DNA from: Neoechinorhynchus agilis | Lineage: Eukaryota; Animalia; Acanthocephala | Assembly: GCA_051530055.1 (NCBI GenBank) | Contig: CM121343.1 | Location: 1,830,389-1,894,388, forward strand | Direction: 5' to 3' | Length of the DNA stretch: 64,000 bases | In this document: piece by piece, positions 1-64,000 of the stretch | How positions within the stretch are numbered: position 1 is the first letter of the stretch | How the letters are laid out: the number at the start of each line of letters is the position of its first letter | Position numbers and translations under genes: made by a program | The notes under the pieces: model-generated | What the model was told of the DNA's origin: nothing | Seen by the model: the letters and a program-made list of their open reading frames with translations, nothing else | Databases searched by the model: none

Positions 1-1138
1 ATAGTGTCCCAATGCACGAAGATATTCCTAATGATGAAGACATACGAAAATCACAGGAAATCCGGTATTATCAATGGGTACCTTTCATTTTAAGTCTGCA
101 AGCATTCTTTTTCTATTTTCCCCGCATCCTTTGGAGAACTGGAAATAGTCGATATGGAATCAATATAGTGTCACTCGTAGATGCAGCCCAAAAATACGAG
201 AAATTCGAAAATTTCGAATTGCGAGACAAGATCATGTTGTTCATGGCAAATTCGATTGAAAGGTACATTCGAATGAAAAACGGCGCATCAACCTATGGAT
301 TTTCGATTTGTAGATAGATGCTCTCATCGCTTCAAAATATGAGAATGTCTTATCCCATAAGGACTTTAGGCGTGCTCGGGCAACTTGTGTGATTGTTCAC
401 TTATATTTACTTGTTAAACTTCTGTGGTTCACTAATCTACTTGTCCAAGTTGCGATTCTAAATGCTCTGTTTGGTAATCCCATTCAACCATACGGTTTTG
501 AATTGATTATGGAATTCTTTAAGCTAAAAAACACTACAGAGTCTCGATATTTCCCAAAGGTTACCTATTGCGATTTTGTGGTTAGAGAAGTTGGATTCGC
601 ACATCATTATACCGTACAATGTGTGCTTAAAATTAACTTGTTCAACGAAGTTATATTTACTTTCTTATGGTTTTGGATGCTAATGATACTAACAATTACA
701 ACGTTTGATCTCTTTAACTGGTTATGCCGGTTAACCTTGCGGAGCGATCTTCGATATATACGAAGTCATCTTTCGGACAGATGCGACGACGAATCCACGA
801 GAAGATTCTCCACTCGCTTTCTGAATAAGGACGTAATATTTTGTCTTCAGCTTTTGGAGGCCAATTCTTGCGATCTAACCGTTACTGAACTAATCAGTGA
901 ACTGTGGAAAAAATATACAGATTCTGCTAACGACGTGCAATCCAATTACAAAATAGCTCCAATCGTATCGTCAGGCGCCTCCAAATACCAATTATCACCG
1001 GATGGTCAAGGTGCGACTGGAAATGGTATCAATAGTAATCACTCCGTTGTCCATCATGGCGACTTTCGCCCTTCTTCAAATGCTTCCATGAAAACTCAAG
1101 ACCGTCAGACCAACCAAAATGCACATTTGCCCGTTTGA
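1..1138 (+). CDS. inx: Innexin (gap-junction protein), 5'-truncated by window edge; exons <1-258 and 318-1138
   Basis: YYQWVP..L.LQA..FY.P...W, LY...K.L...N, FP.VT.CDF and QCVL.IN.FNE.IF.FLWFW innexin motifs in ORFs 12-317 and 389-1138. Confidence 0.95.
259..317 (+). other. Candidate non-canonical hairpin intron in innexin (59 nt)
   Basis: GT at 263 (phase 2) does not match AG at 313 or 317. Cut G|AAAGG..GATAG|AT gives ANSI-D-ALIAS. Imperfect stem TACA-T-TCGAA / TTCGA-TT-TGTA. Confidence 0.55.
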
Positions 1139-1544
1139 TTTTTAAAAATGTGATCAAGCGAAAGCTGCAAATCACACTCTTCATTCAATACCTGATCATA
1201 TTCCTAACTTGTTAAACGACTTGTGCATTCGCATGTAATAACTTGTAGTCTGAGAGTGCTCACAGTCATAATATTTGTCTGTATTAATCAAATAATTAGA
1301 TGGCCAATTTACACGTCCACAAAGCAGCGTATCCAAATCAATCGACACCGTTTGACTTGGATTTACAAGCATTTTGGGTTATACTCAATAATTACTGAAC
1401 ATTAACTCTCTAATTTTCTCTTTTTTGAGCACTAAAATTTTATTCGAGTTTGGCGATGTTTCCCCCCCCCCAGGATTGTTGATCATTTATTTTAAAATAT
1501 TTCGTAAGCTTTTTGCTTAAAGTTTTCTACAATTTAAGCTGGAT

Positions 1545-1620
1545 TTGTTGAAGTACAAAACGTGCAATCACCACCGTCCGCAAAATCTTAGCTTCTCTCC
1601 TTCCTCGGCTTTTGTTGCAT
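1545..1620 (-). mobile_element. 3' end fragment of CRE-like RLE non-LTR retrotransposon
   Basis: Reverse complement matches the 3' end of the 47.4-48.1 kb element and the 63.4 kb copy (cgaggaaggagagaagct...ttttgcggacggtggtgattgcacgttttg). Confidence 0.7.
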
Positions 1621-2602
1621 CGTCTAAACTTATTCCATAGGCTTCATCACTTAAAAAACTGTAATGATATCACAAAAATAAGTAAGTGGGAACATCATCA
1701 ACTTTTGGTTTTTGACGGAATCGGAACAGTGTGATTGAAAAGTCTTTACCAACGTCCTACGTAATGCTTTTAACTTTTAAATAAACCATTTACTTCTAAC
1801 TTCATCATCAAACTTCTAAATTCCGAATAACCAAATTTGCAAGACCTCAAATGAGTTTCCGCTTCTAACTTCTAAAACACAAAAGTGAGAATTTGTAGCC
1901 AGTCTGTTGGCTGCGAACAAAGTTCAAGTTTCCCATTCTTAAAAGCAAGATAGTTTAAACTCGGTTTGGCCATCGGTACTGTTTAGTGAAGTTGATCTTG
2001 TTCCGTGGGTATAAATTACTTGTTTTTTAAAATCTAAAACTTTCTGATCTCAATAAGCATCGATTAATCAATAACGCTCAAGAAATGATTACGTCTTTTT
2101 CGGACGATAAAAAGTCCATGTAACGTTGATGGTAATTGAACTGATCCCAAATTCAAACAAGTTCAAATTTTCCTTCGTTACAATAGAAAGTGCGCTGATT
2201 TTCCAGAGGGTAGAAGGTTATGAAAAATGTCAGACTTAATGGTTCATGCATTGTTGTTCCTCGCAGACTATTTAATTTTCACAAGGTTTACCCGGTCTTC
2301 ACGGTATTCACAGTGTCTGCGGTCAAATTAGTTTGTTTCATGTTCTTGAAAATGCAAGGTCTCTAATTGATAGCTAGCGTTCTGCCCCTCACAAATCACA
2401 TTTTTTCTGCTCCATCTTTCGCTTTAGTATTTTCTTAACGCCATGTACCATAGATCATATAGAACAGTCAGCATTTACTGGACACTTCATTGACAGAAAA
2501 TTATATACAAATATGGAATTCAATCCCGTCCCTAATTATATTTTGCAGCATAAAAGGTCCCTCTGAGTTTCGATCCATTTTTAAGATTAATATTGTCGTC
2601 AA

Positions 2603-5386
2603 ATGAAGTTTGCAGTACATTTAGCTGGGCATCTTACACCGGAATGGCAGTCGCAGTATATTGAATATAGGACAATGAAAAATATGCTTTACGAAATTGA
2701 AAAAAATCGTGAATCACGACGAGTAGATATACTAGATGCCAACGATGAAGCGTTTTTTCAATTATGTGAAATGGAATTGGAGAAAGTCAATGCGTTTTTC
2801 TTTGAGAAGATAACTGAGGCAAAACGCCGGTTCCAAACTCTGAAAAATAGTCTTGAATCTGATTTAAGTAAAAAGCAATTAAATGGTAAGAAGCCTGTTA
2901 CTTATGTGTATTTTTTTAATTTTTAAACCTGCACAAATTGCTGGTTTCAGTTCGCTTTAATGGAAGCAAAAAATTTACGCAGGATTACTCTGCATTTTAT
3001 TAAAAGAAGAATTCATTTTTATAATAGCTTGAGTTGCCCAATTGCCGACGTTTCGGAAATTTATTCTTTCCATCTTCAGGGTAACGTTAACAGTCACACA
3101 ATTTGTCAAACGCGCACGTAGAACCCAGCGTTAAACTAACGCTGACGTAAGCAATCAATTATCACACTAATCGTGGAGTTTGAGAGTATTAAACATCTCA
3201 TTGAATTTGATATTGATAATTGGTTTGTCGTGTTTAATGATTAATGCTTCGGCGGTTCTCAGTCTGTGCCTGTCGGTCTCTTTGATAAGGATCTTGAAAC
3301 ATTTCTCAAATGGCGTTGGGTAGGATCCGTTGTGCGATTCATCCATGTGCTTCCTAATAGCGCTCGCTTTATATGTATGTTGGTTGATTCTGTCACTCAA
3401 CTTGCAAGTTGTGTAGCCAACCTAAGACGCGTTACAGCCGTCTTTATTGCATGTAAATTGGTACACAACGTTACAGGTGTCAAGAACTGCAGTTCTGGTT
3501 AATTCGTGAAATTAGCCGTCTATTAATTCTCGTTAATTGCATGAAAATTAAGCACTGATGTGGAAAAAAATCGTATTTCTCGAAAAAAACTGATATAATT
3601 CCGATTTATAGGAAAAGACTCGAGCAATCGACGACGAATGTTAGAGCTGAAAATATCGCTGAGTGAATTGTATTTATTCTTGATCTTGATTCAAAATTAC
3701 CAAGCTTTAAATCTGATGGGATTTGAAAAAATCATTGAGAAGTATGACAAGCTGTTTTCGACCAATCATGGAATGCAATGGCATCAGCAAAGGATTGGAT
3801 CAACGCATCTTTGGAATAACAAAGAAGTTGATTCAATGATATCGGCGGTAGAGAACTTATTTACGTTGCACCTTACGGGAGGAAACCGACATGAGGCAAT
3901 GAAAAGATTGCGGGTACCTCCGTTGAATGAACATCAGCCATCTTACTCAATATTTATAATTGGACTACTTCTTGGAATGTTATTGATGCTTGTTTCTTTT
4001 TTGGTTTTCACTTGCTATGTACTTGATAATTTTGATGGTCTCCTCTTCCCATGGACACCAGCATTTCGCCTCTACCGATCACTATTTCTTATTTGCATGC
4101 AAGTTATCCTTGTTGGAATAAACATCTATGGCTGGGGCATTGCTGGCATCAATTACGTACTGATATTTGAAATCGATCCTCGAAAACACTTGACTTACCA
4201 ACGGGTTATGCGGATTGGAGTGTTTCTAACATTATGTCTTACACTTAGTATATTTGTATTCCTAATGTGTATTAATTTCGATCTGTATCCATTCATGCAA
4301 CCTTTGAGCCTTTATATGTTTTCGCTTGTTTATGTATTCAATCCTTTGCAAATGTGTAAGTCCCAGTCTAAATGCTCATTCACCAAATCATTAATGAAAC
4401 TCATTACCGCTCCGATGCATTATGTAATGTGGAATACTGTTGGGAGGACTTGTTTATACGTTACAATCTCACTTCTAAACTTAACAGTATGACGCCACAA
4501 AGTATCCTTTGCTGACTTTTGGATCGCGGATCAATTGACGAGTCTTACTCTTATTTTCGCCGATCTCGAATATATCGTCTGCTTTTATGCATACAAATAC
4601 GATTGGCGATCTCACAGTTGGCAAAACGATGTATGCGACACAATCATCATTCTGAACGGAATCCTCGTATCATTTCCTGCATGGTGCCGTTTCTGCCAAT
4701 GTATCAGGCGCTATTGGGATTCTGGTCTGGTATTCCCACACGTCTTCAATGCTCTCAAATACTCGACCACTTTCATCAAAGAAGCTACTTACGTGATTTT
4801 TAGGATCAAACACACGCAGTTCACTGGTCCGTCAACAAATCCATTTTTTTATATTTTTGCAATCGCATTCTTTATAGAACAAACCTCTAAGTGTTATTGG
4901 GATCTCAAAATTGACTGGGGATTTTTCGACAAAAATGCAGGCCGTAATCTCTTCCTTCGTGAGCATATCGTCTATCCACACAAAGCTTACTACTATGCAG
5001 CAATTGTTCAAAACATTGTATTGAGATACGTGTGGCTCATTGGTGTTTATCTATCTGCTAAAGTGAACTTCAAGTACAATGATACTTACACGTTTATAGC
5101 AGCTATTTTTGAGGTCATCCGGAGACACATTTGGAACTATTTTCGTCTAGAGAACGAACATCTTAATAATTGTGGATTATTCAGAGCGGTCCGAGATATA
5201 TCCATCGTACCCATCAGTTTAGAGAAATCCATTAACTTGGAGAAACTGATGGATGATAGTGAAGGAGTCCAAAATCGACCAAGAACTGAAAAATTAGTGG
5301 CCGGTGATACATGTAAAAGCTCACAAGGCAACGGAGTATGTAAGCGGCTACATAAAAAGATTAAGAACATCTCATCTAATATGTAA
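2603..5386 (+). CDS. XPR1: XPR1 phosphate exporter (SPX + EXS); exons 2603-2885, 3612-~4425, ~4504-5386
   Basis: MKFA.HL..HLTPEW..QYI.Y SPX start, LRVPPL, FADFW.ADQL.SL, RR.IWN.FRLENEHLNNCG.FRAVRDISI motifs. Confidence 0.97.
3040..3086 (-). ncRNA. Minimal type I hammerhead ribozyme motif (Penelope-associated)
   Basis: CTGAAGA-T-GGAAA/TTTCC stem II-GAAACGTC (palindromic stem III, GUC site), stem I GGCAAT/GTTACC; lies just 3' of a GIY-YIG remnant. Confidence 0.75.
3090..3510 (-). mobile_element. Penelope-like element remnant (GIY-YIG endonuclease, stop-disrupted) in XPR1 intron 1
   Basis: NVVYQFTC..C.AS*VGYT..L.DRINQH...FKIL.KE....RL..AEAL.I....P.IN. Confidence 0.85.
4426..4503 (+). other. 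Candidate non-canonical hairpin intron in XPR1 (78 nt)
   Basis: Removal restores APMHY-V-SFADFW; in-frame TGA inside; stems TGTGG/CCACA and ATACTGTT/AACAGTAT. Confidence 0.75.
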
Positions 5387-5687
5387 GCTAAGAAAATCCT
5401 TTCTTGTAATATTCTGTTCATTATGATCATCACAAATCAATAAATTCAGTCGGCGTTTTTCTGCGCACTTTTTTCTGACCTTTTTAAACAATTTCCGATC
5501 CTTGAAATTCACAAAGTTCGTGCGGTGATTAGTCTGAAAAAACGCTTTCCCACGGTTTCCATTTTAGATTCTTTATCTTCTTGTTCATTGTCGTATTGTG
5601 AAAATAGACTAAGTCGATCAGTAGCTTATTCGTGATTTCAAATATTGAACAATGGAAAAAATTTCATTTTTTCGACTGTAAACACTT
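5351..5687 (+). repeat. Copy 1 of ~340 bp direct duplication (XPR1 last codons + 3' UTR)
   Basis: Near-identical to 8088-8465. Confidence 0.95.
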
Positions 5688-5799
5688 AAACGAGCTGATT
5701 TTTGTTTCCATTTTATACGATAACTGCTTCATTTTGCGCATTTTTTAATAATAGAAGAACCATGGAAATGTGGGTCCTCGTGTTCACTCGAATCAAATG

Positions 5800-6980
5800 G
5801 TAGGTGAAATGAACGTGGCTATTGGAATGGGCGACGGTTCTGGTCGGGTGGGTTTGTTGGTGGTTATTGTTTATAGGAGAATTTGTGAGTCATTTCAAGT
5901 TAAGATATCCGAGAAGATTGGGTAGTTTGGCAGAAGGAGCGGAGGTATAGGGAGGTCCGAGGTATTGGAGAATGAAAGGAATTGGGATTGAAAATGGGTT
6001 CAAAGGCGTTGTGATTGTTTGTTGAAAATCTTATAAGGGCATTCGGTGAGAGGAGGAAAATAAATTGTGCAAATTTTAGAGGCGTTTCTATGAAACTTTT
6101 CAAGGCGACGGATTTGTGATTTGGAAAGGATGCAAAAGACGGGATAGCCGTTGGTGGGGAAGGCTAAAATAGAGCTGTAGTAAAATTTGGAGAGATCGGC
6201 CGAAGGGACTCCTAAATGGCGGAAGATTAAGAGGCTGTAAATTTGCGTTTGAGGGTGAATTAAATATGGGAGTCCCATTTCAGATTGTATTGATATTGGC
6301 GACACAGAATCGTTGGATGTCGTTTGGAAAATCGGGATAGGATGTGAGGTTGCGGAAGAGAGAGGTATCATTTCGAGGCATGTGAAGAAATTCAGATGGA
6401 GTTTGTGATTGTTGCAGAAATCTTTTATGTGTGAGAGTTCGTTAGATGTTAAGGAGAGGGAGAGAATGGAGGGTAAAATGAAGCTGTAGTAAAATTTGGA
6501 GAGAGCGGGCGAAGGGACTCCTAAATGGCGGAGGCGTTTGAGTGGGTAGATTATAATGGTATTGTGTTGGAGGGTAAATTTAACATGAGAGTCCCATTTC
6601 AAAATGTATTGATATTGGAGACCGAGGCTCGTTAGATGTCATTTGGAAGATCAGGGTAGGATATTGGGTTGCGGGAGAATGACGGGTTCAACTCGAAGCA
6701 TTTAGAGAAGTTCCGGTGGACATTGACATATAAGAAAAGTTTAGAGTGAGAGAGGTTTGAGGTCGTTTAAGAAAATATAAAAAAGAAGTGGTGACAGGAC
6801 GGTACCTTGAGGTACGCCTTTGGTGAGGGATAGGATGATAGAGGAGGTAGAACGGCAATGAATTTATTGTTGACGATTGCGAAGATAAGATTCCAGCCAG
6901 TGGATCCGCCACAAGTTTAGACCGAAATCGGAACATTCCTGGAAAAGTAGCGTACTTTAGATTTAATACAGACAACTTTT
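5800..6980 (-). mobile_element. Decayed LINE (CR1/L2-like) RT C-terminal fragment with an internal ~320 bp tandem duplication
   Basis: RHLGVPS..LSKFYYS.IL, RLEKFHRNASKIC; 6140-6340 resembles 6460-6660. Confidence 0.7.
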
Positions 6981-7119
6981 AGGCTTATGTTTAGGCTGGA
7001 AATACTTTAGTTTTAGGACAATTTGCCTGGCTTATTTTAAATCCGGCAAGCGATATAAGACCTACATTTTAATTTCAGTATGAACAGACGTCAGCCTAAA
7101 TATTTTCGCAGGCCTTTAG

Positions 7120-7797
7120 TTAAATTTGCCACGGCTCAAACGCTTCTTTTCTCTCAATATTTTCCAGTAGTGAAGTATGAACATGTTTGGAGTAGTTCTT
7201 CATAGGTTTAATTCCGTTGGGCGAGGGAATCCATGAAGCACGATTGATGGTTGGAATAAGCCTCAAGAAACTGTTTGAATGAGTGAAGGATGGTATAATG
7301 ATGAACGACGATGGGTAACATTCATTTGAATCGAAATAATGATTACATAACATACATTCACGGCGATCATTGAGATAATTAACTAGTCCAAGATATTTTT
7401 TCCTATTAAGATTCAGTTGTTCCCACATTAGTGTGCACGAGTTAGTTGCGGTTAGAATAAATGGTGCTCCAATCAAGTCAAAACAAGATATTTGATCGAG
7501 CTTTATCCTAGTCACAATCTTTAAATTAATATCAGAAAGTGAATGTGCCTTTATAGATCGATCTTTATGTTGTACGACCAGGCGATTCCGTACCAGAAGC
7601 TTATAGGCGTTTTCGAGCGTACTTGTGTTTATTGTAGTTTGTTGAATGTCACATTTTATGGACAACTTAGTCGAAGACAATTCTGACTCAAAAGATAAAT
7701 TAACATAGTTTTCAATCCTTGTTATGCTTGACAGCCATCTCTTGATGCAGGAGATCATAAATTGAAGATGCTCGTAGTGATCAATAAATTTTAACAA
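7120..7797 (-). CDS. Orphan ORF or exon of unknown gene (225 aa; CxxC near C-terminus)
   Basis: Long open frame with protein-like composition; no family recognised. Confidence 0.45.
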   Translation of the reverse strand: MLKFIDHYEHLQFMISCIKRWLSSITRIENYVNLSFESELSSTKLSIKCDIQQTTINTSTLENAYKLLVRNRLVVQHKDRSIKAHSLSDINLKIVTRIKLDQISCFDLIGAPFILTATNSCTLMWEQLNLNRKKYLGLVNYLNDRRECMLCNHYFDSNECYPSSFIIIPSFTHSNSFLRLIPTINRASWIPSPNGIKPMKNYSKHVHTSLLENIERKEAFEPWQI

Positions 7798-8087
7798 AAA
7801 AGTAATTCGAAGGTCATACCTCCGAAGATGATTTCCGTATTCATTTTCAAAAGTCCTTTCATATAACGAATTTGAATTAGAAACAGTTAACTGTAAGAGT
7901 TACTGTTTCGACCAGAAATGTTTTGTGGAGCATTAAAGGACCCCGATTGCTACAAAAATTAATATAAGTAAAATGCAGTTTTTTTTACCGTAGCGTTTAA
8001 ATTATCACTTAATCAATAGCTCCCATCTACGGCCCTGGATAGTTCATTAGAACGACAAATTATGGTTATAATAACTTTTAAAATGGA

Positions 8088-8465
8088 CATAAAAAGATTA
8101 AGAACATCTCATCTAATATGTAAGCTAAGAAAATCCTTTCTTGTAATATTCTGTTCATTATGATCATCACGAATCAATAAATTCAATCGACGTTTTTCTG
8201 CGCACTTTTCTGACCTTTTTAAACAATTTCCGATCAAAAAAATACCTGTTCAATTATCATCCGAAATGACGTTGAAACTTGAAATTCACAAAGTTCGTGC
8301 GGTGATTAGTCTGAAAAAACGCTTTCCCACAGTTTCCCATTTTAGGTTCTTTATCTTCTTGTTCATTGTCGTATTGTGAAAATAGACTAAATCGATCAGT
8401 AGCTTATTCGTGATTTCAAATACTGAACAATGGAAAAAATTTCATTTTTTCGACCGTAAACACTT
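8088..8465 (+). repeat. Copy 2 of the XPR1 3'-end duplication (with ~40 bp insertion near 8236)
   Basis: Near-identical to 5351-5687. Confidence 0.95.
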
Positions 8466-8819
8466 GACGCAGATTCCCCTTAATATTTTCCATAAGCCAA
8501 TCTTATCTCTCGCTCTAATGGACCCTCTGATATCCACCTCTGTACCGTCCTTCACTAAGCACCTCTGGTGCAAAGACGGACAACTCCGGATTTTACATTA
8601 ATAAAGTATCAAATAGAGCGTGCAAAACCCTGGTTTATCATTTCTTCTTTGATTTCTAACGCAGTAGAAGGACAAATTTCTTTTCGAGATATTTGGCTTA
8701 AACTTTTGTACGCATTTTGGCCCGTGTGATTTATCAAAGTATCGACCGTACAAGAAAAGGTTGGGTATTTTCTAGAATTTTCACGGATAAAAAAATCGGA
8801 TTTATATTTTACGATAATT

Positions 8820-8945
8820 AAGGCAACGAATCAACGCGGCGACTGGAGAGCCAAGATCGACGTCGTTCTTGGCGCAAAAAAATAAGCATTGCGGTGCAGC
8901 GGGGCAATGCGGCTAGCGTTTTGGCCAGCGCCGATGAATAGGAGC
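8820..8945 (+). mobile_element. CRE-like RLE retrotransposon 3' fragment
   Basis: Translates to ATGEPRSTSFLAQK-ISIAVQRGNAASVLA. Confidence 0.8.
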
Positions 8946-8955
8946 GTTGATGAAA

Positions 8956-10050
8956 CTATAAATTATGTATGTTCAAAAAAAAATTAAGGCTGTTGAGTAT
9001 TTCAACAAATTCAAAGATTAAACAACGAAAAGATTTTATGAGTCCCTGCTTAAGAACAATAAGAGTAGAAGTTAAATTTGTTGGAAGGTTGTGATCGTAA
9101 ACAATAATGGTCGGTAGTTTGTTGACGAATTCCTTCGGAGTTGGTTCTCCAAAGTGATCAATACTAACCTTGATATTGGACATGTGATCGAATCCGATTT
9201 GATTCACATCATTTAATATATATTTTAAATGCCGTAAACTGAGAATATGCAAGTCGGCTGATTCAAGAAGCATAACGTCTTTTTTGTTCCTTGGATTTTC
9301 CTGTTGGATACGGTGCATGGCTGAAAAAGTATTGAACTCAGCAATAGTATTTCTTATAAGCTGAAGGAGTTTTACGTCTTCTGGCTTCATATCCGGCGAT
9401 GATAGCCCGCTAACAATGCTGGTAACATTTTGAAACTTCAATCTGAGTACATTTGAAGTTACCAAAGGTTTCACGTAATCTAGAGCCATCAATTGCTCTG
9501 CTCGTTGTCCGACAAGATGCACTGACAACAGCGGAATAGACTGACAAAGAACTTTATGACTTCCTTTTCGATTTGGTTCTATTTTGACAGGCCGATGCAT
9601 ATCTATCGTTTCAAATAGTTGAATTAAAGCTTTTAAGACAGTTTGTACAAAACACTCAGCTGTCATTTCCTCATGTGAGTAACATTCGATAATCACTACC
9701 TTGGCCGGTTGACAATAAAGCGATCTAGTAGGCATCTAAACGCTGAAGCACTACGTTTTTTTCTTAATCTAAAAAGAATAGGACCAATGTCCTCGTTTGG
9801 GTCCTCACAAAAATACTCGATTTCTAAGCCCTTCTCATCAACGCGGAGAGGACAATGGAAAGCAAAAAGAGCAACTTCGCTCTTGTCCTTCCCACAAATA
9901 ACCTCCGGAAGCAGCAGGGTGAAGATTCACCTCGGAAATTGATGGTCCAGCGCACACGAGTCCAGGGTAGATGCTTGATAAAGAGGTTGAGGCCTCGAAA
10001 ATTTGCATGTTAACAAATAAATCGCAAGAAGGGAAAAACTCGCTGTACAT
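8956..10050 (-). CDS. Orphan multi-exon gene of unknown function (259 aa open frame plus probable upstream exons)
   Basis: ORF 8956-9735 preceded by a tttag acceptor; plausible GT-AG intron near 9888-9930; exact structure unresolved. Confidence 0.5.
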
Positions 10051-10099
10051 GGAGAAAATGAACTGAACCTCTCGAAGGAAAAACTCGATCGAGTTAAAT

Positions 10100-11720
10100 T
10101 AATGTTGATTTTGGAGTGGATTACGGGCCCGGCCGAACGGGGGAATGTTGGTGGTTATTGTTTGCAGGAGAATTTGTGAGGTTTGATATTTCCTGAGGTT
10201 CATTTCGGTTTTTACGATATCCGAGAAGATTGGGCTGTATGGAAAAAGGAGCGTAAGGGAGGTACGAGGTTAGAACACGAAATTCGATAGATAATAACAA
10301 GTTTCTTTGTTATTGAACAAAAGAATAGGACCCTTGTGTCTTTGTAAACAGCCGAGTTCTGATTTGTTCATTGAATGCGGTTTATTGATTTTGGAGTGGA
10401 TTACGAGCCCGGCCGAATGGGGGAATGTTGGTGGTTATTGTTTGCAGGAGAATTTGTGAGGTTTGATATTTCCTGAGGTTCGTTTCGGTTTTTATGATAT
10501 CCGAGAAGATTGGGTGGTGATCAAGGGAACATAAAAAAGGGGCGTTTTCATCACTTTTTGAAATTTTTTATAAAGACATTCGGTGAGCAGGAAAAAATCA
10601 AATGTGCCAATTTTCGAGCATCACCCGTTCTGGAAGAATTACGCAGTTTTATGATCAGATCCAATTTTGACAAACTCCATCTCGCCAGAATGTCGATGCC
10701 CGGATGTTTTGGAGGTGCAGCTCAGTTTTTCAATGTCGAAAATGAGAGATACTCCGATTGACCTTATTGCGCTTTGCAAGATTCCAAAGTGTTTAATCAA
10801 ATTGTTGAAACTTAGGTTTTCCAAATGAAGATCCAGAATTTAAATTGTCGAAATATCTTTCCTATTTTTATGCCTTTCGCCCTACGAATTGTGACATTGT
10901 GGGGACTATTCAGACAAGACTCCGGATTTTATGGATTTGCCAACTCGGTTAAGTGATTGACGAGGATTATCCGGTGCTTTGCAAAACTGTAATTACTCGG
11001 CACTTTTGAAGTCAAAATGATTTTCTTAGATCCTATTTGTGCTTTTGACGGTTTTGAAGGGTCAAATTCAAAATACAGTCAAAAAAGTGATTCGTCCTGT
11101 CATCTTCTGGCCAATTACGAAGAGCGCGGAGAATCGTTGTCATGGAAACCAAGATCGCAACGACGAGATCCATGGTTCGATCACGGGCCTGAGCAGTGTT
11201 GGATCGATAGACTACACGCGGATATGGTCCACAATCTTGCAAAATGGATGATGCATGCATTGGACGCCGACCCCGCTTCCATTGGTGATTTACAACGAAA
11301 GGAAGAGAGAGTGCGTTACTGCGGTATTGAACTTTTGAGAAACGCTAGGAGCTTCAAACAACATCCCTCTTCAAATGTGGAACAACGTTTAAGTTAAATC
11401 AACAGTACCATTATTCGCGAATGTTGCTATTCGGTTGGGGTTGTCCGTAGTACTGCACAAAGAATGGTCCTCATAAACACAAGTTCTGATTGGATAAATG
11501 AATCTGGCTATTGATTTTGGAGTGAATTGTGAGTCCGGGCGGGTGGGAATATCCGGTTGAATTGGAAGATCCGTTCTGGTTGGAATTGGTGGTTATTCTT
11601 CGCAGAAGCGCTTGTAAGGTTGGTATTTCCTCAGAATCATTTCGGGTTATGATTTCCGAGAAGATTGGGCAGCGTGAGTTATAGGAGGGTGAAACGGATT
11701 GGGATTACGAGTGTTGTGCT
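10100..11720 (-). mobile_element. Mosaic of decayed LINE fragments (tandem copies at ~10105, ~10385, ~11510)
   Basis: Repeated ttgattttggagtggatt...gttattgtttgcaggagaatttgtgagg segment, also found at 5860 and 21680-21765. Confidence 0.65.
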
Positions 11721-12594
11721 CGTGTGAAAAGGGAGCGATATGTGGTAGAGTTCTAGAATAAAACTATCCATCATTGTTATCAGTCGAACTTATCGACCAA
11801 CGCAATTAAACACGTCGGCTTTTCCGCTAATTGTCGTGGAATTGAACCGATTGAATGATATTGGGAACATTGTCGTTTTTTAGACACTAGAAGCTTTTCT
11901 TTAAATCGATATATTTGTAGATGCTTATTTCAGAGATTGTGGCAGTGTTGCATTTACGAGCCTTCAAGAACTTTAAGCGTCCAAAAGAAGTATCGGCAAT
12001 TCAGAAATTCTTGGCCAAAAGGTGAATCATCATGGAACGCAGTGATGCTTTGCTATAACTTCAACATTAAGGACTAGCGCGAAAAAGCATACACCTTCGC
12101 GAACTTATGGTCCGTACTTTTCTGAAAAGGTCAGATTTGAGTGATTGCAATTTAATACCAGAAGAGAGCAGGGCGATAGCAGCCTAGTGGTGGATCAGGT
12201 CACTAGATCAGATGGATGGACCATCACTAGAAAGAGAAGCGAGTTTGTACGAAACGTAATTGAAGATTTCTTGATAGAGCGAATATCCACTGGCGAATTG
12301 TCTAACAAATGCCCGCTGATTGATAAAGTCACACTTAATTCGGTAACATTGAAAAGTCGGAATTAAATGAACCGGTTTTTAGGTATGGATATCGAAGACT
12401 GGCAAACATTTAGTAGTGAATTTGTCCCTCAAAAATCCAGGTGATTTAAAGGAGTTGCAAGACAACAAGAATTCGATTGAAAACACAATAAGGCTAGTGC
12501 TTTGATTTCTTTGTTATACAAAATTTGCAAAGAATCTGCGCTTTATCTTATTTTTGTGATATTAATTATTTAAATTAGATTTTTTCTGGTGTAA

Positions 12595-12880
12595 TGGTCA
12601 AAAAGACCGATGCAGCGTTCCTTCCCGTTGCACAGCCAGACTTATGTTTTACAGGGGGAATGCTACTGCCCTCGGATAATCAGTGATTCCTCTGAGTCGC
12701 TTGGGCAATTAATTGACCAGGTCCTGTACCGCGGTACCAAACGACCCCGAGTGTATCGACGTCAAAGAGAACGATATAACGATTTTGATCAGATCCCTCG
12801 TGGCAGTTGCTGCTCCCTTGGTTTAGTAGCAGACGGCAGCTGAAGGATCCAAAACGGTGGAAACCCCCAATTTTTCCGGT
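12595..12880 (-). mobile_element. CRE-like RLE retrotransposon 3' fragment (same subfamily as 55.2 kb)
   Basis: Reverse complement aligns with 55290-55510 (gggatctga..caaaatc.ttatatcgttctcttt...gaaggaacgctgcatc). Confidence 0.85.
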
Positions 12881-13439
12881 AAAAGAATCAAATCAGCACC
12901 GCAATCATCCCCTTGCGCTGACGGGATTTCTTCACTGAATTGTGATGCTAATATTCTGGCCTAAGGTCCCCACATGCATTCCGATCGTGCTCATAAGTTT
13001 CAGCGCTGACCCTTATAAGGCCCATAAATATCCACCAAAAGGGGGATGAAGCTTAAATCTGTGGACATCTTTCTATATTTTAGAAATTTCTATTTCTCCG
13101 CACCCTTCCTCGCAATGTTGGCGGAAGATACTCGGGCACTTTGGTGAAATAGTTTGATTTGGATATAATTAGTCGCTAACAAAATCCAGAAAAATTGAAT
13201 CTACGGGTGTGATCCATTTTAGCAAAAATTACTCTGGTTGGATGCAATCACGTAGAATCTAATTATCATTTTCCGGGATCCTGCTACACCCATAGAGTTA
13301 CTCCAGATTTTATCGAGATGAATTCATGCACAGTTTATGAATTTAAAAGCGATTCTTAGGTTGAATACCAATCACAGAAACTACAAGTATAAGAGTCGTT
13401 TGAATAATTACGTTCTACACAGAAATCATCGATAAAAAG

Positions 13440-13700
13440 TGATTCTGATGAATTTCAGGTACTTATTAATATCCGAAAAGACAATGGAAAATATACCTCC
13501 AGTCAGAATAAATTTTGATCTAACCGAAAGGATATTACAGGAGTTCTACAAGTCAGATTTGGAATTCAGAGACAATATTAAAGGCGAAAGTACCAGAAAT
13601 TCGATCGACGTTAATTATGATAACATAAGGACGGAGATAATTGAGGCAGTCAAAGTGACGGAAGGGAAATCAGGAGGAAAACCTATGTGAGGCAAGTACT
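13440..13700 (+). mobile_element. Possible LINE ORF2 remnant
   Basis: IRTEIIEAVKVTEGKSGG resembles the pre-RT I..AI..LK.GKS.G.D motif. Confidence 0.3.
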
Positions 13701-14166
13701 CTAATTGACCAACATTTCTAAACGTCAATGTTCTCCTGATTCTAAATTTGAATTAACGTATAAAAAAATGTAGTCCGTCTAAACAATAAATAATGCAATT
13801 TAAGATTAGTGGTTGTGGTTCTTTAAAAAGTGGTTCGAAAACAGTGGTTTCCACAATGCGTTATTGAATTTAAGATGGAGGTTCAGGAGGACGCCAGCGA
13901 TTGGCATTCTTCCCTTAAACTTGCTAGATAGTCAGAAATCTAGCTTCCTCGAGACTTCTTAACATCCACACCTTCTGTAGAAATAGTAAAATATTCCTAC
14001 ATATGAGTTGTTGGTCCTTATTTTTACGGGCATTTTACGTCGGATAGCGTTAATGCTTTTGACAAAGTATTTGGAAAAGATATATTTCACGGAAGCGTCG
14101 ATTATTGATGAGAGTGATTTATTCTTCAGATCGCACCTTAAGAAATTATAATAGCAAACGCGTAAA

Positions 14167-16087
14167 CTAATTTTTCTCTAGAATGTTTGAGTGATTATTG
14201 ACATCCACCAATAATAGAACTTGTTTCACCCAGTGGGAAACTTCATTTTGACCCGAAGATGAAGACGAGTATAGAATTGCGAACGGAGATCGCTTTAGAA
14301 GAAAAACAAAGTCTTAAATCAGATAAAGAAAAAGCTCACCAGAAGACTCAAAAGATCCTTTCTCTCGCTTGCTTTACGTTTTAGACTGAAAAAGGGGTAA
14401 GGACGAGGTATTCCATGATGGAGGAAGACGCAAACCAAGTGTCGACAAAATCGCAAAATTCCGTACTGAAGTTTGAGCGAGGTAGTGTTGGAGGTACACC
14501 TTCAAATATATGCGCCAGTAATTCGAATATTGCCATTGGCTTTTGAGATTCAAAGTCTGAGATGGAAATGAGTGACGAATGTTAGTGAATAATTCGTACC
14601 ATCTCTTCGAATGCTAAGAGGTTCCTGACTCATGACATGTTTAATATATGCGTCGGAAGGGTAGGGAATGGGGTAACACCCTAACGCGAGCTCCACGAGT
14701 GACAGCCCCAAACTCCATATATCTGACTGAACAGTATACCGAGATCCATCCAGTCTTTCTGGAGCCATGTAAGATCTTGTTCCAATGAACGTATTAGCCA
14801 TTGAATCAATCAGTTGACCAGACACACCGAAGTCGCAAAGTTTGATCTCTCCTTCACTATTCACCAATATATTTGACGGTTTCACGTCTGCTAAACGATA
14901 TCGGTACTTAAAGGTTCATAAGAAAATCATCTCGCCACACCTCTATGTATGATCCTATGTTTCTCTCGAAGGTAATTCAACCCTTCCAATACCTATGAAC
15001 GTTTCATGAAGAAAAGAGATCTGTGAATGGATTACTTACGGATGCCGTAACATAGCCCAATATATTTTCAGGTAATCTAGGGACCTTCCTAAGCATTATA
15101 TCTAATGATCCACCGTCCTATAGGAAACAATCATCGTCCATTTGAAGTAGTCCACTCACCATATACTCCATGCACATATGAATTTCCCCGTTGTGAGTGA
15201 ATGCACCATACGAACCAACGATGTAAGGTGAGTTATATGGCACTTTTGTTTTTGAAAGAACCCATACAAAAGTATCCGGGAGTACAAAGATGCAGTACTG
15301 ATAGCTCCCGAATAATCTGCTGGCGAATCAAAGGCTTGACTTCCAAATGGATCATCTAATGCACGTAAATAAGAGATAACCGAGGATCGATCACGAACTA
15401 TAAACCAACCAAAAAAAGCCAATCTTATAACTAAGAAGAGAAAGTTTCTTCGTAGGAATAACGACCAAAAAATCATTTGCGGGTGGAGGGGAGGAAATCA
15501 CGCCACAAAAAAAAACTACAGCCGTGATTCGGAAGAAAGTTTGTATTCAGATCTACACTGTCGCAAAATGTCTTACTGTTGTAAATCTAAATTTGCAAGA
15601 ACTGTCGCGAGTATTCACGGGTGCGTCTCAACCCATTTAACTTCCTTCAACTGACCTTTCGAGCCATTATTTGCCCCGTGGCCCTATGGCTCACTTTCCA
15701 AACAATTCCACTGGTCCCGTGACCCAACTCATAAAGATCATTGAGCGAATCAGCACTAAGTTCCCCGATAGCTTCCTTAGACTTGAAAAAATCGTTCATT
15801 CGAGATCTCTGAATATCGGTACAGTTCATGTGACTGAATTGACGTTGTAGCCAATCGATGCTTTTGTTCGTGGACGCAGCCGCGGCGTACAATCCATTCT
15901 GAAGAAGAGATATTTCCTCGCAAATGGGATCCCTAATAACACTCTAGTTTTGGGATTTCACTCGAAAAACGCCTTACGGCTTTCCTTCGTCTAATCGAAT
16001 TCGATTATCGATGACGTCTTTGTTGGCTCCACCATCTTCGGAGCCAGGTAAGATCAATCCCATTACGTTCTTCCTCCTTCTAGACAT
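14167..16087 (-). CDS. MAP2K1: MEK1/2 MAP kinase kinase, about 10 exons
   Basis: Basic N-terminal D-domain [73 protein letters not shown]. Confidence 0.97.
15235..15283 (-). other. Candidate non-canonical hairpin intron in MEK1 (49 nt)
   Basis: Removal gives VLHL-C-NSPY (cf. VLHECNSPY); stem GG(A)TACTTTTGT/ACAAAAGTGCC. Confidence 0.65.
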
Positions 16088-16270
16088 TAGGATTCGTCGT
16101 GGCCTTTTTTGCGTAAATGCTCTTGCACGGCGTCATGCATTGAAGCAGAAAGAATCGTGTTCCAGATTCAACTGTCGAACTTGAAGCATGACGTCAGTCG
16201 TACGCGCGTATCATTGATCCAGAACGTCTCTTTTGACTTTAAGATCTCAAACGTAGAAACATTCTTGTAG

Positions 16271-19108
16271 ATGAGCTCACTCAGTGATGGTGGAGCGGGT
16301 AATGTTTACATGGAGCGACTCATTCCGCTGGTCAATAAGTTACAGGATGCATTTGCTGGAGTTGGCGCCGGTCGATTCGAGATTGATTTGCCTCAAATCG
16401 CCGTAGTCGGTTCTCAAAGTGCCGGAAAGAGTTCGGTACTTGAGAACTTTGTAGGCCGGGATTTCCTCCCACGTGGATCTGGTATAGTCACTCGGCGTCC
16501 TCTTATTCTTCAGCTTTTGTTTCATCCGAAGGCTGAATTTGGTGAATTTCTGCATTGCCGCGGTCGCAAGTTTACCGACTTTAATCAAATTAGGAAAGAA
16601 ATCGAAGATGAAACCGATCGCCTAACTGGCACTAACAAAGGAATATCTAATATTCCAATCAATCTTCGTATATATTCACCCCATGTCCTTAACCTTACAC
16701 TGGTCGATTTACCCGGACTTACTAAAGTTCCAATCGGCGACCAACCAGCTGATATTGAAGTTCAAATTCGATTGATGATATTGGAATATATTAGTCGTGA
16801 TAACTGCCTTGTTTTAGCAGTAACACCCGCCAATAGCGACCTCGCGAATTCTGACGCTCTCAAGTTAGCCAAAGAAGTGGATCCAAGTGGAATGAGAACT
16901 ATAGGCGTACTCACTAAACTTGATTTGATGGATGAAGGTACTGATGCTCGGCATATTTTAGAAAACCGATTATTTCCACTCAGACGTGGTTATGTTGGTA
17001 TCGTCAATCGAAGTCAACGTGATATCGACGGCAAAAAAAACCTCCAAGCTGCTTTGGCTAGCGAGCGACAGTTTTTCTTAAGTCACCCTTCCTACCGCCA
17101 CATGAGTGACCGAATGGGCACTGCGCATTTACAACGAGTACTCAACCAACAACTAACTGAACACATCCGGAATTGTTTACCGGTGCTGCGTAAAAAACTT
17201 CAAGATAGTTGCCTCAGCCTTGAGAAGGAAGTGGGCGTTTTTAAGAGTCTAAACCTAAATGATCCAAGTCGAGCTACCAAAACAATGATGACGCTTGTTC
17301 AAGCTACCAAGACTGATTTTGACAGAATCATCAATGGTAGTTCGGCCGCGGAAATATCAACCACTGAGTTAAGCGGAGGTGCCAAAATTAATCGAATATT
17401 TCATGAAAGATACCCATTTGAACTTATAAAGATCCAGTATGACGAAAAGGAACTACGAAAAGCAATCACTTATGCGATCAGGAATTCATTTGGCGTTCGA
17501 CCCGGACTTTTCACACCCGATCAAGCATTTGAGGCTATCGTACGTCATCAATTAGAAAAGCTACTTTCACCATCCTTAAAATGCGTTGATCTTGTCTGTG
17601 CAGAACTCATGAATATAGTTCAAACTGTAACTGAACGAATGGTCGTATATCCCAAATTACGCGATGAAGTTGAACGATTCGTTACTCATTATATAAAAGA
17701 ACAAGAAGAGAAAACAAAAGAGGATATTTCACGATATGTTCAACATCAGTTGTCGTATATTAATACTAATCATGAGGACTTTATCGGATTTGCTAATGCC
17801 GAACGAAAACCTGTCGGTTCACACGGCCGTGCGGCGAGCGGTGACCATAAGAAGGTGGCCGTCCAAATTATTCGTAAAGGGTGGCTCCGTATGCACACCG
17901 GAGCAAGCTTTATCAAAGGTGGAGCCATGGATTTCTTTTTCGTCCTCACCACTGAATCCCTGTCTTGGTATAAGGATCAAGACGAAACCGATAAGAAATA
18001 CATGATTCCTCTTGATGGACTTAGAATTCGGGACGAAGATTCAGGATTCATTTCAAGGCGTGCGAAATTCTCCGTTGTTCATACTGATGGAAGGTAAGAA
18101 CGTCGTAGTTCGCATTTATTCTGATCGCATCCGCTCAGGAATATCTATAAGGAACACAAACAATTGGAGTTGTCGTGTGATGATGTCGAGGAAGTAACTC
18201 ATGCAGTCATCACACTCACTTTTCGATCCATCCCACTTTCGGGAGAAAGGTTTTTCAACCCTTCAGATAAAACATTTTCATGTATTCAGATCGACAGTAC
18301 GCGATCCTTTTAATCGGCCGTGTAGAAAAAGTGTTATAGATATTTTTACGTAATGCTAAATAATCGAGATCCATGAAACCGGGAGGGCGATTTCACCTTA
18401 AAAAAAGATTGATCTTACTTTATACGTTGATGAATGCATCGTATAGACAGTTGGAAGGCATCATTTCTAAGGGCTGGTGTGTATCCGATTCAAAACCCAG
18501 TATACGACGAGAGCGGTCAATCTGGCCGAGGAATTGGCGACGATGGTACTATAGCATCGGTAGATCCGTTTTTGGACAGACAAGTTGAGACGATTCGGAA
18601 CCTTGTTGAATCCTATATGGATATAGTGAACCGCACAACCCGGGACATGATTCCGAAGATTATAATGCATGACTTAATTTTGCAGACGAAGGAGTATATG
18701 GCTCAAGAAACCCTAGCGCATTTGTACGGGCTCGATATCCATGAAATGATGGAGGAGAACCCCGAGGAAGTGGAACGCCGTGATCAGACCTTGAAACTTT
18801 ACAGTGCGACCAAGGACGCACTCACGATAATCCAAGAGATTGTAGCGAATACATCAACTAAAGCGGTGCCTCCTCCTGTAAACACTGACTGGATAAAGAC
18901 GGAAGAGAAATCTGGGACGGTGGCTGCGCCTACACGAGTAGCACCAACACGTCCACCGCCCATGTCCAGTGCACCTCCACCACTACCTAGCAGGAACGCA
19001 TCGCTGCCTCCGCCGCTCATTCCGACAAAATCGCGTGATCAACAACATCTTCATCATCATCATCACGCTGAACCTCAACCGCCGCCATTGCCCGATCGAG
19101 ACTTTTGA
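16271..19108 (+). CDS. DNM: Classical dynamin (GTPase, middle, PH, GED, PRD); exons 16271-18093, ~18139-18195, 18445-19108
   Basis: [17 protein letters not shown] GTPase motifs; [13 protein letters not shown]; proline-rich tail. Confidence 0.98.
18196..18444 (+). other. Candidate non-canonical hairpin intron in dynamin (249 nt)
   Basis: Removal gives DVEE-V-DSWKASF; terminal inverted repeat ATGCAGTCATCA/TGATGAATGCAT. Confidence 0.75.
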
Positions 19109-19140
19109 TACCAAAAAGTGTTTTTTTCATCATTGATTCG

Positions 19141-22100
19141 CTACCAATTCGCGTCTTTTACAATTCCACCAGCTGCAGCCAAGTGGCTATCCTTCATGAG
19201 GTACAAATCAACCTCACGGGCGACTCGACGTCCGTCAGCGATCGCATGCACAATCGCCGAAGCGCCGTGGCGACAGTCACCACAGGCGAACAAATTCCGA
19301 ATTTTGATGCCATTCTGTTTTGGGTTCACTACATCTCTTAGTACTCCTCGAAGTGGGTTAGAATCTTCGCCATTTTGATGACTCTGGGTGCAAATGAACA
19401 CCATGTCACATGGAAGCTCAATGTCAACGCCGCCATTTTTAGAATCCACAGCAATGACTCCAAGGACGCGCCCGGTGTTGTCCCCGATAATCTCCCTAAC
19501 TTCAGACACGTTCAACAACACATCCTTTTCCGATAATATTGCAGCCTCCTCACATGCAGTTGCCAACTCAGCCTTCTGCGCCCATGAAACTGATGGTGCA
19601 TCAACGGTCCCCGATTGAACAATAACACATTTAATCCAGCTAATCTTTTCCCTTACGAGAACCATTATGCAATCAGCCAGCGACGATGCATACTTTGCTT
19701 CGCTGATCACTACTACTCTCTTTCCCATTACCTTAGGCCGATCTTCGTACTTGGAGTTGCAACCACTTGTTGATACTCTCAGATGATTAGCCAGAAAACC
19801 CGGCGCAGTAAATACGTTGTCCAAATACCGACCTTTTATCACTAACTCTTCTGGATCATCCGATCCGAGGGCCAAAATAACGGCCGACGATGAAGTCAAG
19901 AGATTGTTGAAATGATTTAGAGTGACTTCGTAGTTTACCAAAAATGTGATTCCTTCCTTTCTCAAGATGTCCACACGTCGCTCAATCACCTAATCGCAGA
20001 ACTAAGAAGTCTCACTCATGACAAACGAAGAAATACCTTCGGACTTAATCGAGTTGGTAGAATTCCGAACCGCAACAAACCACCCACATTTTCATTCTTG
20101 TCATAGACGTAAACGGAATGACCTGCTTTGTTTAACTGAGCAGCAGCAGCAAGACCTGCAGGTCCAGAGCCAATGATCGTAACCCGATGCCCCGTTCTAT
20201 GAGGAGGGACCTCTGGTACGATGTACCCTTTTTCGAATCCATATTCGGCTATCATAAGTTCAATGTTCCGTATTGTAACTGGATCCGGTTGGAATACACA
20301 CGCAGTTTCACACGTTGCAGGGCATACCCTTCCCGTAAACTCGGGGAAATTATTACTTTGCAAGATCCTATGAAGTGCACTTCGGTAATCGTTATCAGTC
20401 ACTAATTTTGTAAAATCCGGAATGACCACCCCAAGTGGGCAGCCCGATTCTGACGATTGACAAAATGGTACCCCACAATTTATACACCTCGAAGCTTGAC
20501 ATTTAACCAGAGTTTCCAGGGACTTCATATCCAGAACCTCTTCGAGATCGTTCATCCTCTCCTTCACGTTTCTACACACCACAGCTTGGCGTTCATATAT
20601 CATAAAACCACGGTGCTTTAATGTGGATCCAGTATCCTCCAAATCAGGACACAACTCATACTCATCTCCCTTTGCACTCTTCTCCGAAAATTCTTCAATT
20701 GTATTTGACATTTGAGCACTAATTCCAGCAGGTGTAGAATTCATCAATGCCGCTTTGTGGCGTTCACTGTCGTGAGACAATATCTTTTATTTCATCGGCG
20801 TGAATCTTCGTTCGAGTACATTTTACTAACCTTAACAAACTTTTTACACGAATTGTCGAAATCATCGAGCAGAGCTTGGGCAACGCAACTACCAGTCAAC
20901 TTTGCGAAATCTTCTAGAATCCCACGCAATTGCTTCTTTGATTTATAACTTTCAATTATGGATTCGGTGTGCAAATTAGCCATATTACAACGCGAAAGTA
21001 CCATCTCTTCATTCTCATCAACCTTCAAAACGTCTCGTATGGCTGCTGAACTATAGACAGATTTTATGTGTGTGTGTAAAACCATACATTTTAATTTAGA
21101 GAATTCCAATTATTTTACGATCGATCGTTCGCACACACTACAGAAACATGGCTTTAAAAGATCAAACTGATCAGTGCTTTAGATTTTCAATTTCTTCCCT
21201 GATGACACAATGCATCCCCCTTATTTGCTTTAGGTTTAAAAAAGAATAAACGTGCAATGAATACAAAGATATGGGCTCCTAAGCATACAGAAATCGTGGC
21301 TTTGGTGTGCAAAAGTTCTCCCGTAAAATCCATAGCTTCGATTGTCGATATGTGAGGTACCGGGGGTGGGGAATTGACTAAATTTGTTGTCTTGGTCTTC
21401 ACTTGGTACAGAACGTTTTATTAAAGGTGTTTCTAACCTCTTCGGATTCATTATCACTTAATGCCGGAATCTGAAGATGAGATTGGCCGAGCGTCGACCT
21501 GCAAAGCACAATCAATTGAGGAAGGTGTCAAAGCCACCGAGAAATGTTGTTATCATTATAATATCCGGAATGACATACCCGACCGTACAGTGGCCTAAAC
21601 AAGTAAAACGTTTTATTTTAGAGAATTATATTGATTCATTATCTGTTGCCATGGCCCAAAATGAATCGGAGGAAAGGCGTAACCTCACAAATTCTCCTGC
21701 GAACAATAACTACCAACTTTCCCACGAAATCCACTCCAAAATAAACAAACACATTCAAGGAACTTCTCAGAACTCGAGTATTCATGGGGACCCAGGGGTA
21801 AATGGTTCCTCTACTTTGAACAATAAGACGTTAATGACAGCAGCGTTGAACAAACTGACCACTCAATCAATCTATGATTATAGCACCTGAGCACGATAAC
21901 GTTAGGCGATAAATTAAAAAAGACTTGAACGACCAACGAGGTTGATTCAAAAAAAGAGCAACGACTAACTAAATGCAGTTCTGAATGGTCAAGATCCACA
22001 CATGCCATGGACGATCAATAGCGAGAAGTATACTAAAACACTTAAAAAACTGACGATGAACCCTAAGAGGTTTGAAACGCCTTTAGTAAAACATTCTCTA

Positions 22101-25100
22101 CCAAGCGAAGACCGAAACAATAAATCTAAGTTAGATTGTAGTTTACGGCGCCAGAGTTTTTTTAAATTATTATCTAAAGTGAAGAATGCAAAACACAAGC
22201 ATAACTGCATGTTCTCAGCTTCGAGAGCAGCAATCATAGCCCCAAAGTCAGCAGCCATCACCTTAAATCACACCGCCAGCCATTCCAGCAGCAAAATTTC
22301 TGCCAACTTTACCAAGAATGACCGCTATACCAGAGGTCATATATTCGCAACCATGGTCACCGCATCCCTAGATGAGTATAGATAATATATCGGTTAAAAT
22401 GAAGGAAAATCGCTAACCTCACAAACTGCAACTGCTCCCGAGTTGCGAACGCAGAATCGTTCACCTACCATGCCACTGAAGTAGGCACACCCACTTATGG
22501 CACCGTACAACAATACGTTGCCGGCAATAATATTTTCATTAGATTTAAAAGTCGAGCTTAAGGGTGGTCGGACAACTATTTTGCCACCCGATAGACCTTT
22601 GCCGGCGAAATCGTTCACTTCACCGTATATCGTAAAAGTAATTCCTTTTGCCAAAAACGCACCAAAGCTCTGTCCACCGGTGCCTTCGAGGTGTATGTTG
22701 ATTGAGTTATCCGCCAGCTTAGAATCCAATCCCAATCCGACGATATATCCGCTAATCAAAGCACCAAATGATCTGTCGGTGTTCTTGATTTTCAAACTAA
22801 AATTACAATTTGTGGAACGTCCTTTTGACTGAAGCAGTTCGGTTTTTATCCTATCAAGCAGCGTGTATTCCTATCCGATAATCACTTTTGTTTAATAGTA
22901 TTTAAAGAGCATGTACGTACCAATCGATCCTTCACGTTGAATTTAGCTGGTGTTTGTGGAGGTAAGGTCGAAACCGGTGGCGGATTCAGAAAAAACGAGA
23001 AGTCGAGATGTAATGCTTTGTTACTGAGAGCAGGATTCAGGCGAAGTAAATCCGTTCTTCCAATTAAGTCAGAAAAGAATTTGACCCCAAGAGAGCACAT
23101 TATTTGTCGAACCTAAGAAATGAAATATGATCAACTTCCAATTCATATCCCAACTACAAGCGGATCCGCTTCATGGATCACACCAAGTATAAGTTTGGAG
23201 CGTGAAACACTTCGTAGAACTACGATTTATCACTCATGGCATTAAGCCATTTTTGTGCTGAACAACTGCTACAGTTAAGTTGCAAATAAATTTGCATCGA
23301 TATCTAATTTAGTAGCCGAACATTAATATTGCACTCGCAAAAGATATACTACCCTCAAGGGAAGATCTTTAACGTGTCATTAGATTTCAAAATAGCTTAC
23401 GTCGAAATAACGGCCTTGGATGTAATTTTATGTTAGAAGTACACATGAACTCTCATAAACTATAAATGGGTGCATCGCGCCCTCCGTACCCATCCAAACG
23501 GGCGGTCCGCTAACTAACCTCATTAGCAACAAAATTAAAGTAATTAATAATAGCATCCTCTTGCCCAGTATACCGTCTTCTCAGTTCTTTGTCCTAATGA
23601 TAAAAGAATCAGATTTTTTGATCCATGGACAAACAAAGACTTACTTGGGTTGCTATTCCTACATGGCAAGTATTAAGATGGCATTTCTTGCACATTGTGC
23701 AACCGATCGCTATCATAACGCAAGTCCCAAAGCTAAACTTATCAGCGCCCAATAACGCTGCCTTCACAACATCCACCCCAGTCTGCAGTTGTCCGTCAAC
23801 CTCTAGAGATACTTTGTCTCTAATATTATTCGTTACAAACACTCTATGAGTTTCATTGATACCAAACTCCCATGGAAGACCGGCATTCCGAATGCCCGTC
23901 CAGGCACTACCGCCGGTTCCACCACCATGTCCGGATATTGTTACTGAATTAATACCACTCTTGACTCCGCCAGTGGCAATCACTCCAACACCATGGGAAG
24001 AAACGAGTTTCAGTCCTATGGAGGCATCTGGGTTGACACTGCGAAGGTCGTATACTAGTTGCGAGAGATCTTCTACGCTGTAGACATCGTGATGAGGAGC
24101 CGGACTACGATCGGCAACCCAACTTGTACAATTTCTTGTTTTTGCAACTACCTCGTCCATCTTAAACCAAGGAAGCTCGCCACCCTCACCAGGCTTCGAA
24201 CCTTGCCCAATTTTTATCTGCAATTCAGCAGCCTCGGAAATATACTGTAGTGAAACACCAAATCGGCCAGAGGCAACTTGCTTAATGTACGAAGAATACC
24301 CTGTCGCTGGTTGACCGCCTTCACCACAATTACTTTTCGCGTTAAGTTTGGCCATAGCTCTACCTATTGTATTGAAAGCTTCAATGGACACGGAACCGAA
24401 ACTTATAGCAGCTGATGAAAAACGGCTTAAAATGCTTTCCACGTCTTCAACTTCATCCAAAGTTAGCGGTTTTTTATCTTTCGACGGAAACGCAAAATCC
24501 AACTGACCTGAAAGCGTGCAGCAACGCGAAAGTTCAGAATGAAACTTTGAAAATTCGTTGTAAGCAGCAGAATCATTTTGTCGAACCGCCTTTTGCAAGA
24601 GCCTTATAGCCTTAGGAGCGTATAAGTGATACTCACCACCGTCTCTCCAATTAAACAAGCCATAATTCTGGGCAAATCGGATATCACCGACACGATCAGA
24701 GTAGGCCAATGTGTGTCTGTGCAATACCTCTGATGCGAGCAGCTCGTAGGATACGCCACCCAAACGAGAAGTCGTACCGCTAAAGCATTGTTCTACAACA
24801 TCATCAGCTAAACCAACAATTTCAAAACTCTGAGCACCCTTATAGCTTTGTAGGGTAGATATTCCCATTTTTGCAAGTATATGGAATATTCCTTGGATAC
24901 AAGTAAATCGATATCGATCAAAATGCTTGTCGGACGTATTCTCATAAGAGCTGGGAAAAACGCCCATTCGACGATATTGAGCTATTAAGTCGAAAACCAT
25001 GTATGGGCAGATTGCATCAGCACCAAAGCTCAATAGAACCGCCATTTGATGAACATCTCGAGCTTCACCTGATTCGACAAAGAGACTACATTTCATCCTG

Positions 25101-27845
25101 CTCTTTTCGTTCACGAGAAATTGATGAACCGCTCCCACTGTTAACAATGCACTCACTGGTACACTACCAGGACCCACGCAACGGTCAGACAGTATAATCA
25201 TATTGTAACCTTGGTTCACTGCTTCAAGACATTCCTTGCATATTATAGGAAGAGTATCACGAAGTCCGTTGCTTCCCGATTGTCTGCTAAAGAGCATATT
25301 TATAACTTTTGAACGAAGACCATGATGTGCACTAAGTTTTATGACCTCGAGCTCTATCGGAGATAAAATTGGGGAATCGAGCCACAATCTTCTACATTGC
25401 TCACTCGACGGATTTAATAAATCGTGTTCCGGACCAATGGGGCATCCAAGCGACATGACAATACGTTCGCGAATCGAATCCAAAGGTGGATTAGTCCCCT
25501 GGGCAAACTTTTGTTGAAAATAATCGTATGAAAGACGACTGCACTGTGAGAGACAAGCTAAAGGAGTATCATCTCCCATCGATGCTGTTGCTTCGCGCGT
25601 GTCGCGAATCATTGGCAATAGAACTTCATTAAAACTTTCGGTATTATACGCGAAAAGTATCAAACGTCGATCTGTCTCTTTAAACTCACTTACGACACGG
25701 AGATCCTTTCGAGGTTCCTTCTGATGTTTACCATTACCACTGCGCGACCCATCGTCAACACCGGTGATTGGGGATGGAGGTTGTTCGAAAATGCCAGTGT
25801 CACTCAAATGACCAGGTAATAGGTGCTTTTCCAATTTTTCGCGCAGTGTTTTCAATGTAATTGCTCGTGAAAGATACGCTTCGGTTTGAACATCCTTGCA
25901 CATCGCGATTTTCAACTCGTCATTCAGAATCAGTTTACGAGATTGTAGATCAACCATAATCATTTGACCAGATCCTAATTTTCCTTTACACGTAACAGCG
26001 CTTTCGTCCACATCCACAAGTCCAGCTTCATTTGCAACAAACAGCATTCGCTCGTTCCTATCGTCCACCACTTTAAATCTGACTGGTCGTAAACCGTTCC
26101 GATCAACGAGACTACCACAAATCCTGCCATCCGTAAACATCACTGCAGCTGGACCGTCCCAAGGTTCCATAGCGAAACTATTGTATCTAACATACCTAGC
26201 GATCCGCGCCTTATCTGAGTCTCCAGTTGGAATCAGATCATCGGTGCCCAGAAATCCCTCCGGAATAAGTAGGAATAGCGTTTCGGCTAAATTTTTTCTA
26301 CCGGCTTTGTGAATGAACTCAGCAGCATTGTCCAAAAGGCTCGTATCGGATACTTCGCCCATATTGCTCTCCAGAATGGGGTAAATATCGGACATATGTT
26401 TGAATCGATCGCTGGCCAACATTCCTTCCCTGCTGCGCATATGATTGCAGTTTCCTCGTAAGGTATTGATTTCTCCATTGTGAGCCATGACACGGAAAGG
26501 TTGAGCCAACTCCCATGTCGGGTATGTGTTTGTAGCGAACCGAGCATGGACGATCGCGAATGGACTGACAAATTCAGGAGACTCCAAATCAATGTAATAG
26601 TGCCAAAGTTGATTTGCATCGAAGCGGCCCTTATGGAAGAGAAAAGTAAGAATTACTTATTAAAATTGCTTTAGTAAACCTTGTAAACAATGGTTCTGGT
26701 CGATAGGCTACAAATGTAGAATCTATTAGTAGCTTTTATAATTTCATCTGAACTTCTTTTACGTAGTATAAGCACCTTTTTGGTCGTATTGATGCGATTA
26801 GAGGTTAATTGGAGTATAAAATAAGCTTACCTGTCTTTCTAAGTAAAGGTCAGATTTGGACAAAATCAAGAAGGCCTAAAACGAATTTTAGTTTGTGAAC
26901 GTTAAAATAATAAAATATGTTTGAACATTGAATTGTTTATAAACTGTGGTTGTTTTGTGGCGAATGATTGATTTTATTTTAAAATCAAGCACAAGATTGT
27001 GTGGTTCCGAAACCAATTGGATTCAATAAATGAAATCATTTTAATTTCTTCGCCAAAAAACCGACTAATAATAAAATAATTTAAATCAGGCATTGGGAAT
27101 GATGAGTGGAGAATTAGGCAACCACTGCTGAGCATTTTGGGCAAGAGCTATTATAAAATATTCAAGTGGTTATGGACATTTGACAACAGAATTTCTTAGT
27201 GAACTCTCATTCTCGATGAGTAATGGAAAAGTCTACGAAAACGTCTAGATACGCGAAAGCCTTACTTGAAGAATATACGGTTCATCCTGACGCGCTCCAA
27301 CTCCAATTGCATCGTGATTGACGGGGACAACTCGCCAACATATCACCTATGAACCACATGAAAGGTTCATTAGAAAATATCGATACACATACGGTCACGA
27401 AATGTTCGGACGCTATTTCGTTAAATCGTTGCTTACAATATTCGGCATTGGCTGCAGTCATAAAGAACAATCCGGTTGCATATTCCCCGAAGGTGGGAAG
27501 ATCTACCGAATAACTCCTCCTAAAAACATTGAAATATTACACTAAAACGATCAAAAAGAACCTCAAAAGCGATCTGTACATTGCATCGGGAATTCTCAAC
27601 AGGATACCAGCACCGTCGCCCGAATTTCGGATACATGCTCCTCTGTGAGCCATGCCCAAAAGCATGGATTTTGCGTGTAAAATCACCTAAGTACCAATGT
27701 GTTAAACAAATATTCGGACCAACATTCAAACCTTGCGAGACGCAATACAATCTACGCTAACGACCATACCAACTCCACACTGCCCCCGCTGCAGTCGCGT
27801 ACCAGGAAGTGGACCGATTTCAGTCAATTCTTCTTTAAAACTCAT
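19141..27845 (-). CDS. GLT1: Glutamate synthase (fused alpha+beta, eukaryotic NADH-GOGAT type), about 13 exons
   Basis: [55 protein letters not shown] domain, C..CG.PFC...[13 protein letters not shown]. Confidence 0.96.
21034..22264 (-). other. Candidate non-canonical hairpin intron in glutamate synthase (1231 nt)
   Basis: Removal gives GMAGGVI-Y-VL (cf. GMSGGIAYVL) instead of in-frame TAA; perfect 11 bp terminal inverted repeat ATGGCTGCTGA. Confidence 0.7.
21375..22135. mobile_element. Two inverted ~85 bp Penelope-type ends with degenerate hammerhead motifs (21375-21458, 22050-22135) flanking a LINE fragment
   Basis: CTGACGA-TGAACC-CTAAGA-GGTTT-GAAAC; about 75% identical inverted copy; same family as 43.0 kb. 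Confidence 0.7.
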
Positions 27846-28176
27846 CTTCAATTGATTAGTGCGCAAACAACCTTAGACAATGCTGTTCGGTCATCAGCAG
27901 CACACGAAAAAACACTGCGAAATTCTTTCTCTGATGTAGCGCGAGTTTAAATACCCCTAAAAAAATGGACTATTTTTAAACAAAAAAAGATTATCTTGTG
28001 TTAGATGATTAATAAAGGGTTAAGGAACGTAGTTGACATTGCTACTATCACCCCCAAGGATTTTCTTATGATTTGCATAAATAGTCAAAACACCGGATAA
28101 TCGGACCAGCCAGCTACTATAGCGTCTGATCCAAACATTCGCATCTAAATAGCCACCAGAGCGGGTAGTAACGATG

Positions 28177-28190
28177 GTTGCCATGGCAAC
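28177..28190. promoter_or_regulatory. RFX X-box (perfect palindrome GTTGCCATGGCAAC)
   Basis: Exact consensus, about 65 bp upstream of the DUSP-like ATG in the divergent promoter shared with glutamate synthase. Confidence 0.75.
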
Positions 28191-28254
28191 AGGGTTGTAG
28201 ATAGTTCAATGTTTCAAAGTGAGCAGACGTATTATTGGAACCTATTGTCCGAGC

Positions 28255-28749
28255 ATGAGCAAAATCCTACAATATTTGTATATGGGGACAGTTGATGACT
28301 ACAACAACATCGACAAAGATAATCCAAATAACATAGGAACAACCCTTAATTTTGCTACGGATGATCCCGTTGTTGAGGGAAATGAATTGGAGGCATATAT
28401 CAGTCCAATCTTTGATGGAAGTAATTCGATTATCCACCATGCGCGGAAAACGCGAAATGCGATTCTTGTATACAGCACGATGGGTATTTCAATGGCATCT
28501 ACATTCGTCGCCGCGTATTTTATGTGGAGTACTGGAGTTTCCATGGACGACGCCTTGGATGCAATAAATTCACAACGACCATTTTGCGATCCAAACGTAT
28601 CATTACTTAGACAACTACGCGAGTACTCTACGTTTTTAAATACCAACGTTCGACCGAGACGAAGAGTTATGTTAAATTCCAGAATATCTACGAATGACAA
28701 GGCTCGGATTGTGGCGCTTGCGCGACGTCACCGGGCTGATTCTCATTGA
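28255..28749 (+). CDS. Dual-specificity phosphatase-fold pseudophosphatase (STYX/STYXL-like)
   Basis: SKIL.YLYMG, ILVYSTMGISMAS in place of VHC..G.SRS, AY.M......AL..I...RP..DPN..LL.QL..Y. Confidence 0.85.
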   Translation: MSKILQYLYMGTVDDYNNIDKDNPNNIGTTLNFATDDPVVEGNELEAYISPIFDGSNSIIHHARKTRNAILVYSTMGISMASTFVAAYFMWSTGVSMDDALDAINSQRPFCDPNVSLLRQLREYSTFLNTNVRPRRRVMLNSRISTNDKARIVALARRHRADSH

Positions 28750-28919
28750 TTTTTCTGTTATTGAATAAAAGTTCTTTTAATATGTGGTTCTTCAAACATT
28801 GTGTGCCGATAGATTTTTAAATTAAAATTCACATAACTGGATTTTCAGTCACGTTTTTTTTGGGGGGGGGAGAAGCCGAAAAGATAAACATTTAAAGGTG
28901 ATCGTAAATTCGGATACTG

Positions 28920-29380
28920 ACCACCACCACATCGTTAATTCTATCATCCCCAAAGATTTTCTCGCGATGATGAAGCGAGGCTTCGGCGTTAAACATTACA
29001 AATCAATAAAATATATTTTATCCGGGTATTGTGATCACCGAAAAATCGTCAATTCTATCATTCCCAAAGATTTTCTATTGATGATAAAGTGAGGCTTCGG
29101 CGTGAAATATTACAAATCAATAAAATATATTTTATCCGGGTATTGTGATCACCACAACATCGTCAATTCTATCATTCCCAAAGATTTTCTATTGATGATA
29201 AAGTGAGGCTTCGGCGTGAAATATTACAAATCAATAAAATATATTTTATCGGGGTATTGTGATCACATCAACATCGTCAATTCTATCATTCCAAAAGATT
29301 TTCTATTGATGATGAAGTGAGGCTTACACAACATCGTCAATTCTATCATTCCCAAAGATTTTCTCGTGATGAATTGCATC
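28920..29380. repeat. Tandem repeat, ~113-116 bp unit, about 4 copies
   Basis: tcgtcaattctatcattcccaaagattttct recurs at ~28931, 29047, 29160, 29274, 29334. Confidence 0.95.
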
Positions 29381-29588
29381 CATATCAAAACACTCGCGAT
29401 TAAGTGCAAAATTTGAGAAGTACGCCGATCTCACAAAGATGGAAATGAAGAGGTAGTTGATGAGTACTAGGCGCGAGTGGTGAATTGTTCAAAGTTTACA
29501 TTCACAATTTATTGACTCGGCGACCTGCCTTATGCAGCCTATTATTCTTATGATGGCAGCAAAAACGAAAGTTCAGTCGGTTATTCTA

Positions 29589-31367
29589 TTATCTGTTCAG
29601 TTTCATGTGCGCTTTAACGAGGTCATTGGTGTGCAGGGCAGCCATGAGTGACACTTCAGCGCCCAGTACTACGCTCGCTATGAGCATACTGAGATTTTTG
29701 GCATTTGATCCGATTTCACGTTTGGAAGGCCCATCCAAGCCCATCATACGAAGACAAGCAGCTTGCGGTTTTAGTGAAGTTCCCCCTCCGACGGTTCCAC
29801 ACTCAATCGATGGCATTGTGACGCTGACCCTAACTTTCCCACCTTCCTCGATTTCAAACCATGTCATACAACTGCTGCTGGAAACTACCTGGGCGATGTC
29901 CTGTCCACAGGCAGCGAAAATGGCAGCTACGACGTTAGCAGCATGAGCATTAGAAGTAGAGTGATTTGAGTGGGGAGTAATTAATGTAGAGGGGCGGGAT
30001 GGAACCCACCAATAGAATCACTCTAACGTGAAACAGCTCGCGCCAGCTTGGCTGGCAGCCAGGGCACTTCCCATGAAGTTCTTAATAAGATTCAATTTTA
30101 CAAGATCCGTAGGTTCGACCTTCAGACGTGATCTAACGGCACTGGCATCTATAACAGCTTCAGCGATCACGGACTTTCCTCGTCCATCGATCCAGTTTGA
30201 ACTGGACGCTTTCTTATCCACGCAGTAATTACCACTCAAAGAGACCAACTGAAGATCAGGAAATTGGTTTTGTAGGCATTCGATACATTTCTCGCATCCT
30301 TTTGATACCATATTCATCCCCATGGCATCACCTGTGCTTGCCATAAATTTCGCAAATATATAGCAGCCGGCACTTAGAGTAACTCTGGTGGCTAACAAAC
30401 GGGCATATCTACTAGTAGACGTGAAAGCTTTTTCGAGGGCACATCGTCCTTCCTTAGACTCAATCCATTGTTTAACTTTGGTTGCTTCAGCTAAGCAACT
30501 TGCTTTTAAGACTGGACCTCGACTCATAAAATCGGAAACAACAGTGCATTGAATGCCATTCGGAGTTTCGCTGAGAACCTTGCATCCTCGTGAAGCACTA
30601 GCAATCAAGGCTCCTTCGGTTGTTGCTAGAGGTACATACCAAAGTTTATTGTTCATTTTTATTGGTCCCACGAATCCAACGGGTACTTGAATAAAACCCA
30701 GTGTATTCTCACAGCATTTCCCTTCAATACTTCTAAAGTCGTATGATTCATGGGGTATTCCCTCGACATCCACACCCAATGACTTCAAATAAGCTCTACG
30801 AAGGCAGACACGATCCTTAGCTTCTAATAACAAACCTTCAGCAACTCTAAGACTAAGGTTTCCATCAGTAGTTACTTTTTGAAGGACACTTTTCACATCC
30901 ATACTTATATCCGTAGTTGCATCAAAATCAATCTGTGGCACGTCCATTATAAAATCGGCATAATCATCACCGACACCCTCAATCGTCCCGCTCTGCTCCC
31001 TTTGATCGTAAGTGCTAAGTTCAACCATTACGTCATATAAAGTCAGGCATATTATCACCCATAAAATTAAACGAATCCGGAACTTCAAACTCAGAAACGT
31101 TCTATCAAAAAGTTTACCACCCTTTAGGGCGTCACTAATTTCGGTCATGGGGGAATCCGACGATGTTTCTGCGTCATCATGATCGCTGCGATCTCCATCA
31201 TTATCGAAAATCGCCGTCACCAATAAAGTCTGATTCCTTAATTCAGTCACAAAACCATTCCATTTGTCCAATGAATTAAGGGCCAAGAGGCTAAGGAGGG
31301 CTACCATTACAATCCACACCAATCGCATATTCCGACGGAAATATAGCTTGCTCATTTTACTTGCCAT
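29589..31367 (-). CDS. HMGCR: HMG-CoA reductase (class I catalytic domain, short 2-TM N-terminus); exons 31367-30030 and 29951-29589
   Basis: CEN.LG, LATTEGALIAS, TGDAMGMNMVSKG, SGNYCVDKK, NAHAAN, GQD.AQ, GTVGGGT, H(MKLNR). Confidence 0.97.
29952..30029 (-). other. Non-canonical hairpin intron in HMGCR (78 nt); no usable AG acceptor
   Basis: In-frame TGA inside; first downstream AG falls after NAHAANVV; perfect 10 bp inverted repeat TAGAGTGATT/AATCACTCTA. Confidence 0.85.
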
Positions 31368-31689
31368 TGGTTATTGTTGATTTGAGGATAACTAAAGCCA
31401 CAAGGGCGAGTTATCTAAAATTGAATGAACAGTGAACACTAAAATGCTCATGTAATTTACTGATTCTATAAAACACGAAAATCAGTACTTTCTTAGTTTT
31501 GCCATCACCAACTGATTCGGATAATTCCGATATTTTCTCAAGGTTTATCTTAAGGGCGGTGGTGATAAAACTAAAAGAAAGTATCTTTCTATATAAACAA
31601 GATACGGCTACTAACGTTTACTAAGCATAACAAAAGTTATTTTTGAGAAAAAGACAACGAAAAGACACAGCACTCAGTAGGCTTTGAAA

Positions 31690-31830
31690 AAGCAAAATTC
31701 ATTCACGAGGAAGCTGATCTACGCAGGAGATTGGTATTGGAAGCCATCCAAATCGATAATAATGCAACAATGGAGATGAACAAATCAAACTTCACCCTGG
31801 CATTGCCCATTTTGATAGATAAACAACCAA
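31690..31830 (+). mobile_element. Penelope-like GIY-YIG C-terminal remnant
   Basis: FIHEEADLRRRLVLEAIQI....MN. Confidence 0.55.
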
Positions 31831-32099
31831 AAATCGATATCCAATCGCAGGGAGTAAGCACGAAACCAACGTCGTACTCGGGCATAGCGGACCCACGGAT
31901 CCGAGCTAAAAGGCCTAACACTCTCACGAAATATTTCTAATAACAATGCCGATGCAAACTTATCCGGGGGGGTAACTAGTCGCCAAAAAACGAAACACAC
32001 ACGCTTAGTAACAAAATAGAGCGAAATTCGGTCGTCGAGACTACTATGACTTGTCTTTTTAAGAATAGACGACCGTATCTACTGTCTCTGGGTATATTA

Positions 32100-32230
32100 A
32101 AAAAAACGATTGAATGTGCAGCGAGTGCTGCGGAAGGACGGAAAACGGCAATTTGGGGTTGAGACCTACGGATCTCTTGGTAGCGAGGTTCTTCAACTTC
32201 TGAAGGATCTGAAGCGATGCCCCGGTTCAA
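32100..32230 (+). mobile_element. CRE-like RLE fragment
   Basis: AASAAEGRK...FGVETYGSLGSEVLQLLKDL. Confidence 0.8.
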
Positions 32231-32743
32231 AATACAATTGAGGACGAGGACGGCGAATAATTACGTCTATATCTTCAAAACCTCTGTTTTAAAAAGTCCA
32301 AAAATTAAAGTGATTTTTTGGATTTTAAAATCCGACTGATTTGAGCACTTTAATTACTGAGCTAGAAAACAATATTTTAAGGATTAATAGAAAATCATCA
32401 TGGATTCCCGTATATCGGCGATTGAATGGAAACGACGACATTTCAGACACGGAAGAATTGGTAGATAAGAGTGCTACTACAACCGAAGCTTTGGTTCTTT
32501 TTTGTAGCGTGCAGTTTGAAGTCAATTTAAGGTGTGTGTGTGACTTGTTGGGGGTGTGTGCGCGTTCTCTTGATGATGATGGAATGGTGGTAGTATTTCT
32601 TCATCAGTAGACGTTTCGATGCATTCTTGTGAGAATGTCTCTTCGTGTTAGTGACGGTAGTGAGTCAGGGAACACCCGCATTTTAGTTGACTAGGCATGT
32701 TATTTCAAGAAGGAACACGAACTAACAATGCTGATCATGTGAT

Positions 32744-35425
32744 TCATTGAGCGTTTGTTGCGGCAGCCGACGGGTTTGAGACAATGCTCTCACCTAGAGA
32801 CTCCAGAAGCTCCTCCCTGTATGTGTCGAAATCTCCATCAATCTCGAATATACCCTTGTTCTCAATAATCCATAACTGACAACCAGTGTCTCGAATGAGT
32901 CGCTCGTCGTGACTAACAATCACTACACCGCCGTTGTACTCACGTATCGCTTCCGAAAGCGCGTCTATACTCTCAATGTCGAGGTTATTCGTAGGTTCAT
33001 CCAAAATTATGACGTCCGGACTCTTACCACATAGATCCGCGAGAGCTACGCGTGCTTTCTGACCACCGGATAATGCATCCATCTTTATTACATGAGCATT
33101 ACTCGGTAGTCCAACCATTCCTAGACGCTTTCGGGCTTCTTGGTAAGGAATACTAAAAGTCCTTTGAAGGTACTCAGTAGGAGTAGCATTCAAATTTCCT
33201 AATTGCTCCGCTGAATGCTGATCGAATTTACCCAGTCTCAACTTATGATTCCGTCGGACCTCGCCTTCAGTAGGCTTCAAATCACCCGTCAATAGACGCA
33301 ATAAAGTCGTTTTGCCAACTCCGTTTGGACCAATTATGGCAATGCGCGAGTTAAAGTCGATTCCAAAATTAAGCTTCTTGAATATCGGCTCCTTTTGTGT
33401 ATCGTATTTGAAAGTTATGTTAAAAAGACCCAAAATCGGCGGATTTAAAGGTGGCACGTCCGGGAATGAGAACTTCACAACGTATTCTTTTGGTTTTATG
33501 ATCATTTGATTAGATGATTGATCGTCTGATTTATCTTCATCCTTTTTTCCTTTACTTCCCTTTTTCACGTTCTTCTTCGTGATTGTTGCTTGAGCTTGAG
33601 CTTGGGATTTGCCCGATGCTTTGAGTCGCTTAAGCTCCTTTACTTGTCGGTCGTATAATTTCTCTTGTTGGCGTCTTTTCTGCTCAAGCATAACCTTGAA
33701 TGAGTCATAATTTCCTTTATAATAAAATAATTTTTGTTGGTCCAAATGAATTATATCCGTACATACATTGTTAAGAAAGTTCTGATCATGACTCACGATT
33801 AGAAGGGTGTGCTTATATTGCCGTAGATAATTGTCGAGCCAAATTACAGCATTTAAATCCAAATGATTAGTTGGTTCATCAAGCAGTAATAGACTAGGTT
33901 GCCGATAGAGCGCCCGGGCTAAACTAACTCGCATTCGCCATCCACCGGAGAAGTTTTTAAGTTGTCTAGTTTGCATCTCGTCCGTAAAACCGAGACCATT
34001 TAAAATGCGATGAGCCCGAGAATCGGCACTGTCCACATTTAAAACAATAAGTTCGTTATGTAGTCCGTTCATTTTATCCATCAACCACTGCTGCTGTTCT
34101 TCATTCATGCAATCGTGCTTTTCTTCTAATAGTTTCGTATAACTAGCTAATTGTCGCTCGATTCGCTTCGCTTCCGTGTCAGATTCGAGCAATATCTGTA
34201 TTGCCGTTTTTGAACTGCCTTCCACTTCTTGTTCACACAGTAAAATGTCCAATTGATTAGGGATTCCTAATAATTTTTTTAGTGCTATGTGGGACAGTAG
34301 GCTAGTTTTCCCGTGACCGTTTGGACCAACTAAACCGTATCGTCTGCCATAGACCAGGCGAAGATCGGCATTCACTAGCAAGTCACGCCCGGGTGCCGAT
34401 AGTGAAAAGTTGTTCACCAGGACGTCCTGAGAGGTTTCTGGTAACTGAACCGAGGTAGAAGTGGCCTGACTGACAGAAAAGTTGTCGTACGCTTTGTCCA
34501 TAGTTGTCGTTTTGAGATCGGGAGAAATAATGTTCAATACTTGAAGGGCAATATCGTCTCTTTCACTTTTTTCATCCGATTTCCTCACTGGCGATTTAGC
34601 GGTCTTTTTGTCCTTTGATTTCGCTAATACCGTTACACACCCGGAATACCAAGCACGTCCGAAGCGAAATTATAGTGATCACACTTACGCAAATGAAACT
34701 CTTTAAATACTTTTCGAAAATTACGCGTTTTCTGTTACATACTAATTTTCGGTTATCTCCAGTACAAAAGCGAGCTGCGGAAGCGGCGCATTGCGGTCAC
34801 TTAAAAATTAAGAAAACTACACACATTTCCCCGGCTAATTCCGCGTAAAAATCGAATACGGGGTTTTACGACAGATCGAGGTTTCATTGAACCTCTTAAT
34901 TCGCAGACTGGTCATGAAATGCCTAAAAACGAATCTGATAATGCAGAAACGTTCAAATCATTATGAACAACAAAAAACTCAATTTCAAACAATGCACGAG
35001 TCCAATGTTTTAGCATTTTAAATTTTAGACAGAAGAAAATTTCTAGTGAAAGCAACAATACCTAATAAACCTTGCTAGGTACCGGCGTTTAGGTCATCAT
35101 CATCATCCTGACTGCTGCTACCATCATCGTCCTGACACTTTAACGATTTGAATTTGGAAAACTTATTACTGATAAATGGATTGTCTTGAATTCCATTATC
35201 ATTAAGTTTTAAATCTGTCATGAGTGATGACAAATCTTTCTTTTGCCGTCGATGAGATACATTCTGATGTGGCTGCCTATCCTTTATCTTGGCCTCGCGT
35301 TTGGCAAGTATTGCTTGTCTCCTTTTCTTCTTATCTTCAACACTTTCTACTTCCTTGTTGGCGTTCGATTTCGATTTTTCGGCCTTTTTACTTACAGTCT
35401 TCTTTTCTCGGCTACCCAACGGCAT
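32744..35425 (-). CDS. ABCF1: ABC-F family translation factor (ABCF1-like); exons ~35425-35081 and ~34622-32744
   Basis: Two ABC ATPase domains (GPNGHGKT, FSGGWRMR, LLLDEPTNHLD; GPNGVGKT, LSGGQKARV) and a K/D-rich N-terminus. Confidence 0.95.
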
Positions 35426-35547
35426 CTAGAAAATATGAACGTATTACATTACCGTATGTTTGGGGGATAATCATTTCAAATACACTCAAAATGAATATAT
35501 TAGTTACTCACGTAGTGGCTCTCAAAATACTCCTTAGCCCGCCTTTA

Positions 35548-37200
35548 TTGGGATTCGAAAAACAAACGAAGATTGTACAACAACAAACAAAAGAAAAGGT
35601 CTAAACAAATTCTTTATTGATCACACATTAAATGTAAATAAACTCAACGAATGAGAGTCGCCGCTTTAAAGATTCGAAAAACAAACGAAGATTGTACCAC
35701 AAAAGCAAAAGAAAAGGTCTAAACAAATTCTTTATTGATTACAAATTAACTCCAAGAATGAGAGTCGCCGCTATTGAAATTTAAAAAATAGACAAAGCTT
35801 TTACTGCATCAAAAAAAGGAAAAGGTCTAAACAAATTCTTTATTGATCACAAATTAAACATAAACAACCTCCAAGAATGAGAGTCGCCGCTTTAAAGATT
35901 CGAGAAACAAACGAAGATTGTACCACAACAAGCAAAAGAAAAGGTCTAAACAAATTCTTTATTGATTACAAATTACCTCCAAGAATGAGAGTCGCCGCTA
36001 TTGAAATTTAAAAAATAGACAAAGCTTTTACTGCATCAAAAAAAGGAAAAGGTCTAAACAAATTCTTTATTGATCACAAATTAAACATAAACAACCTCCA
36101 AGAATGAGAGTCGCCGCTTTAAAGATTCGAAAAACAAACGAAGATTGTACCACAACAAGCAAAAGAAAAGGTCTAAACAAATTCTTTATTGATCACAAAT
36201 TAAACATAAATAAACTCGAAGGATGAGAGTCGCCGCTTTTGAGATTCGAAAAACAAACGAAGATTGTACCCCAACAACAAGAAAAGATCTAAACAAATTC
36301 TTCATGGATCACAAATTAAAAATAAATAAACTCAAAGGATGAGTCGCCGCTTTTGAGATTCGAAAAACAAACGAAGATTGTACAACAACAAGCAAAAGAA
36401 AAGGTCTAAACAAATTCTTTATGGATCACAAATTAAAAATAAATAAACTCAAAGAATGAGTCGCCGCTTTTGAGATTCGAAAAACAAACGAAGATTGTAC
36501 CACAACAAACAAAAGAAAAGGTCTAAAAAAATTCTTTACTGATCACAAATTGAACATAAATTACCTTCAAGAATGAGAGTCGCCGCTATTGAGATTTGAA
36601 AAATAGACAAGGCTTTTACTGTAACAAAAAAAGGAAAAGGTTTAAACAAATTCTTTATCGATCACAGATTAAACATAAATAACCTCCAAGAATGAGAGTC
36701 GCCGCTTTTAAGATTCGAAAAACAAAGGAAGATTGTACAAAAACAAACAAAAGAAAAGGTCTAAACAACAAATTAAACATAAATAACCTCCATGAATGAG
36801 TCGCCGCTTTTAAGATTCGAAAAACAAACGAAGATTGTACAACAACAAACAAAAGAAAAGGTCTAAACCACAAATTAAACATAAATAACCTCCATGAATA
36901 AGAGTCGCCGCTTTTAAGATTCAAAAAACAAACGAAAATTGTAGAACAACAAACAAGAGAAAAGGTCTAAACAAATTCTTTATTGATCACAAATTAAACA
37001 TAAATAACCTCCATGAATGAGAGTCGCCGCTATTGAGATTTGGAAAATAGACAAGGCTTTTACTGCAACAAATAAAGGAAAAGATCTAAACAAATTCTTT
37101 ATTGATCATAAATTATACATAAACTCAAAGCATGGTGGTCGCCGCTATTGAGATTTGAAAAATACACAAAGCTTTTACCGCAAAAAACAAAGGAAAAGTT
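35548..37200. repeat. Satellite-like tandem array, ~105-125 bp unit, about 14-15 copies, two alternating subtypes
   Basis: gagtcgccgc...aaaggtctaaacaaattctttattgatcacaaatt recurs; subtype A ttt(t)aagattcga vs subtype B tattga(a/g)attt. Confidence 0.97.
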
Positions 37201-37817
37201 TAAAACTAAAATCTTTTTAGATGACGCAAGAAGCGAGGCTTCGTCTTTCTAAATATTTCAATTCAATAAAAAGCATTTTATCGGGGGAGGGGGATATGAT
37301 AATAATATTCGTTGTATTTTGGAATCCCAAATCATCCATCCAAATGAGTTAACATTACAAAAGTAATGGCAACACATTCTCCGGGTTCGTAAAGGACATC
37401 TACAATATTTGATTTGGTAAGTAAGATAAGAATCGTTTGAAACCAACAAGTACGGCACTTTGGGAACTCACTCAAGATCGGGCATTGTTAAAAGTTAAAA
37501 CTAGGAACTGAAAGGATCAGCATGAGACGAATAAAGTATCTGCCGTTTATTAGCAATAAACAACAGACAGAAATTTTGCATACACACACATAAGGAAAAT
37601 GCAGAAATGTGGAATGAAAAGATGAGACTACATTACATTGAGTTGCTCTTATCTGTCAGCTGATATAAAAATTTAATCGCTTCCGTCATCATCAAGAAAA
37701 CATTTGAGATGGTTTGCAGTGGATTTAAATGTCTCTTTATTACATACTAAAGTGAAATGATGGCAAACTAGAGCGAGAGAGAGTGAAGGAATGAGCTATA
37801 AACGCGATTCGGTTTAC

Positions 37818-39330
37818 TTAATCATCAACGTCCGGAATGTCTTCTACGCTGAATAAAGATTCATCCATTGGTTCGTCTAAACAATGTTTATGGGATCTGT
37901 TTGATAAAGTTTGTATCATACCGGTCAAAGTGAATGCCGTTAGATCAATGTCTGCAATAGGATCATCACCGTTCATATTATCCTAACCACGCTGCATAAT
38001 TGAGAATAAAACAAGTGAATAATCTACCTCTTTTTCATCGTCGGAATAGTCGGCTTCGTCAGTACCGCTATCGTCATTGCCAGCAACGAGACTCGGATCG
38101 AAAGTGAACATCTCTCTTCCCGTCAAACCATTCATTCGGCCTTGCTTGAATTGATATTGTTTTTTCTCGTTATCACTCGCCAACTTTTGCCGTCTCTCAG
38201 CCAACTTTCTCAACTTCCATTTCTTAAAACTCTCCAGTGTTACCGGCGTGAGGTTCGAGCGTGGAAGTAAATTTCTTTCATTCTCGACCATTTCCTCAAG
38301 GGTCAATTGTGGTTTAGAGTCAACAGAACTCGGAGTTGCACTCTTCAATACATATCCTTCCCATAAATACAATCAATAAATCATTGTTGACTTAGTTAAT
38401 ACCTTCAGGAAGACAGTGGCGATAAATGCACTTATCATTACCGTTCGGACATTCCCAGAACCAACCATAAGTCTTATTTTCCACTGCATCAATGAAATAT
38501 TTACAAACCTGAAACGCTTAGCGTTGATAGGAGAACTATTTCTGACGTTCAGCACTCACGATGGACGTGGCATTATGCCGATTTGCATCCCCATGTTTTT
38601 GATTAATCATTCGGTCCAAATCATCTTTGCCCGAAAAGCCAGAGGCTTCGAGATCTAAAGTCACTAAAGAAATACGGCATCATGATCGTGCACTAACCAC
38701 GGTCTCGCATATCAACATAAACATTCTTCTTTTCCGATTGACGTGATTTACTCAAATCGTGGGAAAATTTGCATTTATCGCCCTTTGCACAAAGTCCCTC
38801 CTTGAAATATGCGCAAAGCACTGACTTCGGATCAACACCTTAAACGAAGAGCGGTCGAATTAACTGTCTACAAAATTACGAGATGGCCACCATCTCTATG
38901 ATTTAGAAATGCGGTGGATAATTGAAAGCAACACCATTTGATCAACTTTTAGCACACCAACCTTTTCCGAGAGGTTTTTGCTCGATTACGGGCTTGAACA
39001 GGGCTTTGAGCTCCTCCTGTTTTTCCTGTTTCTCCCTCCTCTTTCGCTCTTTCTCTTCTTGTAGCCGCTGGGTCTATGATGTGGTTGATGAAAAACAAAA
39101 AAACTAACAATTGACCTCTCTGGTCGTCTTGGGATTCCCCTGAACCTTTTGTTGAACGTTCTGGATAAACTTTTGCTGTTTAGCACCTTTCTTGTTCTTT
39201 AAGCCGAACGTCTTATCCTGTATCGAAACTGCCTGCTTGCGACCGAACATAAACTCCACCAACTAACTTCGACTATCTTCTGCTTCTGTTTGTCCAAAAC
39301 TTTTTTATTTTGCTGCGCTTTCGGACCCAT
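37818..39330 (-). CDS. ZC3H15: ZC3H15/DFRP1 CCCH zinc-finger protein, 8 exons, all GT-AG
   Basis: [49 protein letters not shown]...[19 protein letters not shown]. Confidence 0.96.
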
Positions 39331-39869
39331 TAATGAGCTTTTTTAAATTTTAGCAGCTTGATCCTACACACACACGAGGAGATTCACACAATCGAAGAGC
39401 GAGCGCAGGTTTGAGATCGAGTCATGACTTCGTTTCTTCCGTTTCGAATTTTAGGACCGACGTCAGCAGTCCTGTTCTTATTAATGGGTTGCCGATTATC
39501 GGATTTGTGCCACTGCGATGATTTCCTATGGGAATTCCGTGCGGCTTAGTTCGTTCATCTATCTCACCAATTCATTATCCTCCGAATATCGTTTGTTGAG
39601 AATTAGCATTTGAACCTCTTTAAATCAGTTGTGCCCAACCTATGGCTCACGGGAAGGAGCTCGCACTTTTATTTCTATATTCACAAACGTATTTGGTGAT
39701 TTTAAAGGAGAGTCATGACTGCACGGTAATTAAGAAGTTGCTCATTGATATATTTTTTGTTTGCTGATGAGATATAGAGATTAATAGATCCTGGCTTACT
39801 TTTTATATATAAAGAAGTCTGAATCAATAAATTAATCTCTATATCACCAAACAAAAAATATGTACGGTA

Positions 39870-40085
39870 TTTTTGACTTGTGGTGAACATAATCAGCCGG
39901 TTAAAAATCATTTTATTGTTCGCGAAATATTTCGAAAGAAAAAACCTCGCCTTATCAATCATTGCTTGTCATTTAGAACTTACCAGCAATGATTGAGATG
40001 AGGCGAGGTTTCCGCTTTCGAAATATTTCGAGAAAACAATAAAATGATTTTTAACCGGGTGATTATCTTCACCACAAGTCAAAAA
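39870..40085. mobile_element. MITE-like palindrome, ~100 bp imperfect arms
   Basis: 39870-39967 is the reverse complement of 39986-40085. Confidence 0.8.
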
Positions 40086-40779
40086 TGATCATCCCGACGG
40101 ATTTTCACGATATGATTTACGATAATACTGGAATGACTTTCAATTGGAGACGAAACGCGATGGCACCCGAGGGTTGCCTCTGACGCTCCCTGTGCATTTC
40201 AAGAAATTTACGCTTCCAAGCTCTTGCCACTCGATTTGAGTAATTTGAGCTATCTGTGGAAAATGCCAAGAGGAAAGGAAACGAGAGGTTGACACGGAGT
40301 ACTGAAATTTTCACGAGAAGTGGACGAATTTGTATTTTTTCGTACAATAAGACAAGAAACCACTGTGCCCCTCTTCTGCACGAAGAGAGGTGCAGTATTC
40401 AAGGAGCACAATACTAAAAGACACTTTGAAACAAAAACACAAAACGAAGTACTGTCAGTTTGACGGTTTCCTTGGAGAAGAGAGGATCGCCTTGATGGTT
40501 TAACAAAATTGTTCAATAAAAGAAGAAAACGAAACAGCATTTCGTGTGAATTTTCAAGTAGTTCACATATTGAAAACGCCAATTATTGCCTTTTCAATTC
40601 TCAGAAATCACGTGATATACTACTTGATTTTTGAGCCGCATGATTAAGTTTTTTTTGAAAACGGACACTTGAGTGGGGTAAAGATCGGTTTGTCCAAGAG
40701 AAAAACTACTTGATTCGCAAGCCGCACGATTGATCAAGTTTTTTCGAAAACGGGCACTTATGCGGGGATGTTGTAATGG

Positions 40780-40925
40780 TAAAAAATCTTTATTTCCGAG
40801 CTATCGATGTCTTACGGCTTCTTCAAGAATTGTTGAAGTGATTTATTCGCAACTTCAACAATTCCTGAAGATGGCGTAAGACGGCGAAAGCTCGGAAATT
40901 AAGATTTTTCTTTATCATTGCAACA
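40780..40925. ncRNA. Inverted pair of degenerate hammerhead-like Penelope ends forming a long hairpin
   Basis: CTGAAGA-TGGCGTAAGACGGC-GAAAGCTC on +; TTGAAGA-AGCCGTAAGACATC-GATAGCTC on -. Confidence 0.6.
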
Positions 40926-41186
40926 GCCTGTTTCAAGTGTGCATTCGCGGATTATTGTCATTATTTTCATTTCTAGGACCTCTCGAAATAAACGGTGTCC
41001 GATCGAGAATTGAGCGATACCAAATCACAAATCGCGTAGTAAAAATAGATTTGATAGTTAAACCACTAATGAATCTCTTTAATAATCGTTTCTATTTCGG
41101 TGCAAGGAAATGAGCGATCCACCATCAATGCATTGCTTGGTGCTAATTTCACCAAGCGCGATTTTCCATACTGAATTTATTTGAAA

Positions 41187-42250
41187 CTATACGGTGCACC
41201 CACCAAGTCTCTGTATAGCATGCCGAATATCTTTATTTGAAGCTGTGTATATGACCGGATTCAGCGCTGAATTGGAGTATCCTAACCAGAGGACAAAATT
41301 ATGAAACACTTGATCTAATTCCGATATTTTCTTGACAAAGGCGGCTAGAACGTAAGTCATAAAAAATGGCATCCAGCATAGGATAAATAAAGTTGTAATG
41401 ACCAAAAGTGTCCGTGTAAGACGTCCTTCTCTCGACTTTGCCAGTTTTGCCCTTTTTATCAAATTTATTTCAACGCTTGACGACGTTTTTGTCATTGAAC
41501 TTTTTTTCTGAGCTGCAGGCGTGGTCCTCGCTTTAACCGTCATCGCTTGGGCTTCCTTCCGTCTTGACCGAAGCCTAACAATTGTACGTGAGTAGATTTC
41601 ATGGTTCAATACACAAATGATCACTATTGGTAGCCAAAAGGAGCCGGTTGATGAAAATAGAACAAATAATCGATTTGTTGACATTTGGCAGATAATTGTT
41701 TCGTTAGAAAGCATAGTAAGTAATTGGGAAGCATCGACTGCAAGAACAGGGAGTGCGATCAGTAGGCTAAATATCCATGCGGTGAATATGACAAATAGTA
41801 TGAATTGTTTTCTGCGATACTTTCGATATGCAATTGGATTCCGTATGGATAGATACCGATCGAAAGTAACCAATACCAAGTTGAGAATGGACGCTGTACA
41901 AAGCGTAATGTCGAATATTAAAAACGCTCGACAGAAATGAAAGCCAAACAACCACGATTGGTATATGTAAGTTATTGTATGAAAGGGCAAAAGTATAAGT
42001 GAGCAGCAGAGGTCGGCTACTGCAAGGGAAATAAGGAAGTAGTTCTGAGGGGTAAGTATTAGCCTTGATGTAATAATTGCAAGAATTATCGTAAAGTTTC
42101 CAATCAAGCAAAAGATCGTAATGAACGTGAATACTGCAGCTACAAAATAAAGTGATGAAACATTGTGTTTTTGTCGATGTACGTACCCGTCAGTCCTACT
42201 TCCAATTTACTGGGAATCCGTTGTGAATAACTTAGATCAATTTCTTGCAT
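41187..42250 (-). CDS. Biogenic-amine GPCR (octopamine/tyramine/alpha2-adrenergic-like), 2 exons
   Basis: GN(TM1), SLAVAD, D3.32 in FDITLCTASILNL, DRY, TM5 SS..SFWLP, CWMPFF, NSALNPVIY. Confidence 0.92.
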
Positions 42251-43011
42251 TGCTGATGTTGTTACCGGTTTTGATTTTAGTTCAGCGAGGGGCTGACAAT
42301 GCAGAGCAAACCAAAGAATACTATCGTTTGACAGTTGAAGACCACATTGGTTACGCATTTTGTTGGCCTGCCCAAAGAATATTCTTAAATAGGAGGTTCA
42401 TTTGGCTTTATTCTAGAACCTCACGTTCGCTTCCCATTTGCTGACAAATGTAAGCGGGGGCTTTGTCTGGCACCCTGATCTTGATTCATTTGCATTCTGC
42501 AACAAGCTAAAGAGTTTTCGAATTGTAAGCTGATAAAAGGAAAAATGCGACTAAAACCTAAATATTTTTTATGCCCTTAGAACAGTAGATCTTGAAAAAC
42601 TAATATGCAAACCTTTTTAATGTGTATCCTCAAAAATCTGACGTGCACTCGTGGGCAAATCTTGAGAGCAATGGTAGAATTGTTTTGATACGGGGAAAAG
42701 TTAAAAGAATATACTGATTCCAATATTTCGGCACAATATTCCTAAATGCCTAATCCATTTGTCCGTGAGTGGAACAAGCATTCTATAGTTGTTCCGTCCA
42801 CTGTATTGTCCCTCATCCAATATTATAACATCCTCGATTCCATAAAAAAGCGGCAATATGTGTATTATTTTATCCACATTACAGTTCGTCCACTGGTAGG
42901 ACCCTTGATATGTCATTCGCTGCATCTATGCTGAAATTAACTCTTGCCTCAGTTATATCAAAATGTCGATATGTGAGCCATCGGGGTATATGATTAGCAT
43001 TATTTTTTATT

Positions 43012-43085
43012 AAAAACGTTTCGAACCTCATAGGGTTCGTCATCAGTTCCAGTATCCCGATGAGGTTCGAAACGTCTTTAATAAA
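43012..43085. ncRNA. Hammerhead motif on - strand plus truncated inverted copy on +
   Basis: CTGATGA-CGAACC-CTATGA-GGTTC-GAAACGTT; partial gatgaggttcgaaacgtc on +. Confidence 0.65.
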
Positions 43086-43389
43086 AAAAATTAAAACAAT
43101 AATCTTTCTCAGTTATTAAGCAAATTATATTGCTAGTGTTAAAAGAATTTCGCTTGCTATCATAGTACCTGAAATCAAAGGATTAATCTTATAAAAATAA
43201 TATAAATGTATTGCTTTACCTATTCTAAGATCCAACTTATCACAAACAGTAGCTGTTATTATCGAGAAAAGAGTGACATTTTATTCGGTCAGCGCAGTAT
43301 CTTTGACAATTTCATTTAGATTTATTAATTCATACCATCAATTTCCTTTTTTCTACTTGTTAAATTGCGTATCCGCAAAGGATTAGCAG

Positions 43390-43510
43390 TCATTGAGAGA
43401 AACGACCGGCGACGGACGAGCAGGTGTATTCCAACGACAAAATATCTCGCTTGCAGTACAACGAAGCAATGCTGCTAGCGTGATATTTGCGGACGGTGGT
43501 GATTGTTGGA
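43390..43510 (+). mobile_element. CRE-like RLE 3' fragment
   Basis: TTGDGRAGVFQRQNISLAVQRSNAASV, followed by ggacggtggtga tail. Confidence 0.85.
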
Positions 43511-43861
43511 AATCAATTGGGAGTTGTGTGTTAGATTATCGCATATCACCAACTAAAATCAAATAAATCGATACCTTTAACAGTCAGCCATGTCGATTTT
43601 CGCATACGCTAACCAGTGTATTGTGCAAAGATAACGACTAGCAAATAGTAGTCGCTTTTGAAAGAAAGCGTCACTACCGAAGACTTATTACTCAGTTTCA
43701 ATTTGCGCATAAATTTAATTTTAACCAGCTGAAATCGAGCTTAGAGATCACCCGATAACCTGAACCATTAAGGCGACAATTCAAGCAGAAATTTAGCTGA
43801 GGAACGAAAGCGTTCAAAATGTAGAGAGCTATTAAGGAATTACCATTTCGCCCCTTTTGCT

Positions 43862-44045
43862 GTGGAAACGTATGGAGCCTTTGAACCATCAGCGTTCACT
43901 CTCCTCGACGATTTGGCACGAAGGACGAAAAGGATGACGGGGGAAACGCGCTCGAGAAATTTCCTCGCTCAACAAATCGCAATTGCGATACAGCGAGGGA
44001 ACGCTGCCAGTATTCTGGCGACGTCGGGATGTTTACAAGAATGAA
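43862..44045 (+). mobile_element. CRE-like RLE 3' fragment (distinct subfamily)
   Basis: VETYGAF...LLDDLARR...TGETRSRNFLAQQIAIAIQRGNAASIL. Confidence 0.9.
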
Positions 44046-44096
44046 AAACGAAATAGTAAAATAAAAGAATTCCGATTTTCTGAAAAAAACTCTTCC

Positions 44097-44282
44097 GACT
44101 GTTTATTTATGACGGAGAAATTGAAGGAATTTATTAAATCCGATATTTCGGCAAAATCTCATACTTGTATCAAAAAAGCTTACTTGTATTTTCCTCTGCT
44201 AACAACCTTGATAAAGGCACGAGATTGTGCCGAAATTTCAGATTTAGTAAATTACTTCAACTTTTCTGCCGTAAACAAACAT
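44097..44282. mobile_element. MITE-like imperfect palindrome, ~75 bp arms
   Basis: tgtttatttatgacggagaaattgaag... pairs with ...cttcaacttttctgccgtaaacaaaca. Confidence 0.65.
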
Positions 44283-44890
44283 GAATAATTCAATCTTCAA
44301 ACTGAAGAGTTTACAAACATTCATGCCACCGCTCTTGATCTTCCTTCCGCAAAAGATAAAACTTAATGGCAATTTCATTTGCTCGCCACACTTTATTACT
44401 GAAGCTTGGTGTTTTGAAAAAGCTGCTTCATCCTGCAAAGAAAATGTATGCTCAACTTTCTCCCTTTGTGATTATTTCGTTAGATTGGCATTTTTAACGG
44501 GTTTACACCGTCGCAACTAAACCGACTAAATTTTTTAATTGAAAAATGTAAGCGATTAATGTTCTGAAACTAGTTTTTAAAGTCGCAAACGGCATCTTTT
44601 TAAATGGTGATGATTTTTACCTGTAAGAGAAAGCAATCGTCTGAGCACTACAATCGCACTGCATTGCGCTTAATGGTGAACTATTCCATTAATGCTTCGT
44701 AAATTGTATGATGATCGGCCATTACAAATAAGAAGCACTGAACGTACACATACAAGTACCGAAAAATTGGTGCTCACACTACAAACATCGATGATTTATA
44801 ATAGGTGGAAACTTGTGCCCCTTCAGATGGATCACTTTATAGTCTAAGAGTACATAATGAAGAGAACCAATATAATTTGAGTATTGTTTT

Positions 44891-45708
44891 TCACGTGGAA
44901 TCCTTGCATCGATGTAGTACTATTGAGGGCATTTCATCAGAACATGAGACGAAAACTTGTTCTTGAGAAGGACGGTCACGCTCTTGTTGAACTTTAAGCA
45001 ATGCATCGAACAGTTCATTGTGATTCACTATTGATTTGGACGAGTGTGTTTCTTCAGATTTTGACTGGTATGGAATAGGTTCGATTTGCTGTTCCCAACC
45101 TGGTGGAGGACTCGAGGGCGGTGAGATCAAGAACTGCTTCACTGGTATTGGTGGTTCAAGATATCTAGGACCGTTCGATGAACTGTGTGCATTACTGGCT
45201 GCATAGTAGCAGTGGCACTCGTATCGTTTATCACCGCCATCCACGGTATCGATTCTTGACGTCGTGTAACCAATCCACTCGAGAATCGATACTTTAGCAA
45301 ATGGAATGTTCTGTATCTGGCACATGCAACTCTTGCATCCTGAAGTGAATCATAGGATATGCGACATCTTCTAAAGGAACGGAAATAAATAAAAGATGGT
45401 TTCCGCGACTCATCCAGGAGAAACAGGTTCTCTAATTGCATCTTTAGGTTCGTTGAGTCAAAAAGAGACGCCGGTAAGTCCGTCAATATGCATGCGAATG
45501 GCTTCGTAGACGGTGGATTTCTTATTGATGGATACTCTAACATGTCATCTCTTAGTGATAAATTCAAATTCTTAAGTTTCTCTTCCCACTCCTCTTCTTC
45601 GATTTGATTTGGAATCACATAGTCATGGAAATTAACAATGGTTCCATCGTTGCTTATAGGCGATTCTGAAAGTTCATCCAATTTGTCCTCATTGTTATTG
45701 ATCGACAT
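44891..45708 (-). CDS. RCAN: RCAN/calcipressin (calcineurin regulator), 2 exons
   Basis: F.YFRSFRR.RI.Y, KQFLISPP.SPP.GW motif, C-terminal PSIVLH (PxIxIT-like). Confidence 0.93.
45241..45293 (-). other. Candidate hairpin intron in RCAN (53 nt)
   Basis: Frame switch bracketed by perfect 11 bp inverted repeat GTATCGATTCT/AGAATCGATAC; a 38 nt GT-AG alternative exists. Confidence 0.55.
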
Positions 45709-45890
45709 CGTTATATTTTTATCTACAACAAATCTATGTAATCTAGGAACTCTCACGCTTGATAACAGACACCATGGAAGCTTCTCTGAAAATCGATTTC
45801 ACTGACAACAATCCAACGTAATCTTTAAAGAATCAGAATTAAGACCGTGAAAAGCGTCAATTGGATTAGAAGACAAATAATAAAAATACG

Positions 45891-46099
45891 TGTAAGATTA
45901 TTCTTTTTTTTCACCATACACGGCTCAAAAGAATAATCTTACACACACATCTATCAAAAGGCTTAAATAATAAAGACATTTTTCCTTTTTTGGTCTTCGG
46001 TGAGCTGTCACCACGAAGAGGGAACTCAGGTTCCGAAATATTTAATTCAATAGTTAATGTTTAATTCTCGGGGTGGTGACAGCTCACCGAAGACCAAAA
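45891..46099. mobile_element. Two adjacent short palindromic elements (17 bp arms 45891-45943; 26 bp arms 45988-46099)
   Basis: TGTAAGATTATTCTTTT/AAAAGAATAATCTTACA; TTTTGGTCTTCGGTGAGCTGTCACCA and its reverse complement. Confidence 0.85.
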
Positions 46100-47399
46100 T
46101 TAGATTCCCCGAATGTAATTCTCAAAGACATTTTTCTTTCAAAAGTCGAATTTGTTTTCGAAAAATGGGTGATGACAGCGAGCAATTTTTATTTCTTTTT
46201 TGTCTGCAGATATGAGTTGATTTTAGCTTTTATCTTAAAATATTGCGCTTCTAACGATGAAAACGAGTTCATTGCGCTTGCGATATTGGGAATTGTTCAT
46301 CGCCCATAAACACTTAATTACGAGCACGACGAAGCGCTCTTGTTTAGACCGTCCAACGAGGAGAACTGCTCGGTGTCCTTAGTCATTAGTGAAACTGTGT
46401 AGTAAAATCATGACTCGATGAGTGCAAATGAACACTAATTTGATGATGATGATGACGACGATGATGATGAGTGCCATAGACCGAATGTGAACTCACGGCT
46501 AAAGATGGCGAAAGTACTTAAACGGGAATTCAGATCAGAGTCGATTTTAGGCACCCGCGGCGGAAGAAAACTTTAAAGAGATTGCCGCAGATTAATCGAT
46601 ATATATGCAGAAGTGTCGCTTTTATTTCCACTTGTTGCGTTATCTCGATAAGAATGTGTGATTGGAAGCGATGAAAGGGTCATTGGGAAAGTGACAAGTC
46701 AAATTTGAATTACTAATTGGCGTCCTTTTTTGGTGCTCAGAATATCTCTGAGTTGAGAACAGGGGCAATTTCTGGGAAAAGGAAGCGCAGAAAATACGTA
46801 TCGATGAATCTCTCCTTAAATTTGGAGTTCAATTGCCCGAGATGAATCACTGTGGAGCATTTCTTCATGCAAAGCATCCGTCCTTTTGACCATTATCCCA
46901 GAACGTCTGCCGAGTGATCCAGAGGCTAAGAATGTAGTAAGCTTCATAACCAAAAAACAAAGTGTATTTGCGCTTGTTATTTGTGGTCTCCAAGAATAGA
47001 GCTTAAGAGTGAAACGTTGCAAATGTTTTCCACTAGTGAATATCGAGAAGGATCAGATCTAAAAGGTGAGCCGTCATTTGGAATGTTTAAGATCCACAAC
47101 GACAAAAAAACGCCGTTTGAGGTGAATCTTTAAGATAGAATTATATTAATCATCGATAGAAAATCGTATCCCGTGATTCTTCGCCTTCTCGACAAATCGT
47201 ATAAATGCAGTAGAAGGGATCCGCGATATTTTCAATCTTTGTGAAATGCTGGTTGTGGCGGAGTGAGCGATGGAATTGAGCCAATTCTCAAGGCACTTCC
47301 ACCTCGTGCTAATCATTGCAGGAAACGAAAATGCGGTCACAGTAGCAACTTAAGGAAGAAAATCAAATAAATCAAACCAAAAGTTTAAATCTACTTTCC

Positions 47400-48140
47400 G
47401 GTTCTCGCGATGGGGTCGTCCGAGCTAAACTGTTGGCAGTTTCAACGCGAGAATCTGGGGCGTGGTTGGAGGCTGTTCCTCTGGCATCAGTGGGAACTCT
47501 CCTTACTGATGAGGTAACGAGGATCGCAATATCCTTAAGACTTGGTCTCCCGATATGCACGCCCCATCGTTGTCGATGTGGGTCTTTGGTTGATGCTTTC
47601 GGGCGACATGGTCTCGTCTGCAGAAGGTCAGGAGGAAGGTTCTCACGCCATTCTGAGATCAACAGCGTAATTTGTCGGGCGTTGAGAACGGCGAACTTCC
47701 CGAACCCGCCCACCTTTGTCGACTAGACGGCCGTAGGCCCTATGGAATTTCGGTCTTCCCGTGGCGGGAGGGCAAATGCCTTCTCTGGGACGCCACGTGT
47801 GTGGACACGCTCGCAGTGGGCAACATTCCCTACTCCCTCGAAATCGCCGGTGGTGCCGCCAGTGCAGCGGAAGGGAGGAAAATACGGAAATATATTCAGT
47901 TATCGAGGGCTCACTATTTTGTCCCCTTTGGGGTAGAGACGTATGGAGCGCTCGGCAGCTCGGCACTCTCTCTGCTCCAGGATCTCTCGAAGAAATCGAG
48001 AGAGGCAACCGGTGACTCAAGAACAGGCGTATTCCTTCGACAAAATATCTCGCTTGCAGTTCAACGAGGCAATGCTGCCAGCGTGATGGCGACGGTCGAG
48101 GAAGGACAAAAGCTGGAATTTGACGGGAGGTGGTGAGTGT
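47400..48140 (+). mobile_element. 5'-truncated CRE-like non-LTR retrotransposon (CCHC + restriction-like endonuclease), inactivated
   Basis: CRCGSLVDAFGRHGLVC..RH..IN, RPYG (PD>PY), WDATCVDT, AA..AE.RK..KY, P.GVETYG, QRGNAASV; frameshift near 47700. Confidence 0.92.
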
Positions 48141-48603
48141 GCTTCAAACAGATTGTTTGAATTGTTAAAAAAGTTAAAAGTTTAAATTATATTAATGTTT
48201 TGATAAATATGCGCCCATGCGATAAATTGGATTTTATTAACTATCAAACTCTTCTTAGAATACTTTCTTAAAAGATCGTTTCATTAACCAATCACTAGGA
48301 ATGGGTATAATTGCATCAGTTGAAATCGATAAAAATCGGGGCGGTTCCGTACGTGTCGGAAGCATGAAATTTCGCATTTGGAAAAACCAACGGTTATTGC
48401 TACGATTTCTTCTTATATAGATAGATTTACACGTTGACACGATTGCACTCACCATGGTAAAGATGCAGAACTTCTCGAGGGAAAAAACTAAATAGTGATG
48501 ACTTAGGGAGCGACGATAGTGAAGTATCATACTTTTCATAGTCCGTAAAAGCGGCAACGAATGTGGATAAACAGCATTATCTATTGCTATTAAATACCCC
48601 ATC

Positions 48604-48617
48604 GTTTCCATGGTTAC
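48604..48617. promoter_or_regulatory. RFX X-box (GTAACCATGGAAAC on - strand)
   Basis: Near-perfect consensus directly upstream of a minus-strand orphan ORF (48255-48602). Confidence 0.55.
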
Positions 48618-49285
48618 AAACACGTAAGATTTTCTAAGATACTTCAAAAGCACCGCATGCAAAACAACGATTCATTATTAATGGCAGAAATTCGTAATCT
48701 CAAAACGATGCACCCTCACAATTGCGAGGATCCACAAAAAGTGATCTTTTTCACGGTTTTAACAAACCGAGGGATTTTTCCGAAATCGATACTTTGATCA
48801 ACCCAAAGATTCTTATCAGAAATATCGTGAGTCATTTTGAAATTGACACCAAGTGGTATGTTGTCAACACGATTTACATATTGAAAAATAATCGATGTTA
48901 TCGTTCTCCAAATTAAGGACTATTTTCATTCTACTAAATGGCACGTTTGCGTTTCGTGTAAAATATTATCACCAAAGTGTCGACAAAATAAAGAAATCTG
49001 GGATCTTTTGATGAGCAAGAAATTAATCAAAGTTAAAAAACCGTATAAAATCTTTACTTTAAGGTCTTACAACTCCTTCAGCCTAACAGAAACGATTTTT
49101 TTGAAATAGTGCACAGCAATCGGAATAAAATATTCCTGGTTCGTTAAAGGTTGTTGCGTTTGATTTAATTTTAAGGATTCGGGCTATGAGTGTCTACATT
49201 TTTTGTTTTTGTATTGGCGACAAATGTTGCATAGCGCCGTTAATCCAATTTTGATTTAAACAAGAACCATGTATAACATTAATGG

Positions 49286-51067
49286 TCAGATAGAAGTAGC
49301 ATACGAAGCTGGATAAAGACCTTCTTTACTTCCATGTCTTCCTTTGCACCACCCTTGTTCGTCTCTCTCTTCAATCATATAAAATTGCATCCCTAGTTTA
49401 GCGCCATGATACACAAACAAGAATCAAAGGGTTCCTCAATTACCTGCTCTAAGTGATAATTCGTCCGATTCCTGTGCCACATAATCGTAAATGGCTCTTA
49501 CTGGAACGCCGTCAGGCGGTATTTCATCTCTAAAAGGGTTATTAGCATCGGGGTAAAGTGTTGAAGTCATCAATGGCATAGTTGATGAATTGTAATCCGC
49601 CAATGATATTTGATCCATGATGCGGGTAAAACCGATCCGCGCAGGGCCCGGATGAGGTGGAGCTGGGTTGGTTTTACGGCAAATTGGTACCAAGTTATTG
49701 GGATTCTCCACAAATTCTATAAACTGCGGCTTTTGCATCGGCATCTTCGCCCCATAAGTACGAGCCCACCAATCAATATCTGCTTCGGCATCTGCACCAT
49801 CAATACAAATGCTTAGTTCGTCATAAATCGCGGCAAGCCTATGAACGGAGGTGGATATAAATGAAAACAAGCAAGTACTGCGCAATGTAACAAAATGAAA
49901 TTCAGTCCCGGCTAAGAAAGTTGAGCCGTTCAAACCCCGAGAAGCACAGATATCTACAAACCCGCGCTCCTGAGCCTAAGGTAACCCATAAAATAACCAA
50001 TTTTTGTAGATATCTGAAGAGGTGGATTTTGTCAATGAAATATTAAATAACATCAAAACAGTTTTCGTGGTTTGAACGGCTCAACAAGAATATCTTTCCA
50101 CTCGAATGTGATCCTGCATGAAATATATAAAATGCTTACTCTGCGGATTTTGATATATCAAGACTGGTATGCGTCCCTTTAAAAACTTCCTTGAAAAATC
50201 TCAAACGCTCTCGTTCAAAGGTTTGTGTTTTTTCAAAGACCTATAAAACGGATGTAATATCAGAATGCAAAATTTAAGATTTACCGTACTCATTTGCTCG
50301 ATGTACAATGGCATTAAATGTTCGAGTTCTTCTATGGAACTTCTATACTTTTGTTCACAGCTTGACTTTTCCTTAACGGACCTTTCCAATCGTTCCAATA
50401 TCTTTCGCCTGGCATCCAAATTTGACTGTTGCGTTCCCGAAGACGACTGTATTTGACGATCGATGGCATCCTTTTGATTTTCTGCGGTCTTCATTGCCTT
50501 GCATGCGCTATAGTAATCCTTCTTACACTTCATCATTCGCGTGTAAATCTTCGCCCAGGATTTTTGGGCCTTTTTGAATTCATCATCGTATTCCCTTACA
50601 GTACGATTACTAATCATTCCACGATTGTAGTTATTCTTTTGCCACGCCTTGACGTGTTCCACAACTTCCCGTAACCTATCGGCGATCGTCGCATGAATTT
50701 CCGCAGTTCGGTCGGTCTCTGAGAGAAATGCTGTCCATGCGTTCAATGTACTCCCGCACTCAGCACCGCGTTCAAGTTGAAGAATTTCGGCCCATCGGCG
50801 GGAACAAGATCGAAGTTGCCTAGCAAACGACTTCTCACAATCAGATCTGTCTTGAAGGAAACTGGTTAAATCAGAACAACGCCTGTAACCATCATCAATC
50901 CTCTTAACGGCAAATCTGTATCGATTGATCTCCCAAAAATTCGGAACTTCTTGGGCTGCGCCAGATAATTTCGCTGTGGAATTATTTTGACAATTTTCAT
51001 CATCGACGTTGTTTATATTGCTGCTACCGCCGCCGCCGGCGGCTTCATCGCGATTATCTTTAGTCAT
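49286..51067 (-). CDS. PACSIN: PACSIN/syndapin (F-BAR + NPF + SH3), 4 exons, GT-AG
   Basis: FWE...Y...VKRIDDG.R.C.DL, D..WW...YG..MPM..PQF.E, NPF, VRA.YDY..QE.DELS..AG, DEQGWCKG...GLYPA.Y. Confidence 0.96.
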
Positions 51068-51256
51068 CTTTAAAAACTTAAGTGTAAGGGTTCGTGCTTC
51101 GGATGATCGGTAAAAGAACAAAAATCGAATTTCGATCGATTGTGTGTACGTAAAAAAACCCGCGATGAAATCAACTGCAAAACCTCGAACGAATAGGGAA
51201 TTTCTCGGCGGTTAATAAAGCCAGCAATCGGCCGCATTCTCACCTATTGATTGAAA

Positions 51257-51589
51257 TCACCGTGTACAGATTGGCCTTGATTTTGAACGACAAAACAACG
51301 CGCACCACGACGGCGACCTGCGAGCGCGTACAAGAACAAACGTGCGCACCTGCAAAAGCATGGAACGATCACGTTTTGTGCGAATGACGGTGTCAGGCAC
51401 AAGCAGCTTATCAGCAAGAGAGATTTTAGCGAACGATCGATCGACGTTCAAACGACGCCAAATATCGACATCTTGCGCGCGCGCGTTATTCCTCGTGACG
51501 TCGATGCGTTTTGCGCGCGTCATTTTGTGATGACCGTCGAACGAACTTTTTTCAACTTGGACGGAGACACGCTTCGGCATTCGACTCAA
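51257..51589 (-). CDS. Orphan ORF or exon of unknown function
   Basis: GC-richer open frame with plausible donor CAG|gtgcgc; no family recognised. Confidence 0.3.
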   Translation of the reverse strand: MSRMPKRVSVQVEKSSFDGHHKMTRAKRIDVTRNNARAQDVDIWRRLNVDRSFAKISLADKLLVPDTVIRTKRDRSMLLQVRTFVLVRARRSPSWCALFCRSKSRPICTR

Positions 51590-51773
51590 ATTATAAGCGA
51601 CGTGAGTCCTTGACAGTTCAAAAGGTTCGTCGGTGTGGGATATACTAGTCTACGGGGAAAATCATAAACAATTGATCTTCGTTGGTTTCATTGTGCAGGA
51701 AATGTATACCACTAGTTGTTTGAAGGGATTGAACTGTTCATAAAGTGGTCGTTTTATGGCGCGTATAAAAATT

Positions 51774-52153
51774 AAAATCCGATTGGTTTCGGAGCCACAC
51801 GATCTTGTACGCCTTTTTGGTCATTTAAGGGATGGATCAATATGCACTGTCCTAAGATTGCATATTGATCAAAAGGCGTACAAGATTGTGTGGCTCCGAA
51901 ACCAATCAGATTTTAAAATCCAAAAAATCAATTTAATTTCACTAGCACGTGGAAGTGGGGGAAAATTATACATCAAAGACTGACTTTAATTGAAATATTT
52001 CGTCCAATCACATTGGACTTCTTTAGTCAATTATAGCTTGTAAGTAGTTGAAAAAACACTTCAACAATAATTGGCTAAAGAAGTCCAATGTGATTGGACG
52101 AAATATTTCAATTAAAGTCAGTCTTTGATATATAATTTTCCCCACTTCCACAT
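51774..52153. mobile_element. Two adjacent MITE-like palindromes (44 bp arms 51774-51914; ~80 bp arms 51947-52153)
   Basis: Direct inspection of reverse-complement arms; a solo arm of the first also occurs at ~26990-27025. Confidence 0.85.
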
Positions 52154-52679
52154 ACTCATGGATTTTATCTTTAATTTCACTAACGATATTTTCGACCATG
52201 ATCAGTTTAGGGCAATTCCGGTTCTTTCGAATATTCAAAATTATATGGTGGTTATCAGTAGAAAAGTCGATTTTTATAGAAATTAGTCCTCAACTTGAAA
52301 ATCGCTCACCTTTTCGGCCAACATGACTTCTTCCTAAAGACATCTTACAAGTGAAGAATAAAGCCCCTCTCAGCTTGAAGATGCTCTTCATCGGTGACAG
52401 ATAGTGAATTTGATGAGCGAATATCCGCAAAAGATAGCCCGGAAGAATGTTACAGTTGCTGAGTCGGGTACAATGCCGGAATGAAAACAAGCGCGATTCT
52501 AGGATGTTCATCACGATAGGAAAGTCTAAGAGTTGGTTTTACAGGGTGAATATTGCCGAACAGATCCTAACGACTAATTTCTGATTCGATTTTTCACTGA
52601 TATAGCCAAAGAATTCCGGCGGTGAGCCTTTTTGCCGGGAATCCACTATAATGATCAAAATCCTGATTTGTAGTGAGCT

Positions 52680-53354
52680 ATGGCCTCATTTAAGATAATG
52701 TCCCGAAGAGACAACAACAATGAAGAGGATGATATCTCAAGACGTTGTTCTTGTAGACTACGAGATGCTAGGAGACTGAGTCTTGAGCATCGTGAAGACA
52801 TTTTACGCCGAACGGAGGAGTATCACCAACGAGCAGCAGTTCGATCAATGGCAAATAACATGAACACTCGACGTCTCCGGTCTGACTCATCACGTCAACA
52901 TTACCCAGGAATCCAGATTATTCGTGAGGCTCGTCCACGTTTAGGGATCGAGCTAGCCGCCCCGTTTTTGACTATTCATGAGAGCGAAGAAAGCACTTCG
53001 GAGGAAGCTTTTAGTGAAGAGCCAGGACCGGAAGTTGTCAGCGAGGAGCCGGAAGTTGTAATTATAAGCGACAGACTTACGTCTACGAGGTCAAATGAAC
53101 CGGAAGTTATCGCTTTAACTGATATCAATTATGAGAAAACTACGCTTGGTTCCGGTCTCTGCCCGATTTGCTTGGATCATCTTTCAGCAATCAGAATACG
53201 TGGCGAAACTCTTATGTCCACGCTTTGTGGTCATGTGTATTGCAAATCGTGTATTGACAATTATTTCCATGATAAATCTGATAGGAAAAGGCATCCTTGT
53301 CCCAAATGCCGTAATGGTATCAAAAAGCAGGATGTGCATCCACTATACTTCTGA
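52680..53354 (+). CDS. RNF4: RNF4-like SUMO-targeted RING ubiquitin ligase, single exon
   Basis: SIM-like PEVVIISD and PEVIALTD; C-terminal CPIC...ST.CGHV.C..CI......CP.C.......HPLY. Confidence 0.85.
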   Translation: MASFKIMSRRDNNNEEDDISRRCSCRLRDARRLSLEHREDILRRTEEYHQRAAVRSMANNMNTRRLRSDSSRQHYPGIQIIREARPRLGIELAAPFLTIHESEESTSEEAFSEEPGPEVVSEEPEVVIISDRLTSTRSNEPEVIALTDINYEKTTLGSGLCPICLDHLSAIRIRGETLMSTLCGHVYCKSCIDNYFHDKSDRKRHPCPKCRNGIKKQDVHPLYF

Positions 53355-54229
53355 AATCTCGAATAAGAATTTATTTGTCAATTTACTATGCTAATGATGA
53401 GTGTAAAAGGTGTTTGATTAACAGCTTTAGTTGGTACGTTGCGATCTATGATTCATATTCGAGCAACCTAGCAAATCGCGTACAAAAATAAAATAGCGAA
53501 CTTTTATCGTGTCCGGGATTGGCCCTTGGGATTTGTGGTCCACAATTAGGCTTCAGGATTCTGTATGGAAACAATAAAAACAGCAGTCGTGGCATTTCAT
53601 ACATCGAAACACGCTGGATATATGCAAAAGTGCATTTAGTGGATTCTTAAAAACCTTTAAGTCTTTGGCTTAGAAGAATGATATGGCAATGGTATTGAGC
53701 TTTCATTAGTCGTGGTGACTCATTCAAGGATGATTTTAAATGGAACTTCTTACTTTTTACACGCAAAAGCCATCTAACTATTCATCTTCAATAAAGTCTT
53801 CGTATTTCTAGGCCTTTCGAGGTTTAGATTTTATTGAGTTCATGGTGGTTAGATATGTTATTATATGGGTCAGTCATCCACACTCGAGGGGGATCGTTAA
53901 ATTCGAATATACTGAGCTCAAATGACTGATTCAATCATTCGAAATAAATTCGGATTTAACGATCTCGCTCGGGTGTCGAGGACCGACCAAAATATTGACA
54001 AAAGTAAATGTATACACACGATTTTAAGGATGTGATTTCAGGAGTTGCCTAGGGCGTTCCATTAGCAACGAAACTTGAAAATAACTAGAGCAAGCCGGCT
54101 AAAAATTATCAAAGATTTAGTAATGCGCTTCGTTTTCGGTAAAAATTATTTAATTTGTCGAATGTGTGCCTTGTAAATCGTTTTTTGTAAATTTCACCTT
54201 TATATAAATACGGCTAAAATCACTGTCAG

Positions 54230-55080
54230 AATGTTAAGTGCGATTGTTTTTTGCCTAAATCTGAGAAAGTTTCAGGATTTTGTGCCTGACAATTATCCTG
54301 AAGGGGGAATAGCTGATGAAATGATCATTAGCTTGTATTAGATCGCTCTTACAGAAAAATGACTTCTTTTAGACCTAGAAAGTGAAGCTGAGAAATACAA
54401 ATGTGTCCCATATTTCGATCCTTTCAAATATGCGACCATGGACCTTAATAGCGATAAGAATTATCAATCTTTTCGATGTGCTCCAAGCAAAGTCATGCAA
54501 TCAACCGCTCACCTTTATATCAGAGCGGAACTTAAATCTTTCAATCAGACAACCAAGCAGAGTTCTAAAATTGCTTTAAATGACCGAGGATACATTGACA
54601 ATTATTACTGATGCTTTTGAGAATTATGCGATAGATCTTCAATAAAAGCAGATCGATGACAATCGAGATAGCAAAATTTCCATTAAAGAACTTGGAGGGT
54701 ATTTTCAAAGTGACAATAGGAAATGGTTGTATCCCTTGATTGATATCGTTGTGTTCCCCTTGCCACAACGCGAAGAGATGAATTCCACGGACTTTTTTTA
54801 TTATTCATTAAGAAAGATTATTCTTGGAAGTCTTGTGGCTAAATGTATGATGCGATGCACCTCCGGTTAGATAAAAAATGGAACGTCTCCAGCTCTTCCC
54901 CAAATTCGTCGCAGGAGAATGGTTGGCGCAGGCATCCGACCGTGAGAAACCCGATATCTGTATCTGGAAAATCGTAGAGATAAACTCAAAGACCATCCAT
55001 CTAGAGGAAAAAGGCAAAAGTCGAAGAAATAAAAGTTCAATTGCGTCTGAGCAGTTAGACGCGGATAAAAGTTTGGTCCT
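54230..55080 (+). CDS. Orphan multi-exon gene with an EF-hand-like motif (DDNRDSKISIKEL)
   Basis: Open frames 54373-54610 and 54648-54870 joined across a hairpin; structure only partly resolved. Confidence 0.4.
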
Positions 55081-55169
55081 TTGATATTGAATTAATGATG
55101 GCAGGATTAGTTCTTTGGAGTTTGGCAGGAACTTTCAATTTTATTTCGCTGTTTAGATTCCGTGACATT

Positions 55170-55510
55170 TACAGAGAAAATGAAAATGAGATCATTAAGT
55201 CTAAGTTTTGGGGGCATGAAGATGAAACAAGCGAGCTCGCTACTGGGGAAGCAGTAACCGCTGCTGATGATCGCAAAAAGATTAAATACAGGGATCTGAG
55301 TCAAAATCATTATATCGTTCTCTTTGGCGTCGAGACACTCGGGATCGTTTGCTACCGCGATAGAGGACCTGGCCAATCAATTGTTCAAGAGATTGAGGCG
55401 ATTCACTGGCCATCCGAGTTCAGGAGCATTTTTTCTACAAAACATAAGTCGGCCTCTGTGACCGAGGAAGGAACGCTGCATCCGTCCTTTGGACCATTAG
55501 ACCAATAAGG
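55170..55510 (+). mobile_element. CRE-like RLE 3' fragment
   Basis: TGEAV.AA.D.KK.KY.DL...Y..LFGVETLG; homologous to 12595-12880. Confidence 0.85.
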
Positions 55511-58500
55511 CAGCTCAGCGATCCTGAGCGTTGGCGTGGATGTTTTTGGAAATCTTCTTGTTGGAAAACAACTTGATATTCCTCCATTAAGCGGAAAACA
55601 TGATGGAGACGAAACTATGTAGGATGCAAATATTGGCAATGTTAGTCGAGGAATTCAAACACTTACCTCCAGACCATAATTGGACGTTGCGAATTGGTAA
55701 TCGCATCAAAACTTTTTTGGTTGCCTTGTTACTACTTCCAAAACACAAGCGGTCTTGTTTGGACAACCAAGCCTCTTACTTGGCCTATAAGACGTCTAAA
55801 CTGTCAATCTAGTCGGAATTTTACAGAATTATGTTTAACGGGAAAAAATCTGGCATATAGGTTTAATAATCACAGTCATTTTCTATTTGAATCCATCGCC
55901 GTTTTGTGAGGTCTTCTTCAAAAATGATTCGTTGATGCTATTCGTCGAAACCCTAAATCGTTGTACAAATAAAAAATTGCTTCCATAAAGTCAGCAATGA
56001 TTGGACCACGATTGAACAAGAACTTAAATTTTGTCAGGAAACCGAATTTACTAGTGTGATAATCGACGTACATGAAGAGCACAAATAATGTAGTTGCCTG
56101 CTTACATTTACCCCCACATGCACATTCAAATTTTGAATTGTCCGATAGAGTAATTCAGTCACCGTCACCGCAAAGTGGAAATTCTGTTGGCCGTGCCTAA
56201 ACGTTGTTTTCTTTAGCTATGTACCATCGGGATAACGAAGATTTACACTCAGGTATTATTGAAGTTAGCAATTTATCGCAATAGAGTGACCATTTTTTTG
56301 TTAATAAACCTGGCTTAACCAAAGAACTAATACTTCTTCGCCGAAAAAAGCTGAATATAGGAAGTAAAACTGTTTCAAATTGAGCCGAAATAAAAGGGTA
56401 AAATAGTTTTGTGTTTAGATTTGTTGTTTTGGTCGTGTGGCTTTGTGGTCTTGAACATGTTTCTCATATCCTCCTTTCCCCTACATTCAAACTGATGATG
56501 AATCCTACGAGCGAAGACAAATCAATGTCACACATGAACAAATCCACTGTTCACGTCTTAAGAGTAGCTGAACATTAACGTTTTAATCATCGATAGAAAA
56601 TCCTTCGGGTTAATCAATGTAAACATACAGCCGGTCATAACCTATTTGATTTTGATTTATTTGAGATTTTTCGAAGGAGGTAACCTCGCCTCATCAGTCA
56701 TCTAAAAATATGTTTTTCACCTTAAGGTTTTAAGCTCGAATGTGCGGGATCACCAAACCCCAAGTTCGGGGACAATAGAAATAGAGCAAAACTTGAAAAG
56801 ACGTCTTGTTTTGGATGCCTTACACATCGCTGTGTCCAACACAATGAAAGGAAATCAAGCTAATTTTAGCTTGAAACTGCCAGTCAGCGACGTATTAAAA
56901 ATCAATGCTAAGATCATGAAAAAACGTAGTACAGCGCAGGGGGTTAAATCGAATAATTGGTCCCTGAACTTCAGGTTTGGCGATCCCGCGCACTCTAGCA
57001 TAAAACCTTAAGGTGAAAACATATTTTTAGATGACTGGTGAGGCGAGCTTACCTCGCGAAATATCTCAAATAAATCAAAATAAAACAGGTTATGATCGAG
57101 TGTTTGTTCACCAAAAGTTTACATTAACGTTTTGTGTTGGATGCGGGAAAATACTAGTGAATGCGGCTTCTAAAAACGGTGTTCTCATTAATTTTGTGTG
57201 GGGGGAAACGGTTGTCAATGTTCTCAGAGGAGCATTTTTTGAGTTACAGCAATAGCTCCCACATGACCTTAAATGGAGGATAACAAAGCGCACAGGGTTC
57301 TACTGACCTAGAGGCAGATGATTGAGTAGATTTTGGATAAGCATCTATAGACAGCGTCTTCTTTTTTTCCGCCTCGCTGTCTCCACTTTTGGCGACAAAT
57401 CGAGGGATGCAGAGGCAGCAAGACTCGCAGACGTTATGGAATGATGAGAACACGCAACCGCGCATTGTGCAGTGTCACCATATACAACATCTACTACACA
57501 CAAACGCGCAGATTTCCAAACCACAATCGGCACCACCACCACCACCACCACCGCCGCCACCCACCACCACCATCAGCAGAAATTGTGCTTGCTGCCTTTC
57601 GTTGAATTTTCAAAAGACGATAGGAGATGAGTATCGAAAACGTGAATAGCTACTAAAAAGGTTTGTGGGATTCTTATCTTTAAGGCCAACGTTCTTTTTT
57701 CCAATTTGTTCATTTGATGTCATTGGGGTTCAAAATTTGGCATATTTTTACAGACGGATGCCTTTCCTGACGTTAATCCTCCTCCTTAATCAGCCGGGCT
57801 TGAGACCGTCCTTGGCGAAGAACTCACGCGTGAGTTCTTTTTTCTAATCCTGAGTCCGTCATTAAACGTCGTTTTTGACACTTAATGCGATAAAGCACCA
57901 AAAGTAACTGTTACAGCTTGACTAGCCATCAACTCTGGTTTTGTGAGGAAGATAAAAGTAAACTTTGGCGGCTCGCGTTCCCCCTTCTCAAGTAAAGCAG
58001 CGAGAGCGTACAAAGTGAGAGTAGACACGGAAGAATGGCAGATCTGAAACGTCGCCGTTCACTCTATAACAGTAACTTTTGTTATAATGCGCGGATATGC
58101 AATGAGACATTAAGTGCTTAAGCAAAACGCCGTGTGACAAGAATATTTGTCTATTCTAAAGCTTTTCCGGTGTTCCAAAGACTGGTTATCGGTTTCAATT
58201 AAGTCGCCGTTGAATTCTTTAAAACGTAAGTGAAGCTATTATCTGTCAGATAAAATGACTTTCAATGCTTCGCCATGTTTTCTCAGTCTTTCCTTTTGCG
58301 ACAGAAAATGAGTAGGGGCGTGTCAAAGGGCGTTAGAAAAACGAGCAGCGAAAGCGCTGTAAGTTCACGTTTTGGTACCGCTGTTACCACACCATTCCCT
58401 CTTACGCGCTACTTAATGACACTTCCTTCATAATCAAATCCTTTAACATCAATCCTTTCCACATTGTCATGTTTAATTAATGTCATTTCCCAGCATGGCC

Positions 58501-58544
58501 CAGTATTTCTCACTTAACGTTTAGAAAAAGAAGTTAGACTGTTA

Positions 58545-62173
<3,629 letters not shown>

Positions 62174-62949
62174 AAAACATGTAAGCTGAGACATTGTCAG
62201 GGGATAGCTCCAATACAGCCTGTATTTCCATTCTATCCAACTCCTCAAAGTGTGCAAGTCTTGTAATGACAATAAAATGAATTTCTGAAGAAAAAATCGT
62301 AATGAATGCTAAACTACCATTTTTTCAATATGATACACATTGACGGCCAATAAAAATAAACCTAGAATTCAGTTTATAGAATAAATGGCACCGTAGGTAT
62401 CTACAATCGTTTTTGTTAACTAAAAATAAATCGATAACTTTGGGAGTATTTCATAATCAGAAGCCTGATACCATTTGCAACAAATACAGAAAAATTTAAG
62501 AAATCCACGCATCAAAATCTTTATACAAAATAAAAAATTATATGTTTGCGTTGTGTAGACATCAATAAATCACATTTGCTGCCAATAAAGTTCAATTTAA
62601 ACCTGTTATCTCTCGCGGTTGTAACTAAAAATTGTGTAGCAAACTGATTATTAAAAAATTTTCATTTTTGATGGATGAATAACGGGACTGATTTCATCTT
62701 AAGAACTTATATTTATTAAAACTTCATTGAGACAAAAAGTCTCATTGTCTCGCACATTTTTTTACGGGATGATCGCGCAATATATATTTAATATTTCCTT
62801 CCGGTATAACTCAGTATTTAATTAATTATATTTTAAGGGCATGGTTTTTATTCGTTGCAAGAAATATGAGTCAATTAATATCGAATATAGCGAATTGCGA
62901 TCGTTTAAATGCTAATTTGTTACGTGGATCAACAGAATAGTCAGAGATT

Positions 62950-63400
62950 TCCCATGAGCAATGCTTACAAGTAGTAAAATTTGCATTCAATTCCTTAAAT
63001 TACTCCGGTGAATAGAGGTGTAAGAGATTTTGGGACATCCTACAATTAATTTCAAACCAATTTCGTCTTTGCTGTGATCGCAGTTCTCAGTCACCTTCGA
63101 AACCATTGAATCGTATTTTTATCCTTGCTTGAAAAAACAATTATACTGGTCAAGTGTATATAAAACACTTCTTGGTCGACACCAACATCCCATCCGTAAG
63201 TATATTAATAATGGCTAACAGGAATTTAGCCCTCTCCCAATTAAGTACAATTCTTGAGATCATTGTTAAATGCCTTATTCGCATCAATAGCACCACCTTA
63301 CCATTCGTTACCTTAATATTTCCATCATGATTTATACCGAAAAACCTATGTATTTACTTGATCTTACCAACGTGTGTTTTCCAATAATTTAAATAACCTT
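62950..63400 (-). mobile_element. Decayed LINE (RTE-like) RT fragment
   Basis: KYIGFGINHDGNI.. resembles the YLG..I...G motif; multiple stops. Confidence 0.4.
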
Positions 63401-63414
63401 TAAAAAATTTACTC

Positions 63415-63500
63415 TACCGTTCAATGCTGCTAGCGTGATAGCGACAGCCGAGGAAGGAGAGAAGCTCTAATTTTACGGACGGTGGTGATTGCACGTTTTG
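63415..63500 (+). mobile_element. CRE-like 3' end fragment
   Basis: caatgctgctagcgtgatagcgacagccgaggaagga...ggacggtggtga matches 48070-48135. Confidence 0.85.
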
Positions 63501-63619
63501 TGCTTTATTATAAAGAGTTTATATTCTAAAAAAGCACTACTTCTACTTTTAGAAGAGTTTTTGTAAAGAAATTAATCATTATTGTTTCAATTTCAATTAG
63601 CGATATTCACTCAGAAATA

Positions 63620-63880
63620 GATTTATATTGAAAATTTTCGGCCTTTTCGCTGGCCTTCTTCAGTCAGATCTACAATTTAAAAGGAACATTATCAATTAGT
63701 TTATCCGGTGGGACTCGTAGATTGAGTTTGTAGTCAGCTTTGTTGCCAACAAAAGTACCTGTTTGCTGGATCATGATGGCTTCCATGGTCACTCTGTCGC
63801 GTCTTACGTCACTCCTCGCAAGAACTTCGACGCCGTCAAAATTGATCTCATGCCCATAAATTGAAAAAATTTTAGAAGAG
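63620..63880 (-). mobile_element. Penelope-like 3' remnant (GIY-YIG tail) followed by a hammerhead-like motif at 63620-63672
   Basis: GHEINFDGVEVLARSDVRRDRVTMEAIMI; CTGAAGA-AGGCC..GGCC-GAAAATTTTC. Confidence 0.7.
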
Positions 63881-64000
63881 TCACGTGAACGAATTCGTCA
63901 AGTCATTCTGAATGATGGCAAGATTGAACCAGAATTAATGGCCAAAATACTTGAAAAATTGATGTTCCAGTGCTTAAATGCTTAGTTAGTTTCGGCATTT

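Follow-up and report, generated by a model that had tools for sequence, protein, structure and literature searches.

Hairpin-bounded, non-GT-AG interruptions in conserved genes of Neoechinorhynchus agilis: a putative minority intron class

Introduction

How can an animal gene yield its conserved protein when the reading frame is broken by a segment without canonical intron borders? A 64-kb window of the Neoechinorhynchus agilis genome (CM121343.1:1,830,389-1,894,388), the whole stretch surveyed here, raises this question. An earlier note on this DNA reported eight such interruptions. All eight are present at the coordinates given below (numbered from the first base of the window), and deletion of each fuses two long open frames.

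The N. agilis assembly is a hybrid ONT/Illumina consensus with a very small HiFi share, built from a pool of ~50 whole worms and from single females; the inserts must therefore be present in most DNA molecules. The public annotation was made with BRAKER2 using hints from 74 RNA-seq libraries. There was no N. agilis transcript-derived protein among the matches in the protein searches run. Stem energy was calculated for the duplex of the first and last 25 nt of each element, and the canonical reference set consisted of 30 verified GT/GC-AG introns from this window. Ordinary introns are thus present as had been claimed, with 30 verified against an initial count of about 45-50.

Results

In XPR1, MEK1, dynamin, glutamate synthase (GOGAT), and HMG-CoA reductase (HMGCR), the conserved protein is restored without an indel by a non-GT-AG cut only, and none of these five cuts is GT-AG, GC-AG, or AT-AC. 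In CaMKII of the same window, all nine homology-defined junctions are GT-AG or GC-AG. The products of the five non-canonical cuts are colinear with conserved motifs (APMHY|VSFADFW, VLHLC|NSPYIVG, EEV|(15 protein letters not shown)|YVL, and SCF|NAHAAN). At least five interrupted genes, essential and apparently single-copy, thus lie within 30 kb of each other.

The XPR1 element (4426..4503, plus strand, 78 nt) has a stem in which GTGG (4429-4432) and ATACTGTT (4434-4441) pair with AACAGTAT (4483-4490) and CCAC (4495-4498). Its spacers are AAT on the 5' side and AAAGT on the 3' side, and A is the first base of the resumed exon. The EXS Pfam score is 265.6 bits, compared with 255.6 bits for a 51-nt GT-AG alternative (4452-4502). 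The BRAKER gene (3638-4492) ends within the element, leaving the C-terminal 290 aa without annotation; the predicted junction on the contig is 1834813|1834892. In MEK1 (15235..15283, minus strand, 49 nt), GG-A-TACTTTTGT (about 15266-15277) pairs with ACAAAAGT-G-CC (about 15239-15249; z = -2.63). The 5' spacer is ACTCCC and the 3' spacer ATAT, or ATATA in an equivalent cut placement, and the exon restarts with A. The Pkinase score is 192.3 bits versus 186.6 bits for a 43-nt GT-AG alternative. BRAKER annotated two genes, one on either side of the element (predicted junction 1845672|1845622).

The dynamin element (18196..18444, plus strand, 249 nt) pairs ATGCAGTCATCA (18201-18212) with TGATGAATGCAT (18428-18439) at 11 of 12 positions, with spacers AACTC (5') and CGTAT (3') and a TA repeat at both junctions. 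Its PH domain scores 43.2 bits, versus 34.5 for the BRAKER model, in which the annotators used a canonical 150-nt GT-AG alternative that leaves a 33-aa insert, and 35.3 for another alternative. The predicted junction is 1848583|1848833. In Pomphorhynchus laevis (P0002), whose dynamin was the one orthologous locus examined in a relative, the site is uninterrupted, with neither intron nor insert. The GOGAT element (21034..22264, minus strand, 1231 nt) contains a nested genomic repeat; ATGGCTGCTGA (22248-22258) pairs with TCAGCAGCCAT (21039-21049), and the spacers are AAGGTG (5') and ACGAG (3'). The GXGXG score is 237.8 bits versus 225.6 bits for the GT-AG alternative, and BRAKER split the gene exactly at the element (22263-27845 / 19141-21085; predicted junction 1852653|1851421). 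In HMGCR (29952..30029, minus strand, 78 nt), TAGAGTGATT (30016-30025) pairs with AATCACTCTA (29957-29966; z = -3.69). The spacers are ACGT (5') and CTTCT (3'), and the resumed exon begins with A. The HMG-CoA_red score is 394.3 bits versus 373.6 bits for the best canonical alternative. The BRAKER protein (P0216) terminates within the element, and the protein of a related species (P0217) is uninterrupted at the same point (ASC-NAHAAN). The predicted junction is 1860418|1860339. Protein searches found one N. agilis copy each of dynamin and HMGCR.

The remaining three cases are weaker. In innexin, the proposed hairpin intron (259-317) was rejected: an ordinary GT-AG intron (263..369, plus strand, 107 nt, AG|GTACAT...CTTTAG|G) scores 290.2 bits versus 283.9, and its removal gives a 422-aa product of the annotated length. 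The pairing of the rejected cut is within chance (-7.2 kcal/mol, whole-fold z = +0.33). RCAN (45241..45293, minus strand, 53 nt) is a probable member of the class. Its 11-bp stem joins GTATCGATTCT (45282-45292) and AGAATCGATAC (45246-45256; z = -2.26), with spacers A (5') and CGTGG (3') and an exon restart at A. Homology does not fix the RCAN junction, since the Pfam score of 74.7 bits is not separated from the 73.9 and 74.8 bits of two GT-AG alternatives (38 or 53 nt). The interruption in the orphan frame (54607..54655, plus strand, 49 nt) had also been claimed for the class, and its membership is doubtful. Its 7-bp stem (TGCTTTT/AAAAGCA, with a 5-nt spacer on each side) is no better than chance (-8.6 kcal/mol, whole-fold z = -0.16), and its product has no Pfam match. 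The earlier claim that a non-GT-AG junction restores the protein best at all eight sites thus stands for the five conserved genes, while innexin is canonical and RCAN undecidable by Pfam. Stem-bounded, non-GT-AG interruptions that recur beside ordinary GT/GC-AG introns are supported as a class by the sequences of these five genes, with RCAN plausible, and the window would hold about 5-7 such elements against at least 30 ordinary introns.

We compared the terminal stems with two controls from the window. Duplex energies were -18.1 (XPR1), -12.2 (MEK1), -13.6 (dynamin), -25.2 (GOGAT), -20.9 (HMGCR), and -19.4 kcal/mol (RCAN). The 30 canonical introns averaged -4.2 kcal/mol with a minimum of -9.9, a much weaker terminal pairing (Mann-Whitney p = 3e-5), and random segments averaged -6.5 kcal/mol with a 5% quantile of -12.3. 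Six of the eight elements lie at or below this quantile (binomial 5e-7). Inverted repeats had been described at the ends of all eight; six are strong stems, and those of innexin and the orphan are within chance. The handful of canonical introns inspected in the earlier note were said to lack a comparable stem, and all 30 verified ones lack it as well. A probable GT-AG intron of the F-BAR/SH3 gene (49912-50085) is the exception, with a perfect 17-bp stem at its bounds. The N. agilis genome is generally palindrome-rich, with many young palindromes.

Could the ordinary spliceosome remove the elements, wholly or partly, at nearby GT/GC-AG sites, giving proteins with small indels or substitutions and leaving the hairpins as incidental remains of inserted DNA? 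Formal canonical alternatives exist at every one of the eight sites, beyond the five cases for which the earlier note had listed less homologous ones. Frame-preserving GT-AG options occur at each of these sites (for example, 43 nt in MEK1, 51 in XPR1, 38 or 53 in RCAN, and the 150 nt used by BRAKER in dynamin). Innexin proved exactly such a case, and the F-BAR intron bears a terminal stem as well. However, with the alternatives, conserved residues are lost or exchanged (dynamin DSWK, HMGCR NAHAAN, GOGAT GG..Y, and MEK1 C-N), and the proposed cuts gain 6-21 bits over the best of them (XPR1 +10.0, MEK1 +5.7, dynamin +8-9, GOGAT +12.2, HMGCR +20.7). Moreover, BRAKER2 with its 74 RNA-seq libraries skipped the canonical options in XPR1, MEK1, GOGAT, and HMGCR and left these genes truncated or split at the elements. 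Ordinary splicing is thus an unlikely explanation.

The junctions share a simple geometry. The 5' cut falls at an A, 1-6 nt ahead of a helix of 7-12 bp, and the 3' cut falls about 5 nt past the helix, before an A; pairing of the ends would juxtapose the two junctions. The proposed pattern of 5 nt followed by A at the 3' side holds. A 3' tail of 5 nt occurs in dynamin, GOGAT, HMGCR, and RCAN and in the orphan and innexin cuts, six cases as reported. In MEK1 the tail measures 4 nt or, with the equivalent cut placement, 5; in XPR1 it measures 5 nt in the centroid fold and 8 nt in the MFE fold, the two foldings being near-equal. The chance probability of the shared 5-nt spacer is about 9e-4. Repeats of 1-3 nt, all containing A (GA, GTA, TA, TA, A, A, A, A), lie at all eight junctions, and both the intron and the downstream exon can start with A. 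On the 5' side, spacer length is variable (1-6 nt), with no common motif and no CAG/CTG. The elements in the window share no sequence; each is unique.

Discussion

From the DNA sequence, we suggest with moderate confidence that N. agilis carries a minority class of lineage-specific exon inserts, most likely removed from pre-mRNA by a structure-guided, non-GT-AG route. These elements are probably a novel animal form of hairpin-type nonconventional introns. As with euglenid nonconventional introns, the helix rather than the terminal dinucleotides may determine where cutting takes place. One candidate catalyst would be a spliceosome able to use sites presented by a helix; another would be an independent activity, either an endonuclease-ligase or a circularising one. 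Palindromic or foldback insertions, which abound in this genome, are the probable source of the elements. The earlier proposal of removal by geometry rather than by dinucleotides is partly supported. The evidence for it is indirect and consists of the intact conserved frames on both sides, the essential single-copy genes, and the RNA-seq-guided annotation without a canonical bridge; removal at the RNA level is inferred.

It is quite unlikely that the elements are not removed and instead mark disrupted alleles, pseudogenes with undecayed frames, or assembly artefacts. Annotation and sequence do not separate retention from non-canonical removal, the hybrid assembly has little HiFi, and the genome makes many young palindromes. 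However, this reading would leave a 30-kb stretch with five or more null genes, all essential and apparently single-copy, and long conserved open frames are kept in both flanking halves. The absence of shared sequence argues against one recent burst, and the confinement of the remaining pairing to the element ends suggests age. To our knowledge, no assembler artefact produces 49-78 nt inserts with a defined geometry.

Precise DNA excision in somatic or expressing nuclei, with the assembly showing the unprocessed germline form, is very unlikely. Like the internal eliminated sequences of ciliates, each insert is a short and unique sequence inside a gene; its ends are weakly inverted, a short repeat lies at both junctions, and exact removal restores the gene. 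TA lies within the repeat in 3 of 7 cases, and the upstream junction is T|A in 5 of 8. Precise loss from DNA is a known tendency of palindromes that lie between short repeats. However, the whole-worm consensus assembly retains every element, the pairing is subterminal, and the elements lack the fixed TA boundary of Paramecium and the terminal consensus of ciliate elements, which are removed from DNA. We know of no precise intragenic DNA excision in animals. Ribosome bypassing, known from phage T4 gene 60 and the mitochondrial byp elements of a yeast, is extremely improbable: four inserts of 49-78 nt with a hairpin and in-frame stops superficially resemble known bypass gaps, but programmed bypassing depends on a take-off and a landing codon that match, the N. 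agilis junction repeats measure 1-3 nt and are not codon-aligned, the 249-nt and 1231-nt members far exceed known hops, and we know of no cytosolic example in animals.

The closest precedents are the nonconventional introns of Euglena and the introners of Amoebophrya; the earlier note had named the euglenid introns, without their geometry and without Amoebophrya. In Euglena, the code is 5'-N3-CDG ... CH'G-N5-6 | R, the cis code and removal as circles were shown experimentally, and nonconventional introns make up ~72% of introns in E. agilis (PMC12501133, PMC6221363). The N. agilis geometry of a stem, N5-6, and then a purine matches the genetically defined 3' half of this code. Euglenids and diplonemids also share the variable non-GT-AG borders, the paired ends that juxtapose the junctions, the 5-6 nt 3' spacer with a purine at the start of the next exon, the coexistence with GT-AG introns, and a suspected origin from inverted-repeat insertions. 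Unlike Euglena, N. agilis has no CAG/CTG core, a 5' spacer of 1-6 nt rather than strictly 3, and longer stems (7-12 bp), and its elements are a minority class in an animal host, predicted here from DNA sequence.

In the dinoflagellate parasite Amoebophrya, inverted repeats of 8-20 nt near the ends of non-canonical introners form a hairpin, and, as in N. agilis, short direct repeats span the boundaries, no dinucleotide is conserved, and annotation pipelines fail (PMC7789003). In Amoebophrya the direct repeats measure 3-5 nt and many of the introners belong to repeated families, whereas N. agilis has 1-3 nt repeats and no two elements alike in the window. The splice site is reported to vary in position relative to the hairpin in Amoebophrya (PMC7789003), whereas the 3' spacing looks fixed in N. 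agilis. The tunicate Fritillaria is likewise an animal lineage with many non-GT-AG introns. Those introns prefer AT/AC at the 3' end, most have a polypyrimidine tract, and a modified U2-type spliceosome removes them; the paper describes no hairpin definition (PMC13326754). No N. agilis element has Fritillaria-type ends. Introns derived from MITEs or introners are also inverted-repeat exon insertions turned into introns, gained in single lineages as the empty dynamin site of P. laevis suggests here. In such introns the terminal repeats reach to the outermost base, a fixed target-site duplication is present, copies are numerous, and the splice sites are canonical; the N. agilis elements have none of these four features.

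The public gene models of all five solid genes are broken or distorted at the elements. We found no published report of hairpin-bounded nonconventional introns in animals. If removed as proposed, the N. agilis elements would be an animal instance of an intron type otherwise described from Euglena-like protists.

Junctions of the interrupted genes

All eight segments that the earlier note had described as interruptions with non-GT-AG junctions are present in the window, and removal of each joins two long open frames. As a single class of eight they do not hold together. Five are solid, in XPR1 (4426..4503, + strand), MEK1 (15235..15283, -), dynamin (18196..18444, +), glutamate synthase (GOGAT; 21034..22264, -) and HMG-CoA reductase (HMGCR; 29952..30029, -). 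RCAN (45241..45293, -) is probable, the orphan (54607..54655, +) is doubtful and innexin (259-317) is wrong. In the five solid genes the non-GT-AG junction, termed here the hairpin cut, gives products colinear with conserved motifs (slash, junction): APMHY/VSFADFW in XPR1, VLHLC/NSPYIVG in MEK1, a motif starting EEV/ in dynamin, AGMAGGVI/YVL in GOGAT and SCF/NAHAAN in HMGCR. The ends of these cuts are A..T or A..G, and none is GT-AG, GC-AG or AT-AC. In dynamin, MEK1 and GOGAT, the flanking conserved residues leave no freedom for the cut beyond the junction repeat.

We listed all frame-preserving canonical (GT/GC-AG) alternatives around each site and scored their products against Pfam. Use of these alternatives instead of the hairpin cuts is unlikely, since the U2-type products score 6-21 bits lower in five genes. 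The hairpin cut and the best canonical alternative gave 265.6 vs 255.6 bits for XPR1 (EXS), 192.3 vs 186.6 for MEK1 (Pkinase), 237.8 vs 225.6 for GOGAT (GXGXG) and 394.3 vs 373.6 for HMGCR (HMG-CoA_red); for dynamin (PH) the values were 43.2 vs 34.5 (deposited model) or 35.3. Innexin is a case in which the canonical reading does apply. Its well-formed GT-AG intron at 263-369 scores 290.2 bits vs 283.9 for the cut proposed earlier and yields a product as long as the annotated one (422 aa), so that innexin was rejected as a hairpin element and is an ordinary U2-type case. The hairpin cut of RCAN (Calcipressin, 74.7 bits) is not separable by Pfam score from the canonical cuts (73.9 and 74.8). The claim that the best junction is non-GT-AG thus stands for five genes, is not separated for RCAN and is reversed for innexin.

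U12-type introns were rejected: the 5' ends are AATGTG, ACTCCC, AACTCA, AAGGTG, ACGTTA and AGTATC, with no [AG]TATCCTT. By equivalent cut placement, the XPR1 element (4424-4426) can start with GTAATG and that of RCAN (45292-45293) with GTATCG; these resemble canonical 5' ends, but the 3' ends are non-AG.

Terminal stems and junction geometry

Terminal pairing was measured as the energy of the best duplex formed by the 25 nt at one end of an element with the 25 nt at the other. The values were -18.1 (XPR1), -12.2 (MEK1), -13.6 (dynamin), -25.2 (GOGAT), -20.9 (HMGCR), -19.4 (RCAN), -8.6 (orphan) and -7.2 kcal/mol (innexin). For 30 canonical introns from this window (29 GT-AG and one GC-AG; median 47 nt), most of them fixed by homology or by agreement of independent runs, the mean was -4.2 and the minimum -9.9 kcal/mol; for random window segments the mean was -6.5 and the 5% quantile -12.3. 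Within the window, pairing is therefore stronger in the elements than in canonical introns (Mann-Whitney p = 3e-5), and six of the eight lie at or below the random 5% quantile (binomial probability 5e-7). Whole-element folds compared with dinucleotide shuffles gave z-scores of -3.69 for HMGCR, -2.63 for MEK1, -2.26 for RCAN, -1.66 for XPR1, -0.16 for the orphan and +0.33 for innexin; six canonical introns ranged from -0.77 to +1.66. From the duplex energies and shuffle z-scores we conclude that six stems are real and that those of the orphan and innexin are indistinguishable from chance. The inverted repeats reported at all eight ends are thus confirmed in six elements (-12 to -25 kcal/mol), and in these six the pairing brings the two junctions together, as in euglenid introns.

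The 3' geometry is more regular than the 5' geometry. In element-alone folds, 5 unpaired nucleotides follow the closing helix in dynamin, GOGAT, HMGCR, RCAN and the orphan. MEK1 has 4 nt, or 5 with an equivalent cut placement, and for XPR1 the centroid fold gives 5 nt and the MFE fold 8. The chance of a common 3' spacer across five elements is ~9e-4 with placement ambiguity allowed for. The 5' spacers vary (3, 6, 5, 6, 4 and 1 nt in XPR1, MEK1, dynamin, GOGAT, HMGCR and RCAN). The downstream exon starts with A in all cases, and every element has a junction repeat of 1-3 nt that contains A, so that a leading A can be assigned to the element as well as to the exon after it, as the earlier note had it. 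The 3' ends are GT, AT, AT, AG, CT and GG, and pyrimidines make up a fraction of 0.35-0.7 of the final 20 nt, vs 0.55 in canonical introns.

Two further pairings were observed. At 18175-18215, the start of the dynamin element (TCATCACAC) pairs with the exon 2 end (GTGTGATGA), in competition with the terminal stem's 5' arm. An F-BAR/SH3 gene (- strand, 49912-50206) has a self-consistent model with a 66-nt GT-AG intron (50141-50206), a 55-nt mini-exon and a second, 174-nt GT-AG intron (49912-50085) whose ends form a 17-bp perfect stem followed by TTTCTTAG and which is not verifiable by homology. In this candidate model, the second intron resembles the 'intermediate' introns of Euglena in being canonical with a terminal hairpin.

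Element sequences and palindromes

The low sequence sharing noted before was borne out: no element matches another or any other part of the 64 kb, except for a repeat nested in GOGAT. This repeat (21656-21776; 40-110 nt, 76-93% identity) also occurs at intergenic 10103-10463 and 5848-5889. Pfam gave no match for reading frames within the 1231-nt GOGAT element or for the orphan product, and Rfam no known RNA family in the window. De novo scans of the window for stem-bounded cuts joining open frames showed no tail length to be enriched, background pairs being dominant, and yielded no convincing additional member; a CaMKII candidate from these scans proved to be two canonical introns.

Outside coding exons, the window also carries many near-perfect palindromes, each unique and 55-230 nt long (39750-40086, 40782-40909, 43003-43088, 45890-46099, 51772-52165, 53870-53986 and 56695-57037), with arms reaching 77 nt at 97% complementarity and no shared sequence. 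The count of perfect stems (at least 9 bp, within 300 nt) is 107 vs ~71 in shuffled sequence. The palindromes may have supplied the hairpin elements, or may be genes for hairpin RNAs.

Deposited annotation and proposed removal of the elements

The window corresponds to positions 1,830,389-1,894,388 of contig CM121343.1 in the Neoechinorhynchus agilis assembly GCA_051530055.1. This assembly is an ONT/Illumina hybrid from ~50 pooled whole worms plus single females, annotated by BRAKER2 with mRNA-seq of 74 worms; the main text of the genome paper does not contain the word 'intron' (PMC12690905). The dynamin spliced from the window is 96% identical to the N. agilis protein ACOME3_008931 and 70% to Pomphorhynchus laevis dynamin. 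No transcript-derived N. agilis protein was among the matches of our protein searches. A chimeric query from all eight junctions matched mostly dynamins and gained no N. agilis transcript, and a database look-up of the RING-finger gene, for annotation of the window's right half, gave no record. The gene finder that we wrote (periodic Markov model, dynamic programming) was unreliable. The coding signal is weak, and its introns were accepted only if two runs or homology agreed.

The elements are associated with errors in the deposited models. XPR1 is truncated, running from 3638 to a stop at 4492 within the element with the remaining 290 residues unannotated, and the deposited HMGCR (P0216, 429 aa) also ends within its element. 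MEK1 is split into genes of 131 and 242 aa. Glutamate synthase is split into 1465 and 616 aa, with the break in the GXGXG domain and the start ATG of the second gene in the element. The dynamin model carries a 33-residue insert and a D>N change in the conserved DSWKASF helix. Around these genes, the N-terminal SPX part of XPR1 (2352-3638, +) is annotated as a separate 102-aa gene, and its exon structure at 2926-3638 is ambiguous, so further unmodelled introns may lie there. A 113-aa gene (29605-29946, +) antisense to the unannotated last, C-terminal HMGCR exon is probably spurious.

Intron hints other than canonical ones are discarded by BRAKER. That it left four expressed housekeeping genes unbridged speaks for a lack of canonical junction reads at these sites, and fits non-canonical removal and retention alike. 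That the elements are simply retained is quite unlikely: at least five essential, apparently single-copy genes would be null, though both halves keep long conserved frames. Rare insertion alleles are also unlikely because the assembly is a consensus of many whole worms. The same consensus argues weakly against precise, hairpin-end-guided DNA excision in expressing somatic nuclei, in the manner of ciliate IESs, since the elements are kept in it. Ciliate IESs have TA at both boundaries, and TA occurs in the junction repeat of only three of seven elements; we regard such excision from animal coding genes as very unlikely. Translational bypassing is scarcely credible, as the junction repeats are not codon-aligned and provide no identical take-off and landing codons. 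Also rejected were tRNA-type bulge-helix-bulge and IRE1 sites (no such motif by eye), RNase III-type cuts (junctions outside the helix) and trans-splicing of separate halves (domains split mid-fold).

We lean towards the elements being an animal variant of hairpin-type nonconventional introns, probably removed at the RNA level. A helix-guided route would cut them from RNA.

Comparison with relatives and known systems

The P. laevis dynamin locus (L001) has ~16 introns, and the short ones that we read are GT-AG. The P. laevis match breaks where N. agilis has a canonical intron (TDGR/NIYKEH), and sequence comparison thus suggests an intron common to both. L001 has no intron at EEA/DSWKASF, which places the insertion of the dynamin hairpin element on the line to N. 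agilis. An incomplete HMGCR sequence from a close relative (P0217, UniParc UPI00079F019E; 73% identical) reads uninterrupted QAGASC-NAHAAN across the junction. Missing from the deposited P. laevis dynamin protein (P0002) are 19 residues (CVELVSLELMNIIQKVTAR; L001 20023-20328) that an unbroken open frame encodes and that N. agilis conserves; the gap is probably a spurious intron call.

In the literature consulted, hairpin-defined non-GT-AG introns come from protists only (euglenids, diplonemids and Amoebophrya), and a full-text literature search found no paper tying acanthocephalans or rotifers to non-canonical or nonconventional introns. Knock-in mutagenesis gave the Euglena code 5'-N3-CDG ... 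CH'G-N5-6 / R(exon), in which the 5' spacer is strictly 3 nt, the 3' spacer tolerates 5-6 nt and the exon begins with a purine; the removal machinery is not yet identified (PMC12501133). The N. agilis elements are alike in non-GT-AG borders, end pairing and a ~5-nt 3' spacer followed by a purine, but have neither the fixed 5' spacer nor the CAG/CTG (CDG/CH'G) core pair at the stem base. Euglena introns leave RNA as circles, whereas our elements are known from genomic sequence. Amoebophrya introns carry inverted repeats of 8-20 nt and boundary direct repeats of 3-5 nt (PMC7789003), compared with inverted repeats of 7-12 bp, shorter direct repeats (1-3 nt) and no element families in the 64-kb window. 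Fritillaria introns are spliceosomal, with preferred 3' AT/AC ends together with a pyrimidine tract, a combination that the elements do not show, and a hairpin definition is not described for them. MITEs and cut-and-paste insertions have terminal inverted repeats from their very ends and a target-site duplication of fixed length, whereas pairing here begins 1-6 nt inside the ends and the junction repeats are 1, 1, 1, 2, 2 and 3 nt.

Implications

The BUSCO completeness of N. agilis is very low (47%), and massive acanthocephalan gene loss has been argued from this. If 5-7 elements per 64 kb held genome-wide, part of this low completeness may be an annotation artefact, and drug-target proteomes would be incomplete too. 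If true, N. agilis would offer a second system for seeking the removal enzyme, and an animal with Euglena-like 3' geometry would mean that such introns evolved repeatedly or depend on widely shared machinery.

Follow-up and report, generated by a model that had tools for sequence, protein, structure and literature searches.

A young insertion in the dynamin PH domain of the acanthocephalan Neoechinorhynchus agilis, tentatively read as two GT-AG introns around a 7-nt microexon

The coding sequence of dynamin in the acanthocephalan fish parasite Neoechinorhynchus agilis is interrupted at positions 18194-18446 of the 64-kb stretch of chromosome CM121343.1 (assembly GCA_051530055.1) that was analyzed here, referred to below as the window. 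We tentatively propose, with a probability of roughly 40%, that the inserted DNA is removed as two GT-AG introns of 96 and 150 nt around a 7-nt microexon, such that the mature mRNA would encode the motif EEIDNSW. Removal in two ordinary pieces is the most likely course because no single ordinary intron removes the whole insert in frame. Judging from the sequences of other dynamins, the interruption is a gain specific to the N. agilis lineage, and the inserted stretch is young. In the public protein of this essential gene, ACOME3_008931, 33 residues inserted in the PH domain are probably spurious.

The gene, its annotation and its relatives

The gene encodes a classical dynamin, with GTPase, middle, PH and GED domains followed by a proline-rich tail. 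Pfam matches to Dynamin_N, Dynamin_M, PH and GED occur in this order on the GenBank protein (P0241), and the N. agilis dynamin is 70% identical to that of Pomphorhynchus laevis and about 60% identical to arthropod and mollusc dynamins. Exon 1 lacks introns in N. agilis, and the exon map of P. laevis places at least 10 introns over the same part of the gene. The N. agilis genome is 46 Mb in size. Coordinates of the features discussed here are collected in Table 1.

Table 1. Features of the N. agilis dynamin locus, numbered from the first nucleotide of the window
Feature	Position	Strand	Description
Exon 1	16271..18093	+	GTPase, middle domain and most of PH; 608-aa ORF; exact match to P0241
R/NIY intron	18094..18138	+	45-nt GT-AG intron, GTAAGA...CTGAT...CTCAG; conserved, an intron lies at the same position in P. 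laevis
Exon 2	18139..18193	+	Ends GAT GAT GTC GAG GAA, final GAA codon complete
Segment A	18194..18289	+	96 nt, GTAACT...TATTCAG; a GT-AG intron in the microexon model, 32 codons of coding sequence in the GenBank model; no in-frame stops
Left TA	18195..18196	+	With right TA, brackets a 247-nt insert; a 2-nt repeat of little weight alone
Left arm of inverted repeat	18201..18212	+	ATGCAGTCATCA; 11/12 complementary to right arm
Candidate microexon	18290..18296	+	7 nt, ATCGACA (Ile-Asp-A); cag/ATCGACA/gtacgc; part of a direct repeat
Segment B	18297..18446	+	150-nt GT-AG intron, GTACGC...TTGAT...TATAG; removed in both GenBank and microexon models
Right arm of inverted repeat	18428..18439	+	TGATGAATGCAT; overlaps the branch-point motif
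Right TA	18444..18445	+	Of a possible target-site duplication; TA plus the next G makes the AG at 18445-46
Last exon	18447..19108	+	(A)AC AGT TGG..., followed by GED, the proline-rich tail and a stop; 71-84% identity with P. laevis

The annotation of GCA_051530055.1 was published in BMC Genomics in 2025 (PMC12690905). In its model of the gene, ACOME3_008931, only 18297-18446 is taken out as an intron at this spot, and 33 extra residues are translated to give a protein of 880 aa. About 50 worms were pooled for the assembly, a consensus built from a mix of Illumina and Nanopore reads with gaps closed using long reads, and it represents one haplotype. Transcript reads of N. agilis, from 74 RNA-seq libraries, are deposited under PRJNA1223661, and a Trinity assembly is at Zenodo (10.5281/zenodo.17199078). 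Protein searches for the species matched only the GenBank model and P. laevis, exact look-ups of the ORFs of the window gave no match, and a metagenome scan for any spliced form of the junction likewise gave none.

The interruption begins after a complete GAA codon. Its outer GT (18194-95) is in phase 0, and its AG (18445-46), the sole AG between the in-frame stops (18428-33) and the Ser codon (18449), is in phase 1; for this reason, removal of the 253-nt GT-AG intron 18194-18446 breaks the frame, with the exon resuming AC AGT TGG and running into a stop at 18467 (expected junction GTCGAGGAAACAGTTGGAAG). No single U2-type intron was found that restores both the frame and the conserved protein, and single in-frame GT-AG introns within the interruption leave at least 19 extra codons. 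Removal of 249 nt from 18195, 18196 or 18197 gives GAA GTA GAC AGT, encoding the conserved EEVDSW, and removal of the same length from 18194, with GT..GT borders, gives EEIDSW. An initial annotation of this DNA had placed the region in a dynamin PH domain (correctly, with a PH-profile score of 34-45 bits depending on the splice model), had described the mismatched phases of the GT and AG, and had stated that cutting 249 nt restores EEVDSW; each of these points is borne out by the sequence. It had further held that a canonical rescue needs a microexon. A 7-nt exon that rescues the frame and adds one residue is indeed present at 18290-18296, but the single in-frame intron 18297-18446 (150 nt, leaving 33 extra residues) had been missed.

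Evidence that the interruption was gained in the N. agilis lineage comes from comparison with other dynamins. In P. laevis, the corresponding EEADSW is encoded within one exon (RNIYREHKTIELSCDEVEEADSWKASF...), and the R/NIY intron is common to both species. The spacing of the motif is identical in all 237 other dynamins checked, P. laevis included. Given an unbroken exon in P. laevis and the same spacing throughout these proteins, a lineage-specific gain is the conclusion that the sequences support. The residues at this point are also constrained: V/I/M/L followed by D/E is found in 212 of 212 dynamins, with Ala before the D/E in P. laevis. The PH profile scores 43.3 bits with exact spacing (EEVDSW), 44.6 with EEKDSW, 36.0 with the microexon product EEIDNSW and 34.5 with the GenBank model. 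The N. agilis dynamin has lost almost all introns, with one 608-codon exon as opposed to more than ten introns in P. laevis; despite this loss, it gained an interruption within a stretch that has the same length throughout animals. The site keeps possible scars of its origin, namely the TA..TA pair, the inverted repeat and copies of flanking sequence.

Candidate splice sites and a predicted microexon

Splice sites were scored with matrices built from 20 introns. Discrimination by these matrices is poor, and all four candidate sites of the microexon model fall inside the leave-one-out range of true sites (5' sites, -1.2 to 8.7; 3' sites, -4.2 to 9.8). Segment B has the properties of a U2-type GT-AG intron by itself: its GTACGC 5' site scores 4.2 and its TATAG 3' site scores 3.4, and its branch motif, TTGAT, has the A at 18430, 16 nt before the AG (12-30 nt required). 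The first AG after TTGAT is the one at 18446, and the branch-motif scan backs only this 3' end. The GTACG 5' site is present in 2 of the 20 true introns of the window.

For segment A, both sites are again inside the range of true sites. The 5' site, GTAACT, scores 2.6, a value equaled or exceeded by 26% of exonic GTs, and the 3' site scores 5.6, within the top 3.5% of exonic decoys. A strict YTRAY branch motif was not found in segment A, and it is also lacking in 9 of the 20 true introns. At 1.8, the codon score of segment A exceeds that of every stop-free intron window and sits at the 9th percentile for coding windows; it falls between the two distributions and leaves the coding potential ambiguous.

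The 7-nt candidate microexon lies in a direct repeat, ATCGACAGT (18290-98) and ATAGACAGT (18443-51), with the two copies 153 nt apart. The microexon region is an 8/9 in-frame copy of the start of the last exon, positioned directly after an AG, an arrangement seen in 10 of 20,000 shuffles (5e-4); the chance level of the terminal inverted repeat is similar (7e-4). As a predicted exon, it has AG and GT flanks, restores the frame, and encodes Ile-Asp, the kind of residues required there in all 212 dynamins. The GT at 18297 is the sole 5' site in phase with the AG at 18446 that adds at most one residue. All four splice sites of the microexon model are canonical and in the range of real sites here, and the reading frame must be kept. 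From helix geometry, an Ile at i-4 from the Trp is expected to share the helix face of the usual Val at i-3. Reads of the predicted mRNA should contain the junctions GAGGAAATCGACAACAGTTGG and GTCGAGGAAATCGACAACAGTTGGAAG.

Several observations argue against the microexon. An extra residue at this position occurs in 0 of the 237 other dynamins, and it costs 7 bits of PH score (36.0 vs 43.3). The GTAACT 5' site is weak, at 2.6. Segment A is divisible by three in length and has no stops, a property that the GenBank model needs and that is superfluous for the microexon model. In-frame two-intron solutions are common by chance, with 25 from the donor at 18194. Finally, the model treats the terminal inverted repeat, matched in 2 of 3000 shuffles, as a relic and offers no functional explanation for it.

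In the proposed history, some 249 nt of DNA, foreign or filler in nature, entered the Val/Ile codon of EE-V-DSW in the N. agilis lineage. This motif opens the C-terminal PH helix, and its exon is uninterrupted in the closest sequenced relative. The gene is proposed to survive because the ordinary U2-type spliceosome takes the insert out at GT-AG sites. The 3' part, 18297-18446 (GTACGC, branch TTGAT, TATAG), would form one intron, and the 5' part, 18194-18289 (GTAACT...TATTCAG), would most likely form a second. With the leftover 7-nt microexon, the mRNA would read GAG GAA ATC GAC AAC AGT TGG (EEIDNSW), and the 848-aa product would have Ile in place of Val and one added Asn. Retention of segment A would instead yield the in-frame 880-aa GenBank isoform. 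We infer the splicing of segment A, and likewise a role for the inverted repeat and TA..TA as relics of the insertion (of a foldback or MITE-like element, or of break repair) and not as splicing signals. If correct, this would be a clean natural case for studying how an exon comes to tolerate an insertion, by co-opting splice sites and giving rise to a new microexon.

Translation of segment A, as in the GenBank model

With 18297-18446 as the only intron spliced here, the 96-nt segment A would be coding, and the resulting protein would be either the sole product or a retained-intron isoform beside the microexon form. The PH domain would gain 32 residues and an Asn between its last beta strand and its C-terminal helix. 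The product length and gene range of ACOME3_008931 fit this model exactly, and its sequence was confirmed. The model uses only the two best-supported splice sites, and it was produced by BRAKER2 with RNA-seq hints. Segment A, at 96 nt, is divisible by three and uninterrupted by stops, as the model needs, and its codon score, although ambiguous, exceeds those of all stop-free intron windows while reaching the 9th percentile of coding windows.

On the other hand, the model inserts 33 residues where 237 of 237 dynamins, including P. laevis, hold an invariant spacing. The PH profile loses the helix (34.5 vs 43.3 bits), and the Pfam PH match is rated "weak". Homology breaks off precisely at a GT and picks up again precisely at a good AG. 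Moreover, a gene finder that copes badly with 7-nt exons, or cannot model them, would default to such a model without read support; because of this fallback, the ACOME3_008931 annotation does not count as independent evidence. We consider this explanation unlikely, and translation of the 96 nt in ACOME3_008931 the less likely main product. Its expected junctions are TATTCAGATCGACAACAGTTGG or TATTCAGATCGACAACAGTTGGAAG, accompanied by the unspliced segment A string GAGGAAGTAACTCATG.

Precise removal of 249 nt

The initial annotation had proposed that the interruption is excised as a non-canonical intron defined by a hairpin. The 11/12 inverted repeat on which this proposal was built is present as described. 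Among 3000 dinucleotide shuffles, 2 had an equally good inverted repeat with both arms no more than 20 nt from the ends, so its position is unusual by a test that was defined after the repeat had been seen; one this good anywhere in the stretch occurs in 21 of 400 shuffles. The insert and one TA together make 249 nt, and the empty site reads GAA G-TA-GAC. The arms begin 4 nt inside the TA..TA pair, and these 4 nt (ACTC / CGTA) do not pair. The stem has a duplex energy of -11.8 kcal/mol and an ensemble probability of 17%, and forcing it to form costs only 0.7 kcal/mol relative to the minimum. The folding energy of the region is no better than that of shuffles (z = +0.72), and the stem is outside the minimum-energy fold.

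Precise removal of 249 nt, with the ends joined by the 12-bp stem, could occur either as an RNA-level hairpin intron or as somatic DNA excision of a TA-flanked element. Borders of TA..TA, AA..AT or AC..TA would give EEVDSW, and GT..GT borders would give EEIDSW. Such removal would restore both the invariant spacing (237/237) and the consensus Val, with a PH score 7 bits better than that of the microexon product. It would also account for a terminal inverted repeat that is rare in shuffles (2/3000) and is absent from the three other long introns of the window (0/3). The stem is energetically competitive by the values above, and the TA..TA pair brackets the 247-nt insert symmetrically, 4 nt outside each arm. 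The architecture, with an inverted repeat of 8-20 nt and short direct border repeats, is that of Amoebophrya introners and euglenid introns.

Nevertheless, each of the 20 other introns mapped across the window has plain GT-AG borders, with no non-canonical intron and hence no sign of a widespread hairpin-intron class, whereas known hairpin-intron lineages have thousands of such introns and an altered splicing machinery. A second copy of the insert was not found in the 64-kb window. The unpaired 4 nt between the TA and each arm are unlike transposon termini, the fold is no better than that of shuffles, and the inverted-repeat test was set up after the fact. In addition, an in-frame, AG-preceded copy of the exon start (10/20,000) would be pure coincidence. 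We regard precise removal as very unlikely, and the same applies to the idea of a lone introner-like or IES-like TA-flanked 247-nt element that is precisely removed in an animal with otherwise ordinary GT-AG introns. The expected junction strings are GAGGAAGTAGACAGTTGG, GAGGAAATAGACAGTTGG, GTCGAGGAAGTAGACAGTTGGAAG and GTCGAGGAAATAGACAGTTGGAAG, with GAGGAAGTAGACAGTTGG also being the DNA string of an empty site. Thus, while the sequence facts given in the initial annotation all check out, its interpretation is supported in part: the gene, the phases, the 249-nt restoration, the microexon alternative and the absence of a pseudogene stand, but hairpin-defined excision is unsupported in view of the fold (z = +0.72), the 20/20 GT-AG introns, the three other long introns without a terminal inverted repeat, the unpaired terminal 4 nt and the microexon copy (10/20,000).

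Other explanations

A different microexon would reconcile canonical sites with exact spacing. Here, an intron at 18194-18245 (52 nt), a 4-nt exon AAAG (18246-49) and an intron at 18250-18446 (197 nt) would together remove 249 nt to give EEKDSW, with GT-AG at all four sites and the highest PH-profile score (44.6 bits). The 52-nt first intron is of the usual size class for the N. agilis genome, and AAG/GTTTTT is a strong 5' site here (6.5, top 3.3% of decoys). However, the product has Lys where 212 of 212 dynamins have V/I/M/L and P. laevis has Ala. The 3' site, CGGGAG, is poor (-0.7, equaled or beaten by 44% of decoys) and lacks a branch motif, the ATCGACAGT copy is left unexplained, and small-exon solutions of this kind are frequent by chance. 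This arrangement, with expected junctions GAGGAAAAAGACAGTTGG and GTCGAGGAAAAAGACAGTTGGAAG, is a little less probable again than precise removal.

It could also be that the insert undergoes no functional processing, as a disrupted segregating allele or an assembly error, with working dynamin supplied by a second copy or by an allele that lacks the insert. In favor, the insertion is young and has stops in it, and the assembly mixes Illumina and Nanopore reads, uses long-read gap closing and represents only one haplotype. Set against this, the DNA came from about 50 pooled worms, and the consensus should therefore be the common allele. The exons on either side are intact and conserved, the downstream one being 84% identical to P. 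laevis in the PH helix and 71% in GED, in keeping with the earlier judgment that a pseudogene is unlikely. Only one N. agilis dynamin is found among the 120 matches listed, and a more distant paralogue may lie beyond them. Of the explanations weighed here, we give this one the lowest probability. A single-base assembly error was rejected: as checked by hand, no single correction at either border restores the conserved spacing, and the best result is EEDSW.

Other classes of intron or element were considered and rejected. A U12-type intron does not fit, as the 5' sequences are GTAACTCA and GTACGCGA, with no /RTATCCTT, and there is no TCCTTAAC branch site. For splicing by IRE1 and tRNA ligase (HAC1/XBP1-type), inspection by eye located CNGCAG-like motifs inside the stem, where cleavage would remove 233 nt, out of frame. 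Bulge-helix-bulge excision was similarly rejected by eye, since the 4 nt outside the stem cannot make a central helix. Nested (twin) introns summing to 249 nt with GT-AG at each step proved impossible, by hand, from any of the four start positions. An origin of segment B as a tandem copy of segment A was rejected for want of similarity, with 380 of 500 shuffles scoring at least as high. An intron-hosted snoRNA or other known RNA was rejected on the basis of no match to a curated RNA family: an Rfam search of 18050-18550 returned "nothing above E = 0.86", the window had nothing at gathering score, and no tRNA was found. Inverted copies of exon 2 occur at 18334-44 (11/11) and 18207-15 (9/9), and a "patchwork" origin by templated repair was rejected, the longest-match test giving a p of only about 0.05.

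Comparison with known systems

Intron gain through double-strand-break repair, with short direct repeats, has reportedly taken place in Daphnia. Introners are spliceosomal introns derived from transposons or other insertions, for example in Micromonas and Aureococcus (reviewed in PMC11282704). Like introners, the N. agilis insert is new DNA inside a formerly unbroken exon, has short border repeats (TA..TA, with G-TA...TA-G supplying the outer GT and AG) and an inverted repeat near both ends, and in the preferred two-intron reading would be removed by the ordinary spliceosome. Unlike introners, which form many-copy families, it has no second copy in 64 kb. Introners carry their inverted repeats at the very ends and have splice sites that restore the frame, whereas in N. 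agilis the arms start 4 nt inside the TA, and the outer GT-AG pair is 4 nt out of frame and needs a 7-nt internal exon or read-through.

Parallels also exist with non-canonical introns that bear hairpins, which include the introner elements of Amoebophrya (PMC7789003), the nonconventional introns of euglenids (PMC11282704, PMC12501133) and the AG-AC/AG-AT introns of Fritillaria borealis (PMC11282704, PMC13326754). As in these introns, a 12-nt inverted repeat pairs the ends of the N. agilis insert and a 2-nt direct repeat spans its borders; cutting at T/A would produce pyrimidine/purine borders, and precise removal would restore the ancestral coding sequence. One difference is that genomes with hairpin introns have thousands of them along with a modified splicing apparatus, whereas introns in the N. 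agilis window are canonical in 20 of 20 cases. The precedents in animals are limited to tunicates, and a non-canonical junction in N. agilis is hypothetical; if precise hairpin-guided removal were true, N. agilis would provide the first example of such an intron in a non-tunicate animal.

The gene model ACOME3_008931 describes the same locus with the same 150-nt intron as the two-intron reading, and differs in translating the 96-nt segment A. Microexons of 10 nt or less occur in animal and plant genes, and known examples are usually old and conserved. The 7-nt exon predicted for N. agilis resembles them in being bounded by AG and GT, in having a coding sense and frame that fit its neighbors, and in being easily missed by standard gene finders. 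Unlike known microexons, it would have been born with a lineage-specific insertion, and it would alter a spacing that is otherwise invariant.

An interruption with mismatched splice phases

The interruption in the PH-domain exon of dynamin lies at 1,848,582-1,848,834 of CM121343.1 (assembly GCA_051530055.1; window position 1 corresponds to base 1,830,389, and the two sequences are identical). Exon 2 is followed by GTAACT..., and 253 nt on the sequence reads ...CGTATAG, then ACAGTTGGAAGGCA. The initial annotation described the GT and AG as mismatched in phase, and this is correct: the GT at 18194 is phase 0, the AG at 18445-18446, the sole AG past the in-frame stops at 18428-18433, leaves AC AGT TGG in phase 1, and joining the two shifts the frame. 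The conserved reading is restored by removing 249 nt, as had also been claimed, with EEVDSW produced from starts at 18195, 18196 or 18197 and EEIDSW from a start at 18194.

Features of the dynamin gene and its interruption (window positions)
Feature	Position	Description
Dynamin gene	16271-19108	ATG to stop
Exon 1	16271-18093	single 608-codon ORF
GT-AG intron	18094-18138	45 nt; splits R and NIY
Exon 2	18139-18193	ends ...GAT GAT GTC GAG GAA
Interruption	18194-18446	
Upstream segment	18194-18289	96 nt
Candidate microexon	18290-18296	ATCGACA
Downstream segment	18297-18446	150 nt
Direct repeat	18290-18298, 18443-18451	8/9 matching
Inverted repeat arms	18201-18212, 18428-18439	11/12 matching
TA..TA	18195-18196, 18444-18445	brackets 247-nt insert
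Best branch motif	18427-18431	TTGAT, within right arm
Inverted exon-2 copy	18334-18344	11/11 of 18140-18150
Inverted exon-2 copy	18207-18215	9/9 of 18175-18183

Comparison with other dynamins

The closest available orthologue, dynamin of Pomphorhynchus laevis (locus L002), is 70% identical. The intron before NIY is common to both species, and in P. laevis the region spanning the interruption site is encoded in one exon (L002 23705-23851). Opposite the 608-codon exon of N. agilis, P. laevis has more than 10 introns. Intron loss in N. agilis has thus been large-scale, with massive loss and shrinkage of the gene between these two acanthocephalans, and yet the interruption was gained there. Beyond the interruption, the next exon shares 84% (helix) and 71% (GED) identity with P. 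laevis; therefore, the real mRNA must keep frame and the gene is not a decayed pseudogene, in agreement with the initial annotation. It is safe to conclude that the interruption is a real, young, lineage-specific gain at a conserved place, and that its in-frame removal is obligatory. The proline-rich tail of N. agilis dynamin carries a histidine run, HLHHHHH (~19050-19070), that P. laevis lacks.

Genomic setting

The N. agilis genome (46.2 Mb) was assembled with MaSuRCA from Illumina and Nanopore reads of ~50 pooled worms (PMC12690905). A 992-codon ORF neighboring the interruption matches a GenBank protein of N. agilis with 100% identity. Genes lie very close together in the window. The stop codons of dynamin and its convergent neighbor are 33 nt apart (19108-19141), and the start codons of dynamin and a divergent MEK-like kinase 184 nt apart (16087-16271), an extreme compaction. 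The dynamin gene itself occupies 2.8 kb with two or three introns (16271-19108), whereas its P. laevis counterpart takes up 30.5 kb and has 15 or more introns (L002 3001-33552). One intron of the kinase, after ...RELSVLHL (15243-15290, minus strand; boundary set by eye), seemingly adds 2 residues to the usual LHECNSPYIVG motif. Glutamate synthase of animals is as a rule one polypeptide. Here it is annotated on the minus strand (19141-27845) as two GenBank genes of 1465 aa (~22263-27845) and 616 aa (19141-21085), separated by an unannotated gap of ~1.2 kb (21086-22262) with plus-strand ORFs at 21477-21890 and 22002-22385; this may reflect a real split, mis-annotation or another insertion.

Canonical splicing solutions

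Enumeration of single GT-AG and GC-AG introns found none that retains both CDDVEE and SWKASF with fewer than 19 extra residues, so one canonical intron cannot remove the interruption without adding at least 19 residues; this too is a safe conclusion. The GenBank model (ACOME3_008931; 2838 nt, 880 residues) fits only the 45-nt intron plus a 150-nt intron at 18297-18446, a structure confirmed by the GenBank protein sequence. Under this model the initial 96 nt are translated, as their stop-free sequence and a length divisible by three allow. The annotation was made using BRAKER2 with RNA-seq (PMC12690905), but a gene-prediction program with poor or no handling of 7-nt exons would arrive at this structure whether or not reads supported it, and the model is therefore not independent evidence. 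We consider this read-through form, as an isoform or as the alternative, rather unlikely.

Two-intron GT-AG solutions from the donor at 18194 number 25. In one, which the initial annotation had named as the canonical alternative and which the enumeration recovers, introns of 96 and 150 nt flank ATCGACA, giving EEIDNSW. In another, introns of 52 and 197 nt flank a 4-nt microexon, AAAG, giving EEKDSW. The latter has a strong second donor and exactly the conserved spacing, the NVYK-to-Trp distance being identical in 237/237 other dynamins examined; against it, the CGGGAG acceptor is poor, and Lys would occupy a position otherwise taken only by hydrophobic residues (V, I, M or L before Asp in 212/212; Ala in P. 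laevis).

The best explanation from the sequence is ordinary two-step splicing around the 7-nt microexon, to which we assign a probability of roughly 0.4. For reference, 20 other introns of the window were mapped: ten belong to glutamate synthase, seven to the MEK-like kinase, and three lie elsewhere. All are GT-AG; 16 are 36-55 nt long and the remainder 79, 300, 390 and 406 nt. Their 5' sites are loose (GTAAG, GTTAG, GTACG, GTTT...), their 3' sites are chiefly TAG or CAG, and in 11 of them a YTRAY branch motif lies 14-31 nt from the AG (background rate, 25%). By these standards GTAACT at 18194 is a weak 5' site within the range of true sites, TATTCAG at 18289 is a good 3' site, and GTACGC at 18297 resembles two true 5' sites. 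The 3' end at 18446 also fits well, with the TTGAT branch A 16 nt upstream and no AG between.

The 9-mer ATCGACAGT, right behind an AG, resembles the exon start ATAGACAGT at a spacing of 153 nt, a multiple of three; such a direct repeat arose in 10/20000 shuffles. Since almost all matching bases are those a working microexon needs (an Ile/Val-type codon, an Asp codon, then GT), we read the resemblance as a probable mark of sequence in use.

The inverted repeat and a proposed hairpin-guided removal

The inverted repeat is present as initially described. A terminal inverted repeat matching at 11/12 or better, with each arm no more than 20 nt from its end, occurred in 2/3000 shuffles, and in none of three other long introns of the window. 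The direct and inverted repeats are thus both improbable and point in different ways. The inverted repeat and TA..TA are better read as a scar of DNA arrival than as a splicing signal: the empty site would have been GAA G-TA-GAC, and the outer GT and AG would likewise derive from G-TA...TA-G. However, the 4-nt stretches separating the TAs from the arms are unpaired and no second copy of the insert was found in the 64-kb window, so a transposon origin is only a possibility. The inverted exon-2 copies (longest-match test, p ~0.05) hint weakly at patchwork or templated synthesis in break repair.

The initial annotation favored hairpin-guided precise removal of 249 nt. This would restore the invariant spacing exactly, raises the PH-profile score by 7 bits (43.3 vs 36.0), and is consistent with the position of the inverted repeat. 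However, its borders would be TA..TA, AA..AT, AC..TA or GT..GT, and chance alone would need to account for the microexon copy. The minimum-energy fold lacks the stem, and the region overall shows no stability beyond that of shuffles (z = +0.72); even so, the stem reaches an ensemble probability of 17% and can be enforced at a cost of only 0.7 kcal/mol. With TTGAT inside the right arm, stem formation would compete with branch-site recognition. We regard such removal, including its DNA-excision variant, as very improbable. There is a formal likeness to Amoebophrya introners and euglenid nonconventional introns, but the lineages known for such introns all have them in great numbers, together with a changed splicing apparatus, whereas the other 20/20 introns of the N. 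agilis window are ordinary.

Follow-up and report, generated by a model that had tools for sequence, protein, structure and literature searches.

A putative non-canonical intervening sequence with paired ends in the glutamate synthase gene of the acanthocephalan Neoechinorhynchus agilis

How is a conserved protein made from a gene in which an exon runs into a stop codon and the reading resumes more than a kilobase further on? The question is raised by the NADH-glutamate synthase (GOGAT) gene on the minus strand of a 64-kb window (the whole stretch of DNA that was analysed) from Neoechinorhynchus agilis (Acanthocephala), a parasite of fish. Outside positions 21034-22264 the gene is intact and conserved, with 12 ordinary GT-AG introns and a 992-aa open exon; about 2000 codons on the two sides of the interruption are open, and the catalytic Cys, the Fe-S cysteines and the NAD motif are all present. 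A canonical 50-nt intron (22368-22417) precedes the exon upstream of the interruption, and a canonical 47-nt intron (20784-20830) comes after the exon downstream of it. The features that concern the interruption are as follows (a slash marks a splice junction).

22265..22367, minus strand: upstream GOGAT exon, 34 residues and the first base of a Tyr codon
21034..22264, minus strand: intervening sequence, 1231 nt, at the conservation-restoring junction; ends AA..AG, or AG..GA after a 1-nt slide
20831..21033, minus strand: downstream GOGAT exon, (Y)VLKVDENEE...KKFVK
21043..22273, minus strand: rival canonical intron, G/GTGTGA (22273)...CAGCAG/CC (21043), in frame, giving GMAGAIRDVL

Junctions and gene models at the interruption

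Left unspliced, the upstream exon passes through a last run of 13 residues and then meets TAA at 22265-22263, in agreement with a preliminary description of this locus, which had GMAGGVI running into the stop. The same description proposed that joining ATT T to AC GTT TTG would restore GGVIYVL, and the sequence bears this out: GTGATTT (ending at 22265) followed by ACGTTTTG (starting at 21033) reads GGVIYVL, with a slide by one A possible, and excision of 21034-22264 yields GMAGGVIYVLKVD, in register with the GMSGGIAYVLD of 119 homologues (predicted spliced junction, GTGATTTACGTTTTG). Among these homologues GGIAYVL is near-invariant (G 100%, I 97%, A 97%, Y 97%), and the proposed junction sets G-V-I-Y in exact register with it, where the GT-AG intron would set A-I-R-D.

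Several other ways of joining the exons were considered and rejected. A canonical intron AAG/GTGATG...ACGAG keeps the frame but also keeps the TAA, and a junction giving GGVIRDVL is one residue out of register. U12-type AT-AC introns have AT..AC ends and an RTATCCTT 5' motif; no U12-like 5' motif was present here, and AT-AC combinations give poor products. Splicing of the IRE1/HAC1 type involves cleavage in CNG/CNGN loops; CUGCUGA and CAGCAGC are indeed present, but they lie within the arms of the terminal stem described below, and cuts there retain the TAA. Introns of the tRNA type are recognised by a 4-bp helix set between two 3-nt bulges at the junctions, and no such bulge-helix-bulge was found at the GOGAT junctions.

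The leading alternative is that of an ordinary GT-AG intron at 21043-22273, whereby an element with terminal inverted repeats (TIR) was inserted in the exon and is now spliced out through a cryptic donor, 9 nt upstream of it, and an acceptor that lies 9 nt before its 3' end, GTGATTT being a relic of the old exon. This scenario, which we regard as unlikely, would account for the coding-like look of the 9 nt after the donor. The intron is in frame and without a stop (spliced junction GGCGCCATACGAGAC; a NAGNAG variant of the acceptor would give GMAGAAIRDVL), canonical introns of 300-726 nt are known in the window, and MEK seems to make use of a GTGTGG donor and of a CAG acceptor. As the preliminary description had recognised, and as the columns of the 119 homologues confirm, its product GMAGAIRDVL loses the conserved G and Y: the invariant G and the 97%-conserved A and Y become A, R and D. 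This protein does, however, depart from its homologues at 11% of the invariant and 18% of the at least 98%-conserved columns, so that the conservation argument alone is worth about 7:1. The acceptor is moreover CAG/C, as against mostly TAG/G in the canonical introns of the window, and its AG would be buried in a perfect 11-bp helix.

The published gene models also bear on this choice. The annotation, produced by BRAKER2 with RNA-seq hints, passes over the GT-AG alternative and splits GOGAT exactly at 21034-22264, the first model (1465 aa) ending at the TAA at 22265-22263 and the second (P0001) starting at an ATG at 21085, within the intervening sequence, which implies that no GT-AG intron hint bridged the piece. 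The break could also stem from low expression, with the annotation program penalising an intron of 1.2 kb where most introns of the genome have 50 nt. None of the matches of a protein search was an N. agilis transcript, and none from a relative exceeded 51% identity; one homologue from an SRA run (P0005, 46% identical) lacks an intron at this position but stands too far off to be informative.

The two annotated genes might instead be taken at face value, the piece staying in the transcript of a GOGAT gene broken by insertion, either a young pseudogene or a source of two polypeptides. Metabolic genes have been lost in parasites (PMC12690905), and the deviation at 11% of invariant columns would fit a decaying gene. 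We nevertheless consider this improbable in view of the long open frames on both sides, the intact catalytic and cofactor motifs, and the occurrence of the same type of interruption in the essential genes for HMG-CoA reductase (HMGCR), dynamin and MEK. The insert is also old enough to hold a nested, diverged element. Bacterial glutamate synthase is split at the alpha/beta boundary, but the break here falls within the beta-helix (GXGXG) domain.

Paired ends and a nested element

The ends of the intervening sequence can pair with each other, and its interior holds a further repeat.

22259..22264, minus strand: 5' tail AAGGTG, from junction to stem (6 nt), holding a donor-like AAG/GTGATG 3 nt inside the junction
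22248..22258, minus strand: 5' arm of the terminal stem, ATGGCTGCTGA, inverted repeat, p < 0.001
21039..21049, minus strand: 3' arm of the terminal stem, TCAGCAGCCAT, including the AG of the alternative GT-AG acceptor
21034..21038, minus strand: 3' tail ACGAG, from stem to junction (5 nt)
21379..22128: nested repeat element with 81-nt terminal inverted repeats, 81% complementary

The perfect 11-bp inverted repeat (22258-22248 / 21049-21039), placed by the preliminary description 6 and 5 nt from the junctions, is exactly there, and it exceeds chance: when the first and last 30 nt were shuffled 1000 times, neither an 11-bp stem nor a duplex energy of -25.9 kcal/mol was ever reached. The stem by itself amounts to -19 kcal/mol; allowing G-U pairs and a bulge lengthens it to about 14 bp, which brings it to 3-6 nt from each junction. 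That it is preserved by selection, as had been suggested, is plausible but weak; it matches at 11 of 11 positions while flanking a younger nested element whose arms match at only 81%, a difference that under equal neutral decay would have a probability of about 0.1 or less.

The interior does contain transposon debris, in the form of the nested inverted-repeat element, the arms of which belong to a family also found at 43002-43086, and the core of which recurs at 10103-10463, 11466-11646 and 5848-5889. A LINE fragment and Penelope ends, to which this debris had been ascribed, were not borne out. Pfam (E <= 0.1, all interior reading frames) gave no reverse-transcriptase, endonuclease or GIY-YIG match, and nothing relevant on the other repeat ORFs; Rfam (gathering threshold on the window, E <= 1 on the insert) gave no hammerhead and only a weak chance snoRNA match. 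Within the 64 kb only the nested element is repeated; the outer 136 and 345 nt of the piece are single-copy there. A Class II (TIR) transposon or MITE with a target-site duplication (TA, TTAA or 8 bp) was rejected, since the flanks TTTAAGGTG and ACGAGACGT share none and the junction repeat is 1 nt.

Further pieces without GT-AG ends in the window

Five more non-GT-AG pieces were located in the same 64 kb, by frame and colinearity rather than by hairpins, the criterion being a gapless alignment to human proteins:

HMGCR: two pieces, of 37 nt and of 50 nt, on the two sides of a 12-nt micro-exon encoding IGGF (predicted junctions CCAGC/ATTGGTGGGTTC/AATGC)
dynamin: one piece, 249 nt (predicted junction GAGGAA/ATAGAC)
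XPR1: one piece, 78 nt (predicted junction ATGCAT/AAAGTA)
MEK: one piece, 49 nt

In HMGCR all GT/GC-AG paths remove the catalytic NAHAAN motif, whereas the XPR1 piece could be a canonical intron with a 1-nt assembly error. At least three genes of the window come out broken or shortened in the annotation, namely GOGAT (split in two), MEK (split, with one exon lost) and HMGCR (truncated, its last exon called on the wrong strand). A search with dynamin returned no acanthocephalan sequence among its matches.

Five of the six non-canonical pieces, GOGAT included, have end-to-end duplexes of -10.5 kcal/mol or lower, whereas the 19 canonical introns all fall short of this (Fisher p = 1.1e-4; Mann-Whitney p = 0.0085); the GOGAT piece reaches -25.9 kcal/mol, the 19 canonical introns -1.0 to -8.5. 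This absence of comparable pairing from canonical introns also speaks against the GT-AG reading of the GOGAT piece. The preliminary description went further and held that the pairing defines the ends. The sequences bear this out only in part: the stem-to-junction distances vary (6/5, 7/3, 13/8 and 10/7 nt) and the second HMGCR piece is without a terminal hairpin of its own. Pairing marks the class of pieces, its role in setting the ends being a candidate one. No dinucleotide preference is visible among the pieces, and comparison of the six revealed no shared sequence family and no similarity.

Frame switches were also seen in RCAN and innexin, the former with a perfect 11-bp hairpin, in proteins too divergent to fix the junctions. 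A scan of the window for perfect inverted repeats at ORF transitions returned 467 of at least 9 bp within 1.4 kb, which is too noisy.

Two further explanations may be weighed here. One is that the interruptions are assembly errors, or heterozygous insertions picked by the assembler; the assembly was made from long error-prone reads, and a 1-nt indel could rescue XPR1. It is hardly credible, however, that 6-8 interruptions of 37-1231 nt in 64 kb should each be exactly colinear once removed, with ORFs of up to 992 aa intact and a k-mer completeness of 96% against Illumina reads; nor can indel errors make the HMGCR micro-exon. The other, which we rate as very improbable, is removal at the DNA level, in which germline-limited pieces would be cut precisely from somatic DNA in the manner of ciliate internal eliminated sequences, the assembly representing the unprocessed version. 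The non-canonical ends with inverted repeats, the TA that straddles at least one junction in five of the six pieces, and the largely germline tissue of adult females would suit such a process, but the pieces show no consistent junction repeats or pointers (microhomology 0-2 nt), and we know of no programmed DNA elimination in Acanthocephala.

The reading that we favour, and consider likely, is that 21034-22264 is a non-canonical, structure-associated intervening sequence in an otherwise intact GOGAT gene, excised from RNA without GT-AG ends. It is argued for, indirectly, by the restoration in register of the invariant G and the 97%-conserved Y, by the skipping of the GT-AG alternative and the split of the gene here in an RNA-seq-guided annotation, by the five further non-GT-AG pieces in conserved genes of the window, and by terminal pairing that is specific to the class. 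Removal most likely takes place at or very near the junction first proposed. The sequence features, the conservation at the junction, the broken gene model, the class of such pieces and the end pairing specific to it are observed directly; that the removal happens in RNA, where exactly the cuts fall and which enzyme makes them are what we infer. The piece most likely arose as an insert in the exon, with ATT T on one side and AC GTT on the other, and would be cut from the transcript at or next to the insertion point in a process linked to the pairing of its ends and not in need of GT-AG, the repeat element having presumably become nested inside later and left the terminal stem untouched. Candidate mechanisms are a cut-and-ligate reaction akin to SOS splicing, which the pairing of the inverted repeats would set off, and a spliceosome able to accept ends that the helix brings together.

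More broadly, and with only modest confidence, we lean towards the view that N. agilis, and perhaps Acanthocephala generally, carries a substantial class of fixed, mostly hairpin-clamped non-GT-AG pieces in conserved exons of essential genes, making up about one in four or five intervening sequences of the genes surveyed, whose exact, structure-guided removal from mRNA would depend on SOS splicing recruited for routine expression or on a relaxed spliceosome. Some of the gene loss and of the low BUSCO scores that have been reported (published eukaryotic BUSCO: genome 58%, transcriptome 71%) would then be an annotation artefact. The class appears to be undescribed. If transcripts confirm it, a protostome animal would have structure-associated, signal-less introns as a normal part of conserved genes, offering natural, evolutionarily fixed coding substrates for SOS-type splicing or for a relaxed spliceosome like that of Fritillaria. 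The question posed by the SOS work, whether genes can be kept safe in the long run of evolution by hairpin-triggered excision, would become testable, and claims of massive gene loss in acanthocephalans, together with drug-target lists drawn from these models, would need to be re-checked.

Comparison with known systems

In SOS splicing, exonic inverted-repeat elements are removed in C. elegans and human cells, rarely at GU-AG and near the repeat termini, in a process that needs AKAP17A, CAAP1 and RTCB (Zhao, Kennedy et al., Nature 2025; PMC12779559). The GOGAT piece likewise interrupts an exon, splitting the GMSGGIAYV motif, and its ends can pair. SOS splicing was, however, shown with 54-nt transposon repeats in recent or engineered insertions, whereas the stems here are 8-14 bp and the pieces old; it is imprecise and gives many isoforms, whereas the pieces described here would need a dominant exact product; and its natural targets so far lie in UTRs or a pseudogene, as opposed to conserved coding exons of essential genes.

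Among introners, the non-canonical ones of Amoebophrya belong to a genome in which more than 60% of introns are non-GT-AG and without a dinucleotide consensus, an 8-20-nt inverted repeat joining the 5' and 3' ends (PMC7789003). This too is a parasite genome in which the splice position varies relative to the hairpin and standard gene predictors fail, but Amoebophrya is a dinoflagellate with repeated families and 3-5-nt direct repeats at the boundaries, as against unrelated pieces with junction repeats of 0-2 nt. In Fritillaria borealis the non-canonical splice sites are transposon inverted repeats and removal is by the U2 spliceosome (Henriet et al. 2019; 10.1101/2025.08.15.670264). The likeness lies in an animal with a compact genome and in non-GT-AG introns linked to terminal inverted repeats, which in Fritillaria derive from TIR elements. 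The splice sites of Fritillaria are, however, the repeat ends themselves, with a preference for AG/AC and AG/AT, and 95% of its introns are non-canonical; among the introns surveyed here the proportion is about one in four, and the stem begins 3-13 nt inside the ends. An introner family of the Amoebophrya, Fritillaria or Micromonas type was rejected on the ground that the six pieces share no similarity.

The nonconventional introns of euglenids, studied by Milanowski, Guminska et al., reportedly have variable non-GT-AG borders and a stable pairing of the ends that draws the exons together. Like the N. agilis pieces, they share their genes with conventional introns, though in a protist lineage. 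In yeast, 'zipper' stems (the work of Goguel and Rosbash in 1993) are said to shorten the effective length of a long intron by long-range pairing; the GOGAT piece would similarly be a long intron shortened by pairing in a short-intron genome, but the yeast introns are canonical GT-AG and have their pairing located between 5' splice site and branch point, whereas here it is the candidate 3' splice site that is covered. The closest known systems are SOS splicing, the introners of Fritillaria and Amoebophrya, and the nonconventional introns of euglenids.

The interrupted glutamate synthase gene

A gene for a fused, NADH-type glutamate synthase (GOGAT) occupies about 19141-27845 of the minus strand, with genes for dynamin, a MEK-type kinase, HMG-CoA reductase and an ABCF protein as neighbours. 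Its exon reads, as the preliminary description had it, into a TAA stop codon at 22265-22263. Apart from a proposed intervening sequence of 1231 nt, the gene is intact and contains 12 ordinary GT-AG introns, each 42-55 nt or about 390-406 nt long, which means that some repair of the transcript has to take place. The published annotation of the 46.2-Mb N. agilis genome, made by BRAKER2 with RNA-seq intron hints (PMC12690905), ends the upstream GOGAT model (1465 amino acids) at the TAA and begins the next model, P0001, at an ATG within the piece; such a split is expected where canonical intron hints fail to bridge a gap. The best match in a protein search across the junction was a 616-amino-acid 'hypothetical protein' of N. 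agilis (Acanthocephala; assembly GCA_051530055.1, chromosome CM121343.1), 100% identical.

The GOGAT piece and its terminal stem
21034-22264, minus: proposed intervening sequence, 1231 nt
22258-22248, minus: 5' arm of the stem, ATGGCTGCTGA
21049-21039, minus: 3' arm of the stem, TCAGCAGCCAT

The perfect 11-bp inverted repeat described earlier is indeed present, and tails of 6 nt (AAGGTG) at the 5' end and 5 nt (ACGAG) at the 3' end separate it from the junctions; if G-U pairs and one bulge are allowed, the helix reaches to 3 nt from either junction. Neither the stem length nor the duplex energy (-25.9 kcal/mol) was matched in any of 1000 shuffles. The attribution of the interior to LINE and Penelope debris was not confirmed: the interior gave no Pfam match, and neither a hammerhead nor another Rfam family was recognised. 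It holds a nested element (21379-22128) carrying inverted repeats of 81 nt with 81% complementarity; its arm family is seen again at 43002-43086 and its core at three other sites in the window; the outer 136 + 345 nt of the piece have no second copy within the window. Given a perfect stem (11/11) against an 81% match between the arms of the nested element, which is younger, selection on the stem, as had been suggested, is plausible: under equal neutral decay, and assuming that the nested arms were identical at the start, a perfect stem would be expected with a P of about 0.1 or less.

Other repeats occur in the window. Two long perfect inverted repeats outside genes, of 55 bp (51972-52026 / 52075-52129) and 27 bp (45988-46014 / 46073-46099), are probably foldback or MITE-like elements, and three related ORF fragments on the plus strand (43772-44041, 47346-48133 and 55059-55505; ...FVPFGVETYGA...LLQDL...QRGNAAS...) resemble remnants of a single family of mobile-element proteins, with no Pfam match for the two of the three that were tested.

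Two candidate junctions

Joining ATTT to ACGTT, as first proposed, yields GGVIYVL, and the junction may be shifted by one A. The GT-AG alternative noted at the same time (21043-22273) also exists: GT-AG solutions that stay in frame and retain the flanking residues are limited to the donor G/GTGTGA (22273) with the tandem acceptors ttcag/cag/, and these yield GMAGA(A)IRDVL. A further canonical intron, AAG/GTGATG...ACGAG/, is in frame but retains the TAA.

Sequences at the GOGAT site
Joined, ATTT/ACGTT junction: GGCGGTGTGATTTACGTTTTGAAGG
Joined, GT-AG junction: GGAATGGCTGGCGCCATACGAGACG
Unspliced: GTGATTTAAGGTGATGGCTG

In an alignment of 119 homologues the four junction columns are conserved as G (100%), I (97%), A (97%) and Y (97%). 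The ATTT/ACGTT junction places G-V-I-Y there in exact register, whereas the GT-AG junction gives A-I-R-D and so loses the conserved G and Y. The GOGAT protein is itself divergent, differing at 9 of 81 invariant columns and at 22 of 122 columns that are at least 98% conserved, and for this reason conservation alone would favour the ATTT/ACGTT junction by no more than about 7 to 1. The rival acceptor has its AG buried in the stem, at -19 kcal/mol. The prior for this case is changed by five further non-GT-AG pieces in the window. We regard a non-canonical, structure-associated excision of RNA as the probable explanation, in which the piece would be removed at or adjoining the ATTT/ACGTT junction; removal as a cryptic GT-AG intron appears unlikely, and the little probability that is left is shared among a broken or split gene, excision at the DNA level, and artefact.

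Further non-GT-AG pieces and the pairing of their ends

The five further pieces were found through broken gene models and frame switches, before secondary structure was considered, and their removal at non-GT-AG positions restores gapless alignment with human proteins.

Further pieces, with predicted joined sequences and duplex energies between the two ends of each piece (up to 30 nt per end)
4421-4498, plus: XPR1 (SPX-EXS), 78 nt, APMH / KVSFADFW; joined GCTCCGATGCATAAAGTATCCTTT; -18.7 kcal/mol
15235-15283, minus: MEK1/2-like kinase, 49 nt, LHLC / NSPYIVG; joined CTGCATCTTTGTAACTCACCTTAC; -12.2 kcal/mol
18194-18442, plus: dynamin, 249 nt, GTAACT...CATCGT, ...SCDDVEE / IDSWKASF; joined GATGTCGAGGAAATAGACAGTTGG; -13.6 kcal/mol
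30014-30050, minus: HMGCR-1, coding path GSALAAS / 37 nt / IGGF; -10.5 kcal/mol
29952-30001, minus: HMGCR-2, coding path IGGF / 50 nt / NAHAANVV; joined (HMGCR) CTGGCTGCCAGCATTGGTGGGTTCAATGCTCATGCT; +1.4 kcal/mol

The two pieces in the HMG-CoA reductase gene flank a 12-nt micro-exon (ATTGGTGGGTTC, IGGF) in another frame; the resulting path aligns without gaps to human 2q1l, and the catalytic NAHAAN motif is lost in every GT-AG or GC-AG path. BRAKER ends this gene at a TGA (30018) and annotates its last exon as an antisense gene of 113 amino acids (29605-29946). With its piece removed, dynamin aligns gapless with human dynamin-1; the closest AG lies 4 nt beyond the position needed, and none of the canonical paths is colinear. 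In XPR1 a good-looking GTAATG..AACAG intron shifts the frame, and a canonical intron combined with a 1-nt assembly error is possible. The MEK piece, with TA on either side, is ambiguous, as a 43-nt GT-AG intron with a 2-amino-acid insertion could also be read there; BRAKER split this gene into models of 131 and 242 amino acids and lost the exon at this site.

Two other genes show irregular frames. In RCAN/calcipressin (45142-45350, minus) the coding sequence changes frame between two ORFs that overlap, and a perfect 11-bp hairpin (GTATCGATTCT/AGAATCGATAC, 45246-45256 / 45282-45292, 25-nt loop) sits at exactly that point; a 38-nt GT-AG option exists too, and the protein is too divergent to fix the junction. 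In an innexin gene (about 264-315, plus) a 51-nt GTACAT...TTGTAG intron is 2 nt out of frame with both exon ORFs, and the true junction would be displaced by 2 nt at one of the ends, giving AG..AG or GT..AT.

Terminal pairing marks the class. The end duplexes, that of GOGAT at -25.9 kcal/mol and the others as listed, compare with -1.0 to -8.5 kcal/mol in 19 canonical introns (Fisher p = 1.1e-4; Mann-Whitney p = 0.0085). Perfect arms measure 11 bp in GOGAT, 8 in XPR1 (ATACTGTT/AACAGTAT) and 8 in MEK (ACTTTTGT/ACAAAAGT); the dynamin repeat pairs at 10/11 and sits 7 and 3 nt from the piece ends, and the XPR1 helix, of about 24 pairs, crosses both junctions into the exons. HMGCR-2 is without a terminal hairpin of its own; its 3' region and the HMGCR-1 3' end form a perfect 10-bp repeat (TAGAGTGATT/AATCACTCTA), and the micro-exon is enclosed between them. 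The earlier view that long-range pairing defines the ends is partly supported: strong pairing distinguishes the class and probably brings the piece ends together, and it may or may not set the exact cut sites. Stem-to-junction distances vary (6/5, 7/3, 13/8 and 10/7 nt). Among the six pieces there is no common end dinucleotide and no sequence relatedness was found; junction microhomology is 0-2 nt.

The downstream exon begins with A in 6/6 pieces. GOGAT and XPR1 both carry a donor-like GT motif exactly 3 nt inward of the 5' junction, and XPR1 and dynamin both have an AG exactly 4 nt past the 3' junction. The 19 canonical introns (e.g. 22368-22417, 23113-23518 and 26876-27265) fall into two size classes, 42-55 and 300-726 nt, with acceptors that are mostly TAG/G; pairing between their ends is below that of shuffled controls (most shuffle p-values >0.6), as would be seen under avoidance of terminal structure.

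Novelty and relation to known systems

Full-text literature searches brought up no description of non-canonical introns for Acanthocephala. SOS splicing, introners and nonconventional introns already provide examples of the general kind; new, if true, would be that such pieces occur in this phylum, that they are fixed in conserved exons of essential genes, that their stems are short and lie back from the piece ends, and that family structure and boundary repeats are lacking. BUSCO eukaryota completeness for N. agilis is 58.4% in the genome vs 71.0% in the transcriptome, and the fragmented share 13.7% vs 7.5% (PMC12690905, a study with 74 RNA-seq libraries, about 2.1 billion read pairs, and a Trinity assembly). 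A genome score below that of the transcriptome is the pattern that unrecognised non-canonical interruptions would cause.

Among known processes, SOS splicing would fit the GOGAT piece best. The alternative would be a spliceosome tolerant of ends joined up by a helix, as argued for euglenids. SOS splicing is a spliceosome-independent, RTCB-ligase-dependent removal of exonic elements in animals, triggered purely by inverted-repeat pairing, with sites near the repeat termini that are rarely GU-AG; it is, however, imprecise, and documented for long repeats and young insertions (PMC12779559). A helix-tolerant spliceosome has been argued for Amoebophrya (PMC7789003) and Fritillaria (10.1101/2025.08.15.670264) as well.
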